NCBI GenBank assembly: GCA_040398075.1
Contig: JBBAUR010000002.1
Coordinates: forward strand, 61,834 to 125,833
Direction: 5' to 3'
DNA length: 64,000 bases
Origin: Bdellovibrionota bacterium
GTDB lineage: Bacteria; Bdellovibrionota_C; UBA2361; OMII01
Shown here: positions 1 to 64,000 of the stretch, piece after piece
Numbering within the stretch: position 1 is the first letter of the stretch
How the letters are laid out: every line of letters begins with the position of its first letter
The notes under the pieces: generated by a model
What the model was told of the DNA's origin: nothing
The model's input: the letters and a program-made list of their open reading frames with translations, nothing else
The model's database searches: none
Made by a program: the position numbers and the translations under genes

Positions 1-2
1 CT

Positions 3-155
3 GAAAAGATGCGCTTAGTTGGGCGTTTCGCTCGTCTTTGGGGTATGAGCTGTGCCAAGGCTCGGTTATACTCCGCTCGTGAGACGTTGCATGATCCCTC
101 CGTTTGGATGAACCTGCAGCGCATTGATCCATTAGCTCAGATATCTCTGCTATGA
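3..155 (+). CDS. 3' end of an upstream gene (last ~50 codons only, function unknown)
   Basis: Frame 3 is open from the window edge (...EKMRLVGRFARLWGMSCAKARLYS...AQISLL). Stop TGA 153-155 overlaps the ATG of the next gene (ATGA). Confidence 0.3.
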   Translation, partial: EKMRLVGRFARLWGMSCAKARLYSARETLHDPSVWMNLQRIDPLAQISLL

Positions 156-1684
156 TCGAACCAGATGCATCCATGGTTACTGAGAATGTAGCATTGATCG
201 GTATCTACTCACCGGTACATCCAACCTTGGTGGTGTTTTCGCTCGTAGGCGATGTTCTCACGACCGGCGCTTTTTTTGCTATAGCGATGGGGTTGTTGAT
301 TCTGGCACGGCGACGCCTCGAACTACGTCGAGATTGGCGTATACCGGCCACGGCAGTGGCTCTCATGGTGACCGGCAGCTCGCATCTCGTGGAGGTGTGG
401 TCTATGTGGCAAGGGTCGTACAGTCAGGTTGGTTGGTTAGGCCTGGTTACAGCAGTGGGATCGATAACAGCTGTGTATCTAGCTTGGGGGCTCGTCCGGA
501 CTTTGGTTGCCTTGCCCTCCAAGCGCCTACTCCAAGAGGAGATCGAAAAGCGACGGTTGTCCGATGAAGAGGTCAGTAAGAGCCGAGCATTGTTCGAGGA
601 GGCGCTCACTCGACACGCTTCGGAGATCTCGGAGGCGCGCGCCAAGGTGGCCAGGTTGGCATCCATCGTAGATAACTCTCAGGATGCCATCATCGGTATC
701 GAGGCGAGTGGGGAGATATGGGAATGGAATCCCTCAGCCGAGAGACTCTTCGGTTTTTCGGAGGGTGAGGTGCTCGGCCGTACTATTGCTGCGTTGTTCC
801 CCGGTGACGGCTCCGACGTGCTGGACGGGGTCTCACGGGCCATTTCTGCACCGCATGCGTGTGCTCAGCTGGAGGTAAAGTGTACTCACAAAAACGGTAA
901 TGAGGTTCCGGTGTGGCTATTCATATCGCCAGTGACCGAGAGCTCCGATGGCAAGCTGAGCGTATCGATCATCGCCCGTGATATGAGCGAAAAGAGGCAA
1001 GCTCAAGAGCGGCTCACGCAATCTCTTGCCGATAAGGAGCTGTTGCTCAAAGAGGTCCATCACCGGGTAAAGAACAATTTACAGATAATCTGTAGTCTGT
1101 TACGGCTCCAGTCTGGCTATGTGCCGGAGGGGCCTGCTCGGGCGATGTTCAGGAGTAGTGAGGAGCGCGTCAAGTGTATGGCGTTGGTTCATGAGAAGCT
1201 CTATCGCTCAGAAAGCCTCTCTCGCATCAGTTTCAGCGGATATGTCTCGGAGCTGACCAAACAGTTGGTGCGCTCCCACATTGTGGATCCGGCAAAAATC
1301 CATCTGGAGCTGCACCTCGACCAGATGGAGCTCTCGATCGACAAGGCCGTGCCGAGTGGGCTGATACTCAATGAACTAATAGCCAACGCTATTGAGTATG
1401 GACTCGGAGCAGACGGAGTGTTGTCACTATGCGTGATACTTCGTAAGAAAGCCAAGGTAGTAGAGCTCGTTGTCTCTGATCGTGGCTCGGGTATTCCCGC
1501 AGAGATCGATGTCGTTCAGCCTACGACCCTCGGATTGCGGGTGGTAGCAACGTTGTGTAAGCAGTTGAACGCAAAACTCAGCTTCGAAAATGATCGTGGG
1601 GCGGTGTTTAGATTGGAATTCCCGTTCGAGAGGTCGGAGCCAAGGCGAGATCATACTTTGAACTCCACCCAAGCGATAGTATGA
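152..1684 (+). CDS. PAS-domain sensor histidine kinase (HisKA_2/HWE-type H-box)
   Basis: 510-aa ORF with N-terminal hydrophobic segments and a PAS-like block (IVDNSQDAIIGIE..GEIWEWNPSAERLFGF). H-box HHRVKNNLQIICSLLRLQ and ATPase G-box SDRGSGIP are present. Confidence 0.85.
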   Translation: MIEPDASMVTENVALIGIYSPVHPTLVVFSLVGDVLTTGAFFAIAMGLLILARRRLELRRDWRIPATAVALMVTGSSHLVEVWSMWQGSYSQVGWLGLVTAVGSITAVYLAWGLVRTLVALPSKRLLQEEIEKRRLSDEEVSKSRALFEEALTRHASEISEARAKVARLASIVDNSQDAIIGIEASGEIWEWNPSAERLFGFSEGEVLGRTIAALFPGDGSDVLDGVSRAISAPHACAQLEVKCTHKNGNEVPVWLFISPVTESSDGKLSVSIIARDMSEKRQAQERLTQSLADKELLLKEVHHRVKNNLQIICSLLRLQSGYVPEGPARAMFRSSEERVKCMALVHEKLYRSESLSRISFSGYVSELTKQLVRSHIVDPAKIHLELHLDQMELSIDKAVPSGLILNELIANAIEYGLGADGVLSLCVILRKKAKVVELVVSDRGSGIPAEIDVVQPTTLGLRVVATLCKQLNAKLSFENDRGAVFRLEFPFERSEPRRDHTLNSTQAIV

Positions 1685-1691
1685 TGGGGCT

Positions 1692-2891
1692 ATGGACCCC
1701 TTGAAGATACTAGTATGTGAGGATGAGAGGCTTTTTGCCCTGGAGTTGAAGGAGCGCTTGGAGCGCATGGGTCATCGCGTGGTAGGAACTGCGGGCTCGG
1801 GCGGAGAGGCGGTCGCGATGGCAAAGAACCTCGAACCTGACCTCGTGCTCATGGATATCAAGCTCTCGGGGAGTGTACCTGGGACGAGAGTAGCAGATGT
1901 CTTGCAAAGAACCTTCAAGATCCCCTCCATCTTTCTCACAGCCTTCGCCGATGACGACACCATCAGCCAGGCACGACGCTCCCATCCTCTGGCATACTTG
2001 GTCAAACCGATCAATGATCAGGAGCTCGAGCTCGCGATTGAATTCGGGATGGCACAGCATCAGGTCGAAGAGGATCTCCGGGAAGAGTTGGATGCGTACT
2101 CGTCGATGCTGACTCGACTAGGCGTCGGCAGTGAGGCCGAGCAGGAGCGCCGCCCATCGCAGCACGTACCTCCGGCGGCGACCGGGATGGAGGAACTCGG
2201 TGGAGTTATCGGCAGCATCGCCCATCACATCAACAACTCGCTTGCCGGGGTTATGGGTTATCTCGACTGGCTGGCGCACTGCGGTACCCTTCAAGCGTTG
2301 GAGCAGCGCTACGTAAAGCTCGCGTTGGAAGGATGCTACGAGCAGAAGCTGTTCGTGCAGAAGCTCCTGTGGGCATCGCAGCAGGGACCTCGGGAGCTCG
2401 GGGTGGAGCGGATCTGCGATATTATGGCGCGCGCTATGGATGGGATCTCCAAACTCAAGAAACCAGGGGTCTCCTTCGATCTTCACTCGATTCGCGACGA
2501 TATTGCTGTCTTTGTCGACGAGGAGGCTCTGCGAAACGCTGTCATAGGGGTTCTTCTCTATGCGCAGCGACTGATAGACGGTCAGGGGACCGTGACGATG
2601 GACGCGGAGAGCGAATACATCAACGCCTCCAACCTACAAAACCCCAGGGCGGTACCGGACTCATTCGTGGTGATTGATATTCACGGCAGTGGGCGTGAGA
2701 TGGCCGATCAAGAGATCCGCCAGGCGCACCGCCCAGCAGAGCTTACAGATGGTGATACGCACGCCTTGGGTCTTGCGCTCGCCGTTGCCCACGGGGTAAC
2801 CCAAGCTCACGGCGGATGGTTGCAGATCGAATCGAGGAAGGGTGCTGGCACCTCGTTCAAGCTTTTTCTACCGAAGGTTCACACGCAATAG
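1692..2891 (+). CDS. Hybrid response-regulator receiver / histidine kinase
   Basis: N-terminal receiver (KILVCEDE..PDLVLMDIKL), central H-box-like IGSIAHHINNSLAGVMGYLD, C-terminal HATPase (GGWLQIESRKGAGTSFKLFLP). Starts 8 nt after the kinase stop. Confidence 0.8.
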   Translation: MDPLKILVCEDERLFALELKERLERMGHRVVGTAGSGGEAVAMAKNLEPDLVLMDIKLSGSVPGTRVADVLQRTFKIPSIFLTAFADDDTISQARRSHPLAYLVKPINDQELELAIEFGMAQHQVEEDLREELDAYSSMLTRLGVGSEAEQERRPSQHVPPAATGMEELGGVIGSIAHHINNSLAGVMGYLDWLAHCGTLQALEQRYVKLALEGCYEQKLFVQKLLWASQQGPRELGVERICDIMARAMDGISKLKKPGVSFDLHSIRDDIAVFVDEEALRNAVIGVLLYAQRLIDGQGTVTMDAESEYINASNLQNPRAVPDSFVVIDIHGSGREMADQEIRQAHRPAELTDGDTHALGLALAVAHGVTQAHGGWLQIESRKGAGTSFKLFLPKVHTQ

Positions 2892-2944
2892 CCGCGCTCC
2901 TCACTGGGTCGTTCGATAGCGGGTGTTGCGCGTATCCGAGTTGC

Positions 2945-3385
2945 TCAGAACAAATAGGGAGCAACGAATGCGAAAAAAGCACCCACGAGCAGACACAACA
3001 ACGAGAGACCGGAGATAAATCCCGACATCCGACGTGCTCGTGTACACTGGAGCGCTAACTGAGGATCGGTCGGGCATTCGCGAGGGGCCAGACGTCGCTG
3101 TAGGATATTGAGTGTAAGCAGCGTAGCTGCCACGGAGAACACGATCCCTTTGTTCTCCGAGAGCCAGATCAATTGCGGACAAACGCCGAGGATTGAGACA
3201 AAGGTTGCGCCGGCACCCAGAGCTACGAAGAGTGCGGGAAGCGCGCAGCATACGAGGGTGCTTAGGGAGAAAAACAGGGATGTAAAAGGTAGCAGGCGCT
3301 TCAACCGGGTTGCCCAGTCTTGCGATGCTCTGTGGGCCGGTGAAGAGGACTCAGGAGCTCCTAGAGCCGCGCACAGAAGCATCAT
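2945..3385 (-). CDS. Small polytopic membrane protein with CCxxP motif (MerT/MerC-like metal transporter candidate)
   Basis: 146-aa ORF with hydrophobic helices and LSTLVCCALPALF in the first helix. Its start overlaps the stop of the upstream HMA gene (ATGA). Confidence 0.4.
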   Translation of the reverse strand: MMLLCAALGAPESSSPAHRASQDWATRLKRLLPFTSLFFSLSTLVCCALPALFVALGAGATFVSILGVCPQLIWLSENKGIVFSVAATLLTLNILQRRLAPRECPTDPQLALQCTRARRMSGFISGLSLLCLLVGAFFAFVAPYLF

Positions 3386-3699
3386 TGGCTAGCTGCCTTC
3401 GCATGTTCGTGAGCGCGCTCGATCGAGAGGATCTCGTAGCCTGCATCGACGATGCTTTCTCGGATCTCACTATCAGGAAGAGAGGCGCCATCCTTGGTAG
3501 TTATGGTCACGATCTTCGTATCGAGATCGACCGCCACATCCTGAACGCTTTCCTTGCGTCCGAAGGTTTTTTTGATTCCCTGTGCACAGAAGGAGCACAC
3601 CATTCCCTTAACAGATATCGATATGCGCTCCGCCTGTGCTGATGAACAGAGAACGAGCACGGAGAGCAGAGTGATAGAGAAAACGAAGGTTTTTTTCAT
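3382..3699 (-). CDS. Periplasmic heavy-metal-associated (HMA) domain protein, MerP/CopZ-like
   Basis: Sec signal (MKKTFVFSITLLSVLVLCSSAQA) followed by the GMVCSFCAQ (GMxCxxC) metal-binding motif. Confidence 0.75.
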   Translation of the reverse strand: MKKTFVFSITLLSVLVLCSSAQAERISISVKGMVCSFCAQGIKKTFGRKESVQDVAVDLDTKIVTITTKDGASLPDSEIRESIVDAGYEILSIERAHEHAKAASQ

Positions 3700-3709
3700 A
3701 CAATGAACT

Positions 3710-4381
3710 CTAGAAATGAGCAGCTCCAGCTAAAAAAGGGGTTCCTTCGATACTTGCGCCCACTTCGAGTACGAAGTTGTCGTAAAAGAATCGTAAGAGC
3801 GGTGTGATGCGAGAGCGCTCGTGCATCTGGGGCATTTCGTCGACCTGTAGAACCACCCACGTTTGCAGAGCATCGAAGGGAGCAACGTACGGGGTGAATC
3901 CGATACGCCCCCTGAAACGGTCGAACTGCACGGAGCTCTTCGATTGGAGCGTCTCGGCCGACAGCTGCGCGTATATCCGTCGTGTTTCATAGTCCGCCTC
4001 GAGGGCAGCGTAACCAGCCAATGCCCCGTTGTCATGTGAATCGTGTCTACCGCCGAGCCCTAGAGATAGATTGACGTTGGCCTGAGAATTTAATTCATTC
4101 CAGCGCTGCAGGAGATAGTTGAACTGCCCCATGCCGAAGGTCGCCGAACTGTCTCTGCCCTCACGATAAAAACTCGACATTCCAAGTGAATAGCGATTCG
4201 TGACGGAATAGTTGACCTGCAAGTCTGACCAGTCGTCGTTATATGCGGGCATGACTCCGTAACCCCCCTTGAAGCTCACAGGATTCGCCCGTGCCGCTTG
4301 GTGGGAGGTCACGCACAGGAACAAGACGAGAAATAGAGGTCTCACACCCCGAGTGTAATCACCCTGAGAGGTGGTGAACAT
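3710..4381 (-). CDS. Outer-membrane beta-barrel protein (unknown substrate)
   Basis: Signal peptide (LFLVLFLCVTSHQAARA) if started at the internal ATG 4381. Alternating beta-strand pattern with C-terminal ...GAAHF. Same strand and upstream of the HMA gene. Confidence 0.5.
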   Translation of the reverse strand: MFTTSQGDYTRGVRPLFLVLFLCVTSHQAARANPVSFKGGYGVMPAYNDDWSDLQVNYSVTNRYSLGMSSFYREGRDSSATFGMGQFNYLLQRWNELNSQANVNLSLGLGGRHDSHDNGALAGYAALEADYETRRIYAQLSAETLQSKSSVQFDRFRGRIGFTPYVAPFDALQTWVVLQVDEMPQMHERSRITPLLRFFYDNFVLEVGASIEGTPFLAGAAHF

Positions 4382-4446
4382 AGTATTTTCGATTGCTCGA
4401 CAGCCGGATTTGGTGTGACATTCCACGAGAGGTCAGGAACAGATCT

Positions 4447-5070
4447 ATGAAATCATCCAAGACAGCGTGGACCAAGAGAGAGCTCAGTCTATTAGCAAAG
4501 ATGCGAACCCCAGCTACAATCCAGGATTATCTGGACAAACTACCGTATCGCTGTGAAGACGGACATCTCTCTGCGCGGGCAGCGCTGCGAGACGGCCGGG
4601 CGCACTGTTTCGACGGTTCGCTGCTTGCGGCCGCCGCCTTGCGACGATGCGGCAGTACGCCTTTTCTGGTTGACTTGTGTGCAGTTAGAGACGACGACCA
4701 CATGATTTGCGCGTACCAATACCGAGGACGGTGGGGAGCCGTTGCCAAGTCGAACTTTCCAGGACTCCGCTTGCGAGAGCCGATATTTCGAAGTGTAAGG
4801 GAGCTCGTCTTGTCGTACTTTGAGTTCTATTTCAACATGAAAGGGGAGAAGTCCCTGCGCAGCTTCTCGCGCCCGCTGCGCTTGCCCGACCCTCGGCAGC
4901 TCGATTGGGAGTGCGACGATTCGGTGGGTGATCGCCTGGTGGAGCGGCTCGGCGAGATTCGACACTACGATATTATGGCAGCGGGGCAAGAGCGCACGCT
5001 CCGTCGAGTAGATCAACGGCTATTTGATTCGCAGCTGGTGGGCGTGAACCTCACAGGGGTTCGGAGGTGA
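4447..5070 (+). CDS. Transglutaminase-like cysteine-protease-fold protein
   Basis: GRAHCFDGSLLAAAALRRCG (G..C.d..l..a.lR..G pattern) plus downstream DDDHMICAY...GRWGAV. Start taken at ATG 4447 rather than the ORF-track start 4393. Confidence 0.5.
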   Translation: MKSSKTAWTKRELSLLAKMRTPATIQDYLDKLPYRCEDGHLSARAALRDGRAHCFDGSLLAAAALRRCGSTPFLVDLCAVRDDDHMICAYQYRGRWGAVAKSNFPGLRLREPIFRSVRELVLSYFEFYFNMKGEKSLRSFSRPLRLPDPRQLDWECDDSVGDRLVERLGEIRHYDIMAAGQERTLRRVDQRLFDSQLVGVNLTGVRR

Positions 5071-5093
5071 GTGTGAGCCTGTAAGGAGCTACG

Positions 5094-5462
5094 ATGACAC
5101 GAGGTAAGGATTCTGAGTTTCGAGTGGTGTATTCGACCGACCAGGGCCAGTTCTGTCCCGAATGTGCAAAGCCACGCAAGTCTTGCTCGTGCGAGGAAGA
5201 GCGGCGGCGCATTGTAACAGGTGACGGTAACGTCAAGGTGCGTCGAGAGACGAAGGGCCGTGGTGGCAAGACGGTCACGACGATCTCTGGATTAGCCCTG
5301 ACGAAAGCAGAGCTCGGTGTAATGTTGAAGGACCTCAAGAGGGTGTGTGGTTCCGGGGGCACGGAGAAGGATGGGGTCTTGGAAATTCAAGGCGATCACT
5401 GTGACACGGTGATAGGGGAGCTTTCTAAGCGTGGGATTCGTAGTAAGCGCGCTGGAGGCTAG
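5094..5462 (+). CDS. yciH: SUI1/eIF1-family translation initiation inhibitor YciH
   Basis: 122 aa with CPECAKPRKSCSC then VRRETKGRGGKTVTTISGL...LKDLKRVCGSGGT, the typical YciH layout. Confidence 0.9.
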   Translation: MTRGKDSEFRVVYSTDQGQFCPECAKPRKSCSCEEERRRIVTGDGNVKVRRETKGRGGKTVTTISGLALTKAELGVMLKDLKRVCGSGGTEKDGVLEIQGDHCDTVIGELSKRGIRSKRAGG

Positions 5463-5666
5463 AGCTTCAAGGGGCGTAAAGCGCTGATAGCGCGTGCTTT
5501 TGACTTGCGGCAGGCTGCGCTCCAGTGCCCCCAAAACGGATGCCTGCGGGGCTGCAAAATGAAGTGCAACCCTTCTGGAAAGCTAGAGATAGGTATATAC
5601 TTCGGGGCGTCTAAGCCCCTTTTGAGCCGTGGGTCTCAGGAGCGAGGTACCTCTGAGGAGTTCTGT

Positions 5667-5888
5667 ATGTTCGGTGGTGGCGGTAACAAGATCAAGGTTA
5701 GCGAATCTGTTCTTCAGAAGGTCAAGGTGGCAGCAGGTATTCTCGGGTGCTCAGTGGACGAATTTATCGAGCGAGCTCTGGAGAGCGAGGCTGAAAAAGT
5801 GATGGCATCAACCTCCAATAAGGAGCCCTCCGCCGCTGAGGTCGAGGAGATCGCAAATCAGCTCAAAGGGCTCGGGTACCTTGAGTAG
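5667..5888 (+). CDS. Small ribbon-helix-helix-like protein (hypothetical)
   Basis: 73 aa from ATG 5667. IKVSESVLQKVKVAAGILGCSVDEFIERALESE looks like a strand-helix-helix. Confidence 0.35.
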   Translation: MFGGGGNKIKVSESVLQKVKVAAGILGCSVDEFIERALESEAEKVMASTSNKEPSAAEVEEIANQLKGLGYLE

Positions 5889-6723
5889 TGCAATCGCTTA
5901 CCTTCATCAGACCCTAGGGTGGGTCGTAGAGGTGGCGTGGTCCACGCTGTCATGGGCAACCCCAAGTATCCAGCTACTGATCGTATCGGTGGTGTTTGGC
6001 CTGGTGATGGTGGTGATCTTCGGAAAGGTTTCGAATCAAGAGGCTATCAATCGTGTCAAGACCGATATCTCGGCATCTCTCATGGAGGTGTTCCTCTTCC
6101 GAGCCGACATGCTTCAGGCTCTTAAAGCTCAGGGCGCTCTGCTGCTGGCAGGGTGTCGATATTTTTTTCTTGCCCTGGGGCCGGTACTGATCCTGGCGGT
6201 GCCGTTTGCACTGATATTAGGACACTTCAATCTGCGCTTCGGGGTGCGCCCGCTCAAGTCTACCGAAGCGAGCGTCCTTGCAGTTAGCGTGGCCAAGGGT
6301 ACAGACCTCCGCGCAGTAGCGCTTCAAACAGACTCCGGGCTCGAAGCGGTCGGGCCCGTGCGGGTCCCCAAAACCCGCTCAGTCTACTGGCGGGTGCGTC
6401 CAAGCCTCGAGGGGCAACACTCACTGAGGCTCTCTGTTGATGGCCAGGGTCAGGTGTTCCGACAGGTTGTTGAGAGTGGGATCGAATCTTCTCGACCGCT
6501 AGGGGTCTACCTTTCTCGTCACGAGGTTCTGACCCCGCTTCTGTTTCCGAATGCGGGAGGGGGGTTCTCCCTACCTCCGGGGCCGATTGAGCGGATTGAG
6601 CTCTCGTACCCCGACCGGTACTACACCTTTGGCGGTTTAGAATTCTCCTGGGTTTCGGTTTTTCTCGTCGTCTCCATCCTTGCTGGCTTGGTTGGAAGTC
6701 GGTTTTTTGGAATATCTGTGTAG
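5881..6723 (+). CDS. Membrane protein, unknown function
   Basis: 280-aa ORF with a TTG start overlapping the previous stop. Several hydrophobic helices at both ends flank a soluble central region. Confidence 0.45.
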   Translation: MSSAIAYLHQTLGWVVEVAWSTLSWATPSIQLLIVSVVFGLVMVVIFGKVSNQEAINRVKTDISASLMEVFLFRADMLQALKAQGALLLAGCRYFFLALGPVLILAVPFALILGHFNLRFGVRPLKSTEASVLAVSVAKGTDLRAVALQTDSGLEAVGPVRVPKTRSVYWRVRPSLEGQHSLRLSVDGQGQVFRQVVESGIESSRPLGVYLSRHEVLTPLLFPNAGGGFSLPPGPIERIELSYPDRYYTFGGLEFSWVSVFLVVSILAGLVGSRFFGISV

Positions 6724-6749
6724 TAGCGGAATTACGGTAGGGTAGTGCC

Positions 6750-7595
6750 ATGAAAAACAACCTCCTCATGATCGTTTTCGATAGTTGTCGCTTCGATTCC
6801 TTCGTGGAGGCCAAGACCCCTTTCATCAGCAAGCTGGGAGCGGTGGAGCGGCGCTACTCGTACGCGAGTTGGACAGTCCCTTCGCACACCGTGTACCTCT
6901 TGGGGTGTAGCCCGCACAAAAGCCCCAAAGGAGTGTTCGCTTCGGAGGTTTACAAGAAGGATTTTGTCAACTGGGGAGAGCGGTTGAACATCCCGGATAT
7001 CTCCTTCAAAGGGTTCGTTCCACGGCTCTCGCTGCCAGCTTTTCTGAAAGAGCAAGGCTACAAGACCAACGCGCTCGTCAGTATGCCTGTTTTGAATCAG
7101 ACTACGATCCTCAATACGCATTTCGACCGCTATCAGCTCATGAAGTGTCACCACGACTTCAACGCGATCATCGACAATCTAATCTTCGAGTCAGATAGGC
7201 CGTCTTTTTACCTTCTCAACGTTGGAGAGACGCACTATCCCTACATCATCCCAGGAGAATCAGCTGATGATCTCCCGCGTATTTCGGGGGTTCACGGTGT
7301 CTTCAAGCATATGGATGACCTCGTGCTCCAAGCAGGAGATCCCTCCTTGGCTCCGAAGGAAGAGCGCTTTTTCGACATGCATCAGATGAAGATGCTGCAC
7401 GAGAAGCAGCGTAACAACGTAGAGTACCTCGACCGTCTCTTTGAGAAGCTCTACGAGGTAGTGCCGCGAAATACTCACATAATGGTTATGTCCGACCACG
7501 GCGAGCTGTTCGGAGAAGACGGATACTTTGGCCACGGTCCGATTATGCACGAGAAGTGCTTCGAGGTCTTCTTTGTAGAGGGTCGGATCAAGTGA
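6750..7595 (+). CDS. Sulfatase-like / alkaline-phosphatase-superfamily hydrolase
   Basis: NLLMIVFDSCRFDSF, WTVPSH (nucleophile-like), MVMSDHGELFGEDGYFGHG. Confidence 0.6.
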   Translation: MKNNLLMIVFDSCRFDSFVEAKTPFISKLGAVERRYSYASWTVPSHTVYLLGCSPHKSPKGVFASEVYKKDFVNWGERLNIPDISFKGFVPRLSLPAFLKEQGYKTNALVSMPVLNQTTILNTHFDRYQLMKCHHDFNAIIDNLIFESDRPSFYLLNVGETHYPYIIPGESADDLPRISGVHGVFKHMDDLVLQAGDPSLAPKEERFFDMHQMKMLHEKQRNNVEYLDRLFEKLYEVVPRNTHIMVMSDHGELFGEDGYFGHGPIMHEKCFEVFFVEGRIK

Positions 7596-7597
7596 CG

Positions 7598-9598
7598 ATG
7601 GGGGCTCAGCTCAGTAGACGAGGTTTTCTGAAGGGCGCCGCAGCGAGTGCGGTGGGGGTCTCGATGCGGGAGATCCTCGCGAGTGGTAAAGCGCCCTATC
7701 TAAAGAACAAGCGTGTGGGTTCCAAGACGATCGTTCTCGGCATCGACGGCATGGACCCGAAGCTCCTCGGGCGATTTGTCGACCAAGGATACATGCCGAC
7801 CTTCAAGGCTTTTATCGAACGTGCGCGATTCGGAGAGCTTGGAACTACCATGCCTCCTCAAAGTCCGGTGGCATGGTCGAGCTTCATCACAGGAACGAAT
7901 CCGGGGGGACACGGGATCTTTGATTTTGTGCACCGCGACCCGGCAGCCCTCTTGCCGTATCTCTCGACCACGCGCTCGTACTCTTCGGACTCGAAACTGT
8001 CGGTCGGTGAGTGGTGCCTCCCTCTTGGCTCCGGGCGGGTTGATCTGATGCGTAAAGGGCGGCCCTTTTGGTCGTTGCTCGAGGAGCACGGGATCCCCTC
8101 GACTATCTTTGCGCTGCCGGCAAACTTTCCGGTCATTGAAGAGGGATCTGTTCGAGCGCTCTCGGGTATGGGCACCCCGGATCTTCTGGGAACATACGGG
8201 ACGTTCACGCTCTTTTCAGAGGTCGACGTGCCCGATGCAAAGGATTGGAGCGGTGGTCGCGTGGTGCGGGTGCATCCGGTCAACAACGTCTACAGCGCGG
8301 TATTAGAGGGGCCGTCCAACTCGTTCAGACGGGATGGTTCGGCTGCTTCCGTTCCGGTTTCGATATCTCGAGACCCGTGGGATCCGATGGTGAAGGTCGA
8401 TATCGGTGGTGAGAAGCTCGTACTCAAGCAGGGGGAGTGGTCCGAGTGGGTTCCTCTGTCGTTCGAGTTTATCCCATTGTTTGCTACCGTGGGTGGAATG
8501 GTTCGGCTCTTCGTGAAGCAGGTGCACCCAACACTCAAGGTGTATGTCTCACCGATCAACATCGATCCAATGGAGCCGACTCTCCCAATCGGTTCTCCGA
8601 GTGGATATTCGAGAGAGATCGCGCAGGCAGTGGGGCGCTTTTATACGCAGGGGTTCCCAGCTGATCAGAAAGCTGTCGCGCTGGGAGCCATCTCGGATGA
8701 CGAGTATTTTCAGCAGGCGAACATCGTCATCGATGAAAACTTCAAGATCCTCGACTACCAGCTCTCACGGTACGACGACGGGTTCTTCTTCTACTATTTC
8801 TCGTGTATCGACCAGAATTGTCACATGTTGTGGCGTCTGTGCGATCCGAATCATCCGCTCTATCGACCGGATGCGAGTCTCGAGCTGAAGAGTTCTGTCC
8901 GCAGATTGTACCAGCGCATGGATGATGCCTTGAAGCTCGTACTGAGCAAGGTGGACGAGTCAACGAGTCTCTTCGTCATCTCCGATCACGGGTTCGGTAC
9001 CTTTGAGCGGGAGTTTCACATCAGTCGCTGGTTGGTTGAGCAGGGATACACAGTGCTAAAAGATCCAGACGGGCACGAACCTGGCGATATGTACGACCGT
9101 GTCGATTGGTCTAAGACGAGGGCCTATGCCCTCGGCATCAACGGTGTGTACATCAATCTTCGGGAACGCGAGCCGCACGGTATCGTCGAGCCCCAGGAAG
9201 CGCAGCGTATCAAGGAGGAGCTAATAGCGCGATTGGTGCTCACGGTAGACCCGCTCCGCAACAAACCGATCGTGAGAGCCGCTTATGATTCACGTAAGAT
9301 CTACTCCGGACCGCATCTGTTCTTGGCTCCGGATATTTTGGTGGGCTATCACTCAGGGTATCGGGTTTCGGATGAAGCGGTGCTTGGCAAGTTCCCTCGA
9401 GAGATAGTTGGGGATCGCACCAATAAGTGGTCGGCTGACCACTGCTTTGATCCCGGACTGGTGCCGGGCATCATCCTTTCCAACAAAACTGAGTGGAATC
9501 GCGGAAATCCCGCAATATGGGACATGGCCCCCAGTATCCTGCGGAGCTTCGGTCTCGAGGTTCCAGCAGAGATGGATGGCAAGCCGATACAGGTGTGA
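7598..9598 (+). CDS. TAT-exported type I phosphodiesterase/nucleotide pyrophosphatase-family (alkaline phosphatase superfamily) protein
   Basis: Twin-arginine signal SRRGFLKGAAASAVGVS from ATG 7598. Also IVLGIDGMDPKLL, PPQSPVAWSSFITGTNPGGHGIFDF, FVISDHGF. Confidence 0.75.
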   Translation: MGAQLSRRGFLKGAAASAVGVSMREILASGKAPYLKNKRVGSKTIVLGIDGMDPKLLGRFVDQGYMPTFKAFIERARFGELGTTMPPQSPVAWSSFITGTNPGGHGIFDFVHRDPAALLPYLSTTRSYSSDSKLSVGEWCLPLGSGRVDLMRKGRPFWSLLEEHGIPSTIFALPANFPVIEEGSVRALSGMGTPDLLGTYGTFTLFSEVDVPDAKDWSGGRVVRVHPVNNVYSAVLEGPSNSFRRDGSAASVPVSISRDPWDPMVKVDIGGEKLVLKQGEWSEWVPLSFEFIPLFATVGGMVRLFVKQVHPTLKVYVSPINIDPMEPTLPIGSPSGYSREIAQAVGRFYTQGFPADQKAVALGAISDDEYFQQANIVIDENFKILDYQLSRYDDGFFFYYFSCIDQNCHMLWRLCDPNHPLYRPDASLELKSSVRRLYQRMDDALKLVLSKVDESTSLFVISDHGFGTFEREFHISRWLVEQGYTVLKDPDGHEPGDMYDRVDWSKTRAYALGINGVYINLREREPHGIVEPQEAQRIKEELIARLVLTVDPLRNKPIVRAAYDSRKIYSGPHLFLAPDILVGYHSGYRVSDEAVLGKFPREIVGDRTNKWSADHCFDPGLVPGIILSNKTEWNRGNPAIWDMAPSILRSFGLEVPAEMDGKPIQV

Positions 9599-9605
9599 GT
9601 TCCTT

Positions 9606-9659
9606 TCCTTTACCTGTACCGGGGCTACTAGTTCCTTTACCTGTACCGGGGCTACTAGT
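9606..9659. repeat. Perfect 27-bp tandem duplication (tcctttacctgtaccggggctactagt x2)
   Basis: Read directly: copies at 9606-9632 and 9633-9659, lying between the stop of the upstream gene and the Y1 transposase start. Confidence 0.9.
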
Positions 9660-9701
9660 TCCGAGCTAGCACACAACTTCTATCGCTCTTCACCGATAAT
9701 A

Positions 9702-10616
9702 ATGTTCATGGCAAAGGCGATGAAATATCACCCACACGGGAGCGTATTGTTCTGCACGTTTAGTCTAGAAGAGGGGCTTTTGCTTCTCGCTAATCCTCTG
9801 TGCAAGGCGATTGTAAAGAGCTGTCTGGCTCGAGCACAGACGCTTCATCCTGTCAGGATCTGCCACTTTATCGTTGAGGCCACCCACGTTCATATCGTTC
9901 TTGTGGTGATGAACCCCGACGACGTTCACGCCTTCATCCGCTGCTTCAAGACTGAATCAGCTCACATGATTAACCGCCTCTTGGGTCGAGGGAAACGAAC
10001 CCTTTGGTGCGAAGGATACGATAGTCCCGTTGTGCTTACCCCTGTTAGAGCACTGCTAGCTATCGCTTACCTCTATGCCAATCCGGCAAAGGACAACCTT
10101 CAAGCCTCTATCGAGAAGTATCCCGGACTATCATCGTGGAAGATGTTTCAGTCTGGAGAGACAACTAGTTACTGCAAGCGCTTGCGCCGACCTCAGTTCT
10201 CATTCATTCCACGAGATGCGCACAATCTCCGAGGGTACACCAAGCTAGCATATACACTCCTCACAGAATCAAAGGAGAGCCAAACATTTACCCTTGAGCC
10301 AAATGCTTGGATGGAGGCGTTCGGTTATCGCTCTCCCGAAGAACAACAGCGCATCAACAGGAGGCTCATCGAACGAATTAGGCTCTTAGAACAACGGGCT
10401 GCGAGAATCAGAGTTGCTAACAATAAAAGAATCATCGGACGCGAGAATCTCGTCAATCAGGTCCTAGACACTACTTATCGTCCAAAACGCAGCGGACGCC
10501 GCATGTGGTGCCTCTCAGAGAAGCGAAGTGTGCGCGTTGCCTTTATCAGATTTTTCAAGGAGCTCATGCACAGATCCGAGCTAGAAGCTCCGCGCTCCGA
10601 CAGCCGCCTCTGCTAG
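9702..10616 (+). mobile_element. IS200/RayT-like Y1 (HUH) tyrosine transposase, apparently intact
   Basis: HUH-type motif EATHVHIVLVV and downstream LLAIAYLYANPAKDNL (Y..NP). 304 aa from ATG 9702. The ORF-track start 9408 would overlap the upstream gene and the tandem repeat. Confidence 0.7.
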
Positions 10617-10662
10617 CTTTGCGAAGGAACTCTCGCCTCCCGGACCGCGGAGCTTCTAGCTC
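10578..10662. repeat. 17-bp perfect inverted repeat (gagctagaagctccgcg / cgcggagcttctagctc) spanning the transposase stop
   Basis: Arms at 10578-10594 and 10646-10662, read directly. Could be a REP-like hairpin or a terminator. Confidence 0.75.
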
Positions 10663-10838
10663 CGCTAGCGGTTCGAATTGGCAACACCTGCGAGCATTTA
10701 ACGGAGAGATTTATCCAGAGGCTCCCTAACTATCCGTTCCAAAAGTAGCCGTTCGGCCCTTGCTCTCTGGTGGCCCTCGTCTTAGTCCAGGACGGCGAGC
10801 TCCGCCTGGTGCTTCGCCCGGTGAATACACATCTCAAA

Positions 10839-10957
10839 CCCTTGCTCTCTGGTGCTTGCTCTCTGGTACATCCAAACTCGCCAACATGTTTTCTCCTATC
10901 GATTTGGGGCGGTTAGGTGGTTGGGGTGTACCAGGGAGGGGAGGTACCAGGGAGGGG
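10839..10957 (+). repeat. Copy 1 of a ~90-bp dispersed repeat (cccttgctctctggt..ccaacatgttttctcctatcgatttggggcggttaggtggttggggtgtaccagggaggg)
   Basis: Near-identical to 13066-13155. This copy has small internal duplications at both ends. A 16-nt partial copy lies at 10757-10772. Confidence 0.85.
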
Positions 10958-11099
10958 GATGTCAAACGTGCGGCGAGACAACTGTGCATGGGTCGTTGCC
11001 TCGGTATCGGAGCGGGTGCGGGCATCCATAGCGGAAAGGCTGGCCTGCGACCGGAAGGGATAGATTCCATTTTGGATGGTACACATCAATCGCGCCGAT

Positions 11100-11353
11100 C
11101 CAAACGCTCCAGCAGAGGTCATTCTTATTTGGGTCGAAATAGGATCCTTGCCTTCACTCAAACGTTTTCGCGATAAACTGCCATGAGAAGCAACTCTCAC
11201 CATCAGGCAAGCTATTGTTGCCGTTGCTTGCTTAGGAGGATACCTCAATAGGAAGAATGTCCGCCCCCCGGAGCTACCGTACTTTGGCGCGGATGGCAGC
11301 GTCTCGCCTCAATGTCAGAACTTTACGAAAGCATGACGGATGGATGTGGGTAA
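11100..11353 (+). pseudogene. C-terminal remnant of an IS4/Tn5-like DDE transposase (frameshifted)
   Basis: Reads ...IRQAIVAVACLGGYLNRKN, then after a frame shift in the C-run at 11264-11269 PGATVLWRGWQRLASMSELYESMTDGCG*. This resembles the conserved LGGF/YLxRKxDxxPGxxxLWRG C-terminus. An in-frame stop lies upstream and no N-terminal catalytic part is present. Confidence 0.55.
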
Positions 11354-11643
11354 TAGTGAGCCCACACCCCCTCCCGGCTCTTCCAGCTGGAGGAACAGCC
11401 ACTACTGCTGATTGAATAGGAAGTGTTCAAAAAAAAGGGGAATTGACAGGTAGGCCGCTGATTCGATCCAGCAGTCTCCGTGGGAATTTGAAAGGCTACA
11501 GAGCTTCGCCTACAAGCCTACAAACGTGTCTGCTTTTGTGTGCATCTCCAGCTGACACCCGTTCCCAAAGCACAGGTTTTTGGTAGACTGGAGGCGATTG
11601 AGAGGTTGTGTTCTCTATCCTAAATTAATTTCATCTTCTCGCT

Positions 11644-12750
11644 ATGCGACCATTCCTACTGGGTTATGACTTTTTCTATTACTGGGCAAGTGGTCGCTTA
11701 CTGCGAAACGGTGGCAATCCATATGACATCAACCAACTTGAGCAACAGCTCCGGCTGATTGGCTGGCCCGCGGATGAAGCAGCAACGGGTCTCCCTAATC
11801 CACCCATTTCGCTCTGGATGTATTGGCTCATGGCGATGATGCCCTTTCAGATAGCGCTGCACCTGTGGAACGTTGGATCACTGATCGCGTGCGTCTTGTG
11901 CGGTATTGCTCTCAATCGAAAGCTTATGGGTGGGCGCGCACTCTCAACTCAACTGGCCATTATTGGGACACTAGTGTTCCCTCCAGTCATCAGTAATTTT
12001 TTTTGGGGGCAGATAAATGCCATACCCCTCTTGGGGCTGTTTCTATTCGGCCACTTCTTTCAGAGAAAAGCTGCTATAGCAGCCGGCTTTTGGCTGAGCT
12101 TGACTCTTTGTAAGCCGCACGCGGTACTGGCTCTTTTACTCGCCTTGACAACGTGGGAATTAATTCATCGGAGAGTCGCGCTGATCGGCGGACTTGTCCT
12201 TGGAATCTGCGCTCAGGGCTTCGCAACCTACCTCATCAATCCAAACGCGTTTAGTTGGTATTTTACTCACGGCACACAGGTCATCGCACAGGCCTCCCGT
12301 ATCTGCGGTGCAACACTCGCACAAACTCTCGTATGTGAAACTGACTGGGCAGGTTTCCAGGTCATCGCTCCCCTTCTTGGTACAGTAGCGTGTGTCATGA
12401 CTCTTATGCGCTACAACTACTCACTGCGAACCATTTTTTGTCTCCTCCTCCCGATCTCGTCGCTTTCAGCACCGTATGGTTGGAGTCACACCGCCGTGAC
12501 GCTTCTTCCTGCCTTCCTCATGGCCGTTCGCAGCTACCGAGAGTGCGTAACGGAACGAGGAGCCATGTACGGGCTCGCTGTCCTCGGCCTCTTAGCTATT
12601 CCGATATCCCTTATCGTTACTATTCAGCGGGAGTGGATTGCCCTGCCGCTGATCCTCTTACTCGTTAACATTCGCGCGTTTCGCTTGACGGACAGGCGTG
12701 TAGGCCAACTCTCGCGCGTGTCTCAGGAAGGAAAAGCTGCTTGTGAGTAA
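11644..12750 (+). CDS. Polytopic membrane protein, DUF2029/GT87-like glycosyltransferase candidate
   Basis: 368 aa with about 9-10 hydrophobic helices. The N-terminus YDFFYYWASGRLLRNGGNPYD is typical of this family. Confidence 0.5.
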   Translation: MRPFLLGYDFFYYWASGRLLRNGGNPYDINQLEQQLRLIGWPADEAATGLPNPPISLWMYWLMAMMPFQIALHLWNVGSLIACVLCGIALNRKLMGGRALSTQLAIIGTLVFPPVISNFFWGQINAIPLLGLFLFGHFFQRKAAIAAGFWLSLTLCKPHAVLALLLALTTWELIHRRVALIGGLVLGICAQGFATYLINPNAFSWYFTHGTQVIAQASRICGATLAQTLVCETDWAGFQVIAPLLGTVACVMTLMRYNYSLRTIFCLLLPISSLSAPYGWSHTAVTLLPAFLMAVRSYRECVTERGAMYGLAVLGLLAIPISLIVTIQREWIALPLILLLVNIRAFRLTDRRVGQLSRVSQEGKAACE

Positions 12751-13065
12751 AGCACTGCCCATATTTTAGGCCCTGCAATACTTCCGCGCATGTGAAGACT
12801 TATAACTTTTGTGCGAGGCCCATGTTATAAGCACTCATTTTGAGGTTTGAGGCGTTCTGCTTGAGTTTTACCCTCGGCCTGAGCTCAGGCCAAAGGGTCC
12901 TGAGTTGCGCGCCAAAAATTTCAAAATTCTGCGTGCTTTAGCGTATCTGCGCTATTTTCATTCTCCTTAACTGCTGTTTTAGGATAAATGGGGATTTGGG
13001 AAACGAAAGCCAGAAGACTCAAGCGGAACGCCGCAAAACTCAGTCTGAGAACTGAAATCATGAGC

Positions 13066-13155
13066 CCCTTGCTCTCTGGTGCATCCCAACTCGCCAACAT
13101 GTTTTCTCCTATCGATTTGGGGCGGTTAGGTGGTTGGGGTGTACCAGGGAGGGGG
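13066..13155 (+). repeat. Copy 2 of the ~90-bp dispersed repeat
   Basis: Direct-orientation match to 10855-10940 with very few mismatches, read directly. Confidence 0.85.
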
Positions 13156-13473
13156 CGCACCATCGTAACTGGTTGTGTTCATATTCCAATTCTCTCACAG
13201 TAATTATTGACTCCAATCACTTCGATTACTTGCAAGTCGAGAGCGGCTGCTCTATGAGGCTAGTTGGCAATCATTCCCGAGGTATCGCATGCGATGACGA
13301 TGGTGGAGATGTTGGACGGCTGTCAAAGGTCAATTTCTACGTCACCGCAAGCATCCCATACTTAAAAAGCATTATCGCACATCGCAGCTATACCAGCCCA
13401 TATCCTCAGTAGTTCTTTCAGTAAGTTGTGGGACTGTTATTGGTGTGCACACAAGATTAGAGGGGGGAAGGTT

Positions 13474-13932
13474 ATGGCAGGAGTAAGGGAACAGTCGGCT
13501 TTCGGTCACCGTGATTTTTGGGCCAATATCTTCGCGAAAATCAGTATGGTTACCGGGAGCCATACAGCTACTATTGCAGTTCTATTGCTAGGCTTGGTCA
13601 CTCATCACACAGCAACCGCTCAGACGACAGCACCACCGTCTTCTGGCGCAGGCTCTACCTTGGTGAAGATTTCGCTCCTCGGCCCCGGATATATTCAGTC
13701 AAGTGATGGAAGGCAGATTTGTATAGTCAGCAATCCGAACTCTCCTAGGTATACGCGCTGTCATTTTCGGGTGCGGCTCGGTGCGTCACTTACGTTTGTG
13801 GCGAAAGGTTTCTCCGGCGGGCGTTTCTTACGCTGGAATTACGAGACAAGCCCCCGAAATCCCCCGAATTCAATAACCTTACCCTCAAGAGATGGAACGA
13901 GTAGCGCGATAGCCTTCTTCGTCAAACAATAA
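13474..13932 (+). CDS. Hypothetical secreted protein
   Basis: Hydrophobic signal-like segment (TATIAVLLLGLVTHHTATAQ). GGGGAAGG lies upstream of ATG 13474. The start is uncertain (13426, 13474 or 13546). Confidence 0.35.
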   Translation: MAGVREQSAFGHRDFWANIFAKISMVTGSHTATIAVLLLGLVTHHTATAQTTAPPSSGAGSTLVKISLLGPGYIQSSDGRQICIVSNPNSPRYTRCHFRVRLGASLTFVAKGFSGGRFLRWNYETSPRNPPNSITLPSRDGTSSAIAFFVKQ

Positions 13933-14022
13933 ATAAAAAAATGTACTGCTTCACCGGAAACCGAACATTTGACGACCTGAAATAAGCTACTATCCTTGGG
14001 TCAAAAAGACAGGAGGAATGAG

Positions 14023-14200
14023 ATGAGCAAGGGAAGAAAGAAGAGGCAGTACTATACCGGCGAGCAAAGGTATCGGTCGTAAAGCGATACCTTAGAGAGC
14101 GAGCGGAGGTGTCTACGATCTACGACGAGCTGAAGTTACATCCGACAGTATTCTATGACTGGCAACGCAGATTTTTGTCAGAATGGAGTGAAAGCCGAAC
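14023..14200 (+). pseudogene. Remnant of an IS3-type transposase OrfA (HTH_Tnp_1-like), frameshifted and truncated
   Basis: AGGAGG then ATG 14023 gives MSKGRKKRQYYTGEQR. After a frameshift it continues (V)SVVKRYLRERAEVSTIYDELKLHPTVFYDWQRRFL. No OrfB follows. Confidence 0.55.
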
Positions 14201-14273
14201 TATTTCTCTCGCTCGATTTTCGCAGACATCCAAAGCTTCTCCTGCCCGCCAACCCGCATCTCATCGTCCAGAA

Positions 14274-14672
14274 TCATTCTCCCTCGCGCGCCTCTGCGTC
14301 GTGCTCGGAGTTGGGGCCCAACTCATACACGACCTTTACGTAACACCGCTTACCCCACTCCGGTATCCGTTCGACGAATGATTCGGCACCCAGCACCGCA
14401 AGATCAGGATGTGCTCGTTGGAACTCCTGCACTATCCGTCCTGGATCGTCCAGCGCATCGTGGTCTACCTGAATCAGCGCGATTCCCGGCTTGACGTTCT
14501 TGGGAAACTGAATCGCTTCCTCGAGAGTCGGAGGCTCTACAAGCTTTTCATACTCTGCGGAATTGCATGAAAAGGAGGCGCCCGCAAGCCCAGCCCCTGC
14601 GGCCAGTAACCACGGGAGATGGCCGCCCTTTGCATCGCTGTGTCGTCTGGTGTGTTGATCGTTGCTCGGCAT
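14274..14672 (-). CDS. Hypothetical lipoprotein
   Basis: 132 aa with the lipobox-like sequence LAGASFSC. Confidence 0.4.
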   Translation of the reverse strand: MPSNDQHTRRHSDAKGGHLPWLLAAGAGLAGASFSCNSAEYEKLVEPPTLEEAIQFPKNVKPGIALIQVDHDALDDPGRIVQEFQRAHPDLAVLGAESFVERIPEWGKRCYVKVVYELGPNSEHDAEAREGE

Positions 14673-14804
14673 ACATCCTCCACAATGAGTTAATTACGTT
14701 CACCCGAGGATAAACTGCGCCCGTTTATGTGCAACGCAAAGTGGTCAGAACTGCGCAATATATCAACAACCAATTGAATATATGTCGTTTGATATGATAT
14801 ATAT

Positions 14805-14823
14805 GTGTCCATAGTATGGACAC
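14805..14823. promoter_or_regulatory. Perfect 9+1+9 palindrome gtgtccata-g-tatggacac overlapping the TrmB-like start codon (candidate operator)
   Basis: Read directly. The ATG of the regulator gene is at 14816-14818, inside the right arm. An AT-rich tract lies immediately upstream. Confidence 0.4.
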
Positions 14824-15580
14824 TTTTGCTCACCTGCGTTCGGTTCTCGCATACCAGGGGCTCTCGAAAGAGGAGATCGACTGCTATTTCGCACTTCTCA
14901 GGAGCGGTGCGCTATCTGCCCTGGAGGTCTCTCGGATCTCGAATATTCCGCGGACATCGGCATATCGATCTCTCGATAGCTTGATATCACGAGGTCTCGT
15001 GTCGGAAGAGAAGCGCAACCGGAGAACGGTCTATGCTGCCGAGCATCCCCGCACACTCCTGCACGAGGCACGATCGCGGGAACAGGCTTTGACCGAAGCG
15101 ATACCGATGTTCGAAGAACTCCTTTTCAAGCATCCTGCTCATCCAACCACCAAGGTGCACACAGGTCGCAAGGGTTTTGCTACTGCGTTCGACTCATTTT
15201 ACGATCACGTTGAAAAGGAGAAGATCAAGCAGATATATTCCCTCTCGCATCCTGATCTTATCAAGAGATACCCGAGAGTCTTCTCTCGGTCGGTACAACG
15301 TCGAGAGGAGCTCAAGGCCCATATCTTCCTCATGATGCCCGACAGAGTGCCTCATGCTCGATCTCCACTACTTACCAAGAATGCTCTGAGAGAGGTTCGA
15401 TACGTCCCGCAAGCATTTGCGGAGAACACCTCCATGCTCATCGGAGGCAGTACCGTTCTGCACATCTCCCTCAGCGAGAAGGAGTCGTACGCTATCCTGG
15501 TTCATTCAGCAGCAATCTCCTACCTACTGCGAGAATTCTTTAAGGTGGTATGGGAGCGAGTGGCGCTGCCGAAGAAGTAA
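14816..15580 (+). CDS. TrmB-family HTH transcriptional regulator
   Basis: N-terminal winged HTH: LSKEEIDCYFALLRSGALSALEVSRISNIPRTSAYRSLDSLISRGLV. Confidence 0.7.
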   Translation: MDTFAHLRSVLAYQGLSKEEIDCYFALLRSGALSALEVSRISNIPRTSAYRSLDSLISRGLVSEEKRNRRTVYAAEHPRTLLHEARSREQALTEAIPMFEELLFKHPAHPTTKVHTGRKGFATAFDSFYDHVEKEKIKQIYSLSHPDLIKRYPRVFSRSVQRREELKAHIFLMMPDRVPHARSPLLTKNALREVRYVPQAFAENTSMLIGGSTVLHISLSEKESYAILVHSAAISYLLREFFKVVWERVALPKK

Positions 15581-15605
15581 TCAGGAAGTCCGATCAACGA
15601 GCGCC

Positions 15606-15941
15606 TCACAGGCTGCAATATGCGATTGTCCCCGCCAGTACCATAAGCACCAACGACGGCAGCCGACGTGCTGCGGAAGTGCCGGCTCTCGCATGAACGA
15701 CCTGAGCGCACGCCATGAGAGCGACGATTCCGACAGACCCAACTACGGTGAGGTCTTTATCCTGCTGCCCCGCGAGTAACATTGCAGCAAAGGTTAACTT
15801 GAGGATTCCAGTGAGATCTCGCAACCATGCTGGGATAGCGTACTCCTCGAACTCTTTAACGATATTTTTGTAGCGTACAACCCACACAAAGAAGATCGAG
15901 GTCGCTACCAGAATCTTTAACGCCAAAAGTATAGTATTCAT
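15606..15941 (-). CDS. DoxX-like small membrane protein
   Basis: 111 aa with 3-4 helices and the motif FEEYAIPAWLRDLTGILKLTFAAMLLAG. Confidence 0.5.
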   Translation of the reverse strand: MNTILLALKILVATSIFFVWVVRYKNIVKEFEEYAIPAWLRDLTGILKLTFAAMLLAGQQDKDLTVVGSVGIVALMACAQVVHARAGTSAARRLPSLVLMVLAGTIAYCSL

Positions 15942-16131
15942 GTGGAGTCTCGACAGTTGCGGGCCTTATCGGGTTAGAAGAGTGTATCCAGGGAAAGCGT
16001 AAACCTCTCTCTTGTGGGTGACAAGAAGCTATCTTAGCCTTGTGCTCAGTAATGGTCTGCGCATATCAGGCGCCGGTCTCGATACCGGCACGTCATGTCC
16101 GTTGAGAGTCCATCTGCTAAGGACACTAAGC

Positions 16132-16479
16132 ATGTTCCCCATCAATCTACCCGCTCTCGTGCTTGCTGTTTCATTCTTTTTTTATGGAAGCCGTTGCCTA
16201 TTTTCGGAAGCGATGGCTCGTGAGTTTACGCGATGGGGGGTCCCGCACCTGCGGTATCTCACCGGAATCTTAGAGGTCCTTGGATCTTTGGGGCTCGTGG
16301 TGGGGCTGTTGATACCGTGGGTCGGATTCCTGGCTGCTAGTGGCCTCTCCTTGCTAATGGTATGCGGAGTAGCAGTCCGGATCCGCATCAAAGATACTCT
16401 CTTACAGACACTTCCCGCGGTACTCTTCCTGTTTCTTTCGGTATTCGTGATGTGGCGCCACCTCTTTCTCCTCCGATAG
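16132..16479 (+). CDS. DoxX-like small membrane protein (paralogue, divergent)
   Basis: From ATG 16132: FTRWGVPHLRYLTGILEVLGSLGLVVG, with 4 helices. Confidence 0.5.
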   Translation: MFPINLPALVLAVSFFFYGSRCLFSEAMAREFTRWGVPHLRYLTGILEVLGSLGLVVGLLIPWVGFLAASGLSLLMVCGVAVRIRIKDTLLQTLPAVLFLFLSVFVMWRHLFLLR

Positions 16480-16597
16480 CTGAACTACTGCTTTTCGGCG
16501 CTTCCGGGTTTTTAAGTGGGTGACATGCAACGACAGGCAGCCTGTGCATTTTTAGCTCGGATTAATGCCTTTTCCCTTCATCATTCGGCATTCTAAG

Positions 16598-16800
16598 TCA
16601 GTCACCGATAACGTTTTTGGCTTTTCGCCTGAGGGTGCCTGCCAGTTCTTCTGCGTTGTTCTTTCGAAAGTCGTTGATTGTCCGAAAATCGGGGCGCTCA
16701 TTGCGAGCTAAGAACATAAATCGAAGGTTGTCCCCAGTGCGAAATATCTTCATGTCTCTCTTCTTACCAAATAAGCATCGCTCTGTGTCTAACCTTTCAG
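16598..16800 (-). pseudogene. N-terminal remnant of an IS1182/IS5-type transposase (DUF772-like)
   Basis: Minus-strand translation ...MKIFRTGDNLRFMFLARNERPDFRTINDFRKNNAEELAG then stop. PDFRTINDFRK is the hallmark motif. The DDE domain is absent. Confidence 0.5.
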
Positions 16801-17758
16801 CCGGCTAGGCAGGACTTTTCAGTCAGGCTCCAGAGAGAAATAGTTGGGGCGAATCGGTATTGGAACTGCCTCTGGCACTTCATCGATCAACCAGAGCTTT
16901 TGGAACCAACCAATAACCGTACCGAGAGAACCATTGCGTTAGAGATCTTCTCGTAAAGGGTATCGAGGACCAGCAGGCCTGCGCTGTTTGTGGAAAGCAC
17001 ATTGAGGAATCTGTTACCGCATCGGCGTCGAAACTAGCGATATACATTTACCGGAAGAAGGGATGCACCGGAGTGATCGGCATCCACGACGAGTGTTTCC
17101 GCAAAATTAAGTGTGAGGAGTTCCCTTTCATTAAGCTTCCGAAGCTCGCCTCGGATGTATTCGGAAGCTGAAAGCGACAACAAAGCAAGGCAGCGGGACC
17201 GACCTACGCTGACGCTTCGGTCGGCTGCTGCTCAGAACGTTGAACTAACCCGCGCCGAGCGCGGCAGTGGGGTTGCCGAGAAAATTTTCTCACGGGCACC
17301 CGGAAGATCGTGGTAGAGAAGTGGTCAGGAAGTGAGCCGAGCAGCGAGAGGTAGCTGAACCACATTTCAGGGCGGGCCCCTCCTTCATGCCCTCGAATCG
17401 GAGGTGATGCACCCCGGTAAATTGCTCGGTGGCGGGTTTTGACGCATAGCGAGATGTGGCGCATGCCCTGAATGGCTCAGGAAGAGCCGGCTTGCCGATG
17501 GCGACAGCCCTGGAATGGCTGTGGGTGAGAGGCGAAGCAGGAGCCCTTTAGTTCAGCCACTTGGGGCCCAAGCGGGGAGAGACTATCGTCCAATCCCCAA
17601 CTACGGTAAAAACAACAGTCGAGAACTCGCACCGCGTTGGCGGCGCGGGTCGGCACAACGCAGGTTGAACCGCTGGTGGTGGGCAGAAATCGTCTCCGCC
17701 CCGAATGGAACTACGCCATCATCCGCTGCTCAACCCTAAACATTATCTTTGTTTGGGC

Positions 17759-18319
17759 ATGAAGAAAATCGTAATAATCCATGGCACCAAAGGCTCTCCG
17801 GAGGGTAATTGGTTTCCGTGGCTTGCGGAGTCCCTTCGGCATCAGCACGCCCAGGTCGTGACTCCAAGAATGCCGACCCCAGACGGTCAGAACCTCTTGA
17901 ATTGGGTATCGGAATTCTCGCGACAGGTTGGCGTAATCGACGAAGGTACAACCCTCATCGGGCACAGTTTAGGCGCCACCTTCCTGTTACGTATTCTGGA
18001 GCGTCAAACGGTTCCTGTAGCCCAATCGATCTTCGTGGCAGGGCTTCTCGATAAAATCGGGATTGCCGAATACGATCAACTTAATCGGAGTTTCATCGAA
18101 ACGTCCTACGACTGGGTCACGATACGTAGGAATGCAGGAAGAGTGGTGTGTCTCTCCGGCGAAGGGGACCCGTATGTTCCTGCTCTGCAAGGGGAGCAGC
18201 TGGCCTCCAACCTTGGCGTCAAGAGCCGCATGATTCCACGTGGCGGGCACTTAAATGCTGACTTTGGCTACACTTCCTTCCCAGAGCTGTTGGACTTGCT
18301 CAACCTGGCAGGGGCGTGA
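17759..18319 (+). CDS. Alpha/beta serine hydrolase (YdeN/RBBP9-like)
   Basis: MKKIVIIHGTKGSPEGNWFPWL and the nucleophile elbow GHSLGA. About 186 aa from ATG 17759. Confidence 0.7.
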   Translation: MKKIVIIHGTKGSPEGNWFPWLAESLRHQHAQVVTPRMPTPDGQNLLNWVSEFSRQVGVIDEGTTLIGHSLGATFLLRILERQTVPVAQSIFVAGLLDKIGIAEYDQLNRSFIETSYDWVTIRRNAGRVVCLSGEGDPYVPALQGEQLASNLGVKSRMIPRGGHLNADFGYTSFPELLDLLNLAGA

Positions 18320-18616
18320 AGCACGTATCAAGGGCGTTGAGTTGTGTATATATCTATAGAGCCTCATCTTCTTGAGATCAAATTACACCGCTTTTTTAGG
18401 GCGGCGCGTCCCACAAGCGCTGAGTAGTAGTGGGACGACGTGATCGTCCTCCAGCATCGCTCCCCTCCGCTCAATATCAAAATCCACATCGCCGCAATTA
18501 CTACAAGCATGGAGAGCGCTTGGAGTACCGCTCGAAGGGCGCCCGCCCAATAAATAAGAGGCACCTCGATGTATGTCAAAAGGCAGCATCCACAGGAGGT
18601 TCCATCAACACACGGG

Positions 18617-19972
18617 CTACCAGTTGTGGAAAGTTGACAGTGGGACCCCCATTTCACGCGAGCGGACGAACGAGCCGAGCATGTGAAGCGTTCCTCCGAT
18701 CAACCTAGATTCAGTAAGGCCTACAAACATGCTGTCCGACGAAAGCTTCCCGTAATACTCCCTCGTCAGAGAGCTCTTATTCGCTTCCAGCTCTGCAACC
18801 GTTTGCGCCAGTTCATAGGCAAGCGCAGGAATGAAGTCTTTGAACTTGTCCGGGATTTTCTCCAGTAGGCCATTGTCTTCGGCCTTTGCGAGTTTCGCAC
18901 TGTACCAATTGAGGTGCTCGATATCACGAATCATGCGAGGACGATCGGCATCCACGTGACCACCGTAAATTCCTCCTTGGCTGTCCATTCCTGCGAAGCT
19001 GATTCCCTTCGGCAGAAGGTCCAGCTCCAATAGGGCGGCACACATTTCTGCATCCGACAGGCCCCAATTGAGGGGTATCATCGGATCGGATGTTCCGCGA
19101 TCGAACACCGGCTGCTTCAGTACGCCGATGCGCGCGGCGTGGTGAGTACCGGCGAGCGCCGCAAAAAGGCGGAGCCCTTCGGAACTTCCGTTGGCCTCGG
19201 TGAAGACCCCACCAATTGGGGAATGAACGAGATCTTCGACTAGACGACGGGAGAACACCATACCGTTCTCATTTGGAGTTGCCGGTGTGGGCGCGGTGGC
19301 GTCGGAGCAGCAGAGTCCCATCATCAGGCGAGAGAAATCAAAGCAACCGTCGGCAGTGGTGAACTTCGGGATCGGCAACACTTCGTCGCTCCCTGGATAT
19401 TGGGCACACAACGCGGCGAACTCCGCATCATTTGCGAAGTCCTCGGAGCCTTCTCGACGCACGAATCGAGGCGACACGATCGATAGCCCGCGCTCATTCG
19501 CCGTCTTGACGAGCCTGCCGAAAGCATTCGGAGCAAACCGGCTGTCGTCGTCGAGCTTTGCGGTGAAGTCGGCCGTACCGTGCTCGCGAGCAAGGTAATT
19601 AACCCCAACGTTGAAGGATCGGGCGGGACTGTGACGCTCTGTAGTCCGTACGGCATACCCACCAATGAGACCACGGCTATACCACTGAGCAAGGCGCCTC
19701 TCGAAGTCACCTATCGTGGAGGTGTCCAACCCGAAATTCACCAGAACAACATTTCTGATACTGGCGCCGTACTCGGGATTCTGAGCCTCCACTAAAATCT
19801 GTTCGATTGCCCGCTTGGCAATTTCGACACGCTCCGGATATCCAACTCCCATAACGAGATCGACTTTCGGCATTACGAGCGGGGTGGGGTCGAAACCTTC
19901 ATTGGCTGCTTCCTTCTCCCTCAAGTGATCGCGTTGAATTCGGATTAAGTCGGCAAGCCGCGTGGCGGACAT
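18617..19972 (-). CDS. Hypothetical protein, possible GT-A-fold glycosyltransferase
   Basis: 451-aa ORF with good coding look. It has a Rossmann-like N-terminal half and KLDDDSRF (DxD-like). No family was recognised with certainty. Confidence 0.35.
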   Translation of the reverse strand: MSATRLADLIRIQRDHLREKEAANEGFDPTPLVMPKVDLVMGVGYPERVEIAKRAIEQILVEAQNPEYGASIRNVVLVNFGLDTSTIGDFERRLAQWYSRGLIGGYAVRTTERHSPARSFNVGVNYLAREHGTADFTAKLDDDSRFAPNAFGRLVKTANERGLSIVSPRFVRREGSEDFANDAEFAALCAQYPGSDEVLPIPKFTTADGCFDFSRLMMGLCCSDATAPTPATPNENGMVFSRRLVEDLVHSPIGGVFTEANGSSEGLRLFAALAGTHHAARIGVLKQPVFDRGTSDPMIPLNWGLSDAEMCAALLELDLLPKGISFAGMDSQGGIYGGHVDADRPRMIRDIEHLNWYSAKLAKAEDNGLLEKIPDKFKDFIPALAYELAQTVAELEANKSSLTREYYGKLSSDSMFVGLTESRLIGGTLHMLGSFVRSREMGVPLSTFHNW

Positions 19973-20599
19973 CTGATTGTAGACTCCGGAAAATATGGAA
20001 TCGAACGCTTGACACTTTATCGTGCTCCCATCGCCTAGTCAAAGAGCTGGCTTATGTAGGTCGACGGCTGCGAAGAACCCCGCGGTATTTCTCTGGTTCC
20101 GCTGGTCCAGGGTTGCTTTAGCAGGGACCCTTAACACGACGTGCGCGGCATGTGCCGGTCGTCGATAAAACCCTCACAGGCGGTCCAGTAGCTGCACTTG
20201 TAGCCGAGATGCGGCACCTGGAATTGATTCAAGAGCATCAATTGTGTTTCTGGCGAAGTAGCTCTGGCCGCTGAGAGAACTAGTTAGGGTTTGCTTATCT
20301 TTTCTTGATGCGATGCGCTCGTTATCGTAGGTCTTGGGGCGAGCCCTAATCCACCTTTGCGCAAACGCCGGCTCCTTGCCATCATTTCGTCGGTATATGT
20401 TTTGTTCGGGGGATAGGGGGCCATCGATTGAAAGCAGTCGAGCGTCGGGGTGTTTGCTTCACAAAACAGTGCTCTTAAAAACTCTCGAGACCAGTTCCCT
20501 AGAAGGATACGAATACGTACAAACGTCGACCTCTACGTTTTCCGTGCACCTGCTCGTGCACCCTGACGCCTACTTTTACTTTTGTACGATTAGGTATTT

Positions 20600-21049
20600 A
20601 TGAGACCACTTCTACTCTCTACGAGCACATCTTACGAACTAGCCCTTTCGCATCGAAGTGATCTGATTTGGTGCGGTTCCTTGATTACGCATGTTGAGGA
20701 GCGAGTTGCCGCGGATCTTCTTCGTTTTTTTTATCGGCAGTTATCGGATGATGGGGTGTGTGTTTTTACAACCCACGGTCGCCGGTCAGTGCGATTCATT
20801 CAGGATAAGACGCTCACATACCATCTGACGGAGGATGCCCAACAAAGGGTGGTGTATGGCTACGAAGCGACGGGTTACGGATATGCGGATTACCCGGATC
20901 AAACAGGTTACGGAATTTCCATAGTATCGCATCAACGTATTCTGGAGATGGCAAAAGAGGTTGGTGACTGGAGTGAGGTTTTGTTCAAGGAAAACGGATG
21001 GGATAACCATCAAGATGTCTATGCTTTCGTCAAGCGGACAGCCCCATGA
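20600..21049 (+). CDS. Class I SAM-methyltransferase-like protein, probably N-terminally truncated
   Basis: DLIWCGSLITHVEE..LSDDGVCVFTTHG resembles post-motif II/III of class I MTases. No GxGxG SAM-binding motif was found upstream in any frame. Confidence 0.35.
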   Translation: MRPLLLSTSTSYELALSHRSDLIWCGSLITHVEERVAADLLRFFYRQLSDDGVCVFTTHGRRSVRFIQDKTLTYHLTEDAQQRVVYGYEATGYGYADYPDQTGYGISIVSHQRILEMAKEVGDWSEVLFKENGWDNHQDVYAFVKRTAP

Positions 21050-21069
21050 GCGGGAGGCATGCAGAAAGA

Positions 21070-21816
21070 GCGCCGAGCTCATACCGGGAGAGTCAGCTCA
21101 CGAGAAGAATACTGGTGAAGAATATTGGCGCAGGGTTACGCTCCGGGAGTTCCCGAACCATTTCTTGGAGGATCGCTGGTACGAGCACGACGATGGGCAG
21201 TGGAGTACCGGAGTCGACTAATCCAGGAGGACATCGTATCGCTTGAAAGTGTACGAGACGTAGGAATGATGGAGCTGCTCGCCATAAACTTACCGGAACG
21301 GGTGGGAAGTCCGCTCTTTATCAATGCCCGTCGAGAGGGTCTGCAAATTACCCACCAAACAGTGAGCCGATGGCTCGATATCCTCGAGCGAGTCGATGGG
21401 ATCTTCCGACTGATGCCTTTTGGTGCGCCAAAGATTAGGGCAGTGAAGAAGAAGCGGAAGCACTATCATTATAACTGGGCCTTGGTTCCCGAAAAGAGCA
21501 CGCGGTTTGAGAATATGATTGCGAGCCATCTCCTTAAATGGGTCGACTATCTTTTCGACACCGAGGGTCGAGAGCTTGAGCTGCGATACTTTTGAGATGT
21601 AGCCGGGCGCGAGGTTGACTTTATCCTCGTAGAAAGGCGTCAGCCGATCATGCTTGTGGAGTTCAGGCTGGCGAATGGCGCTCCCATACCGGCACTGCGC
21701 TACTTAAAAGAGAGATTTCCACGTGCTCGAGCAGTACAGGTTGTCCGGGATGATATTCCATCCAGTATTCACCGCGGTGAGATAGAGGTGTGCGCAGCTC
21801 GGAGCTTTCTACAGGA
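21070..21816 (+). pseudogene. DUF4143-type AAA ATPase remnant (lacks P-loop domain, frameshift near 21110, in-frame TGA at 21593-21595)
   Basis: GVPEPFLGGSLVRARRWAVEYRSRLIQEDI...PKIRAVKKKRKHYHYNWAL...ELELRYF*DVAGREVDFILVE...VQVV. The same frame continues through the TGA to TAG 21814-21816. Confidence 0.65.
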
Positions 21817-22019
21817 GTTTGTTTAGGAGTCATGCTCTATGGTGGTAAGGTTGCTGTTTTCCCCTAATTTCCCCTCTATCCGGGCCACTTTTTGAAAAGT
21901 AAGCGATAAGGTCAAGACCGCCGTCTGTGTATGCTCAGGCGATACACATGGGAGAGCCAGAAGAAAAAGCTCCAACATCGCCGACGCTGAGGAATATGCC
22001 CCCGCTGTGGAGCCAAGGG

Positions 22020-22058
22020 AGCGGTGAAGTTCGCAGCTTGTCCGACGTAGCTTTGGCG
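22020..22058 (-). repeat. 39-nt repeat, inverted copy A
   Basis: The reverse complement equals 22592-22630 with one mismatch (cgccaaagctacgtcggacaaRctgcgaacttcaccgct). Confidence 0.8.
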
Positions 22059-22591
22059 AAGTCCGAAGCACCTTCACGGCGAAGTTATCCAAGACCTTCC
22101 CCACGGCTCGACTGAGCTCGCCGAAGTGAGGAGTTCCATTTGAATCGCTCGCCACCTATCTCACTACATCTTCCGTAGACACGTTGAATCTCTTTCCGCC
22201 CAGCAGTTCGCGGATACAGGCTGCAATTGAAGCTGTATCTGATGCCAATCCCATTCGGTGCGAATGATTAACTCTCAAGACATGCGAGAGGCTGCCGAAT
22301 GGGTGAATGGGTACTGGGTGAAAAAATCAGCTCATTTCCAGTTACAGCAGCGAGCCAGGCAGTTAGAGGTGGTGTTGATAGTCGTAGGGCACGATTTCAG
22401 AAGAGGTAAGCAACGGACGAAAGAGGGAAGGGAGGGAGGCTGGTAGTTTACGCGGCTTTGTCGTGTGCGGCCGAGGACGAGTCGTACGACGGGAGTTCAT
22501 CGAAAGCCTCTCCTCCTTCGCGCTTCGCGCTACGGCGAGACAAGTACGGTATCGATGAATTTTGGAATCGGAGGCGGTGCCTGTCCGTCTA

Positions 22592-22630
22592 CGCCAAAGC
22601 TACGTCGGACAAACTGCGAACTTCACCGCT
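22592..22630 (+). repeat. 39-nt repeat, inverted copy B
   Basis: See copy A. The two copies bracket about 530 bp that contain no convincing ORF. Confidence 0.8.
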
Positions 22631-22889
22631 ATCTTATAATTGCGAGCCATTTTTACACTTTCGGCTCAGCGTGGAATCAAGTGGGTGGTAGCGAGGTCAG
22701 GGATAGCGTAAGTCATTGTTTGCACTGATAAATCCCGCCTTCCCACGTGTACGTGCTCGTGCACGGTGAGATAACACTGAGCCCTACTTACTCGATTTCA
22801 TGAAGAACCACACTTCCCAGCACATGAATCTTCTCTTATGATCTTTAAAAAAGCTGCCCCTAAGAGTTGAACAACGATATAGAGATAGC

Positions 22890-24113
22890 ATGGTATCAAT
22901 CCGGTGGTTGAGGTGTCTCGGTTCCGTAGGGAGCCTTTTTCTTTTAGTGAGTGAGGCTCAGGCGGATAAAGTCTGCCTCAAAACGCAGCTTCGCTCGGGA
23001 CGAGCGGTGCTCTCCAGGCGCGTTGTCGGATCCGCAGTAAACTGTCCGCGTGGTTTCACTGAAATCGTGGATTCCGCCACTCTCACCGGTCCTCAAGGCG
23101 CTACAGGCCCCACGGGAGCCACAGGTGCTAACGGGGCTACAGGGGCTAACGGTGTTAATGGTGCCAATGGCTCTGCTGGAGCGGATGGCGCTCTTAGAGT
23201 TTGGGGTAATGGTTCCTCGGGAGCGTTGACCCCAGCGGACGGGGCGACTCTCGATCCCAAGGGGCAGTACACCGATATAAACATCCTGGCTGGTAGAACG
23301 GTCTACGTCCTGTCTGGAAGCGTCATTCGCTGCACCGGAACGCTCACGGTTTCTGGAACGCTGATCGTTGACCCAACGGGTCTCGGGGGCGCAATCGAAT
23401 CAACATCGGACACACAACTCATCTTCCCCGTGTCACGGTCAGCAAGTCCGGGCAGTTCGGGAATTTCGGCGCCGAATGGGGCTGTTCGTATTGGGCTTAA
23501 CACTATTCTCGGCGCGCGCCATAGCCTGATCTCTCGACCCGATACTCTCAGAAATCTCCTTCGCGTGCGACCCGGGGATGGGGGTGGTGCGGGAGGGGGA
23601 GCGCTCGGAGCAGAGGGTGCTGAAGGTGGTGGCGCCGTCTCTGTTTTCTGTAAAACCGGGGTATCCGTACCCGGGCTGATCCTCGCTAATGGCTTTGGCA
23701 GTAACCAAGGCCGCAGTGGTGGTGGAGGCGCGGGAGGGATCGTTGTACTAGCCTCAAACACAGCTATTTCAGTTGCTGGTACTATCGGCGCATTTGGCGG
23801 GAGGGGTGGTTCAGCAACCTCTTCAGTGCCTGCGAGCGGCGGTGGAGCGGGGGGGCTCATTCATCTGCTCGCTCCGGCGATCAATGTCACCGGTGCTCTC
23901 TCTGTTGCAGGTGGAGATGGTGGCAGTGCCGGTACGCTGAGTGGTGCAACGCTTTACGGGTCCGGTGGAGCAGGGGGAAGCCTCGTCTCGTCTGGCGGTA
24001 ATGGGGGTACTGTACTTGCCAGCGGATCAGCTCTCGCTGGGTTGAACGGAGATGCTGGAAGTGCCGTGCAGACTCTGGTGACTACCACGGAGCTTGAGGC
24101 CCTTCTGCTGTAG
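22890..24113 (+). CDS. Secreted collagen-triplet / glycine-rich repeat protein
   Basis: Signal peptide (LGSVGSLFLLVSEAQA), about 11 G-X-Y triplets (GPQGATGPTGATGANGATGANGVNGANGSAGADG), then a long region of GGxGG-punctuated short beta-like segments. Confidence 0.65.
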   Translation: MVSIRWLRCLGSVGSLFLLVSEAQADKVCLKTQLRSGRAVLSRRVVGSAVNCPRGFTEIVDSATLTGPQGATGPTGATGANGATGANGVNGANGSAGADGALRVWGNGSSGALTPADGATLDPKGQYTDINILAGRTVYVLSGSVIRCTGTLTVSGTLIVDPTGLGGAIESTSDTQLIFPVSRSASPGSSGISAPNGAVRIGLNTILGARHSLISRPDTLRNLLRVRPGDGGGAGGGALGAEGAEGGGAVSVFCKTGVSVPGLILANGFGSNQGRSGGGGAGGIVVLASNTAISVAGTIGAFGGRGGSATSSVPASGGGAGGLIHLLAPAINVTGALSVAGGDGGSAGTLSGATLYGSGGAGGSLVSSGGNGGTVLASGSALAGLNGDAGSAVQTLVTTTELEALLL

Positions 24114-25066
24114 CAATCCCGGTCAACGGCCTTTAACAGGCTGCGGAAAAATGCTCTTCTGCTTCGGAATCCGGTCTTTCGGCCAGCACCAAAACCTAGA
24201 CTTTGTTGCCACGAAGCCGTTTTTCGCAGCGATTTGAATAAGAGAGGCGGTTAGGAGTTCGCTTTCTTGATCGCGCGCAGCGGATAGAGATTTCACACTG
24301 CAGCCTCCTTGAGCTTCTTGCCACAGCTATGGCTTGTCTAAAGACTAAACACAGACGGCAGTGCATCTGGACTCCGATGAGCTTTATGGGGACCGAGTAG
24401 CGTCATAAATCTTCCCCTGATTTCTGAGTATGTTACGAGGCAAAGCCGGACGCAGTATCATAACGTCAAGCGGCTCGGGTTACTCAGGTAGTGGTTACGG
24501 TGGGAGTTATGGAGGTAGTCACTCCTCTTATCATTCTCCTCCCTACCACTGGTATCATGAAGGCACCGGACCAGTTGGCGACAGTGGCTATCCACCGTGG
24601 GGTTTGGTTTAGCTGACCTTGCTGCAGATGTCATCTTGGCTGTTGAGCGACGAGTTGGCGCTAGCTCGAGCACCTTAAGTGAACAAAGAGGTCAGCAACG
24701 GGGTATCATACCGAATTTTCCTATACCCCTCACCCTCTCTGCGCTCCCGCTCTCTTTGTGTCCCCCCCCCCTTCTTGTTTGCATACCCCTACCCAAGCGC
24801 CGGGCCACACTACCCACTCGATTTCCTGAAGCGCTAAAAAGAAAGATGCTTAGGTCCAAATTCCGTAGTATTTTGATACGGTTGCTACAGGGTGCAAGCT
24901 AAGTAGGTTCGAGCGGGTTACCCTCAACATCGGTTGAACTGCTGATGGTAGTGAAGGGATCTCGCCACCGTGCTAGTAGCAGTACGAAACTATCTTAGGC
25001 TCAACCTTAAGCATTGTCTTACGAAAGCTTATGACAACATTTTAGCCAAGTAGACGCGGAGAAGAG

Positions 25067-25603
25067 GTGAAGATTAACCCATCGGTCCGAGAACTCGAAC
25101 CAGATGACGCGGAAGCTTACAAAGCGCTCCGCATCAAAGCTCTTTCTGAACATCCGGAAGCATTCGGACAATCGGTTGAGGAGGCTCGGCAGCAGACTAT
25201 CGAAGAGATCCGACACAAAATCATGGGATGGCAAAGCACCGGAGGATTTGCTCTTGCTGCTTTTAACGCGGAAGGTGGAATCTTGGGGATGGTTGCTGTC
25301 AGACGTCCCGAGTTCGAAAAGATGCGGCACCGCGGTCATGTCTGGGGGGTATATGTTGATTCATCGACCCGCGGACAAGGAATTGCGACAAAGCTGTTCG
25401 AGGGTATCATTGCACGTGCGTCCAATTCGCCGGGCTTGGTTCAGCTCGACATCGAGGTGGTGACTGAAAATACGGTTGCGTTTGGGTTGTATCGGAAAAT
25501 GGGATTTGAAGTGGTAGGCAAGCAACCTCGAGCGATTAAAGTAAACGGAAGATATTTTGACGAACATCTGCTCGTTCGGCATCTCGATTCGGAGGGAAGG
25601 TAG
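25067..25603 (+). CDS. GNAT-family N-acetyltransferase
   Basis: RGQGIATKLFEGII (acetyl-CoA binding Q/RxxGxG/A) and AFGLYRKMGFEVVG. The start codon is GTG. Confidence 0.85.
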   Translation: MKINPSVRELEPDDAEAYKALRIKALSEHPEAFGQSVEEARQQTIEEIRHKIMGWQSTGGFALAAFNAEGGILGMVAVRRPEFEKMRHRGHVWGVYVDSSTRGQGIATKLFEGIIARASNSPGLVQLDIEVVTENTVAFGLYRKMGFEVVGKQPRAIKVNGRYFDEHLLVRHLDSEGR

Positions 25604-25793
25604 AAATCAACTGGTACCGACGCTCATCGCGTCGTATACGTCGCATTTCCTGGCGTCTTCACGCACTCCGACTAGAGGGGGTTTGGATTAGCGAAGTTGG
25701 CGCTGACGCTAACGTTCCAACATTCGCAGGATGCTGGGCGGTTACTGGACTACTAAACAGTCTGTGCGGAGGAGCTTTTTCGAACGTGCTCCT

Positions 25794-28700
25794 CTACAAC
25801 GCTTCGTGCGGGTACACGACGTTTTGCGGGGGCAACGCATCTCCGAAGTGAGGGCTCCACACAAAGGGCTGAGGACGTATCCAGGAGCTTAAGCTCACTT
25901 CAAGGGCGACCTCGGTGAGCACCTTGTCGTATGCAGCAACCATCTGGGAGATGGTGTAGCCGTGGTGTTGTGTATTCAGTCCTCCCTGTTGCAGTTGAGT
26001 TGCCAGCTGCGTGTTGCTGTAGAGGTCATAGAGAGCTTTCGTCACCTCTCTCCAATCACACCCTTGAAAGACCAGCGCATTCGTTCCTGGGGATAGAATC
26101 ATGGAGAGATCCATGTGAGGTTGGACGACCAAGGGGACACATCCGTGTGCAAGGCTTGCGGCAAGCGTGGGAGCCAGAGCACCAAAATCGGGTGTTAGAA
26201 CGATCGTATCGTGCTCCTGCAGTAACTTCGTAAGCAGAGTGGGCTCAGGGTAAGAAACGACGCGGATGATCCCACGCCGTATTCTGTCCTCGAAGGGAGG
26301 TCCCAGCTTTTCGAGGACGCTACGCGCTGATTCAGAGATAAGGAGCGAGAGCCGATAGGGGAAGTCTGCGATATCCAACTCATTCAACAATCCTGTGCAG
26401 TCGGCCAAATAACTTTCGCTCGAAGTAGAGTTCCCAGCGAACAGGATCTGCACGGGGCTGTTGGGTTGCTTAGCCGGACGGCACCTGGCTTGACCCGAGC
26501 AGTCAACAACATGCGCAGGTATGGTACGTATACGGTCGAGGAGACCAGGATTGTACGTGCACATACTCCTTGTCAGCTCATCACTAAGACTGATAATTCG
26601 ATTGCAGTACAGCCCGAGTCGGTAGCTCTGCTCGTAATCGGCACCGCGCCCCCCCAGCAGAGTTCCAACCACGCCAACATTCGAGGGAAGCGCAGGAATG
26701 ATACTGTTTGTGATAGTATCGTCGCCCGCAAAAAAGATGCACCGATCTGTTTGCATCAGAAAGTTTTGAAGGGCACACCAGCGCTCCTGGGTATGGTTCT
26801 TCAGCGCAGAGGCGACACTGGAGTGTGCGATCTGGGGCTCGTGATATTGCTCTCCAATAACCAATCGGTCCGTGAAGAGCACACGGGCATCCCAGCCTAG
26901 GCTGCGAAGACCGTCAATGACATGCTTCCACAAGATATTGGTTCCACTTATGTTCCACGACGAGGCACCGAAGTAGACAGGTAGTTTGGTCTGTTGTGTG
27001 CTCGCTCCGTTACCAGAAGCGGGTCGAAAACTCCCTATTTGGCGCCAACTGCGTTCGGTGCAGACATGCTGGAGAATAGTGTCGACGTACTGAGAGAAGG
27101 AGAACGATTGTTCGATGCGTTCACGACCACACCGTCCCATCATCTCTCTTTTCTCGACATCGTTTACCAAGGCACTGAGAGCGTCGTTGACTCCGAACAT
27201 GTCGAGAAACGGTACGACGATCCCAGCGTCGTCACGGACTACCTCTGTTGAGCCGATGGTCTCATCGAATAGAATCACGGGTAGTCTGGCTGCCATCGCC
27301 TCTAGTACGACACAGGGGAAGGGATCAAGGCGCGCCAGATGCAGAAAGATATCAGCTGCGTAAAAGTAGCGGCGAGTGTCCTCACGCGGGCCGACGAAAA
27401 ACACCTTATCGGTCAACCCTGCACGGTACACATCGCTGTGCACCCAGTCCTCGTAAAACACGTTCGATCGGTCTGAGTCTCCGATCCACACGAACGCAAT
27501 AGGTCGATCCGGATTCTTACGGATGAATTGCTGGGCCGCGACAACGAAGAGATCGCAACCCTTTCTGCACTGAATTGAACCAACCCCCAGGATGACCGTA
27601 GTATCCTCGGGAATGCCGAGCTCTTTGCACACGTCAGCCCGGTCCTGCTCTCGCGACCCTCGCAGAAACGCGGGGTCGTTGAGACCTTGCGGGATGACCC
27701 GAGCATCACTCGCCTTACTGCTCAATCTGCTGTGATGTACAACTGCATCGCGTTTTACGAGCTCACTCGGAAAGGCTACCAGGCGCGAGTTGTCGAAGAC
27801 GCTCTTGAGGTTGTACTCGTTGTAGCGCTCGGTGAACTCGTGTATGAGGGAGTAGGACGGCACGTCCATGCTGACCAGCAGACGCAGAATGTCTGCGCAT
27901 TCGAGCGAATTTACGATCGCTACGGTGCGAGAGGGTTTTAGTATCGCCATGATGTGCGGGGCAAAATTGCCTATGCCGTGCTGCGCCGTGAGCCGCTCGA
28001 AATTGATGACAGTTGCAACCTCAGCAAAGTCCGCTTCGAGGGGTCCCCCCCGAGCGAGGATGACGATACATTCTACGCCATACTTGTTCTTCAGTTCGCG
28101 TGTGATGTTGAGAGCGATGAGTGGTGCTCCGGTGCGACTTGCGTCGTGCGACGTGACGATGACCCGCACCGGGGCAACGGTACGCTTGACACCGACGTCA
28201 GAGTTCAATTGTGCATAGAGCTCGGCGAAGTCGGTGCTCGGGAAAGGGAGGCTTTCTTTGTCTACTACCAGTGGCAGTCTAGAGTACGAGTAGTAGTGAA
28301 ACGGCGGCACGACGTTCGCTGTTCTGCAGGCTGGCCTTTGCTTGAGGTAGTATGTAGTGCTCAAGGCCCAACACGGATCCGAATCACCGCCAGATTCCCA
28401 GTCCTCGAGGTACGCTTCGAGCGGGGTAATACCTGGTCGCTGTAGCTCGGGATACTTGAGGCGATACCAATTGGTATCAAAAAAAGGATGAGGGTTTCTA
28501 CCTTCTTCTACACCCCATGCGACATAGTGAGTCAGGGGCTCCATGTGGTATTTTAAAAGATACGGATTGTTGGTCGAGTAGAAGAGGGAGTCAAAGAGTG
28601 GGTGCGGACGGAGCCCTTGGGTATGACCGTCACGCAGATAATGAACCAAGGGATGTTCGTTGAGTTCGGGTATCCCACGCGCCTTCAGTTGAGTCCGGTA

Positions 28701-29441
28701 GTATGGAAGGTCAAAGAGCTTGTGAGGAGAGCTGTCGTAGGCGCCTAGCGTCAGGAAGGCCAGCAGCGGGTTGGAAAATTTGGCGAGTTCAATTCCTGAC
28801 TGGCGCGCAAAGTACGAGGTATCGAACAGCGGATGCGGCTTGGCGTTCTCGAGGCATCCGAATTGAACGTAGTGTATCAGCGGGTTCATCGCTTTCCCGA
28901 CAACATCAGGGCGCTGAAAGCCGTAGAAAAGAGCGTTAAAGAGGGGATGCGGGCTGAGGCTATACTTGACTCCCTCCAGGAGATAGTGAACCAGCGGTGG
29001 CATTTCGTCATCAAGGCCTGTGTCGTGGGTGTTGGTGACCTGATCACGGTAGAAATCTCGATCGAAGAGGGGGTGCGGTGAGAGCGTTTTGTAACCTACC
29101 TGCAGGTAGTGTAGGAGCGGGATCTCTTCGGTGGTCGGGGTCCGTGCTTTATAATACTTCGTATCGAAGAGCGGATGTGGGTCGATATCCTCAGCGGTGG
29201 GATGCGCCATGTAATGCAGGAGTGGATTGACGCCAGCCTTCAGGAGTTCCTGTTTCTGATAAAGGTAGTAGCGCACCGAGAAGAGCGGGTGCGGATCAAG
29301 CCCTAACAACCAACCAGTTTTGGTGAAGTGTTCGAGTGGGTCTTTGAGCGCCTCGGGATCGTTGGGGCACTGAGAGAGGTAGAAATCGGCATCGAAGAGC
29401 GCTCCCAAGGCGAGGGGAGGGGGATATTTCGTCATGTGCAT
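25794..29441 (-). CDS. Giant glycosyltransferase: N-terminal PHPLFD-repeat array plus two GT4/GT1-like domains
   Basis: About 1215 aa from ATG 29441. It has 8 clear and 2 degenerate repeats of about 37 aa (NPLxHYxxxG....PHPLFDxxYY). Two Rossmann GT-B-like regions follow (e.g. VIVTSHDASRTGAPL; FLHLARLDPFPCVVLEAMAARLPVI). Confidence 0.75.
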   Translation of the reverse strand: MHMTKYPPPLALGALFDADFYLSQCPNDPEALKDPLEHFTKTGWLLGLDPHPLFSVRYYLYQKQELLKAGVNPLLHYMAHPTAEDIDPHPLFDTKYYKARTPTTEEIPLLHYLQVGYKTLSPHPLFDRDFYRDQVTNTHDTGLDDEMPPLVHYLLEGVKYSLSPHPLFNALFYGFQRPDVVGKAMNPLIHYVQFGCLENAKPHPLFDTSYFARQSGIELAKFSNPLLAFLTLGAYDSSPHKLFDLPYYRTQLKARGIPELNEHPLVHYLRDGHTQGLRPHPLFDSLFYSTNNPYLLKYHMEPLTHYVAWGVEEGRNPHPFFDTNWYRLKYPELQRPGITPLEAYLEDWESGGDSDPCWALSTTYYLKQRPACRTANVVPPFHYYSYSRLPLVVDKESLPFPSTDFAELYAQLNSDVGVKRTVAPVRVIVTSHDASRTGAPLIALNITRELKNKYGVECIVILARGGPLEADFAEVATVINFERLTAQHGIGNFAPHIMAILKPSRTVAIVNSLECADILRLLVSMDVPSYSLIHEFTERYNEYNLKSVFDNSRLVAFPSELVKRDAVVHHSRLSSKASDARVIPQGLNDPAFLRGSREQDRADVCKELGIPEDTTVILGVGSIQCRKGCDLFVVAAQQFIRKNPDRPIAFVWIGDSDRSNVFYEDWVHSDVYRAGLTDKVFFVGPREDTRRYFYAADIFLHLARLDPFPCVVLEAMAARLPVILFDETIGSTEVVRDDAGIVVPFLDMFGVNDALSALVNDVEKREMMGRCGRERIEQSFSFSQYVDTILQHVCTERSWRQIGSFRPASGNGASTQQTKLPVYFGASSWNISGTNILWKHVIDGLRSLGWDARVLFTDRLVIGEQYHEPQIAHSSVASALKNHTQERWCALQNFLMQTDRCIFFAGDDTITNSIIPALPSNVGVVGTLLGGRGADYEQSYRLGLYCNRIISLSDELTRSMCTYNPGLLDRIRTIPAHVVDCSGQARCRPAKQPNSPVQILFAGNSTSSESYLADCTGLLNELDIADFPYRLSLLISESARSVLEKLGPPFEDRIRRGIIRVVSYPEPTLLTKLLQEHDTIVLTPDFGALAPTLAASLAHGCVPLVVQPHMDLSMILSPGTNALVFQGCDWREVTKALYDLYSNTQLATQLQQGGLNTQHHGYTISQMVAAYDKVLTEVALEVSLSSWIRPQPFVWSPHFGDALPPQNVVYPHEAL

Positions 29442-29580
29442 AGACCTCGCTGGTGGTGGACGTAGATACCCATTCGCAGTGCCCGACCACACCGGAAGAA
29501 ACGCTAATATATTGATTCAAAAGCGGTTTACAGTCCGGCTCTGACCTCCATCCAGACTTTAGGATGCGTGCAATGGGGGT

Positions 29581-31506
29581 TTAGGTCCGGTCAGAACTGG
29601 GTGATAGGACCAGGTTGAGCACCGCGCTGACACATTCCTGGAGCGATAGGGCGCTGGTGTCCAACGTCAGCGCTGGTGACAGGGGCACTTCGTACGGGTC
29701 CGAAACACCGGTAAACTGAGAGAGCTTGCCGCTACGAGCCTTCTGATACAAACCGTGGGGATCGCGTGCTTCGCATACCTCGAGTGGGGCAGCGACATGC
29801 ACCTCCACGAAGCGATCCTCACCGATAATCTCTCGCGCTCTGCGTCGGTCCTCCTCGTGGGGAGAGATGAAGGCACACAGTACGGAAACCCCCGCCTGGT
29901 TAAACAGCGCTGCTACCTCGGCAGCTCGGCGTAGGTTCTCCGAGCGATCCTGGCGCGAGAAGCCGAGTCCCCGATTCAGTCCGTGTCTTAGATTGTCCCC
30001 ATCAAGGTAAAACACCTGACAGTGGAGATTGAAGAGCGCTCGTTCGACATGCTTAGCGATGGTGGATTTACCCGAACCGGATAGTCCAGTCATCCAGATC
30101 GTTATGGCTCGTCGGCCAGCACGCGCCTCGCGCTCGCTCGGAGTAACGAGAGCATCCTCTTGGTGGAGGTGCGATACCTTGGTTAGGTCTTCTCCCTCAG
30201 GCTCCGTCTCGTGACGACCGCGTTCAATCACCATGCCGGCCGCCACGGTACGGAAGTTGACAGGATCTATGACGATGAAATTTCCGGTTGCTCTGTTCTT
30301 CTCATACGGATCGATAAAGAGCGGGCCCGTTGTCGTGAATATCAACCTCCCTATTTCATTCATCGACAGCGGTGCGGGGGGTGTTCTGCCAAGGGTGTGA
30401 ATGTCGATCTTGTATTCAATATCAGATATGACCCCCTTTACTTCACGGGTCGTGTGCCGAATGATGTAGCGGGTGGTTTGCTCCATCGGCAGATCATCGA
30501 GCCACACTACCATCGCTTCGAAGACCGTCGTGATTCGGGGCACGTTCTTCGAGCGCACTAACATGTCACCACGAGAGAGGTCGAGCTGATCCTCGAGTTG
30601 AATCACTACGGCTTCGCGGCATGAGGCCTCGGTCAACTTTTCGTGAGTGAGCCCTCGGCCTGCACGAATTATCGCCTTGATCCGCGAACGTGTCATAGCC
30701 GGGAGGGCAAGCACCTCTTCTCCCTTCCTGATGACGCCTGAGCTGATGGTGCCCGAATAACCCCGAAAATTTTGGTCTGGGTTTACTACGCGTTGAACGG
30801 CGAAGCGGAAGTCGACTAAGTTCTGGTCGCCCGCGATGTAGACGCTCTCGAGGTGTTCGAGCACCGTTTCGCCCCCGTACCACGGCATCTTGGAGCTGCG
30901 GGTCACTACGTTATCACCCTCGAGGGCCGAGATCGGGATAAACTTTACCTCTCGAATACCCAATTTAGCGGAGAATTCAGTGAACTGCGACACGAGCGCT
31001 TCGAAACGGTCTTGAGCATACTCGACTAGGTCCATCTTGTTTACGGCTATGACAACGCGCGGGACTCCCAAGAGGGCTGTGATGAAGGCGTGACGTTTGG
31101 TCTGCTCGAGTATACCTGCACGGGCATCAACCAGGATAATCGTCAGGTCTACGGTCGATGCGCCGGTCGCCATGTTACGGGTGTACTGAACGTGTCCCGG
31201 AGAGTCAGCCAGGATGAAGCGTCGCCGTGGCGTTGAAAAGTAGCGATATGCTACATCGATCGTGATCCCCTGCTCGCGCTCTGCCTTCAATCCATCGGTA
31301 AGGAGCGCCAAGGAGATGCGTGCCGTTTTACTGCTCTCTGCATTCGCCTGGAGCGCAGCTAAATGATCCTCGTATACGTTACCTGAATCGTAGAGGAGTC
31401 GACCGATCAGGGTAGACTTACCATCATCGACACTACCCGCCGTGGAGAATCGCAGGATAGAGGTGTGAGATTCCCGCTGAGCGATGCGCTGGTCGGCGAG
31501 TGACAT
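29581..31506 (-). CDS. cysNC: Bifunctional sulfate adenylyltransferase subunit 1 (GTPase) / adenylylsulfate kinase (CysN-CysC fusion, NodQ-like)
   Basis: GTPase motifs GSVDDGKST, DSPGH, NKMD. The C-terminal APS-kinase P-loop is GLSGSGKST. The start overlaps the cysD stop (TGATG). Confidence 0.92.
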   Translation of the reverse strand: MSLADQRIAQRESHTSILRFSTAGSVDDGKSTLIGRLLYDSGNVYEDHLAALQANAESSKTARISLALLTDGLKAEREQGITIDVAYRYFSTPRRRFILADSPGHVQYTRNMATGASTVDLTIILVDARAGILEQTKRHAFITALLGVPRVVIAVNKMDLVEYAQDRFEALVSQFTEFSAKLGIREVKFIPISALEGDNVVTRSSKMPWYGGETVLEHLESVYIAGDQNLVDFRFAVQRVVNPDQNFRGYSGTISSGVIRKGEEVLALPAMTRSRIKAIIRAGRGLTHEKLTEASCREAVVIQLEDQLDLSRGDMLVRSKNVPRITTVFEAMVVWLDDLPMEQTTRYIIRHTTREVKGVISDIEYKIDIHTLGRTPPAPLSMNEIGRLIFTTTGPLFIDPYEKNRATGNFIVIDPVNFRTVAAGMVIERGRHETEPEGEDLTKVSHLHQEDALVTPSEREARAGRRAITIWMTGLSGSGKSTIAKHVERALFNLHCQVFYLDGDNLRHGLNRGLGFSRQDRSENLRRAAEVAALFNQAGVSVLCAFISPHEEDRRRAREIIGEDRFVEVHVAAPLEVCEARDPHGLYQKARSGKLSQFTGVSDPYEVPLSPALTLDTSALSLQECVSAVLNLVLSPSSDRT

Positions 31507-32408
31507 CAGAAGTAGCCCTCCCGCTTTTTTAGTTCCATCGAACCGTCAGTGTCAAAATCTATTATGCGCGTTGCACGCTCCGAGGTTTTCACACCCTGCA
31601 TCTCCTCTACGATCTTTTCCAAGGTGTCCGCATCCGATCGAACCGCTCCGGTGCAATGGTAGCACCCGAGGCTGCGAAATCGACACACAACCTCCTTGAC
31701 CTCTCCACTGAGAGAGGTTCGCGTATCGTGATCGAGAACTGGGATTAAGTTACTACCCCGCTCAATCACACGGCGCTTCTGTGCGAAGTACAGCGGCACG
31801 ATCGGAATCCGCTCAACGAGGATATAATTCCAGATATCCTGCTCAGTCCAGTTCGAGAGCGGAAAGACGCGCATGCTCTCACCGGGGGAGAGATGACCGT
31901 TGAACAGGTTCCACAGCTCTGGCCTCTGGTTACGAGGGTCCCACTGTCCGTGCTTGTCCCTGAAGGAGAATACGCGCTCTTTGGCCCGACTGCGCTCCTC
32001 TTCACGGCGAGCCCCTCCGATGGCCGCATCGAATTTGTGAAGTTCGAGCGCTTCGAGGAGAGCGCCGGTCTTGAGGAGGGCGCAACAGCGCTGTGTTCCC
32101 AGGCTATACGGGTTCGTATCCTCTTTCAGCGCCTTCTCGTTTCGGTGAACAATCAGGTTTAGACCAACCTCCCTGGCCATCTGGTCACGGAATTCGTACA
32201 TCTCGGGGAATTTGTAGGACGTATCGATGTGCAGGGCGGTAAACGGGATTCTGCCCGGAAAGAAAGCCTTTTGGGCCAACCTGAGAAGTACCGAGGAGTC
32301 TTTTCCAACTGAGTACATCAGCACCGGTCGCTCGAACTGAGCGGCCACCTCGCGCATGATGAAGATGCTTTCTGCCTCTAGTTGTTCCAAATGAGAAGGT
32401 ACGTGCAC
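31506..32408 (-). CDS. cysD: Sulfate adenylyltransferase subunit 2
   Basis: [27 protein letters not shown] (PP-loop SxGKDS) and C-terminal ...ELKKREGYF. The start codon is GTG. Confidence 0.92.
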
Positions 32409-32597
32409 CTACCGAAAGCTAGCACGCTTTCGCACACGAGCCCAGAGTCTAACTAGTCGATTCTTTTGGGGCTATTCAATCGGTATGCACACCGTGTGTG
32501 TTGAGGTTAGGGGCCATGTGGCTGCGATCAGAGATGTCGTGAGCAGCAGGAGTGCCACACCCTTTTCCTTTGGTCTCAGATGACGCATCATGCGCGC

Positions 32598-33200
32598 ATG
32601 AAGATAGCGTTAGTTGCAGGTAGTCATCGGCACAATTCGGAGTCGGAGCGCGTGGCGCGTTTTATAGAGCAGCAGCTGCCAGCCCTGGGCGCGGAGGGTC
32701 GCCTAATCTCCCTTGCTGGCAACCCGTTGCCTCTCTGGGACGAATCGGTCTGGAGTGGAGACGAAAAGTGGAAGGCGCTTTGGGGGCCGATTTCGAACAC
32801 GTTACGAGAGTCAGATGCTCTGATCGTCGTTGTACCGGAGTGGGCGGGGATGGTGCCACCGGCTCTCAAAAACTTCTTTCTGTTGTGTGCGACCCGCGAA
32901 GTGGGGCACAAGCCTGCACTGATAGTTTCCGTATCGGCAGGGGTTGGGGGGAGTTACCCAGTTGCAGAGCTGCGGGTGTCGTCGTACAAAAACAACCGCC
33001 TCGTTTACATCCCTGAGCACGTCATCATTCGAAATGTCGGTGAGTGTCTCCAGGGTGAAGAGCCGTCAAATGACCGGGACAAGGAAGCTCGCAAACGGCT
33101 CAATCACGGCCTCGCAATCCTCCTCGAATACGGCAAGGCGCTCGCCAACGTGCGAGCCAGTGGGGTCATCGATTACAAGGAATTTCCCTTCGGTATGTGA
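32598..33200 (+). CDS. NAD(P)H-dependent FMN reductase-family oxidoreductase
   Basis: MKIALVAGSHRHNSESERVA...ALIVVVPEWAGMVPPALKNFF, a flavodoxin-like fold pattern. An alternative ATG is at 32580. Confidence 0.7.
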   Translation: MKIALVAGSHRHNSESERVARFIEQQLPALGAEGRLISLAGNPLPLWDESVWSGDEKWKALWGPISNTLRESDALIVVVPEWAGMVPPALKNFFLLCATREVGHKPALIVSVSAGVGGSYPVAELRVSSYKNNRLVYIPEHVIIRNVGECLQGEEPSNDRDKEARKRLNHGLAILLEYGKALANVRASGVIDYKEFPFGM

Positions 33201-33212
33201 CCACGGAAAATT

Positions 33213-33536
33213 ATGCAGAAGATTAGGGTTCTGTTTCTTCCGATTGCCGAGGTTCTCAGAGATACAGGTACGGGAATTCTCTTGGTGGCGGGCTTTAACG
33301 TGTGTTTTGCGATCGCCACCTTTATCGCTTACGAGGTGACGGGAGATGCTGAGCTCGGGCGAGGGTGGTTCATGCGCTTGATGGAGGTTCGTGATATCGG
33401 CTTTTCTGATTTCATCCGACAGTGCGCTGAGATATTCAACTGGTGTGCCCTTGGGGTGATGGTGGTGTTTTTTCTGTTCTCGCTGGGCGCACGTGTGGTC
33501 GCGCATGTGGAGAATGTGCGGCACGACGCGATTTGA
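33213..33536 (+). CDS. Small membrane protein, unknown
   Basis: 107 aa with two hydrophobic helices. Confidence 0.35.
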   Translation: MQKIRVLFLPIAEVLRDTGTGILLVAGFNVCFAIATFIAYEVTGDAELGRGWFMRLMEVRDIGFSDFIRQCAEIFNWCALGVMVVFFLFSLGARVVAHVENVRHDAI

Positions 33537-33744
33537 AGCGACACATTCACGATTTATGAAGAGCGGAGAGGGGATTGCCCCCAAGCTTGGCGGCCTAAAA
33601 TCCCGTGAGCCGTGTCATACCTGTGCCCGCTCGAGTCGTGTCACTCTCAGACGCGTCGATAGAGCGCGTTTCTAATCGCGCTCTCTTTTGGCGAGATTAA
33701 AATCCTAGTGCAAGCGCTCGCTTGCGTCTTTTGGGAAATTACCG

Positions 33745-36297
33745 ATGTACAAGACTGGAGTCTTCCGAATACTGCGTACGTGTATAGTAGCGTTTTGTAG
33801 CAGTCAATTGTTCGCGGGCAACCCTTTGTTCGAATCCCAGCCGGCGCTTGCACAATCGGCTTTTGCACCAGGCGTGAACTTCATCGAGGATGTCGTTTAC
33901 GATCGACTACCGGTGACCGCCGGCGTGGCGTTCGCCCCGGGAGAGCGCCTTTTTTTAGCTATTAAGGAGGGCTCTATCCGCATAGCGGTCTCGGGAAGGT
34001 TGCTGCAGGAGCCCTTTGTTGACATCTCGGAGATCGTCAATAAGTCGACGGACCGCGGCCTGCTTGCAGTCGCAGTTCACCCACAATTCCCGGTCAAGCC
34101 ATTCGTCTATGCCGCATTTGTGTACGATCCTACCGGCTCGAACAAGGACCTACAGGAGCCGCGAGTAGCCCGTGTCGTGCGCTTCACGGCAGATGCTGCG
34201 CTGGATTACAATCGGGCGCTACCCGGTAGTATGGAGGTTATTCTCGGTAAGAACAGCACAGCCGAGAATATGGCTCCTCTGGTGCTGGAGGGGGCGCCCA
34301 ACGATCCGGAGGCAGCCTCGTGCATGACAGGGCTCACCATGGCGGGGGCGCCGATTGAAGACTGTATCCCGGTCGACGGCCTCTCGCACTCGGTGTGCGA
34401 GCTCCAGTTCGGCTCAGATGGCGCTTTGTATGCCGCCTTTGGCGATGGGGCAAGCTATGACGGCCCGAGTCGGATCGGATTGAGGGCGCAGAATCTGGAT
34501 TCTATGTCTGGTCGCGTCGTACGAGTCAACGCGGAGAGCGGCCTGGGACTTCCTGATAATCCATTTTATGACCGGGCAAGACCGTCCTCCAATCGCTCGC
34601 GACTGTGGTCATACGGATTCAGAAATCCGTTTCGCATGACCCTTAATCCGAGTACCGGTCAAGCATATATTGGTGACGTAGGAACATCCTACTTCGAGGA
34701 GGTCAACGTCGGTAAAGGGGCTAACTTCGGCTGGCCGTGCTACGAAGGGGGCTTGCGGGAGCGAAGTGCGCAAGAGGGGGGTGACACCACCAGTTTGGAG
34801 CAGGTCGGTTATCGAAGGGAGCCACGCACGCAGCCGTTTTGCCAGCAGATGTATGATAGAGGACAGGGTTTCGTAGTTCCTCCCGTGTTTACGTACCGAC
34901 ACAAGTACGACGCGAACAAGAAGGACCTCGGTGCATCGATTACGGGCGTTGCGTTTTATTCCGGCACTAACTATCCCGCTCAATATCACGGAGCGCTGTT
35001 CATCGGAGATTATGCACAGCGCTGGATCCGCTATGTCACCTTTGATGACCGAGGAAAGCCTTCGGTCAAGGATTTCGCAACGGAACTCGGCTCTATGCTG
35101 GGGGTGGTGCAGCTTGTGCCCGGCCCAGACACGAACATCTACGCTGTCTACCTCGATCTCAAAACCAAGACTAGTCAGATACGGCGCTTTAGATCAGGCA
35201 CCGGGACGGACGCGCCTCCAGTGGTGCTCGCCACGGCATCACCACGCGTCGGCGATGTGCCCCTGGTGGTCTCTTTCCGAAGTGACGGTACGTACGATCC
35301 GGATGGTAAGCCCCTGACGTACCAATGGGATTTCGGTGACGGTGAATCATCCACAGAGCCAAATCCGCAGCACCTCTACACGCAGGCTGGAATCTTCAAC
35401 GTTCGGCTCACTGTAGCGGAAGTCGAGCAACCTTCCAACGCTTCTGTGGCGAAGCTGACGATACGAACAGGTGTGACCCCACCGAAGCTCTTCATCGACT
35501 CGCCGGCACCTGATTCGCAGTACGCTATTGGTGACATTATCAACCTGTCAGGGCGAGCAGAAGGGAGGGGCAACATCACTCTCACGTGGTCTGTTCTTCA
35601 ACGACACAATCAACACGAACACCTAGTCACCGAGATCGCCGGTCCAGTGGGAGCTTTTCAGACAGAAGAGCACTCTGATGCTACGTCCTACGAGGTCTGC
35701 CTTCTGGCTCGAGACGAGGCTGACGTCACTGACCAGAAATGCATACTCGTGGAGCCTCGCTCGATAGATTACACCTTTGCAAGTTCACCGGTAGGCGCAA
35801 CGATAACCTACGTAGACGAGAGCCGCGACGTCCTTGCGCCATATCTCGCTAAGCCGGTGGTGAACTCTCATCAGACCATCGTGGCTGCGGCCGAACACCT
35901 CGGACGACCTTTTGAACGATGGAGCGATGGAAAGACGACTCGTGAGCGTATGTTCGTGGTGGGGAGCGAGCCACAGGTGTTCACAGCGGTCTATGGTAAC
36001 CAGGCCCCATTGGTGTCGTTCAAGCAGCCGCAGGTGCGAAAGAGGCTACCGGCTAAAGTCAGATTCGATGCGCGCGCATCCCGTGATCCGGACGGCGATC
36101 CAATTGAATTCTCCTGGCGTTTCAGCGATGGCACTCGGGCTTCGGGACCACTGGTGTCGAAAACATTTGCGCGGCGCGGCCGGTACCGAGTAACTCTCAC
36201 GGTGGTAGATAAACGAGGAATGAGAACACAGAGACGCTTCTCTGTACGGGTCGGCATGCCGCAGGGAACGCGACGTGTGTCGAGACCACGAGCATAG
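33745..36297 (+). CDS. Secreted PQQ-dependent sugar dehydrogenase-like beta-propeller with two PKD domains
   Basis: Signal peptide, DRGLLAVAVHPQF, WSYGFRNPFRM, ANFGWPCYEG. PKD motifs are YDPDGKPLTYQWDFGDG and RDPDGDPIEFSWRFSDG. Confidence 0.8.
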   Translation: MYKTGVFRILRTCIVAFCSSQLFAGNPLFESQPALAQSAFAPGVNFIEDVVYDRLPVTAGVAFAPGERLFLAIKEGSIRIAVSGRLLQEPFVDISEIVNKSTDRGLLAVAVHPQFPVKPFVYAAFVYDPTGSNKDLQEPRVARVVRFTADAALDYNRALPGSMEVILGKNSTAENMAPLVLEGAPNDPEAASCMTGLTMAGAPIEDCIPVDGLSHSVCELQFGSDGALYAAFGDGASYDGPSRIGLRAQNLDSMSGRVVRVNAESGLGLPDNPFYDRARPSSNRSRLWSYGFRNPFRMTLNPSTGQAYIGDVGTSYFEEVNVGKGANFGWPCYEGGLRERSAQEGGDTTSLEQVGYRREPRTQPFCQQMYDRGQGFVVPPVFTYRHKYDANKKDLGASITGVAFYSGTNYPAQYHGALFIGDYAQRWIRYVTFDDRGKPSVKDFATELGSMLGVVQLVPGPDTNIYAVYLDLKTKTSQIRRFRSGTGTDAPPVVLATASPRVGDVPLVVSFRSDGTYDPDGKPLTYQWDFGDGESSTEPNPQHLYTQAGIFNVRLTVAEVEQPSNASVAKLTIRTGVTPPKLFIDSPAPDSQYAIGDIINLSGRAEGRGNITLTWSVLQRHNQHEHLVTEIAGPVGAFQTEEHSDATSYEVCLLARDEADVTDQKCILVEPRSIDYTFASSPVGATITYVDESRDVLAPYLAKPVVNSHQTIVAAAEHLGRPFERWSDGKTTRERMFVVGSEPQVFTAVYGNQAPLVSFKQPQVRKRLPAKVRFDARASRDPDGDPIEFSWRFSDGTRASGPLVSKTFARRGRYRVTLTVVDKRGMRTQRRFSVRVGMPQGTRRVSRPRA

Positions 36298-36396
36298 TTT
36301 GCAAGCAAGGCAGGTCAAGCATTAATTGAACATTATTAATAGCTTACCTGATTTATATGACCGATAACGTTACTTATCAGTCAAATAAAAAAGGAC

Positions 36397-36422
36397 GACT
36401 GGGGCGGCCTCCCGCCCCAGTC
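36397..36422. terminator. Bidirectional stem-loop terminator between convergent genes
   Basis: gactggggcgg-cctc-ccgccccagtc, with an A-run upstream (aaataaaaaagg) that gives a T-run on the minus strand. Confidence 0.6.
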
Positions 36423-36429
36423 TCTGCCA

Positions 36430-37806
36430 TTAGTAGTTAATCTGCACCTGCAGTGCTAGGCGCGAGCCGTCAGTGAGGTTGTCGTATGGAAAGGTGTTGC
36501 TGTTCGTTCGGTCGAGTGTGTACGTGTACATCGCGGTGAACTCCACCTCCTTCCAGGGGCTGAATTCGACTCCGAAGTCCCACTCATCTATGAGCACGGC
36601 GGGTGCATTGCGGCCGAACTTTCGAGCTCCATCGAAGTATTGCCAGCGTACGAACGGAAAGAACGTTCCGATCGACCGGTCAATCTTTGCGTTCACCTGC
36701 AGGTAACCTCCCTGCATGTACTCGTCATCGATCGTTGTGTAATCGTCGCTCAGCGTCGGGCTCCGTCCGATGTTCCATTCCGCCTCGAAGCCTATCGGTT
36801 GCGGGTAAACTACAGTTGTAAAGCCAATTCGCTGATCGGTCACACCCTCAGAGTCAAATGTCGGTACGGTCTCGGTGTCTGCACCCTCGAGTTTGTAACC
36901 CTTGGTTCGCGGGACGAACTTGCCGGTGTATGCCTGAATACCGGTCTCGAAGAACTGTCCGTTATCGAGCTTGAACGGGTATGCAGCGCGGATGATGGTG
37001 TGGAGCGAGTTGTTGGAGTCGCTGCGGTTAGGTCCCTGTCCGCTGTACGCCCCTACCCCCAAAACACCGTAGTCCCCTGACCCTTTGAGTCCGGATCGCA
37101 CCAGGTTGGCGTAGCGGTCTCGGATATCCTTGGGGGCCCAGTAAAAGAACGTTCCGACATCGCGCTCACTCTCTGCTGCGCTGTTTATTGCGTCTGCACG
37201 CTCCATCGGACCACGGTTTTGGCTCGATTGTAGATTGACGAATCCGAACGGTATCTTCGACTGTCCTACTCGGAGTCTGAACTCTTTCTTCTCGTCGAAG
37301 GCGATATCCCCGTACAGATCCCGAAGCTGCATCGCAAAGTCACCATCAGCGGGGCTGCCGTTTAGTTCACCCTGTGCATACAGGTACAGATGCTCACTTG
37401 CATCTCCACTCAGGATGAGTCGACCTCGGCGAATCATGAACGATTGATCCGGAGCTACGGTCCTATCAGCTGGATGAAAGAAGTCTGCCCCTTTGTGGCC
37501 CCAGAGATCTGTGTAGCGAAGTTGCGTGTACCCTCGAATGGAGAACTTGTCCGCCCAGTTGAGGTCCGAAGCGTTTGGAACTGGAGCAGCCGCTGGGGAA
37601 TGCGAGATCGACCTCTTTCCAGGTAGCGACGTAGCCCCATCGGATGTGATGACAGCGGTTCCCAAGCGGGTCCGCCCTGGGCCTGGTTCTGCAAAGATCT
37701 GCTTGGTCTTGGTATCAACGTACAGATCGGTCGTTTGCGCACTTCCTTGCTGTGTGCTTGCGCACAACGCTGCAACGCATACAGCAAGGTACAATCGTGT
37801 TCTCAT
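36430..37806 (-). CDS. Phosphate-selective porin O/P-like outer-membrane porin
   Basis: Signal peptide (LAVCVAALCASTQQGSAQ), beta-strand-rich sequence, C-terminal LQVQINY. Sits divergently next to pstS. Confidence 0.6.
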   Translation of the reverse strand: MRTRLYLAVCVAALCASTQQGSAQTTDLYVDTKTKQIFAEPGPGRTRLGTAVITSDGATSLPGKRSISHSPAAAPVPNASDLNWADKFSIRGYTQLRYTDLWGHKGADFFHPADRTVAPDQSFMIRRGRLILSGDASEHLYLYAQGELNGSPADGDFAMQLRDLYGDIAFDEKKEFRLRVGQSKIPFGFVNLQSSQNRGPMERADAINSAAESERDVGTFFYWAPKDIRDRYANLVRSGLKGSGDYGVLGVGAYSGQGPNRSDSNNSLHTIIRAAYPFKLDNGQFFETGIQAYTGKFVPRTKGYKLEGADTETVPTFDSEGVTDQRIGFTTVVYPQPIGFEAEWNIGRSPTLSDDYTTIDDEYMQGGYLQVNAKIDRSIGTFFPFVRWQYFDGARKFGRNAPAVLIDEWDFGVEFSPWKEVEFTAMYTYTLDRTNSNTFPYDNLTDGSRLALQVQINY

Positions 37807-38310
37807 AGCTCTCCTCCTGACTATGACGTAGACGAGCTCATTAGTTCGACGAGGTGCACCCGTCAGTCAAATGAGCTTGTGCTTACAAAGGGCTAGGATT
37901 AGCGCAGAGATATTTGATTTGCGTGCGCTCACGCATTGTATATATCCTGAGCATGTGTCTGGATTGAAGTCACTATTTCCAGAGCAGAGCACGGGACAAC
38001 AGACTTTTGGCGGCTGCAGATATCGATAGAGTGAGCTGTATCGGACCGTTGTGCTAGCGATAAACTAACCTTAACTGTATCACGGACTAACAGCATGAGA
38101 CTTTTATTTTGGTATCGATGTTTTAGAGTTCGATATATCGGATAAACGTTTGAAACCAGTGGTCACAACATCACGGCCCACGCTCACAGATTTCTAACCG
38201 AGCGCAGTGCAGCCTTTGTTTCCGATCGGTGCTATACCGACTCCCGGATATCGGGTGATTAGAGAAGTTTCGCACCGGATAGGAAAGCTACCTTTTATCG
38301 GAAACAAGTA

Positions 38311-39339
38311 ATGAAAACGAGAACTACGTCATCACAGAGAGCTCCTGTTGGTCTAGTAGCGCTGGGGGCCTTTGCTGCAATGTTTGTAATATCAGAGTGC
38401 CAAGCAGCGCCCAACTCTGCCGGAACGCTGCGGATCGATGGTTCGAGCACGGTTTTCCCGATCACCGAAGCTGTCGCTGAGGAATTCCGCGCCGTCGAGC
38501 CGGGCATTCCGGTTACGGTTGGAGTCTCCGGTACAGGTGGCGGTTTCAAGAAATTCCTGGCTGGTGAGATCGATATCGTGGATGCATCGCGACCCATAAA
38601 GGCGTCAGAGCTCGAATTCGCTCAGATGAGCAACATCTCCTTTGTCGAGCTTCCGATCGCCTACGATGCGCTCTCGGTAGTCGTAAACAAGAAAGCCGAT
38701 TGGGTAGACTCACTGACAGTTGCAGAGCTCAAGAAAATCTGGGCTCCGGAGGCACAAGGGGTGGTCAAGAAGTGGAGCGATGTACGCCCCGGATTCCCTG
38801 ACAAGCCTCTGCAACTTTTCGGCCCCGGTACTGATTCCGGTACCTTCGACTACTTCACCGAAGCGGTAAATGGTAAAGAGGATGCGTGTCGTGCAGACTA
38901 CACCAGCAGTGAAGACGACAACGTACTTGTGACGGGGGTTGCTGGTAACGATGGCGCCCTCGGGTTCTTCGGAGTCGCGTTCTACGAAGGGAACAAGGAG
39001 CGCCTCAAGGTGTTACCGATCGATGACGAAAATCCAACAAACGGAGCTGGACCACAACTGCCGACCGCAGAGAATGTAGTCAAGGCGACGTATAGTCCGC
39101 TGGCGCGGCCCCTTTTCATTTACGTTAGGACTGAGGCGCTTCAGCGACCCGAGGTCGCTAAGTTCGTTTCGTTCTATCTCGATAAGGCGCAACAGTTGGC
39201 ATCCGAGGTTGGATACATAGCGCTCCCGAGTGATACGACCGCCAAGGTGAAGAACCGCTTTGCAGCTAAGACGGTTGGAACTCTGTTCGATGGTAAATCG
39301 AGTAAGCCGGGTATGACGCTCAACACGTTGTTGGATTGA
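38311..39339 (+). CDS. pstS: Phosphate ABC transporter substrate-binding protein PstS family
   Basis: [54 protein letters not shown]. Confidence 0.88.
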
Positions 39340-39365
39340 ACCACTGCTGAGGCGATCTGATCGAT

Positions 39366-39406
39366 GGCCAGAAGGGTTCTCTGGAATCTTTCCGGCCAGT
39401 TTTCTT
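39366..39406 (+). terminator. Possible rho-independent terminator after pstS
   Basis: ggccagaagg ... cttccggcc-type imperfect stem (one mismatch, one G-T pair) followed by agttttctt. Confidence 0.4.
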
Positions 39407-39523
39407 GGTAGCTACGGAGGTGGGTGGGCGAAAAACAGCCGCGCCTACGGGGATACGAGCAATAATCTCTGTCTGCGAATAAAGCAGTGTACGAAGAGGA
39501 ACATCTCTACTTGGCAGCACCCA

Positions 39524-40495
39524 TCAGAAAGCACCCATCACGCTGGCGATAATTTGGTAGTCGGCAGCTAACTGAGTGCCTGTCATGTCGTGATACAGTG
39601 GCAACGACACTCCAACATACGTTGAAAACACATCGTTGAATGTGGCGAGTATACGGGGCCCCATGTAGAAGGAGCTCTCCCCTGTATTTGGTACCGTCGA
39701 TCCAGAGAGGTCTGCCTCTCCAGCGAACGTATACGACGAGTCCACGAGAAACACGAAGGTATCCCTTCCGCGCTGAAAGAAAACAAATCCAGGCGCAACG
39801 TGTGTTGATATTTTGTCGCCGAAGCGAAATTCGTTCTCCCCGCTGGTGCGACCGATGTATTGAGCATCGGCGATACCGACGAAGCGGTCATCACGGACGA
39901 ATATGCTTGACCCAACGATCCAGTCGAACGACCCCGAGCCAACGGCACGGTCATACGAATAGATGTTACTGCCACCATTGTTGGTGGTTTGTGATAGGGA
40001 GAAGGAGTTCAGTCGGTCGGCATCGCCGGTGGGAAGCTTTACGCCTGCTCTGATACGCCAGTCAATGGAACCGTACTGATCCGCCTCGGCGTACGGTTGA
40101 AGCGTCATCAAGAGACTCATGTCGCCAAGAGCGGTTTCGCGATCGCTGTCGTACGTGTTGTTTGGGCGTTCGGTATAAGCCTTGGACGTGAAGGGCACGT
40201 TGACATCGATAAAGAGCGGTTCGAGTACTCGCGCTGAGTAGAAAAGATTGAAGTTCGAGTCAGCGACCTTCTCGTCAGGTGCCCCACTCTGCTTGGAGTT
40301 TCCCGTGTAGGCCTCGTGCCTGTAGCGGTAGTTGAACTGAAATGCGGCATGTTGGTCGGCTTCGGGTGTGCAGCCGCTCTGGAGATACGCAGCCACGGCA
40401 CACTCATCGCAATCCTGTGCTTCAGCACGAGCGATGAACGTCAGAGCAGACACGCATGACAGCGCGAACGAGAGGAGCAATGTTGTACGATGCAT
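39524..40495 (-). CDS. Outer-membrane beta-barrel protein with Cys-rich N-terminus
   Basis: Signal peptide (ALTFIARAEAQ), CDEC...C motif, amphipathic strands, C-terminal ...SVMGAF. Confidence 0.5.
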   Translation of the reverse strand: MHRTTLLLSFALSCVSALTFIARAEAQDCDECAVAAYLQSGCTPEADQHAAFQFNYRYRHEAYTGNSKQSGAPDEKVADSNFNLFYSARVLEPLFIDVNVPFTSKAYTERPNNTYDSDRETALGDMSLLMTLQPYAEADQYGSIDWRIRAGVKLPTGDADRLNSFSLSQTTNNGGSNIYSYDRAVGSGSFDWIVGSSIFVRDDRFVGIADAQYIGRTSGENEFRFGDKISTHVAPGFVFFQRGRDTFVFLVDSSYTFAGEADLSGSTVPNTGESSFYMGPRILATFNDVFSTYVGVSLPLYHDMTGTQLAADYQIIASVMGAF

Positions 40496-40506
40496 ACAGG
40501 TACCGG

Positions 40507-41085
40507 CTACGCTAGGGGTTCGATGAGCGCTGGGCGATGAGTGCCCGCTTCCCCTGCGAGTACCATGACCGAATTACACGAGAGCTCTAGACACAGAAGA
40601 TCGCGGGGTCCGAGTTTGATTCGGCGCCGCTCCTCTTCGGTGCGACCTGTGACGATCCTGAGCCAGCACGTCTCCTCTCCGCTCAATCGGCCCTGCTGGC
40701 CGCGAGGCTTATCACGGTAGAGCTTCACCAACGTGTCAGAGTCACTCTCACTTTCACCACTCTGCAAGATTACGTTCTCGTCCAGTGACTCTACGCCGTA
40801 GAGGAATGCTCGAGTGGTCGCCCATAGCCCACCGATAGCGTCGATCGGGAGCATCATGTCGAGGCTCCCCGGAGAGCCGGGCGCCTCTGCCCCGTCTATT
40901 ATCGGAGTGTAGAAAAGCCGGAGACCGTGAGGCTCCGGGATTAGTTGGAGCCGACCGAAGGATTTATTGATGGAAAACGTAATACCGCCGCGGTACATAA
41001 CCTCTACCTTATATTCACAACCCGTGAGCGAAGCACAGCCAACTGTGCGCGCGAAACCTCTGACCGGCCCCGCGTCTCTGAACAA
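40507..41085 (-). CDS. Hypothetical protein (start uncertain; internal ATG at 40968)
   Basis: 192-aa ORF that stops 12 nt before the OM barrel gene. No motif recognised. Confidence 0.35.
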   Translation of the reverse strand: MFRDAGPVRGFARTVGCASLTGCEYKVEVMYRGGITFSINKSFGRLQLIPEPHGLRLFYTPIIDGAEAPGSPGSLDMMLPIDAIGGLWATTRAFLYGVESLDENVILQSGESESDSDTLVKLYRDKPRGQQGRLSGEETCWLRIVTGRTEEERRRIKLGPRDLLCLELSCNSVMVLAGEAGTHRPALIEPLA

Positions 41086-41404
41086 TCCGCTACAAGCGCT
41101 CGAGCACAGATCTCACCCTCGGTTTGGGCGAGTCCCTACAATAATCGCCATGATCCACCTGTGTGCTTCAAAAAAAGCGAGTGCACTACAGCTACTGCCC
41201 TCTAGCGGCAACAACCCATCTCGCCAACCGAACCCCACAGGAGGCCGAACCGATAGCAGCCTCAGCCGGTTACGATAGCGAGAGGCAGCGTTAAAAGCAA
41301 GCTAGCAACTCAAAGCTCTGTCGCCCCGATGATATCGGGAATTGTGCGCGGGAGCTCCTGAGAACTCGTACTAAACCTCTGAAAATACATAGGAAGCAGG
41401 CATA

Positions 41405-43618
41405 CTATTTGCGCGCTTTGAAGGGACCAACCTTCACGCCCCCCTTGGGTGTCGGAGGCTTCTGGGGTGCAGCCTCTGCTGACGATTGACCCCCCTTACG
41501 TGCGCCTTCCGAGCTGTGGCCCGCTTCCCCCTTGGGCTTCGCCGTGGGAGGCGGGGCGGGCGGTTCTGGCGGCGGAGTACTCTTGGGCAGGGAGATAACA
41601 CTCCCGCGCGGCTTAGGGCCGCGTGGAGTGAGTGATATCTTGAACGAGCCGGATGGCGCCTCCGTTGGTTCTCCAGGACCCGACCCGGCTTTCGCCGATT
41701 GAGAGGAGGTCGATGGGGACGCACTCCTCCGTTCGGGCAGCGCTGGTTCTGGGGCTGATGGCTTTGACTTCGGAGCGAACTTTGTGGAGGTCTCCTGTTG
41801 CTCCTGCGATAAGATCTGTTCATCAACCCAATCAGCGAGACCGATCTCGTCCATCTCCAAGCGCTCCGGTTGAACGAGAAACTCCCGTCCTTCCCAAGTT
41901 TCAGGAGTGACCGCGTTGAACCAGAAGGAACGCCCTTTCACTATCTTTCCATTTCCGAGGTCGAACCACGCAAGCCCCTTCTCGGCAGACATCTCGTGTT
42001 TGAGCTCCTCAGCGCTTACGAGATCTTCCTCATCCTCGACGTAGCTCACCGTCTGTGACTCTCCCCCCGAGCGACGTGCATCGAGATCCAGAGAGCCTTT
42101 GAGCAAGGTACTCGTCAAGCCTGTGGTTATACCGGCACCTACAGCCTTCTTGGTAGAAACGATCTTTCCGAACCATTCGGTCATGTCCGCTGCGGTCCGA
42201 TTGTCACCGATACGCATCATGACCTTGAGGTTAACGTTTGCCATGACGCGCTCATAGAAGGATTCGCTCAGGCCCATCGCAGAATCTGTGAGTCCCCCCG
42301 TCGATTGCGCACCGAATAGAAGAGCAAAACGCCCACGACGAGCGAGCTCGAAGAGGTTGGCCCAGGTGGGGCCGAACGTCGAGGAGCCCTCGTCGATGAT
42401 GACGAGGTGCGGGTCCTCGAGGTTGTGTATGCGTGAGGAGGTGATCTCGCCTATCGACACCTCCAGATCCTCGCGGAACACCTTCACCATGCGTGCAGCG
42501 CTCTCGGCTTCTTCGAGACGCGGCAGCATGAAGTAGATGATTTTGCCCCGTAAAATAGCGTCCGTGAGAACGAGGTCGGTGTATTTGGTGCAGAAGATCT
42601 CCCCGGTCTCACTCCCGGCGATGGCGTGAAGTTCGGAGGCTATGCCTCGCAGATTGTCGGTAATACGCGCAGTATCCAAGACTCCCTTTACGCTTCGGTA
42701 GCTGGAAGCGAGGTGCCCAAGCTCTACCATCGCTTGTCGCGCTCCGATTTTATAGAGCATGTTCCGCAGGTGCGGATAGGCGAGCTGAAATGCCGAGAGC
42801 GCAACAGCGATGTCGTGAATGGACCACGCCAACCCGAAGCTCTCCATGGCACGAACCATTCGATAGATAGAATCTGCAGCGAGTCGGTCATAGTGTTTGG
42901 TGGTGCTCTGATCCGAGGTTGGAGGAAGGCCAGCTCGTAAGACCTTACGCGCTTTTACATCCGCGCGCTGATTGGTCATGACGAAGTTGTATGCGTGCAC
43001 ACTGTCGAAGGGATCGACTACGATCAGATCCTCTATGCGTCCCGTGACCATCGCCATGAGGATGATGTGTGCCAGGGTAGCCGAATCACGCTTGGCATCG
43101 ATGAATGTGCAACCACTCGCGCGTCCACGTGCCATCTGTTGAAAGATGAGCGATTCGAGCCACAGTGTCTTACCTACGCCGGTCTTGGCAAATACCGCGC
43201 CGTGAGTGCAGATCTCGTCGTCATCGACCCATAAGGGTGCTCCCGAGTCCAGCTCAAAGCCTACCAGGTACCGATCGATCATCTTCTTGTTCTTGTCACG
43301 CGCGTCCTCGATCGCTCTATGGAAACAGGCGCGATCGGGTGGCATCCCCAGGACTTCTCTTCCTCCGCGCAGGTCGCTCTCCCGTTGGCGCTCGAATTCG
43401 AGCCACTGTTGTCGCGCCATGGTGAGCGCCGTCGAGCCCAAAGCAGCCGCTGGAACCAGGCCCAGCCCGAAGAGGAGCGTCGGATCGGCGTTGGCAAGCA
43501 ACGGCAGAAACGCCGCGCCGAGGGCACCCAGAGACGCCATACCGCTGCGCGCCAACGCACGATTGAGCTCCTCTGCCCGCTGCGCTTGATAATCGATCCT
43601 CTTATAGGTACGAGCCAT
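41405..43618 (-). CDS. Type IV coupling protein (TraD/VirD4/DotL-like ATPase)
   Basis: Two N-terminal TM segments, Walker A FAKTGVGKT, Walker B-like PHLVIIDEGSS. The C-terminal ~150 aa form a Pro/Ser/Lys-rich low-complexity tail. Confidence 0.8.
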   Translation of the reverse strand: MARTYKRIDYQAQRAEELNRALARSGMASLGALGAAFLPLLANADPTLLFGLGLVPAAALGSTALTMARQQWLEFERQRESDLRGGREVLGMPPDRACFHRAIEDARDKNKKMIDRYLVGFELDSGAPLWVDDDEICTHGAVFAKTGVGKTLWLESLIFQQMARGRASGCTFIDAKRDSATLAHIILMAMVTGRIEDLIVVDPFDSVHAYNFVMTNQRADVKARKVLRAGLPPTSDQSTTKHYDRLAADSIYRMVRAMESFGLAWSIHDIAVALSAFQLAYPHLRNMLYKIGARQAMVELGHLASSYRSVKGVLDTARITDNLRGIASELHAIAGSETGEIFCTKYTDLVLTDAILRGKIIYFMLPRLEEAESAARMVKVFREDLEVSIGEITSSRIHNLEDPHLVIIDEGSSTFGPTWANLFELARRGRFALLFGAQSTGGLTDSAMGLSESFYERVMANVNLKVMMRIGDNRTAADMTEWFGKIVSTKKAVGAGITTGLTSTLLKGSLDLDARRSGGESQTVSYVEDEEDLVSAEELKHEMSAEKGLAWFDLGNGKIVKGRSFWFNAVTPETWEGREFLVQPERLEMDEIGLADWVDEQILSQEQQETSTKFAPKSKPSAPEPALPERRSASPSTSSQSAKAGSGPGEPTEAPSGSFKISLTPRGPKPRGSVISLPKSTPPPEPPAPPPTAKPKGEAGHSSEGARKGGQSSAEAAPQKPPTPKGGVKVGPFKARK

Positions 43619-43636
43619 AAACTCTCTATCTCATCA

Positions 43637-45712
43637 TCATGCGGTCAACGGTGCACCTGCGATAGCTGGATCCTCGGGCAGGGTTTCTTTGATGCCCTTT
43701 AGGAGTTTCTCGAAGTCCTCGGTTGTTTCCGCCATCGTTGCGCTATTCACGAACAGGAATCGGCTCGCCCAGTTTCTGCCCCAACGCTCGTGCAGCTTGG
43801 AACCACGAAACGGAACCATGCCCTGTTTACCCAAGAGTCCCAGTGAATTTACCCCGTCGTGCGAGGCATCAGCCTGGAATACAGCGAAGATTATCGAGCT
43901 GTCCGGAACGGTGTAATCGCCGACACGTCGCGCGAGCCAGCCGTACGAGCTGAGCACGATGCGTAGAGCGGACCAATCCTTGACGTCGTTGGGATTCAGT
44001 TGATGAATACGAGCCAAGGTGGCGATCTCCTCCTCGCCTAGCGGGGGAAATACCCTCTCGTACGAGGGGTGCTCCAAGGCATGGTCATCGCCTGAGTCGC
44101 GCGCAAGTTGAGTGATCTTCTGTCGTACGCTCACAACGGCCCCTAGCTGCTCTATGCGACGAATCTCACCGGGTTCGAGTACTTTGCGCAGGAGCGCTAG
44201 CACCCGAGCCAACGGGAGAAAGAGTAGGTTCGCCGGTGTTGCATAGGAACTGCGTGACATCTCCGGAGAGATAGCAACCGAGCTATCGGAGAACTCGCGC
44301 GACCATTTGCGATGAGCATGTCGGACGAGTCCTACGAGCTCTACCTCGTCTCCGACGGCTTCGAGTTCGTGTGGGCAGGCAAGGAGTATCTCACTCCATT
44401 GGCGAAGCACCCAGATATCTTCGGATAGGTCGATCGGCATGCGCACCGGGGCGAAGGAGCTGCTACGCGACCCGTAGATGAGGGCTCGGCGGATACGTTG
44501 TCGGGACGAGAAATCGTAGTCGACCGGATAGCCAACCACAGAATGAAGTACGGCCCGGGCGCTCAACTGAGGAAAGTTTGAACGCTTGATCCAGCGGCCT
44601 CCCTCAAATGAGTGAGCCAGGACCTTTCCGGCTTCGAGCGCCAGGAGCGTCGTTGCTATCTCGCTTGAAGGTATCGAACCGATTAACTGCCGCATCTCTG
44701 GGATCAGGATGCGATGCATAGTGTGCCGCACTCGTTCGGCGTACTCAAATGATGATGCAGCGTGATCACCCGTCGCACGTTCCGGCACCGCGCCCCTGAT
44801 CTCTCCCGCAGCGTAGAGTGCATGCAGAGACAGGACCGACGAGAGAAGGTGCTTGGCGTTGTCACGCAAGGGGTCTCCATCGAAGGCTTTCTGCAGAAGC
44901 TGATCCTCCTCAGGGTATGTCACGTACGGCGCTGTGTCGCTGTTGGCGAGTATGACAGCTACGAGGGTCTCGTTGGTGGTGTTAGCCGCACCGAACTCGG
45001 TGAGTATGCGCCAGAGCTCTGAGGCTCGCGCCTCGGTCGGCGAAGCGAGCTGCGGGCATGCAAGCCCCCTCACCTGCAGATCGGGAGCTCCTCCCTCGGT
45101 TATCCGATCGAGATCGGCGCGCACGCCCGAGTAAAACAGACGACCGTTTCCCATCTGTCCGAGCACGTCCTCGCCTGCGTATGGTTTGAAGCGATTGATG
45201 CCCAGGCATACGGCGATTAAGATTGCAACGATCCACACCCGCAGGGACGCCAGAACCAGGAACAACACGCGCACAGCGCCGGTATGCAGCGCTACGTAGC
45301 TTGCCGAGAAGAATGACATCTCCCCTTCGGCCTCTGAGGCTACTGAAATAGCGCTCTGCGCTAGAACCGCGCTGATGTCGTCGAAGATTTTGGCTTCGGT
45401 GTATGTACCGTGGTTTCCGAGCCACTCCCGCTGTGCCTGAAGGCTGTCGGAGAACTGTTCAGCCCACGGGGCCTTCAGGGTGAGGAGCTGTCGATGAATC
45501 GAAGCCGTGTCGAGATCCGCGCCACTGTAGAGGTGAAGGGTGTACAGCACGAAAAGACCGAACGCAACAAGTGCGGTCAACCCGCCAATTAGCCTCAGCG
45601 CGACGCGAGCATAGTTCCGGCGTCCTGAGGATCGCAGGAAATCGAGATCTTTATCTTTTGGATTCGGGAGTCCCTCTACCGCCACGTTCCCTCTGGTAAC
45701 CTGGACACACAA
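43637..45712 (-). CDS. Large membrane-anchored protein of unknown function, co-transcribed upstream of the coupling protein
   Basis: 691-aa ORF with a TTG or GTG start (no early ATG). Three hydrophobic segments lie in the first ~170 aa, followed by a ~500-aa soluble region. The stop is 18 nt before the T4CP start. Confidence 0.55.
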   Translation of the reverse strand: MCVQVTRGNVAVEGLPNPKDKDLDFLRSSGRRNYARVALRLIGGLTALVAFGLFVLYTLHLYSGADLDTASIHRQLLTLKAPWAEQFSDSLQAQREWLGNHGTYTEAKIFDDISAVLAQSAISVASEAEGEMSFFSASYVALHTGAVRVLFLVLASLRVWIVAILIAVCLGINRFKPYAGEDVLGQMGNGRLFYSGVRADLDRITEGGAPDLQVRGLACPQLASPTEARASELWRILTEFGAANTTNETLVAVILANSDTAPYVTYPEEDQLLQKAFDGDPLRDNAKHLLSSVLSLHALYAAGEIRGAVPERATGDHAASSFEYAERVRHTMHRILIPEMRQLIGSIPSSEIATTLLALEAGKVLAHSFEGGRWIKRSNFPQLSARAVLHSVVGYPVDYDFSSRQRIRRALIYGSRSSSFAPVRMPIDLSEDIWVLRQWSEILLACPHELEAVGDEVELVGLVRHAHRKWSREFSDSSVAISPEMSRSSYATPANLLFLPLARVLALLRKVLEPGEIRRIEQLGAVVSVRQKITQLARDSGDDHALEHPSYERVFPPLGEEEIATLARIHQLNPNDVKDWSALRIVLSSYGWLARRVGDYTVPDSSIIFAVFQADASHDGVNSLGLLGKQGMVPFRGSKLHERWGRNWASRFLFVNSATMAETTEDFEKLLKGIKETLPEDPAIAGAPLTA

Positions 45713-46685
45713 CCTACTGTGTACGCTTGAACGTACCTCACAAGACTAGGTTTCAAACAGATCAAGATCAAGGTCACAAACCTCGAGCTCCGAATTCCTC
45801 TAGCCTCTGGGAGAGTCTACTGCTTTTTGTCCCAGCCGTACTTTGCGCCATCCCCGTGTGCCCGGTAGGTTGGCTGGACACCCCCCCGATACAATACAAT
45901 ATGTCGGCACTCTGGAGCTTGTATGTTACTGAAATAGCTCTTTTCGTGCGCCCCGATGCGCTTAAAAAGCTGCGGAATGTTCTTCTGCTGCGAAATCCGA
46001 TCTTCGGCCAGCACTAAACCCCCGCATTTATCGCTACGAAGGAATTTATCCGAAGGCTGTACGAAACAAGTATGAAAGGTCGTAAATTCAATTATCTATA
46101 CAAGATTTTACAGCACTTGGCTATTGCCGGTTTTATCCTTGTAGTAATCGAGCTTTACAGACTGGGTGTCGCTAATCTGCACCTGGGTTCCTCTCGGAAA
46201 ACTGGCCATTAGGCGGATCGGTTCAGCGATCCCGGTCGCTTTCCGGAGGCAGTGGGTTTGTCCGGTATCAAGCTGATCGGAAGCTCCGTTTGTCGCCGAA
46301 GCGCTCTATCCAGATGTGTCTGTGGTCGCGGCGTTAGCCATACGAGAATCCCTTAAATCCTCTAATAGTAGCCTACTTGAAGAATATGCTCGCAGGCCTC
46401 CTGCAGGATGCTTAATCAGGCCTTTTGCGCGAGGCGCCCGGGTGTATGGTCTCAAATCCGGGTGCCTCGCGCGGTAGTTAGGACACGTTTCGGTGAGTTC
46501 GTTTCATATCATTGGTGAACGTTTGGTTGTGCCTTCCTGTAATGAAGGGCTTAGCAAGAACTAGGTGGGTGAACCGAACATTTCCTGTAGCGGGCAGTCG
46601 GCATATCCAGACCAGTATGGAGTGCATGTGCCGGAGGCTCGAGCACTGGAAGGGAGATTGAAGGGCGATTTTTGAGGGGTATGCG

Positions 46686-47036
46686 ATGAAGGTACGGTAT
46701 ATCGCACTGATAGCAGTGATGTCCGCTCTGAGTACCAGAGCAAGCGTAGCCGATGTGCAGAGGGTAAGTATCGGCCAGGCGAGCCAAGAGCAAGCAGCAG
46801 AGGCAGTTGCTCACTACGCCCGCTCGCGGGCCTTGTTGATAGCGGCGCTCAGCGAGTTCGACCAAGCTCGTAAGGTCGCGCGACCCGATGAGCTCATCGA
46901 TCCTGTAAAGTGGCGCAACACCTTGATTGACCGGGCAGAGGACCTCGAGCGGGTGCTCGACCCGCAGCCGCGGGCCACCAAGGGCGGGATCAGGTTCTCC
47001 CCCGACCCTCGGCTCATGCCTGACGCACGTAAGTAA
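46686..47036 (+). CDS. Small secreted helical protein, first gene of the tra-like operon
   Basis: Signal peptide MKVRYIALIAVMSALSTRASVA. 116 aa. Confidence 0.45.
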   Translation: MKVRYIALIAVMSALSTRASVADVQRVSIGQASQEQAAEAVAHYARSRALLIAALSEFDQARKVARPDELIDPVKWRNTLIDRAEDLERVLDPQPRATKGGIRFSPDPRLMPDARK

Positions 47037-47123
47037 TCGGTCTCGTGTGGGTTATGAGGAAGGGCATTTTGTCTGAAGCAGGTGCGGAAAAACAGCTGAT
47101 TACAGATTAGAGCAGGAGGAGAC

Positions 47124-47519
47124 ATGGACAGCGGCGATGTAATCCCATGTTTGAATGAAGATTGGACCTTCGGAGGGTGCAAGCTATTTGAATGGTTAGC
47201 CGGTCTTACGACGTCGTTTCTTTTGAGCAGCGCATTCGAGAAACCTGCGCACTACATGCCGCTGTTGGTGTTGATCTGGATCGGGACAACGCTTGTGCTT
47301 GCGATGACGCGTAAGAGATTTCCAGATGAAGAGCGTGGAGTAAGAAATATGTGCATGGCAGCATGTGGATTTGAGCCCCCAGGGATTCCAGCACCTGCCA
47401 AGTTACAGCCGAGGTGGAGCGGTGCTCCGCTGAGGCGCTTGAGCCCCATATGTCACTACATGGCACTGGAGTTGGATCAGGTTGTCAACAAGCCTCGGGA
47501 CCAAGAGAGGCGCGGTTAG
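47124..47519 (+). CDS. TraL/VirB3-like small membrane protein
   Basis: AGGAGG RBS. N-terminal IPCLNEDWTFGG..FEW followed by a hydrophobic hairpin. Located immediately 5' of the TraE-like gene. Confidence 0.45.
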   Translation: MDSGDVIPCLNEDWTFGGCKLFEWLAGLTTSFLLSSAFEKPAHYMPLLVLIWIGTTLVLAMTRKRFPDEERGVRNMCMAACGFEPPGIPAPAKLQPRWSGAPLRRLSPICHYMALELDQVVNKPRDQERRG

Positions 47520-47549
47520 TGTGCGGTTTAGTGAAGCGAGGTCGTAATC

Positions 47550-48263
47550 ATGAGTAAGATTAAGCAGGCAACCGAGGTCGTCAAGGAGAGAGTTGGTGAC
47601 ACTCAGCTCTCGGCAGGTCGCACCAAGAACGACACGATTCGCCTATGGGAGAATTACAAGGATCAGGCGCTTATGTGGCGCACATTGACCCTGCTTCAGA
47701 TTCCAGCGACGTTCATGGCGCTTGTCTTTGCGATAGTGATGTGGGCGACGCGGGAGATTACCCTCCAGGTTCCGTCCAAGCCGATGCCCGGTATGTACGC
47801 GGCCCAAGATATCCCCGACACTGAATTCATCAATATTGCAAACGACTATATCAGCCTCATAGCAACCTACCAACCGGCCACAGCGCGTAAGCAATTCGAG
47901 GCTGCTCGCGCAATGCTCAAAGAGCCTCTACTCACGAAGTTCAACACTGAGATGATCGGGTCGGAGCTAAGTGCCATAGAGACCACTTCGAGAACCCAAG
48001 TATTCTTTGTGGACCCGCTCAAGACCAAGGTGGTCCGCGACGGTAACAACGTAACGGTCACGGTAGTAGGCGAGCGTTGGAAGGTCATAGCGGGAGCCGA
48101 GCTCCCAACGGTCACCAGCAGATTCCGGGTCACCTTGACGACCAATCCGCGTAATCCACTCAATCAATACGGTATCGTGATAACGAGCGTGAATTTCAAG
48201 CCCAACATCAGAGGGGAGAAGAGTTCTGAGCAAGAGGACCCGTCAATGGGAGCCGATTTATGA
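47550..48263 (+). CDS. TraE/VirB8-like bitopic protein
   Basis: One TM (LTLLQIPATFMALVFAIVMWA) plus a ~170-aa periplasmic domain. Position is as in F-like operons. The stop overlaps the next start (ATGA). Confidence 0.55.
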   Translation: MSKIKQATEVVKERVGDTQLSAGRTKNDTIRLWENYKDQALMWRTLTLLQIPATFMALVFAIVMWATREITLQVPSKPMPGMYAAQDIPDTEFINIANDYISLIATYQPATARKQFEAARAMLKEPLLTKFNTEMIGSELSAIETTSRTQVFFVDPLKTKVVRDGNNVTVTVVGERWKVIAGAELPTVTSRFRVTLTTNPRNPLNQYGIVITSVNFKPNIRGEKSSEQEDPSMGADL

Positions 48264-49066
48264 GAGTAGTACGTATGAATCGACAACTAATAACTGTAAT
48301 TGCCGTAGTAACGGGGGCGCTGATCGGGTTCAGCTCCTCAGCGCATGCTCGAGATGTCGAGTATCGCGAGGGAGAGGGTGATATCGAGGTCTTCGTGAAT
48401 CCTGCTGAGCCCACCGATATCGAGTTTCCAGGTAAGATCAAAGAGGGGTTCAAGAGTTCCACGGCCGGAATATCGGTCGAGCGCAAGGCGAACTCCTTGG
48501 TCGTTTTTGGCAAGGAAAATATCAACGATAACGGAGAGGCGATCCTCGTCAAGCTCGAGGATGGGCGGTCGTATCCGGTACGGATACGGCGTGCAACGGC
48601 GGATAATCCGCGTGACGCATTGGTATCTATCGGTGATGGCAAAGGGCCGATCGGAGCAGACGAGGAGGAGATGCCGGTCTACAAAGAGCGTGGTTTCGAT
48701 AAGGCTCCGCCGAGCAAGGTATCCGGTCTGATGCGTGAAATGGTGCTGGTCGCCGAGTTCGGCAAGCGTTCGATAGCAGGTTATCAGGTCAGTGAGAAGT
48801 ACAGAGGGCAAACGGTAGTGAACGATGGTGCGGTGCTCGCGAAGATCGACAAGATCTTCATCGGACCTAACCTCTGGGGTTATGTTCTCGATACCACCAA
48901 TATGTTGGACCAGTCGCAGAAGCTCAATCCAGCGTCGTTCAGAATCGATGGAACGCGAGCCATATCGGCATCCAACTGGGAACTGGCGGCTCGTCCGATG
49001 AACGTGGAGGAGCAGGTATCCGGCAAGCACAATACCAAGGTCTACATCGTGTCACGGGCTCGGTAA
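48260..49066 (+). CDS. TraK/VirB9-like periplasmic/OM-complex protein
   Basis: Signal peptide (..GFSSSAHA), two-domain size (~268 aa), C-terminal ...KVYIVSRAR resembling the TraK terminus. Synteny supports the call. Confidence 0.5.
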   Translation: MRVVRMNRQLITVIAVVTGALIGFSSSAHARDVEYREGEGDIEVFVNPAEPTDIEFPGKIKEGFKSSTAGISVERKANSLVVFGKENINDNGEAILVKLEDGRSYPVRIRRATADNPRDALVSIGDGKGPIGADEEEMPVYKERGFDKAPPSKVSGLMREMVLVAEFGKRSIAGYQVSEKYRGQTVVNDGAVLAKIDKIFIGPNLWGYVLDTTNMLDQSQKLNPASFRIDGTRAISASNWELAARPMNVEEQVSGKHNTKVYIVSRAR

Positions 49067-49081
49067 GGGAAGGAGTTAGTC

Positions 49082-50245
49082 ATGTCGCAGTTCATCAAGG
49101 ACCTCGGGCTAAGGCTCAGGAGTGACCGAAAAACCCAGGTTATCTCGGGGTTGGTGGTGCTGTGTCTCCTCTGGATGATCCTCGGAGACAACTCGCCCCG
49201 ACGCCGCATGCGTCAGCAGGCGCCTGTAGACGTAGGTCAGAATGACCCCACGGAACGCACCGACGACCTGATCCAGCGCTTCAACGGGCACCTCAATCAG
49301 TTGACCGTGCAGACCAATGCTCTGCGAGAAGAGGTTGATGCCAACAGGAAGGCGATGCAGGATTACGAACAAACGACTGCAGAGATCTTCAAGAAGATCA
49401 TCGAGCGCTTGGCGGAGGTTCAGACCGTGAATCAACCAGTACCGAATGACCCCGGTCCACAGGGTTTTGTGCCGCCGCCGCTGTCGCCTGACCCTGTGAT
49501 AGACCCGGTGATGGAACCGATAAATGGAGAGGTCCCGGTTGCAGATGGACCGCCGGAGCGCCCTGAAAAGCCGCGTATCGCAGCGATTATGCCCGGAGAT
49601 TCCGTGCGTGTGAAGCTCTTGGCCGGTGTGAACGCACCGACCGATGGAACCCCCTACCCTGTCGTGCTCAAGCTCGTCGGAGATGTAATTGGCCCCGATG
49701 GCAACAGTGTGCCGCTCGGAGAGGCGCGAGTAATTGCTGCCGCTCAGGGATCGCTCACCGATTCGCGAGTTCTCTTCCGGCTGACTAGGCTCAGCATTCG
49801 GTTGCCGAACGGGCGGCGCAAGGAGTTCGGTGTCGATGGTTGGGTGGTTGGAGAAGATGGCATCCGAGGTATGGAGGGCGTGCTCATCGACCCGATCGGA
49901 AAGGCGATAGCGGGCGCAGCTATGGCTGGTGGATTAGGTGGTCTTGGTCAGGGTCTAGCCGCTGCCAATACCGTAAACCGCTTCGGAGTTGGTAACAACG
50001 CCGTGGATACGAGTTTCGTAAAGGATGGTCAGATGGCTGAGTTTGCCGCTGGTACGGCCCTCGCCTCTGCAGCGCGGGAGTGGAATTCGATAATCCGCGA
50101 GCGTCTGGCGCAGCTGGTTCCGGTCGTGCAGGTATTGTCGAATCGTGAGGCGACGGCGGTCTTTTCGCAGTCGCTCGCCATTCCGGATCTGCTCGAGCAG
50201 CTGGATGAGGAGGATTCGTCAGTAGTGTACACGTCTCTCGATTAA
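49082..50245 (+). CDS. TraB/VirB10 (TrbI-family)-like protein
   Basis: N-terminal TM, coiled coil, Pro-rich linker (PVPNDPGPQGFVPPPLSPDP), C-terminal block VRVKLLAGVNAP..GEARVIAAAQGSLTDSRVLFRLTRLS..GWVVGEDGIRGMEG. Confidence 0.65.
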   Translation: MSQFIKDLGLRLRSDRKTQVISGLVVLCLLWMILGDNSPRRRMRQQAPVDVGQNDPTERTDDLIQRFNGHLNQLTVQTNALREEVDANRKAMQDYEQTTAEIFKKIIERLAEVQTVNQPVPNDPGPQGFVPPPLSPDPVIDPVMEPINGEVPVADGPPERPEKPRIAAIMPGDSVRVKLLAGVNAPTDGTPYPVVLKLVGDVIGPDGNSVPLGEARVIAAAQGSLTDSRVLFRLTRLSIRLPNGRRKEFGVDGWVVGEDGIRGMEGVLIDPIGKAIAGAAMAGGLGGLGQGLAAANTVNRFGVGNNAVDTSFVKDGQMAEFAAGTALASAAREWNSIIRERLAQLVPVVQVLSNREATAVFSQSLAIPDLLEQLDEEDSSVVYTSLD

Positions 50246-50264
50246 GTGTTTGGAGGTTGTTAGT

Positions 50265-50711
50265 ATGAGATCTCTCAAGTTCGCAGTTATCCCGGTATTC
50301 GCCCTGCTCTGCACGGGCTGCTCATCACTGGGACGGGTCCTCAACCCGTTCTACGACAGTCCAACTGAGGTAGCTTATTTCGGGGAGAAGAACGACCGTG
50401 CCCTCAACGATTCGGGTGGAGGAAAAGGTGCTCGTGCCCGGGAGGCGCTCGAGGCATTCAACACCTACCAGCGTGCGCTCGCTCCGCAGCCGAACAATCC
50501 GGTCATAATGCCCGCTGTTGTTCGATTGATGTGGGTCCCTGACCACCTCAATTCGCACGGTGACCTTGTGCCGGCTCACTACTACTACCTCAAGGTAAAG
50601 AAGGACGAGTGGGCTGTCACCGACGCATTCGAGCTCGAGTCGCAGCTCAGTGGAGGGGCTAGCGGCGGTGGTTCTGCGGTCGGATACGTCAATCCGGAGG
50701 ACATCCGATGA
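50265..50711 (+). CDS. TraV-like lipoprotein
   Basis: Lipobox LLCTGC. C-terminal VVRLMWVPDHLNSHGDLVPAHYYYLKVKKDEW resembles the TraV C-terminal motif. GGAGG RBS precedes ATG 50265. Confidence 0.55.
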   Translation: MRSLKFAVIPVFALLCTGCSSLGRVLNPFYDSPTEVAYFGEKNDRALNDSGGGKGARAREALEAFNTYQRALAPQPNNPVIMPAVVRLMWVPDHLNSHGDLVPAHYYYLKVKKDEWAVTDAFELESQLSGGASGGGSAVGYVNPEDIR

Positions 50712-51217
50712 TCCGCGCTGGCAACAGGTGCCTACTAGGTTTGGTAGTCGGGCTCGCCGGATGTGCCGCGGGCCCAAAGGATTACGAACCCTACTCAACT
50801 ACCGATCGAACGCTCTTTATGCCGAGCTTCCGAGCGGCAGCTCCCGAGCCGGTCTATGCACGGACCCGTTGGGTGCACCTTCCCGAGGTGCTCCCGCAAC
50901 GCGAGATGCCGGGCGACGAAAAACGTGAGGGGGGACCGGATACAGGCCCTGCGTTGAGGCCTGTTTTTCAACTAACTCTCAAAAAGGCCAGTCTGGAGGA
51001 AACCGCTAGGGTGCTTGCAGCCATGGCCAGGTACTCGAGTTACACGGACCCTTCGATCGCACAAAATGCATTTTCTATCGAAAATCTAGGAACGATCGAC
51101 GAGCTCGGGCGGACTATAGGAGTGAAGGCGGGAATTCAGGTAGTTATCGACCATGACAACCAGGAGGTGCGCTTTTTAGCACCTGCAGCGGAAACGCCAC
51201 GATTATTTAGTGAGTAA
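50708..51217 (+). CDS. Lipoprotein with N0/secretin-N or TcpQ/PilL-like C-terminal domain (candidate)
   Basis: Lipobox GLAGC. C-terminal FQLTLKKASLEETARVLAAMARYS...VVIDHDNQEVRF. The start overlaps the TraV-like stop (ATGA). Confidence 0.4.
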   Translation: MIRAGNRCLLGLVVGLAGCAAGPKDYEPYSTTDRTLFMPSFRAAAPEPVYARTRWVHLPEVLPQREMPGDEKREGGPDTGPALRPVFQLTLKKASLEETARVLAAMARYSSYTDPSIAQNAFSIENLGTIDELGRTIGVKAGIQVVIDHDNQEVRFLAPAAETPRLFSE

Positions 51218-51222
51218 AGCTC

Positions 51223-53964
51223 ATGAGTATCAATAGGTTAACTCGTAATAGGTTGTTTCAAGACGAGCAGCTTTTCAATAAACTGCTCCCCTTCGCCAAG
51301 TATGAGGAGGAATTGGAGGTCTTCCTGCACACCGATGCCTCGCTCTGGTCGCTCTGGGAGCTGCAGCCGAAATGGATAACCAAGGTTTCTGACGCTGAGG
51401 CGTTCCAGCTCACGGAACGCGTGCAAGAGATGTTGGATTCAATGGAGCACACCTTGTCGGCTCAGTTTTGTTGGGTCACCACCTTCGACGTAGAGGATCT
51501 GCTGCGGGATTGTCTTTCGCGCTATCCGATGTCGGGTCCGGCTGGCTGGATGACGCGTCGCTGGGTTCGGTCAATCCGATTGGCAAGCCAGAGCAGATCG
51601 CTTCACCGTAGGCCGCGTCGGCTCCGTTTGTTTGCATGTTTCCGCTTCGATCCACCGTGGCAGGGCAAGGGCCTCATGCAGCAGGTGGCACGCAGTTTGA
51701 AAATGTTGATGTACGGTGCGGTCGGTATCGGCCGTGAGCAGCGGCACAGTGAGTATCTCGGCTACGTCAACAAGTTCAAGGGGCTCACTGATGGAGCGGC
51801 AGCCAAGTTGGCTGACCTCGGATTCTATCCGCGGCGAATGGATGGCCAGGACCTCATCAATCTTCTCTTCCCAATCCTCAACCGTAGAAGTGTCAAGCCA
51901 GGTAAGTACCGGCGCGGTCGCACCACCGCCATCCCGGTACCCGTCTATGATAGCGATGATCTGCTCGCCAACCAGCTCTCTGAGACTCATGTGGAGCATC
52001 CGCGTGATGGCATCATACGCAAAGATGGGCGTGTTTTTCGCTCCGTATCGATGGTCAAGCCGCCCAAGCAGTGTCTACCGCTGATGATTGCACCACTTCA
52101 GTCGGCTCCGTACGAGAACATCGTGAGTGTTACCTTCTCGAAAGATCCGAAGGAGAAGCAGCTCGAGCGGTTGGATCGCCTGGATGGAACTCTCGGTATG
52201 CGGGAGCGTGCCTGGGGAGGTCGCTCGAACCAGAAGATACTCCATCAGATCTCAGCTATACGATCGGCACGACAGGAGCTCTATAACTCCAAGGAGCAGA
52301 TCGTCAGAGTCGGTGTACACCAGACCTTCATCTGTCAGACGGAGGACGAAGCTGTACGTGCTACCTCCGAGGCAGTAGCCACCTTTCCACAACTCAACGG
52401 CGCCCGCGGTATGGTGCACGAGATATCGGACATGGCTGTGCTCATTAACTCTCTTCCTGGATGCTACGATCCATCCACGGACGGCGCTGGATGGACTACG
52501 GTCATGCAATCCTCCCGTGCTACGCGGCTCTTTCCGCTGTGGGGTAACTGGAAGGGAAGTGACGGGTCGCAGATCCTTCTTCCGAGCCTCTGGAACCGTG
52601 AGTTGGTGGGCTTTGACCTCTACGATTCAAATATCGCGCCGAACGTATTGATTAGCGGAGTATCGGGAGCAGGTAAGAGTTACCTGATGTGCTTCCTAAT
52701 AACGATGTTGAACCGCGGCCATTTTGCAACTCTCTCCGACGGTCGAGTCGTCGAGAGAAACCCGATCACCTTCGTATTTGACAAGGGAATGGTGGGGCAA
52801 CCGTGCGGTTTCGAGAAGATCGCGAAACTCTTCGGCGGTCGGGTCTACGAAGCAACTCCGTCCCGTGCTCCAGCGATGAACTTCCTGGCGCGGCTTGGCG
52901 AGCTGACCCCGGATTCGAGGAACGACGATTACAAAGATCTCATCGACATGTGCGCCGACGTCATCTGTGACATGGCCACCGATGGTAACAACAATCCCGA
53001 CCGTCTCGAGCGTGGTAGCGTCGCAGAATCGCTCTCCGAAGCGCATCGCATCTACCGAAGTGGGCCTATGCGACGAGAATTCATCCTGAGCGATGTGGTG
53101 TCGGTCTTGCGTGCCCCACGCCGTGTGGACGAGACCGAGGATGCAGCACGACGCCGACAACGCATCGCGCTCTTAATCGCCGACTACTACGGAGAGGGAA
53201 CGTATGCGCGATTCTTCGACCGTCCGGGGTCTCTAAAGCTAAAGGAGCGTTTCATCGTATTCGATCTCAAGGCGTTGAGCAGAAACCCGGACCTTCAGCG
53301 CGTGTTCCTGAAGATCGCGATGGTATGGGCGGATACGGTCATGAACGATCCACGTGAGCTCGATACCCGCAAGGTTCTTGTGTTCGATGAGGCCCACGAG
53401 CTGATCGGAAAGACTCAGGTGAACACGATCGAAACTGCGTTCCGGCTGTACCGCAAGCGCAAGGGTATCGTGATTGCAGCCTCTCAATCGGGAGAAGATT
53501 TCTACGTCGGACAGGGTGGTCAAGCGATCGTCCAGAACAGTGCTCACAAGATCTTCTTGCGGCAGGATCCGAACAAGTTCCACCTGACGGCGCAGGCATT
53601 CAATCTCAACCCACAGCAGTCGGATGTTATCATGCGGCTACGCACTGTGAAGGGAGTAGAGTCGCAGTTCTACCTCGTCTCGGATATCGGAGAGGGCGCC
53701 TTGGTCCTACCAGTAGAGCCGGCGTTTTACTGGGTGAGCACCAACAACGGAGACGACAATCAACTCTTCACCGATGCGCTGACTCGGCACAACAACGACT
53801 TCAGCAAGGCACTCGAAGAGGTGGTCGCGGTGGCGCCTTACGGAGCCAAGGATCTGCACGAGCGCTTGATGGGTGGAATGAATCGGGAGGAAACAGGTGG
53901 TGTTGGCGTTACGGGAGCGGTCAACGATATGATGCAGTCTGGCTTTAGGGATTCGTCGTTGTAG
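51223..53964 (+). CDS. TraC/VirB4-family T4SS ATPase
   Basis: 913 aa with Walker A ISGVSGAGKSY, Walker B KVLVFDEAHELI, and AASQSGEDF. Confidence 0.85.
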   Translation: MSINRLTRNRLFQDEQLFNKLLPFAKYEEELEVFLHTDASLWSLWELQPKWITKVSDAEAFQLTERVQEMLDSMEHTLSAQFCWVTTFDVEDLLRDCLSRYPMSGPAGWMTRRWVRSIRLASQSRSLHRRPRRLRLFACFRFDPPWQGKGLMQQVARSLKMLMYGAVGIGREQRHSEYLGYVNKFKGLTDGAAAKLADLGFYPRRMDGQDLINLLFPILNRRSVKPGKYRRGRTTAIPVPVYDSDDLLANQLSETHVEHPRDGIIRKDGRVFRSVSMVKPPKQCLPLMIAPLQSAPYENIVSVTFSKDPKEKQLERLDRLDGTLGMRERAWGGRSNQKILHQISAIRSARQELYNSKEQIVRVGVHQTFICQTEDEAVRATSEAVATFPQLNGARGMVHEISDMAVLINSLPGCYDPSTDGAGWTTVMQSSRATRLFPLWGNWKGSDGSQILLPSLWNRELVGFDLYDSNIAPNVLISGVSGAGKSYLMCFLITMLNRGHFATLSDGRVVERNPITFVFDKGMVGQPCGFEKIAKLFGGRVYEATPSRAPAMNFLARLGELTPDSRNDDYKDLIDMCADVICDMATDGNNNPDRLERGSVAESLSEAHRIYRSGPMRREFILSDVVSVLRAPRRVDETEDAARRRQRIALLIADYYGEGTYARFFDRPGSLKLKERFIVFDLKALSRNPDLQRVFLKIAMVWADTVMNDPRELDTRKVLVFDEAHELIGKTQVNTIETAFRLYRKRKGIVIAASQSGEDFYVGQGGQAIVQNSAHKIFLRQDPNKFHLTAQAFNLNPQQSDVIMRLRTVKGVESQFYLVSDIGEGALVLPVEPAFYWVSTNNGDDNQLFTDALTRHNNDFSKALEEVVAVAPYGAKDLHERLMGGMNREETGGVGVTGAVNDMMQSGFRDSSL

Positions 53965-53975
53965 GAGTACGGTGT

Positions 53976-54260
53976 ATGGCTACTATTGGAAGAATGAGCA
54001 GTCTAGGTGTGGCGCTCCTGATGGTCGTTGGCTTCAGTGCGTGCAGTCGCACGAAGGTCCCCGAGGGGCCTCCAGTCATCGAGTATCAGGTCAGAAATGT
54101 ACCAGGTGTAGTGGAGTACGCATGGGAAGAGCCTATGGTAGACGTGGTAGACGTTCCCCCGGGCCTCGACCCGGAGGGACACTACTATCGTCCAGGGCAT
54201 CAAGAGGTGGTAGAGATCCGGCAGGGTCGGTGGCAGTACTATCGTCGGCCGCAACAGTAA
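53976..54260 (+). CDS. Small lipoprotein
   Basis: Lipobox VVGFSAC, AGGAG RBS, 94 aa. Confidence 0.45.
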   Translation: MATIGRMSSLGVALLMVVGFSACSRTKVPEGPPVIEYQVRNVPGVVEYAWEEPMVDVVDVPPGLDPEGHYYRPGHQEVVEIRQGRWQYYRRPQQ

Positions 54261-54272
54261 GGTAGGCATGGT

Positions 54273-54635
54273 ATGAGTCTCATCAACGTCAGAAATTTTC
54301 TCGCGCCGCTGCGCAATAAGTATCAGATGGGTGCCCTTCTCGTGTTAGCGCTGATCGTGGCGGTAGTACGGGTCATCGGAAGTAGTGAGCCGCCTGCAAA
54401 CCGAGAGAACCTCAAGCTGAACGATGAGATAAAGGGCTTCCTAGCGAGCCAACAGCCGGCCACACAGGTGCAGAAGGGTAACACAGGATCACTACCCAGT
54501 TTGGCAGACCCGTTCAGTGAGGGCCTGCTACCCGATGGCTGGAAGGACGAGGCGAGTAATGACGCGCCGGCTCCTGCACCGTCCAAGAACGACAGGGGGC
54601 TCTCGGACGTAAAGAGATCTTTGGGGCTTGAATGA
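54273..54635 (+). CDS. Small bitopic membrane protein
   Basis: One TM (MGALLVLALIVAVVRVI), 120 aa. Confidence 0.4.
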   Translation: MSLINVRNFLAPLRNKYQMGALLVLALIVAVVRVIGSSEPPANRENLKLNDEIKGFLASQQPATQVQKGNTGSLPSLADPFSEGLLPDGWKDEASNDAPAPAPSKNDRGLSDVKRSLGLE

Positions 54636-54772
54636 GTCTAGGCTACGAGAATCTCGCAAGGGTCGAGATTCGGGGCTGAGGAGAGCTGAAGCAAAGGGAG
54701 CGCTGAAGAGGAGATGGGAGAAGCGCCTATCTCCTGGGTGCTTAGGTTTACAGCGGTAGGTATGAAGCGGTT

Positions 54773-55798
54773 ATGAAGCTGGTGAGTAAAGTCAGTAAGA
54801 ACAAAAGAACAACCCCTCACCTGATCGCAGCTGCGTTGGCGGTAGGGGCACTCCTCGGCACAGCCCAAGCTCAAGCTGAGGCTTCCAAGGTCAATTTCGT
54901 TACTCGCTCGAACAGCTTGTCGAACGATCGTGGCCTGATGGAGGCAGAGCGTGATCTTCTTCATTCGCTCGCCGCACATTCGTTAGAGACCCGTGATGCT
55001 TCCCAGCCCCAGGTGAAGCAGGAATCCGCAGCCCCCAAAGAGCGCACAAAGGGGGACGCAGGGACTCTCGCACACTCCTCAACGAGCGCGAAGTCGCCTG
55101 GCGAGACCACGGCTGCGCGAGCAGGCAGGGGTGTGAAAGCTCCTTCTGCCAAGCAGATCATCGAGGCAAAAGCACCTGACACAGAGCTCGTAGAGAAGGC
55201 ACGCTCGCTGGAGCATAGCAACTCGAAACTGAAGAATGACCTTCAGAGCGCTCGAGATCGCATCGCTGTCTTGGAGCAACAGCTAATCGAGTCTCGCAGT
55301 CAGTTGGCGATTGCAGAGACCGAGGTGAACCGCCTCTCCGGTATCTTGGATTCAAAGACGCGCGCGAGTATGGGCAAATACAATTTTCCGGTGTCCGCTG
55401 TGGCTCCAGCGAAGCCGGTGCCTGCGCACCAGAATACCCGAGCTACTACAGCGCGCGTTGCTCAACCGGTTGTTGACGAGCGACCACCAGCTGCAGATGC
55501 AGATCTACAGGTAGCTACAGTGGCGGTAGACAAAGCCGATCTTCGGCTCGGACCCGGTAAGAATCACTCAGCTCTCATGTCACTTCGACGGGGATCAAGG
55601 TTAATGGTAGAGGCGCGGCAGGGGGAGTGGTACCGTGTGTTTGCGCCGAATGGGGACCGAGCCTGGATAGCAGCATCCCTGGTTAGTTTTGGAGAGGGTG
55701 CATCTACCCTCAACGATGGTAGCTCGGTGCGAGTCAGAGGGTTTACGGCGAGTGCAGAGGAGGAGGCGTTCCGTCGTGTTCACCGGCCGGGTAAGTGA
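54773..55798 (+). CDS. Secreted coiled-coil protein with C-terminal bacterial SH3 domain
   Basis: Signal peptide (..LLGTAQAQA), heptad-like segment (LKNDLQSARDRIAVLEQQLIESRSQLAIAETEVNRL), SH3b-like LRLGPGKNHSALMSLRRGSRLMVEARQGEWYRVFAPNGDRAWIAASLV. Confidence 0.55.
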   Translation: MKLVSKVSKNKRTTPHLIAAALAVGALLGTAQAQAEASKVNFVTRSNSLSNDRGLMEAERDLLHSLAAHSLETRDASQPQVKQESAAPKERTKGDAGTLAHSSTSAKSPGETTAARAGRGVKAPSAKQIIEAKAPDTELVEKARSLEHSNSKLKNDLQSARDRIAVLEQQLIESRSQLAIAETEVNRLSGILDSKTRASMGKYNFPVSAVAPAKPVPAHQNTRATTARVAQPVVDERPPAADADLQVATVAVDKADLRLGPGKNHSALMSLRRGSRLMVEARQGEWYRVFAPNGDRAWIAASLVSFGEGASTLNDGSSVRVRGFTASAEEEAFRRVHRPGK

Positions 55799-56330
55799 AG
55801 CAGCGATCCCTTTTCGCCTGAGGGCGTTGCTAGCGGGTAGCCTGTGTGTCGTTGCTGCCGCGCTCCTCACCCGAGAAGTGCATGCTGTGCCATCCGCATT
55901 GACGCGGGTCGTATCGCGACCAGCGTTCGTATATCCGGTTATGGGACCACGGCTTTCGAGCGATTTCGGCAAGCGCAAGCATCCGAAGTTCAAATCCGTT
56001 CGCCATCATCATGGAGTTGACCTAGCAGCTCCGGAACAGAGTCCGATACGAGCTATAGGTGGTGGTCAGGTGATCTACGCTGACCCATACGCGGGCTATG
56101 GAAACCTGGTAGTGGTCCGTCACGATGATGGGATGACGAGCCACTACGGTCACTGCCGTGCGATTAAGGTCTCGATCGGTCAACGAGTCAAACCGGGACA
56201 GATGATAGCCACTGTCGGTAATACGGGGATATCAACCGGTCCGCACCTACATTTCGAGATCCGCGTTGGCGGGCAACCTCGTGACCCAGAGCACTTCCTA
56301 CCGGGATTGGCCTCAGAGGCAGAAGGATAG
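55776..56330 (+). CDS. M23/LytM-family peptidoglycan endopeptidase
   Basis: HHHGVDLAA (HxxxD) and GPHLHFEI (HxH). GTG 55776 is preceded by GAGGAGGAGG and gives a signal peptide. Overlaps the previous gene by 23 nt. Confidence 0.85.
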   Translation: MFTGRVSEAAIPFRLRALLAGSLCVVAAALLTREVHAVPSALTRVVSRPAFVYPVMGPRLSSDFGKRKHPKFKSVRHHHGVDLAAPEQSPIRAIGGGQVIYADPYAGYGNLVVVRHDDGMTSHYGHCRAIKVSIGQRVKPGQMIATVGNTGISTGPHLHFEIRVGGQPRDPEHFLPGLASEAEG

Positions 56331-56590
56331 ACGCCTCGAGACGGTCGGGTTTTTCCGCTGTGCTGAGAGTACACTGAAACTAGCCTCGAGAGCGGCCCCC
56401 ACAGCATCAGTATAACCTATCGAAAGGACGACAGAAAAAAGGTTCGCGTATGCTAAAACTCGATGCTGAACTCAATTATGCAACATTTCGAAAACAATCT
56501 ATTATAACCATCTATGAAACTGGGACGCGCATGGCGCGTTGAATAAAAGAGAGTCCTCGAATATACAACTGATTCCATTTGGAGATAGTT

Positions 56591-57004
56591 ATGAATAAGC
56601 AGAAAGGTATCGTAGCAAAGTTTAAGAGCGCTCAGCTAAGCCTCTGTCAGCGTGTTGGTGCAATGAGCATCGCACCGACCGAGAAGCAGGCGCGCATCGC
56701 ACTCTTTATTTTAGGAGTAGCGATCCTCTCGATGGGCATGTCGTACGAAGTAATCGCTCAGCCAACAAAGCTCGGAACGACCTACAACGATTCGAAGATT
56801 GCAAACGCCGTGAATGCAATCATGACCTACCTTGAAGGATCGTTTGGAGCGTTGGTGATGGCAGCAGCTGGTATTGGAGCCATCTTGAGTGCTGCGTTCG
56901 GTCAGTACAAAGCAGCGTTGAGCTTGATGGTGGTCGCAGTCGGAGCGTTCATTTTACGCTCTCTCATATCGACCTTCTTCAACGACGCTGGTATCCGCCA
57001 GTAA
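56591..57004 (+). CDS. T4SS pilin-like protein (TraA/TrbC/VirB2-like architecture)
   Basis: Long ~55-aa leader with a hydrophobic core ending ..YEVIA/QP. The mature ~80 aa carry two hydrophobic segments (GALVMAAAGIGAILSAAF; LSLMVVAVGAFILRSLI). Confidence 0.5.
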   Translation: MNKQKGIVAKFKSAQLSLCQRVGAMSIAPTEKQARIALFILGVAILSMGMSYEVIAQPTKLGTTYNDSKIANAVNAIMTYLEGSFGALVMAAAGIGAILSAAFGQYKAALSLMVVAVGAFILRSLISTFFNDAGIRQ

Positions 57005-57046
57005 GTACGAAAGATCGCACCGGATACGGTCGCGGTCGTCGTGGAA

Positions 57047-57084
57047 GCGCCGCTCGGGGAAACCCGGCGGCGCTTTCTTTTTTT
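57047..57084 (+). terminator. Rho-independent terminator after the pilin-like gene
   Basis: gcgccgctcggg-gaaa-cccggcggcgc followed by tttcttttttt. Confidence 0.75.
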
Positions 57085-57353
57085 GGCGATTACTGAAGAG
57101 ACTCATTTTTTTGAAAAATAAATGAAGCTCGGTTTATGCTTCTCATCCTCGCTGGGCTCCCGTTCTCTTTGTGTCCTCCTTCGTTTTTGGATAACGCCGC
57201 TCAAGCGCCACGACACACGATCTTTTGAAGCGCCGTCTTTCTACAAGCGACTGAAAAATTGCTTCGTAGCAGAGGACCGTTTTCTGCGGCCTGTTCAGGC
57301 TACCTTTTGAGACGCCGGTCCCCCTATCGAGGTCTCGATTCTTTGCACATCTT

Positions 57354-59678
57354 TCAGAGAATACCAGAGGGCGTGCTCTGAGCTGCAGGACTAGCTCCCA
57401 CTTTTTCCGCACCATCGACAGGCATCCCCAGTCGAAGCTGGATTGCACGCTTGAGCGCTGCATCCTGCTCGCGCGCCAGGCTCTCCTGTAGAACCGCACG
57501 CTCACTTGCAGTTTGTGGATTGAGCTTCGAATATGCCATCGACCTCGCCAGGGGTTCCGGATGTCGGGCCATCAGTTGGAGGATATCGAGAGAGCTCTTC
57601 CAATCGCCTTTTCGCACGTAGCGAGCAGCCTCGAGGTTAAAGAGGTCGGAGCTATCGGTCTGCGCGCGGGCCAGGAGGAGCAACACAACGGCGTCCGGAG
57701 CGGGCTTTGTTTCGAACCAGGCTGCTATGAAGGGCACCCGCTTCTCGGTCGGTAAGCTGAGCGCTGCGACGAGAGCCAGGGTTTGTTCGCGAGTCAATCC
57801 ACCTCGCTCGCCGGAGAGGAGCGTGAAGAGATTTTTGTCAGAGGGCTTGAAAAATCGGCTAACAAGAATCTCAGCCGCTTGCTTGCGTACTCCTGCTAGG
57901 GGGAAGGTCAGCAGATCGGAGTACTGACTCAAGGTCAGCGGACGAACTGGAAACTGATTCAGTATGAGCGCCAGCTTTTCGAAGCTTGGAATAGTCGACC
58001 ACTGCGCGAGATCGTCGATGTCGAACCAGCTCAAAACGGTCCCGATATCTCCCCCCTTGTCGCGCAGCGATGCCAGCATCTGCCGGGCTGATTCCTCACT
58101 CGAACCGAGCAGGGGAAATGCGTTTGCCATTCTAGCCAGTACGGTATTGGTATCGGAATCCTTGCCGAAGTAGGCATCCAGCGCGGTAGCAGTGACCTGC
58201 CCACAAGCGATCGCACTCAATCCGATAGCCTCTGGAGCGCTCAACTTCTGTACGCCGGACTCCCTCAAGTACCGGAACGCCGGTCCCACTGGACCTGGCA
58301 GTTGCTCGATGGTAGCTAGCGAGACCTCATCGAACTCGGTATTGGGGTTAGTGGGTGACATGTGACAGGAGATGGCCAGGATGATCGGAGCTGCAAGCTC
58401 ACCAAAACGTCGCGAGTCCTTGGTACCCTCTGGCAACAGCGGGGCCAGAGTAAGTGCGAGCACGGTGTCCTGATCCGCACTCGACAACTCGTCTCTCCAC
58501 ACGGGATTCAGAGCGGTTCGCAGGAGACCGCTGGGAATACCTGGGGTATTCTTTCCGTCCAAAATGTTCTCTATGACTGTATTTTGAGCAGCTGGGTCGT
58601 GCTCGATTACTGCCGCACGGGCTACGCGGCGCATTCGAACCCTATCTCCACTGACCCAGTCTGCCTCGTACTCCGGGTTTTCGGTGCTGACCGGCAGTGG
58701 CAGGTATCGGGCGAGGTTGAAGTACACTGAGGGAGCTCGATAACGGAGTAAGACAAGGAGTACGACTGCTGCTGACAGGCTCACTACCACGGAGCGAGTT
58801 CTCGAGGGTTTCGAGTCAACGCGCGCTGATACCTGTGTCGAGGAAGGTGTGTGCGAGCTCAAAGGAGCACGCAGCGTATCCTCACGGTTTGATGACGTCC
58901 GCCCCCCTACTACCCTGCCACTTCCGACTACCGGTGCTCTCCTGATCGTCGACTGTTCGCCACCTTGGTTGACAAACGCCTCCTCTACTAGCTCCAACGC
59001 CGGGCGCTGCCGCGGCGATGGTAGGAGCAGTTGATCCACGAGCGCTCGTTGCGAGCTGTTCAACGCATCTCCGAGGATAACTTTCAACGTGCGGGCGAGG
59101 CTGTACAGATCTGCTGAATGGTGAGGTTCGTCGTCGGGGTGCGCCTCCGGTGCACGGTATTCGTCGTTGGTATCGTTGAGCAGCCCGATTCGCGGGTCAA
59201 GGAACACGACCTGTTCGTCGACCGATGCGATATTGGAGAGTGAGATGTGTCCGTGCACCAAGTTTCGTTGAGCAAGAGCACGCACCTGCTCGATGACCTT
59301 GAGAGCCAGCGGAAGCTGCGCATGACCCACCGAGAGCTCTCCGCGTAGTAGGAGATCCTTGAGGGTTGCTTGAACATAAGGCCGTATGAGCAGGAACCGA
59401 TCAAGACCTACGACGCTCTGCACCGTTGTGCTCCAACCAGGAATGACCGTGAAGCCTTGGATATCGCGGATCAGCGAGGTCCGAGTGCTATCGTCAAAGC
59501 TTGGTGAGAAACGATACAACCACACCTTACCCTTGGAGAGCACCAGTGGTCTGATATCCCAGGGAGAATCACCGATGAGCACATTGACGCACACCCCGGA
59601 TGCAGGGATAGAGCGCGCATAAAGCTCGAATACCGGTCGTTGCGCGTCGCTTAGGGCGTCGGGTGACACTAGCCTCAC
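57354..59678 (-). CDS. Membrane-anchored Ser/Thr-kinase-like protein with degenerate catalytic motifs (predicted pseudokinase) and large C-terminal helical-repeat domain
   Basis: LVHGHISLSNI sits in place of HRDLKPxN, DPR in place of DFG, and APE is retained (EYRAPE); DLYSLAR is present. No GxGxxG or VAIK motif was seen. One TM (VVVSLSAAVVLLVLL) is followed by ~440 aa of HEAT-like helices. Confidence 0.6.
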   Translation of the reverse strand: MRLVSPDALSDAQRPVFELYARSIPASGVCVNVLIGDSPWDIRPLVLSKGKVWLYRFSPSFDDSTRTSLIRDIQGFTVIPGWSTTVQSVVGLDRFLLIRPYVQATLKDLLLRGELSVGHAQLPLALKVIEQVRALAQRNLVHGHISLSNIASVDEQVVFLDPRIGLLNDTNDEYRAPEAHPDDEPHHSADLYSLARTLKVILGDALNSSQRALVDQLLLPSPRQRPALELVEEAFVNQGGEQSTIRRAPVVGSGRVVGGRTSSNREDTLRAPLSSHTPSSTQVSARVDSKPSRTRSVVVSLSAAVVLLVLLRYRAPSVYFNLARYLPLPVSTENPEYEADWVSGDRVRMRRVARAAVIEHDPAAQNTVIENILDGKNTPGIPSGLLRTALNPVWRDELSSADQDTVLALTLAPLLPEGTKDSRRFGELAAPIILAISCHMSPTNPNTEFDEVSLATIEQLPGPVGPAFRYLRESGVQKLSAPEAIGLSAIACGQVTATALDAYFGKDSDTNTVLARMANAFPLLGSSEESARQMLASLRDKGGDIGTVLSWFDIDDLAQWSTIPSFEKLALILNQFPVRPLTLSQYSDLLTFPLAGVRKQAAEILVSRFFKPSDKNLFTLLSGERGGLTREQTLALVAALSLPTEKRVPFIAAWFETKPAPDAVVLLLLARAQTDSSDLFNLEAARYVRKGDWKSSLDILQLMARHPEPLARSMAYSKLNPQTASERAVLQESLAREQDAALKRAIQLRLGMPVDGAEKVGASPAAQSTPSGIL

Positions 59679-59777
59679 AAGTATTATCCCCTATTCTCGT
59701 CGTTGTCGCGGTAAGAGCTCAGTGCCCTGCGGTGTGCGGTGATATGTGAGAGGGCCATGCATAAGTGAAAACCCAAG

Positions 59778-60956
59778 CTAGCTCCGCAGTGCCAAGAGCG
59801 AGCCTATCTCTTCCTTGAGCCTGGGTAGAATCTCATCATACGAAAACTGTCCGACAAGCGCTCCTTTGCGCTTAAGATTGACGTGAGTCGGGGCGCACCA
59901 CAACCCCAGATCGGCATCGTCTGTCTCGCCTGGACCGTTCACTCGACACCCCATAACTGCTATCGTGAGTTTCTGGTCGGCGAACTCCTGAGTCATTCCT
60001 CGCACTTTTTGCGCAAGCTCGACGAAAGCTTCGTTCTCTACTCGCGAGCAGGAGGGGCACGAGATGATATTGAGGCCGTCGTGCTCGAATCGCGGCACCG
60101 ATCGGAAACGCCCAGCGTACACATCTTCTATGATCCTCTTTGCCAGGAGCACCTCCTGATGTTTCTCTGCATGAGGAAGGGTAAGTGACACGCGTAAGGT
60201 ATCTCCGATGCCTTGCACTAACAGATTCTCAAAGGCGATACGGGTCTTAATCTCTCCCATTGGAAGCATCCCGGCTTCGGTCACGCCGACGTGTATCGGA
60301 ATCTCTGGGCATTGTACTGCGAAGCGACGGTTGATATCGATCACATCGTTGGGATCAGAGCTCTTGAGCGATACGACGTAGTTGGTAAAGCCGAGTTCTT
60401 CGAGGTATCCGATATGCTCTTTGGCAGACCCGATGGCTACATCGATGGGGTCTTCGCCGCTCTGAGCGAGTGCTGGATCAAGGGAACCAAAATTGACTCC
60501 GATACGGAGCGCTAGGTCGTGCTCTCGGGCGACATCGACGATGTAGGCAACCTTGGTACGTACGGGAACATCTTTCTCGTGATGATACAGGTGTCCTGGG
60601 TTGTAGCGAATCTTCTGCACGTACGGCGCGACGCTCCTGGCCAGCTTGTAGCTTTCCTGAAGGTCGACGACCAAGCGAGCGCCGGTTCGTTTGCGGATCG
60701 CCGCCAAGGCTTCGACATCTCGACGACTGTCGATAGCGATGCGGATGATGTCTGCTCCGTACTCCTCGAGAAGGGCTATCTGGCGGCAGGTGGCCTCGAT
60801 GTCCTGTGTCTTCGTGGCACACATCGACTGCACCGAGATGGGCCCCTCACTGCCGATGATGAGGTCCCCTACCCGCACCGAACGGGTCTTTCGGCGAGTG
60901 ATTCGAGGTGCTGACGAAGCTGATTCTACGATTGGAAGCTCTGATCCGTTTGTCAT
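59778..60956 (-). CDS. ispG: 4-hydroxy-3-methylbut-2-en-1-yl diphosphate synthase
   Basis: [33 protein letters not shown]-terminal Fe-S cysteines [21 protein letters not shown]. Confidence 0.92.
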
Positions 60957-61247
60957 GGTTACTTACAGGACGATTTTCACTGTCGAATTATCAAAAATAT
61001 TGTATGATCTGTCAGTTATATCAGCCTTTTGCGGTGTTGTCTTCCCGGCCCGAAAGGCGAGCGGGGCTCGTTGAGCGAACGATGGCTGGGGACCACCGGT
61101 GTATCGTTGAGCGCGAGCATACGGGTTGTAAGATATTGAAATAAAACGATTTTGTGATTGGCAGCCGTCGCGCAGAATTCAACGCTTGCTCGTAGGCTGT
61201 CAAGGGACGGTGTTGTAAGCGCTAGTGAATTGGGAGTTTAGGTACCT

Positions 61248-61787
61248 ATGACAGACCAAGAGGACCTGGAAGAGATCTTCGCCAAAATTACCGAGGAGTA
61301 CGAGGAGCCAGTGCCTATCGGCGGACGGTGTGAGAGTACGATTTTTTACAGAGTCGAGGACCTGAGCGACAGCGAGCTCGATGCCTGCGCTCAGTACGTT
61401 GCCCAGCGCATAAGGAATGTGATCTCACCACAACATCCGGAGCTGTTCCTCAAGTTGCCGGGCGGCTATTCGTTCTTTGCCGAGCGGCTGTGTGCGGTTT
61501 ACTCAGAGATGTACAACAAGGGAAAAGAGATTCCGCTCGAGCAATACCTCGAGAGCAAGATGTCCAACGGTCACGGGGAGAAGTACCGAGGGTGCGCTTC
61601 GATCCTGGTAACCGATGTGATAACCACGGCACGTTCGAGTCTAGAAGCTCACACGCGGGCGACCCTGCGCGGTATTCCTGTGCTGTGTTGGGCAACCCTC
61701 ATTGATCGAACCTTTGGGCCGGGGCCGGTCCCTGTGGTTTCGGCGTTCACCGGTGCGCCGGTACGGGTCCTGACTCAGATCGGCTAG
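61248..61787 (+). CDS. Phosphoribosyltransferase-fold protein
   Basis: PRPP-binding-like ASILVTDVITTARS. 179 aa. Confidence 0.5.
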   Translation: MTDQEDLEEIFAKITEEYEEPVPIGGRCESTIFYRVEDLSDSELDACAQYVAQRIRNVISPQHPELFLKLPGGYSFFAERLCAVYSEMYNKGKEIPLEQYLESKMSNGHGEKYRGCASILVTDVITTARSSLEAHTRATLRGIPVLCWATLIDRTFGPGPVPVVSAFTGAPVRVLTQIG

Positions 61788-61929
61788 CTTGACCGGTGGT
61801 TGATTGAGGTTTCGAATAAAGGCTCCTCGTTGAGTCCAGTCGGTAGGGCTCAGTGTTATCCCGACGTGAACGTGCTCGTTATCATCCACTCGAAAAAGCG
61901 ATGATCCCGAATAAATAGCTCGAGGCGAA

Positions 61930-62535
61930 CTATGGTCGCTTGAGGGGTATGACCTTTCCAGTTCCTCCCACAGCCATCCGTGGTGTTGTTACTGGGCTAC
62001 AATCATCGGAGTCTCCTGCACCGTCTGCTTCGTCAAGTATGGCAATCGTTGACACGACCGTAGCAGCCTCCTCCGAGAGTTCAGTTGCCGGTCGCACCAC
62101 CTTGCTGCGGCGTATCAACATGTCAAGCTCATGGTGGGCAGCTTGACCGGCCTGGAGACGTGCTTTGAAGCTAACCAGGTTCACTGATAATGAGGCGGCT
62201 CTGATGAAATCTCCGCGCTCGGCGCAAGCGATAAGCTCCCTTTGAGACTGAACGAGATCACTCTCACTGGACCTCCAGATCGTCTGGAATTCGTTACGGA
62301 GAGCGAATACATCGTAGATCAATTTTTTGGTGTTGGGGGATTCTACCGCCTCGGAGAGTTTGCGCAGTAGAAGGCTATTTACCTCACGCCATTCCTGTAC
62401 CTGAGCAGCCGAGAGCTCTGCGCTGCTCTCCGCTTTGAGGTTGGAAACGGTACCGGCTGAATTGTACAGTCGCAGCGCGCGTCGGCTCTTCTGGATGAGG
62501 GCCAAGACTCGGGCGCGAAAGGACTCTGACTCCAT
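61930..62535 (-). CDS. Hypothetical helical protein
   Basis: 201-aa ORF with no motif recognised. Confidence 0.35.
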   Translation of the reverse strand: MESESFRARVLALIQKSRRALRLYNSAGTVSNLKAESSAELSAAQVQEWREVNSLLLRKLSEAVESPNTKKLIYDVFALRNEFQTIWRSSESDLVQSQRELIACAERGDFIRAASLSVNLVSFKARLQAGQAAHHELDMLIRRSKVVRPATELSEEAATVVSTIAILDEADGAGDSDDCSPVTTPRMAVGGTGKVIPLKRP

Positions 62536-62670
62536 AAACTCCTACCTGACGAAACGGCCTCGGAGGTTAGCAGTGCTGATGACCTAAATCAACCTTAAAC
62601 CGACTCCTAAGCAGAAAAGGGATGACTTTCGGGCTGGTAACGAGATGGCTTTAAGCGCAATAGGCATTCA

Positions 62671-63321
62671 CTACGGAAATGCAGGCCCGATTGAGAATGC
62701 ACTCAAGCACGCCGTGCCGCGCCAGGCGCGCACCGTAATGTCAAGTACTCCGTCATACAGCTCGACGTCCCTTGACACTTTGAACGGTTTATTACACCCC
62801 GCCAGGCCTACGAGATCGATGCTCTTGAGCGCTGTTCCCCCTTCCATCTCGATATCAAAAACGCTCCTGCCAGGGAGTCGTTGATACAGCTCCATAAAGT
62901 AAAACGTAACCGTATACGCCCCCAAGGGCAGGGGTACATGGTATTCAATTGGTCCTTCTCGCGAGCTCCTGCCAGAACTGTACAGCTTTGGAACCAGCGT
63001 TAATCCGTGCCCAGTAGTATCACCGTAGGTAGCGGCCTTGGAGAGTCCGAAATCGCTCTGCCAGACGACTCCTGTGTCGTCGATGAAGCCTGGGCCTCCA
63101 CACTTGATAAACAGCGTCGGTCTGAGTGCAAGGCGCTGTAACCTGCCGAGCTGATCGAGATAGTCACCGTGCGCGGTGTGAGTGGGCACGGGCTTGAGGG
63201 TGGACATAGGTGGGGGTGTTGTAACTCCCGTTTCTCTTCTGGGCGCGCCGGTAACCAACGGAGTGTAGAGCACTGCGTACCATAGGCTAAGAGCAAGCAT
63301 GATTCGATTTCTATGAGCCAT
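62671..63321 (-). CDS. Secreted malectin-domain (carbohydrate-binding) protein
   Basis: Signal peptide. FIKCGGPGFIDDTGVVWQSDFG..LYSSGR..YHVPLPLGAYTVTFYFMEL..GRSVFDIEMEG matches the malectin pattern (NCGG..D..G..W..D; Y.V.LhF.E; RvFdv). Confidence 0.65.
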   Translation of the reverse strand: MAHRNRIMLALSLWYAVLYTPLVTGAPRRETGVTTPPPMSTLKPVPTHTAHGDYLDQLGRLQRLALRPTLFIKCGGPGFIDDTGVVWQSDFGLSKAATYGDTTGHGLTLVPKLYSSGRSSREGPIEYHVPLPLGAYTVTFYFMELYQRLPGRSVFDIEMEGGTALKSIDLVGLAGCNKPFKVSRDVELYDGVLDITVRAWRGTACLSAFSIGPAFP

Positions 63322-63640
63322 GAACTCATTTGTAGGCTACTCCCTCGGATCCGGGTAGGATCTCGAGCATTGAGCGTTACGTGCATACGCACAGCAAGGG
63401 GGCCAACGCGAGCTCACGGGTGCTCTTGCAGCCTTATCCTCTTACTGTGCCGCGTTGCTGCTTCTATGTGAGCAGAGCCCGTTCTCGAGCGACCCTCCCC
63501 TCACGCTGCCTGAATCCGGCAAGCTACTCCCCGCGACTGCCAAAGGGACAGAGATATTAAACGATTCCGAGGTTATTGCTCGGAGTCAAAGTCGCAAGCT
63601 ATCAGCTACCCTTCGCCCGTGATCGGTTTTGGTTCGCCAC

Positions 63641-63985
63641 CTATACAATAGTAAACGCCTGCTCGGGGCTGAACTTGGTTGCACGCTCCCGTTTACCGTC
63701 AGTGTATCGAACCCGGTACTTGGTGGTGTAGGAACCGCTCTTCAATCCGCGCAGGGTGAACTTGTTGGTCTTGGAACGCCGCACGAGGTTCTTGCCGTTA
63801 CCGCTGACTCGGATTACGTACTCTACCTTCGGCTTCTTACGTGCGGAGGCAACAACCGCGGCAGTGCTTCGGAGCGCTTTGGCCGGTTGGCGAAATATAA
63901 ACTTCTCCATCAATATCGTTACGCTCCTATCTACGACCTCGAGCACCGGAGCTGCCGGAGCGAGTTGTGGACTGACCGGTCGCAA
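63641..63985 (-). CDS. C-terminal part of a protein with an FN3/Ig-like beta-sandwich end (N-terminus may lie beyond the window)
   Basis: ORF open almost to the window edge. EYVIRVSGNGKN..FTLRGLKSGSYTTKYRVRYTDG. Confidence 0.3.
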   Translation of the reverse strand: MRPVSPQLAPAAPVLEVVDRSVTILMEKFIFRQPAKALRSTAAVVASARKKPKVEYVIRVSGNGKNLVRRSKTNKFTLRGLKSGSYTTKYRVRYTDGKRERATKFSPEQAFTIV

Positions 63986-64000
63986 TGGCTCAACACCTAT

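Follow-up and report, generated by a model that had tools for sequence, protein, structure and literature searches.

Conjugation systems of the F type (MPF_F; F, pED208) canonically lack VirB11. To our knowledge, all studied type IV secretion systems (T4SSs) need a polytopic protein of the VirB6/TraG type, and those known to have been recruited to deliver effectors come from P-type or I-type conjugation systems. The Rickettsiales vir homolog (rvh) T4SS is fixed in the chromosome and inherited vertically throughout its lineage, with canonical parts missing and no relaxase of its own. It is a P-type (VirB/D) system with VirB6 paralogues and VirB11 and is thought to translocate effectors. The X-T4SS of the Xanthomonadales, a complete P-type VirB1-11/VirD4 system whose effectors carry recognisable XVIPCD signals, kills rival bacteria by passing toxic effectors into them. 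The gonococcal genetic island of Neisseria gonorrhoeae encodes an F-like chromosomal T4SS for DNA secretion; it was acquired horizontally and retains all of the F accessory genes, together with partition genes and a MOB_H relaxase. In the Dot/Icm system of Legionella, icmP (dotM) lies upstream of icmO (dotL). T4SS cores can also work without a relaxase, as in Helicobacter ComB, and uptake systems of this type lack a coupling protein. The phylum Bdellovibrionota is known for predation. A 2025 review of contact-dependent predation cites the X-T4SS as the only T4SS type. In the searched literature, no description of the locus treated here was found, and no T4SS is discussed for Bdellovibrionota.

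The locus lies in a 64-kb stretch of DNA (the window) from an uncultured freshwater member of this phylum. It encodes TraE, TraK, TraB, TraV, a TraC-type VirB4, a VirB2-type pilin, an SH3b/M23 pair and a divergent VirD4-type coupling protein. We read it as a deep-branching F-like T4SS domesticated into a cellular organelle that translocates protein or possibly nucleic acid (probability about 0.55). One part of this reading is highly probable, namely that the system is intact, chromosomally fixed, apparently vertically inherited, of F-type ancestry and common to a whole MAG-only lineage labelled Bdellovibrionota. That it acts as a non-conjugative translocator has slightly less than even odds.

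Comparison with described systems

With MPF_F systems the locus shares the order E-K-B-V-C, the proteins TraE, TraK, TraB, TraV and a TraC-type VirB4 with the TraC_F_IV N-terminal domain, the lack of VirB11 and, in two relatives, TraX. However, pairwise comparison with pED208 picks up TraB and TraC only, and TraG/VirB6, TraF/H/N/U/W/TrbC, TraI and TraM/Y/J are missing from the locus. Its pilin is of the VirB2/TrbC type and is encoded at the end rather than the start of the operon, an M23/SH3b pair replaces the lytic transglycosylase, and there are extra lipoproteins as well as g691 and g192. Unlike its MPF_F counterparts, the locus is chromosomal and appears to be vertically inherited.

Like rvh, it is a lineage-wide chromosomal T4SS with parts missing and no relaxase of its own, but it is F-derived and has neither VirB6 paralogues nor VirB11. 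It resembles the gonococcal genetic island as a chromosomal F-like machine that would be used otherwise than in classical plasmid conjugation; the island's horizontal acquisition, full F set, relaxase and partition genes set the two apart. The likeness to Dot/Icm lies in the coupling protein, whose best match among solved structures is DotL, in a weak DotD-like hint for one lipoprotein and in the position of g691, which is anchored in the membrane and has a large domain outside it, directly upstream of the coupling protein gene as in dotM-dotL. In contrast, neither the sequence nor the fold of g691 detectably resembles DotM or any PDB entry, the channel genes are F-type and not I-type (MPF_I), and no other Dot/Icm genes are present; the type IVB core of DotC/D/H/G/F with a DotO-type VirB4 was not found. 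As in the X-T4SS, a chromosomal T4SS is combined with a coupling protein, but neither effector candidates nor XVIPCD-like signals were identified at the locus.

Gene order and boundaries

The gene order and coordinates of the initial annotation are borne out by the open reading frames (ORFs) and the sequence (Table 1). Component identities are HMM-based, with some scores barely at, or under, the curated cut-offs. In addition to the T4SS proteins, the locus holds conserved lineage-specific partners: g691, g192, g169, g94 and g116.

Table 1. Features of the T4SS-like locus (positions in the window)
Feature	Position	Strand	Basis or remark
T4SS-like locus	40.5-57.1 kb		chromosomal; uncultured (MAG-only) freshwater Bdellovibrionota lineage
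g192, 163-aa cytoplasmic protein	40507..40998	-	true start 40998 = M30 of the ORF
Type IV coupling protein (T4CP), VirD4/TraD/DotL superfamily	41405..43618	-	Walker A/B, SXT_TraD, DotL match
g691 (called as 682 aa), inner-membrane-anchored protein	43637..45685	-	18 bp upstream of the T4CP gene
Divergent intergenic region, ~1 kb	45686..46685		between g691 and g116
g116, small secreted protein, first MPF operon gene	46686..47036	+	signal-peptide-like N-terminus
g131, small membrane protein in TraL/VirB3 position	47124..47519	+	position, size, hydrophobic segments
TraE, VirB8-class bitopic inner-membrane protein	47550..48263	+	PF05309, 27.7 bits (gathering score 24.8)
TraK, VirB9-class outer-membrane core subunit	48260..49066	+	family-level HMM support
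TraB, VirB10-class envelope-spanning subunit	49082..50245	+	TrbI, 55.2 bits (gathering score 35)
TraV lipoprotein, VirB7-class	50250..50711	+	PF09676, 21.4 bits (gathering score 21); lipobox LCTGC
g169, extra lipoprotein	50708..51217	+	lipobox LAGC; conserved C-terminal region of ~70 aa
TraC-type VirB4 ATPase	51223..53964	+	PF11130, PF19044, TIGR02746
g94, small lipoprotein, first ORF after traC	53976..54260	+	ATG frame; lipobox FSAC
g120, bitopic membrane protein	54273..54635	+	found only in the window's own subclade
Secreted coiled-coil protein, C-terminal SH3b domain	54773..55798	+	SH3_3, 2.1e-9
M23 peptidoglycan endopeptidase, signal/anchor sequence	55776..56330	+	Peptidase_M23, 1.4e-34
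VirB2/TrbC-type pilin precursor	56579..57004	+	long leader, two hydrophobic helices; PF04956
Intrinsic terminator, end of operon	57044..57085 (approx.)	+	GAAGCGCCGC...GCGGCGCTTTC, then T run

ATGA overlaps had been described for several junctions; ORF coordinates confirm them, at 4 bp each, at 48260-48263 and 50708-50711. The terminator at the right end is real in the sequence and is kept in close relatives (blastn; L001, L002 and L026). The gene named next to it as a kinase (57354-59678) is at best a putative one, its single supporting match being to Bud32 at E=0.035. On the left, pstS had been taken as the boundary. This arrangement is particular to the window genome: g323 (39524-40495) and pstS are not conserved beside the locus, the conserved left end of which is g192. 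In the divergent intergenic region, which has no Rfam match, conservation among close relatives (blastn) covers about 60 bp beside g691 and about 200 bp in front of g116, with a variable middle; L002 and L026 have insertions of 2-4 kb there, including apparent ABC-transporter gene fragments.

Channel core and VirB4 ATPase

The F-type synteny E-K-B-V-C recognised at the outset is real, with HMM matches to successive ORFs: TraE, TraK, TraB and TraV follow one another upstream of traC, TraK being identifiable at family level only. TraE and TraV hold in HMM comparison, both above the gathering score, and homologues of TraE carry the precomputed annotation "TraE (weak)". TraB matches the F-type TraB model NF010289 at E=2.9e-13, and its family HMM finds pED208 TraB at 1.8e-20. 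By itself, the TraK of the window scores low with TIGR02756 (E=0.016; 14.7 bits, cut-off 124). Within its family, TraK_Ftype is matched by 20 of 23 members (best 5.6e-9), and the Pfam domains TraK_C and TraK_N occur in 10 and 6 of them, respectively. The label "TraL-like" given to g131 was not confirmed: TraL/VirB3 HMMs match 0 of 22 family members at E<=0.05, a PDB search gave no match, and the agreement is one of position, size and the topology of a hydrophobic hairpin. The protein has a conserved cytoplasmic motif, FPDEERGVRN...PPGIPAP...QPxWSG.

The VirB4 ATPase (Walker A GVSGAGKS, Walker B VFDEAHE) has the N-terminal domain of the F/G-type (PF11130, 52.6 bits against a gathering score of 28.1). 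Of all VirB4 models, TIGR02746 (TraC-F-type) fits best, its 194.9 bits lying below the equivalog cut-off of 567. The MPF_G model traC_PFL_4706 reaches no more than 47 bits where the F-type model gives 195, and none of the other ORFs matches the MPF_G gene set (TIGR0374x-0375x); assignment to MPF_G is not supported. TraC is 62-98% identical across 76 genomes, and the full-length family forms one 50%-identity cluster among 1.84 billion cluster representatives. Beyond this cluster the score falls from 1582 to 206 bits, and the next full-length relative is 29% identical. Plasmid TraC proteins reach at best about 25% identity to the VirB4 of the locus, those of the F/pED208 type about 24%, and IMG/VR contains no relatives. 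In the tree, the family forms an isolated, monophyletic clade on a long stem, and this ATPase does not sit in a well-described MPF_F or MPF_G clade.

Pilin, cell-wall module and small envelope proteins

The pilin, whose gene probably has its own promoter, resembles TrbC/VirB2 and not TraA. In the window, its PF04956 score of 21.5 bits is under the gathering score of 27.9; in the family, this domain is matched by 11 of 23 members (best 2.4e-5), and the VirB2 model NF010431 by one (2.6e-5). TraX, the F-specific pilin acetylase, is not encoded in the window but lies directly upstream of the pilin gene in L062 and L074 (109 and 105 bits). The claim that F-specific genes are missing holds for TraF/H/N/U/W/TrbC, none of which was found in the window or the 76 related loci, but with TraX the family does include an F-specific accessory.

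The SH3b/M23 pair makes up a periplasmic cell-wall module, in which the M23 gene likely starts at the GTG at 55776. In distant relatives, the SH3b protein is 593-675 aa long with a longer coiled coil. The lipoprotein g169, conserved in 72 loci, has no PDB sequence match; DotD matches in just three members of a mixed set (best E=0.037) weakly hint at a possible DotD-like domain. Neither g116, conserved in 59 loci (window protein and family members), nor g94, conserved in 67, has a family match. A GTG ORF at 53972-54265 was considered as the gene after traC and rejected in favour of the overlapping ATG frame of g94, the lipoprotein conserved in at least 57 loci. At the position of g120, more distant relatives have a membrane protein with a bPH_2 domain.

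Coupling protein, g691 and g192

The T4CP is a membrane-anchored P-loop ATPase of the FtsK/HerA-related coupling protein family, with an N-terminal membrane anchor, the motifs AKTGVGKT (Walker A) and VIIDEG (Walker B), and a long Pro/Ser/Lys-rich C-terminal tail. It scores 53 bits with SXT_TraD, 47 bits with the I-type TrbC (TrbC_conju) and 19.3 bits with TraG-D_C (gathering score 22); all of these are under the curated family cut-offs, so membership is assigned at superfamily level only. The best PDB match is DotL/IcmO (6sz9, E=1.5e-10).

The gene g691 adjoins the T4CP gene in every locus holding both and is probably co-transcribed with it. Its product has two to four predicted TM helices in the first ~165 aa, followed by a mainly helical domain of about 500 aa. 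It has no match in Pfam or NCBIfam, and none is precomputed for the 120 listed of its 170 homologues. A PDB profile search gave no match, and Foldseek of the AF2 model (pLDDT 79.1) against the PDB found nothing below E=0.8. In some relatives, the T4CP/g691 pair sits apart from the MPF operon. The system can therefore be split, which makes scattered components plausible.

The most conserved gene of the block is g192, with identities of 81-91% at TraC identities of about 85-88%. In L033, L062 and L074 it keeps its place beside the MPF operon without T4CP/g691 as neighbours, and in L039 it is found on the other side of this operon. The protein matches no sequence family, and among 120 listed of 609 homologues, none is named or has a Pfam match. 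The AF2 model (pLDDT 79.7, pTM 0.77) consists of two beta-beta-beta-beta-alpha repeats, for which the top Foldseek match is Pur-alpha (3k44, E=1.3e-3, prob 1.0), followed by SsgB and MRP1/2. This moderate match (TM about 0.4-0.5) predicts a PUR/Whirly-like fold, the type found in single-strand nucleic-acid binders; as SsgB illustrates, proteins with this fold can also function in protein-protein interactions. The pairing of a coupling protein with a PUR/Whirly-like protein is equally compatible with transfer of DNA and of protein.

Distribution and selection

The block is present in 76 species-level genomes, all of them MAGs that are labelled Bdellovibrionota or carry older or vaguer names. 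The order g192-T4CP-g691, divergent from g116 to the pilin gene and followed by g774-ispG, is kept in the window's clade and several others. In more distant loci, the T4SS block is kept but its right-hand neighbourhood (g774-ispG) is not. The left flank in one relative (FtsJ, GSDH-PKD, FMN reductase, cysD, cysNC) matches window genes at 29.5-36.3 kb. The GC content of the locus resembles that of its surroundings.

The rate of evolution is lower for TraC and the coupling protein than for IspG. At IspG identities of 78-83%, TraC reaches 85-88%, and the identities of the families co-vary. The dN/dS values are 0.018-0.026 for TraC and 0.014 for the T4CP, compared with 0.034-0.046 for IspG, and range from 0.01 to 0.09 for the core genes. 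Together with the conserved housekeeping flanks and the lack of a tRNA gene or flanking direct repeats in the window or the 76 related loci, these data support a chromosomal, apparently vertically inherited locus rather than an ICE fragment.

Missing components

Relaxase, integrase, VirB6/TraG and TraF/H/N/U/W/TrbC were not found in the locus, the rest of the window or +/-10 kb of the 76 related loci; in the window, the Pfam/NCBIfam scans took in the ORFs of the locus and, outside it, 20 of the larger ones. A tblastn search with pED208 proteins found no TraF, TraH, TraN, TraU, TraW, TrbC or TraG in the window or the 76 loci, and F-specific genes were also absent from the extra ORFs of distant relatives. 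Neither oriT-like repeats nor partition genes were found in the window or around the 76 loci, and the listed g691 homologues (120 of 170) include no relaxase or HD-domain Pfam match. The absence of VirB11, at first considered telling, says nothing, because it is normal for F-type systems. The missing parts could be encoded elsewhere in the genome. The sole recurrent polytopic protein of the conserved block is g691; VirB6/TraG is either located elsewhere or replaced by g691 or another protein, or the machine works differently.

Interpretation

A domesticated conjugation machine is suggested by the lack of relaxase, oriT-type element, integrase and mobile features at the locus, by the housekeeping synteny and by purifying selection stronger than that on IspG. 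In such a machine, TraK, TraB and TraV would build an envelope-spanning channel, and TraC, with TraE and the putative VirB3-like g131, would energise the assembly of a VirB2 pilus or conduit, for which the M23/SH3b pair may open the peptidoglycan. The coupling ATPase, with g691 as a possible partner, would feed a cytoplasmic substrate into the channel. The cargo delivered to other cells would most likely be proteins, or possibly nucleic acid bound by g192. The initial annotation had proposed a reduced, non-conjugative T4SS or a new MPF subtype; its F-type synteny and the parts missing near the locus stand, its VirB11 argument and pstS boundary fall away, and its TraL call is not supported by HMM comparison.

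Less probable, though the strongest of the alternatives, is a working DNA-transfer system, either for conjugation or for release like that of the gonococcal genetic island, with the relaxase, VirB6/TraG and other parts elsewhere in the chromosome. Here single-stranded DNA would be handled by g192, which travels with the MPF operon and whose predicted fold is characteristic of proteins that bind single-stranded nucleic acid, and it would be pumped by the coupling protein, which is present and highly conserved. The separation of T4SS genes between sites in some relatives and the occurrence of TraX are also in line with this. However, neither a relaxase, oriT-like repeats nor partition genes turned up in the window or around the 76 related loci, the listed g691 homologues have no relaxase or HD-domain Pfam match, and fixed synteny with conservation above IspG is unusual for transfer functions.

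It is improbable that the locus encodes a T4SS-type pilus with which the cell would attach to prey or surfaces, or an organelle for DNA uptake like ComB. The pilin gene with its possible own promoter, TraX in relatives, the missing VirB5, VirB6 and VirB11, and the ComB precedent for a relaxase-free core would suit this. In contrast to ComB-type systems, however, the T4CP is here one of the genes under the strongest constraint and is conserved together with g691, and the F-specific proteins for pilus assembly and retraction (TraF/H/W/U/TrbC) were not found in the window or the 76 related loci. Finally, an integrated conjugative element in decay, without its former relaxase, integrase and accessory genes, would explain the gene set, reduced compared with F and devoid of mobility genes, but is effectively refuted by core ORFs that match over their whole length and keep their order in almost every sufficiently long locus, by two 4-bp ATGA overlaps in the window, by conserved housekeeping flanks, by low dN/dS and by a TraC more conserved than IspG.

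Significance

Domestication of an F-type system would represent a further, independent origin of a co-opted T4SS. A reduced parts list (no VirB6/TraG, VirB5, VirB11 or F accessories) under very strong selection bears on the minimal T4SS, that is, the least parts needed to build a conduit and move a substrate. A bolder and rather doubtful version holds that this is a previously unrecognised T4SS class, F-derived, which lost VirB6/TraG and the F pilus accessories, gained g691, g192 and two lipoproteins, and was fixed early as a near-essential organelle that injects prey or host cells with proteins or relaxase-independent nucleic acid. If true, interbacterial attack would be a first for a co-opted F-type system, and a T4SS would be working without a VirB6-type subunit. 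With g691 and g192, the locus offers concrete candidates for new coupling-complex or substrate-handling functions, and it may serve as a lifestyle marker for an abundant, uncultured freshwater lineage of Bdellovibrionota.

Gene content of the locus

In an uncultured lineage of Bdellovibrionota, the T4SS-like locus is a fixed part of the chromosome and represents a new version of the F-type system, reduced in its parts and branching deeply. ORF listing and translation show two divergent gene sets: a minus-strand set with the VirD4-type coupling protein (T4CP) and two proteins lacking a family name, g192 and g691, and a plus-strand set, the MPF operon, from 46686 to 57004. The initial annotation had described this arrangement correctly apart from minor points, as confirmed by ORF listing, HMM scans and comparison with relatives.

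Features of the locus and its surroundings, with HMM support. Coordinates refer to the window unless a related locus is named.
Feature	Coordinates or position	Strand	Description	Support
ORF of 407 aa	22890-24113	plus	collagen-like triple-helix repeat	PF01391, E=1.7e-5, below gathering score
Left-edge genes	36430-40495		porin O/P, pstS, g323	
g192	true start 40998	minus	163 aa	
T4CP	41405-43618	minus	737 aa	SXT_TraD 53 bits; I-type TrbC 47 bits; top PDB match DotL, E=1.5e-10
g691	43637-45685	minus	called as 682 aa	
Divergent intergenic region	45686-46685			
g116	start 46686; first plus-strand gene	plus	secreted	
g131	after g116, before TraE	plus	small membrane protein	
TraE	after g131	plus		PF05309, 27.7 bits (gathering score 24.8)
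TraK	after TraE	plus		
TraB	after TraK	plus		TrbI, 55.2 bits; F-type TraB, E=2.9e-13
TraV	after TraB	plus		PF09676, 21.4 bits (gathering score 21)
g169	between TraV and VirB4	plus	lipoprotein	
VirB4 (TraC)	after g169	plus	913 aa	PF11130 and PF19044; TIGR02746 (TraC-F-type), 194.9 bits
g94	ATG frame 53976-54260, after VirB4	plus	lipoprotein	
GTG ORF	53972-54265	plus	97 aa, Arg/Gly-rich; spurious	
g120	after g94	plus		
SH3b protein	after g120	plus	coiled coil	E=2.1e-9
M23 peptidase	after SH3b	plus		E=1.4e-34
Pilin	after M23	plus		TrbC/VirB2, 21.5 bits, under gathering score
Intrinsic terminator	~57044-57085		clear; closes the plus-strand set	
g774	57354-59678	minus	774 aa; convergent with pilin gene	
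Insertion-bearing intergenic region, L002	1443-5462			
Insertion-bearing intergenic region, L026	3277-5456			
Tandem 7-10-TM proteins, L054	17311-20369	minus		

The TraK candidate of the window is weak when scanned alone; members of its family from other genomes, scanned singly, match TraK_Ftype in 20 of 23 cases (best 5.6e-9), TraK_C in 10 and TraK_N in 6. TrbC/VirB2 is matched by 11 of the 23 pilin family members. The small membrane protein g131, initially described as TraL-like, gave no TraL or VirB3 HMM match in any member scanned, and this label is a matter of position and topology only.

The spurious GTG ORF overlaps the lipoprotein gene g94 in another frame, and its tblastn matches in 10 loci arise solely because of this overlap, a gene-calling trap. 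Residues ~600-737 of the T4CP form a long, low-complexity Pro/Ser/Lys-rich C-terminal tail. In distant relatives, whose matches span only ~610 residues, the alignment apparently stops short of this tail, which may serve docking in a lineage-specific way or be just a disordered linker.

Position among type IV secretion systems

For the window VirB4, TIGR02746 is the top VirB4 model, yet its score lies far under the cut-off of 567; the MPF_G model gives 47 bits and the P-type models 17-19 bits. In a search of 1.84 billion cluster representatives (50% identity), a single one (1582 bits) stands for the entire full-length family, and the next full-length protein reaches 206 bits at 29% identity. 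These next relatives are sub-threshold TraC-F-type proteins (265-395 bits). In a rough neighbour-joining tree, the VirB4 family is monophyletic, with a stem (0.27) longer than its internal depth (0.17). The best TraC matches among 72,556 plasmids are ~24-25% identical and of partial length, and IMG/VR holds no VirB4 relatives. Gene content and gene order thus define an F-like system, but one that the VirB4 comparisons, including the rough neighbour-joining tree, place on a deep, isolated branch.

The full-text literature searched on Bdellovibrionota or Bdellovibrio with T4SS, VirB4, TraC or conjugation yielded no description of such a system, which is not proof of novelty. A 2025 review on contact-dependent predation has "type IV secretion" only in references to Xanthomonadales-type systems, and the sole matching Black Sea paper is about Patescibacteria.

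Distribution, synteny and selection

VirB4 relatives (62-98% identity) occur in 76 species-level genomes, all of them MAGs labelled Bdellovibrionota, Bdellovibrionales, Oligoflexia or older names, many from lakes and rivers. According to tblastn with every window protein, the core order is nearly constant: g192-T4CP-g691, diverging from g116-g131-TraE-TraK-TraB-TraV-g169-TraC-g94-...-SH3b-M23-pilin. In several clades, the window's among them, g774 and ispG come after the pilin gene. Past g192, one relative carries genes for a 434-aa unknown protein, FtsJ/TlyA, GSDH-PKD, FMN reductase, cysD and cysNC, of which GSDH-PKD to cysNC are the window genes at 29.5-36.3 kb. These matching left-flank genes, together with the conserved order, imply that chromosomal synteny is conserved to either side of the block; the porin O/P, pstS and g323 on the left are merely gained in the window.

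In the window, this left edge between GSDH-PKD and g192 holds a phosphate-selective porin O/P, pstS and g323, a secreted 323-aa protein without family match that ends in Phe and is possibly an outer-membrane beta-barrel. At the same site, the relative has the FtsJ/TlyA methyltransferase and the 434-aa protein. The difference suggests that a Pho-type module was exchanged in one lineage at the left edge of the T4SS block.

From genome to genome, the identities of all families rise and fall together: where IspG is 78-83% identical, TraC reaches 85-88% and g192 87-91%. The dN/dS ratios against the three closest genomes (Nei-Gojobori), approximate since dS is near saturation, are 0.018-0.026 for TraC, 0.014 for the T4CP, ~0.03 for TraE and 0.034-0.046 for IspG. 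Conservation, synteny and dN/dS together mark the system as core cellular machinery and speak against both a mobile element and a remnant in decay.

Missing components

Outside the locus, 20 of the larger window ORFs were scanned with Pfam, and no relaxase, integrase or further tra gene was among them. These ORFs are housekeeping genes (histidine kinases, phosphodiesterases, glycosyltransferases, cysNC, cysD, FMN reductase, a GSDH-PKD protein, porin O/P, pstS and ispG). No tRNA was found in the window, no direct repeats flank the locus, no compositional break occurs at it, and an Rfam scan of the locus gave no match. When all Tra proteins of the F-type plasmid pED208 were compared by tblastn with the window and the 76 related loci, only TraB and TraC were detected. 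The same two proteins alone emerged from hmmsearch and hhalign against single pED208 Tra sequences, comparisons that are uninformative rather than negative evidence; the remaining "matches" were lipoprotein signal peptides. The sole recurrent membrane protein of the conserved block with several predicted TM helices (2-4) is g691. The Pfam scans, tblastn and TM-helix survey therefore bear out that, throughout the family, the locus lacks VirB6/TraG, TraF/H/N/U/W and a relaxase, and also TrbC. VirB11, likewise listed as missing at first, is indeed absent, but F-type systems normally lack it, so its absence carries no weight.

Proteins without family assignment

Profile searches of the PDB with g691, g192, TraK, g131 and g169 gave nothing significant. 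The membrane protein g691 has no Pfam or NCBIfam match, and its homologues have no precomputed Pfam match among the 120 matches listed. Its AlphaFold model, of good quality (pLDDT 79.1), combines an N-terminal membrane hairpin region with a ~500-aa helical domain, and Foldseek against the PDB returned nothing below E=0.8 (YhaM, rank 2, probability 0.41, not significant). Homology to DotM or to TraG_N/VirB6 was rejected on the lack of Pfam and Foldseek matches, as was a MOB_H/HD-domain relaxase, the alignment consensus also showing no conserved HD dyad. Positive charges on both sides suggest that the large domain is cytoplasmic. The gene is kept 18 bp upstream of the T4CP gene, and this fixed position suggests a coupling-complex partner. 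Such a role would be analogous to that of DotM, to which no homology was found, and is speculative.

The 609 homologues of g192 include 120 listed matches, all unnamed and without Pfam match. Its model (pLDDT 79.7, pTM 0.77) has two beta-sheet-plus-helix repeats and retrieves Pur-alpha first in Foldseek (E=1.3e-3, probability 1.0), then SsgB and the MRP1/2 guide-RNA-binding proteins. The structural comparison recommended initially thus left g691 without a match and, for g192, points to a PUR/Whirly-like fold. Proteins with this fold usually bind single-stranded nucleic acid; SsgB, however, recruits proteins with it, and the fold therefore does not fix the role of g192.

The lipoprotein g169 has a conserved C-terminal region of ~70 aa and no PDB sequence match; a mixed set gave a weak DotD match (three members, E=0.037). 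No matches were obtained for g94 and g116.

Between the T4SS operon and ispG of the window's clade lies g774, also present in L027, L030, L062, L068, L074 and L075 at 24-28% identity. A single TM helix lies near residue 300, and the N-terminal ..LVHGHISLSNI.. resembles the catalytic loop of a kinase, but with the Asp missing. The protein kinase originally placed here was not accepted, the only match being Bud32 (E=0.035), with no Pfam or PDB kinase match. Either g774 regulates the locus as a pseudokinase-type protein, or it may simply lie next to it.

Variation within the family

More distant members have an in-operon bPH_2-domain membrane protein in place of g120, which belongs to the window's subclade, and an SH3b protein with a far longer coiled coil. 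In L062 and L074, a homologue of TraX, the F-pilin acetylase, lies immediately upstream of the pilin (109 and 105 bits), a further F-type trait. The T4CP/g691 pair is not found within 10 kb in L033, L062 and L074, implying that components can be dispersed, and g192 still adjoins the MPF operon there, which ties it functionally to the machine.

The divergent intergenic region is an insertion hot spot in which close relatives hold 2-4 kb, with conservation confined to ~60 bp and ~200 bp beside the two operons. The L002 insertion encodes a 470-aa secreted protein and what resemble pieces of an ABC-transporter ATPase and permease, spread over several frames and apparently pseudogenes. In the most distant clade, five loci (L046, L050, L051, L054, L060) carry, in or just past the operon, tandem paralogous proteins of ~505-520 aa that lack a Pfam match and are predicted to have 7-10 TM helices; in L050 and L054 their genes lie between those for M23 and the pilin. 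The window has no homologue of these proteins, which are most likely unrelated membrane enzymes, although they are the sole large polytopic proteins seen near any operon version.

Proposed function

Which parts are encoded, how conserved they are and where they lie in the genome are matters of observation; a mechanism can be proposed from what their F-type and VirB homologues are known to do. TraK, TraB and TraV would form an outer-membrane core complex, and TraE, TraC and probably g131 an inner-membrane assembly platform. The VirB2-type pilin would be polymerised into a pilus or conduit, with local peptidoglycan remodelling by the M23 and SH3b proteins. The T4CP, perhaps with g691 and g192, would select and energise a cytoplasmic substrate.

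The original interpretation as a reduced, non-conjugative T4SS or a new MPF subtype is partly supported. A serious rival, though an unlikely one, is a DNA-transfer or DNA-release system, which would depend on a relaxase encoded elsewhere. A pilus or uptake organelle is less likely still, given how constrained the T4CP is. A decaying ICE is effectively excluded, and a mobile element of any kind was rejected on conserved synteny, co-varying identities, lack of tRNA and repeats, low dN/dS and absence from IMG/VR. Because no mobility function accompanies the locus and selection on it is housekeeping-like, the favoured function, at a probability of roughly 0.45, is that of a domesticated translocator that acts on other cells.
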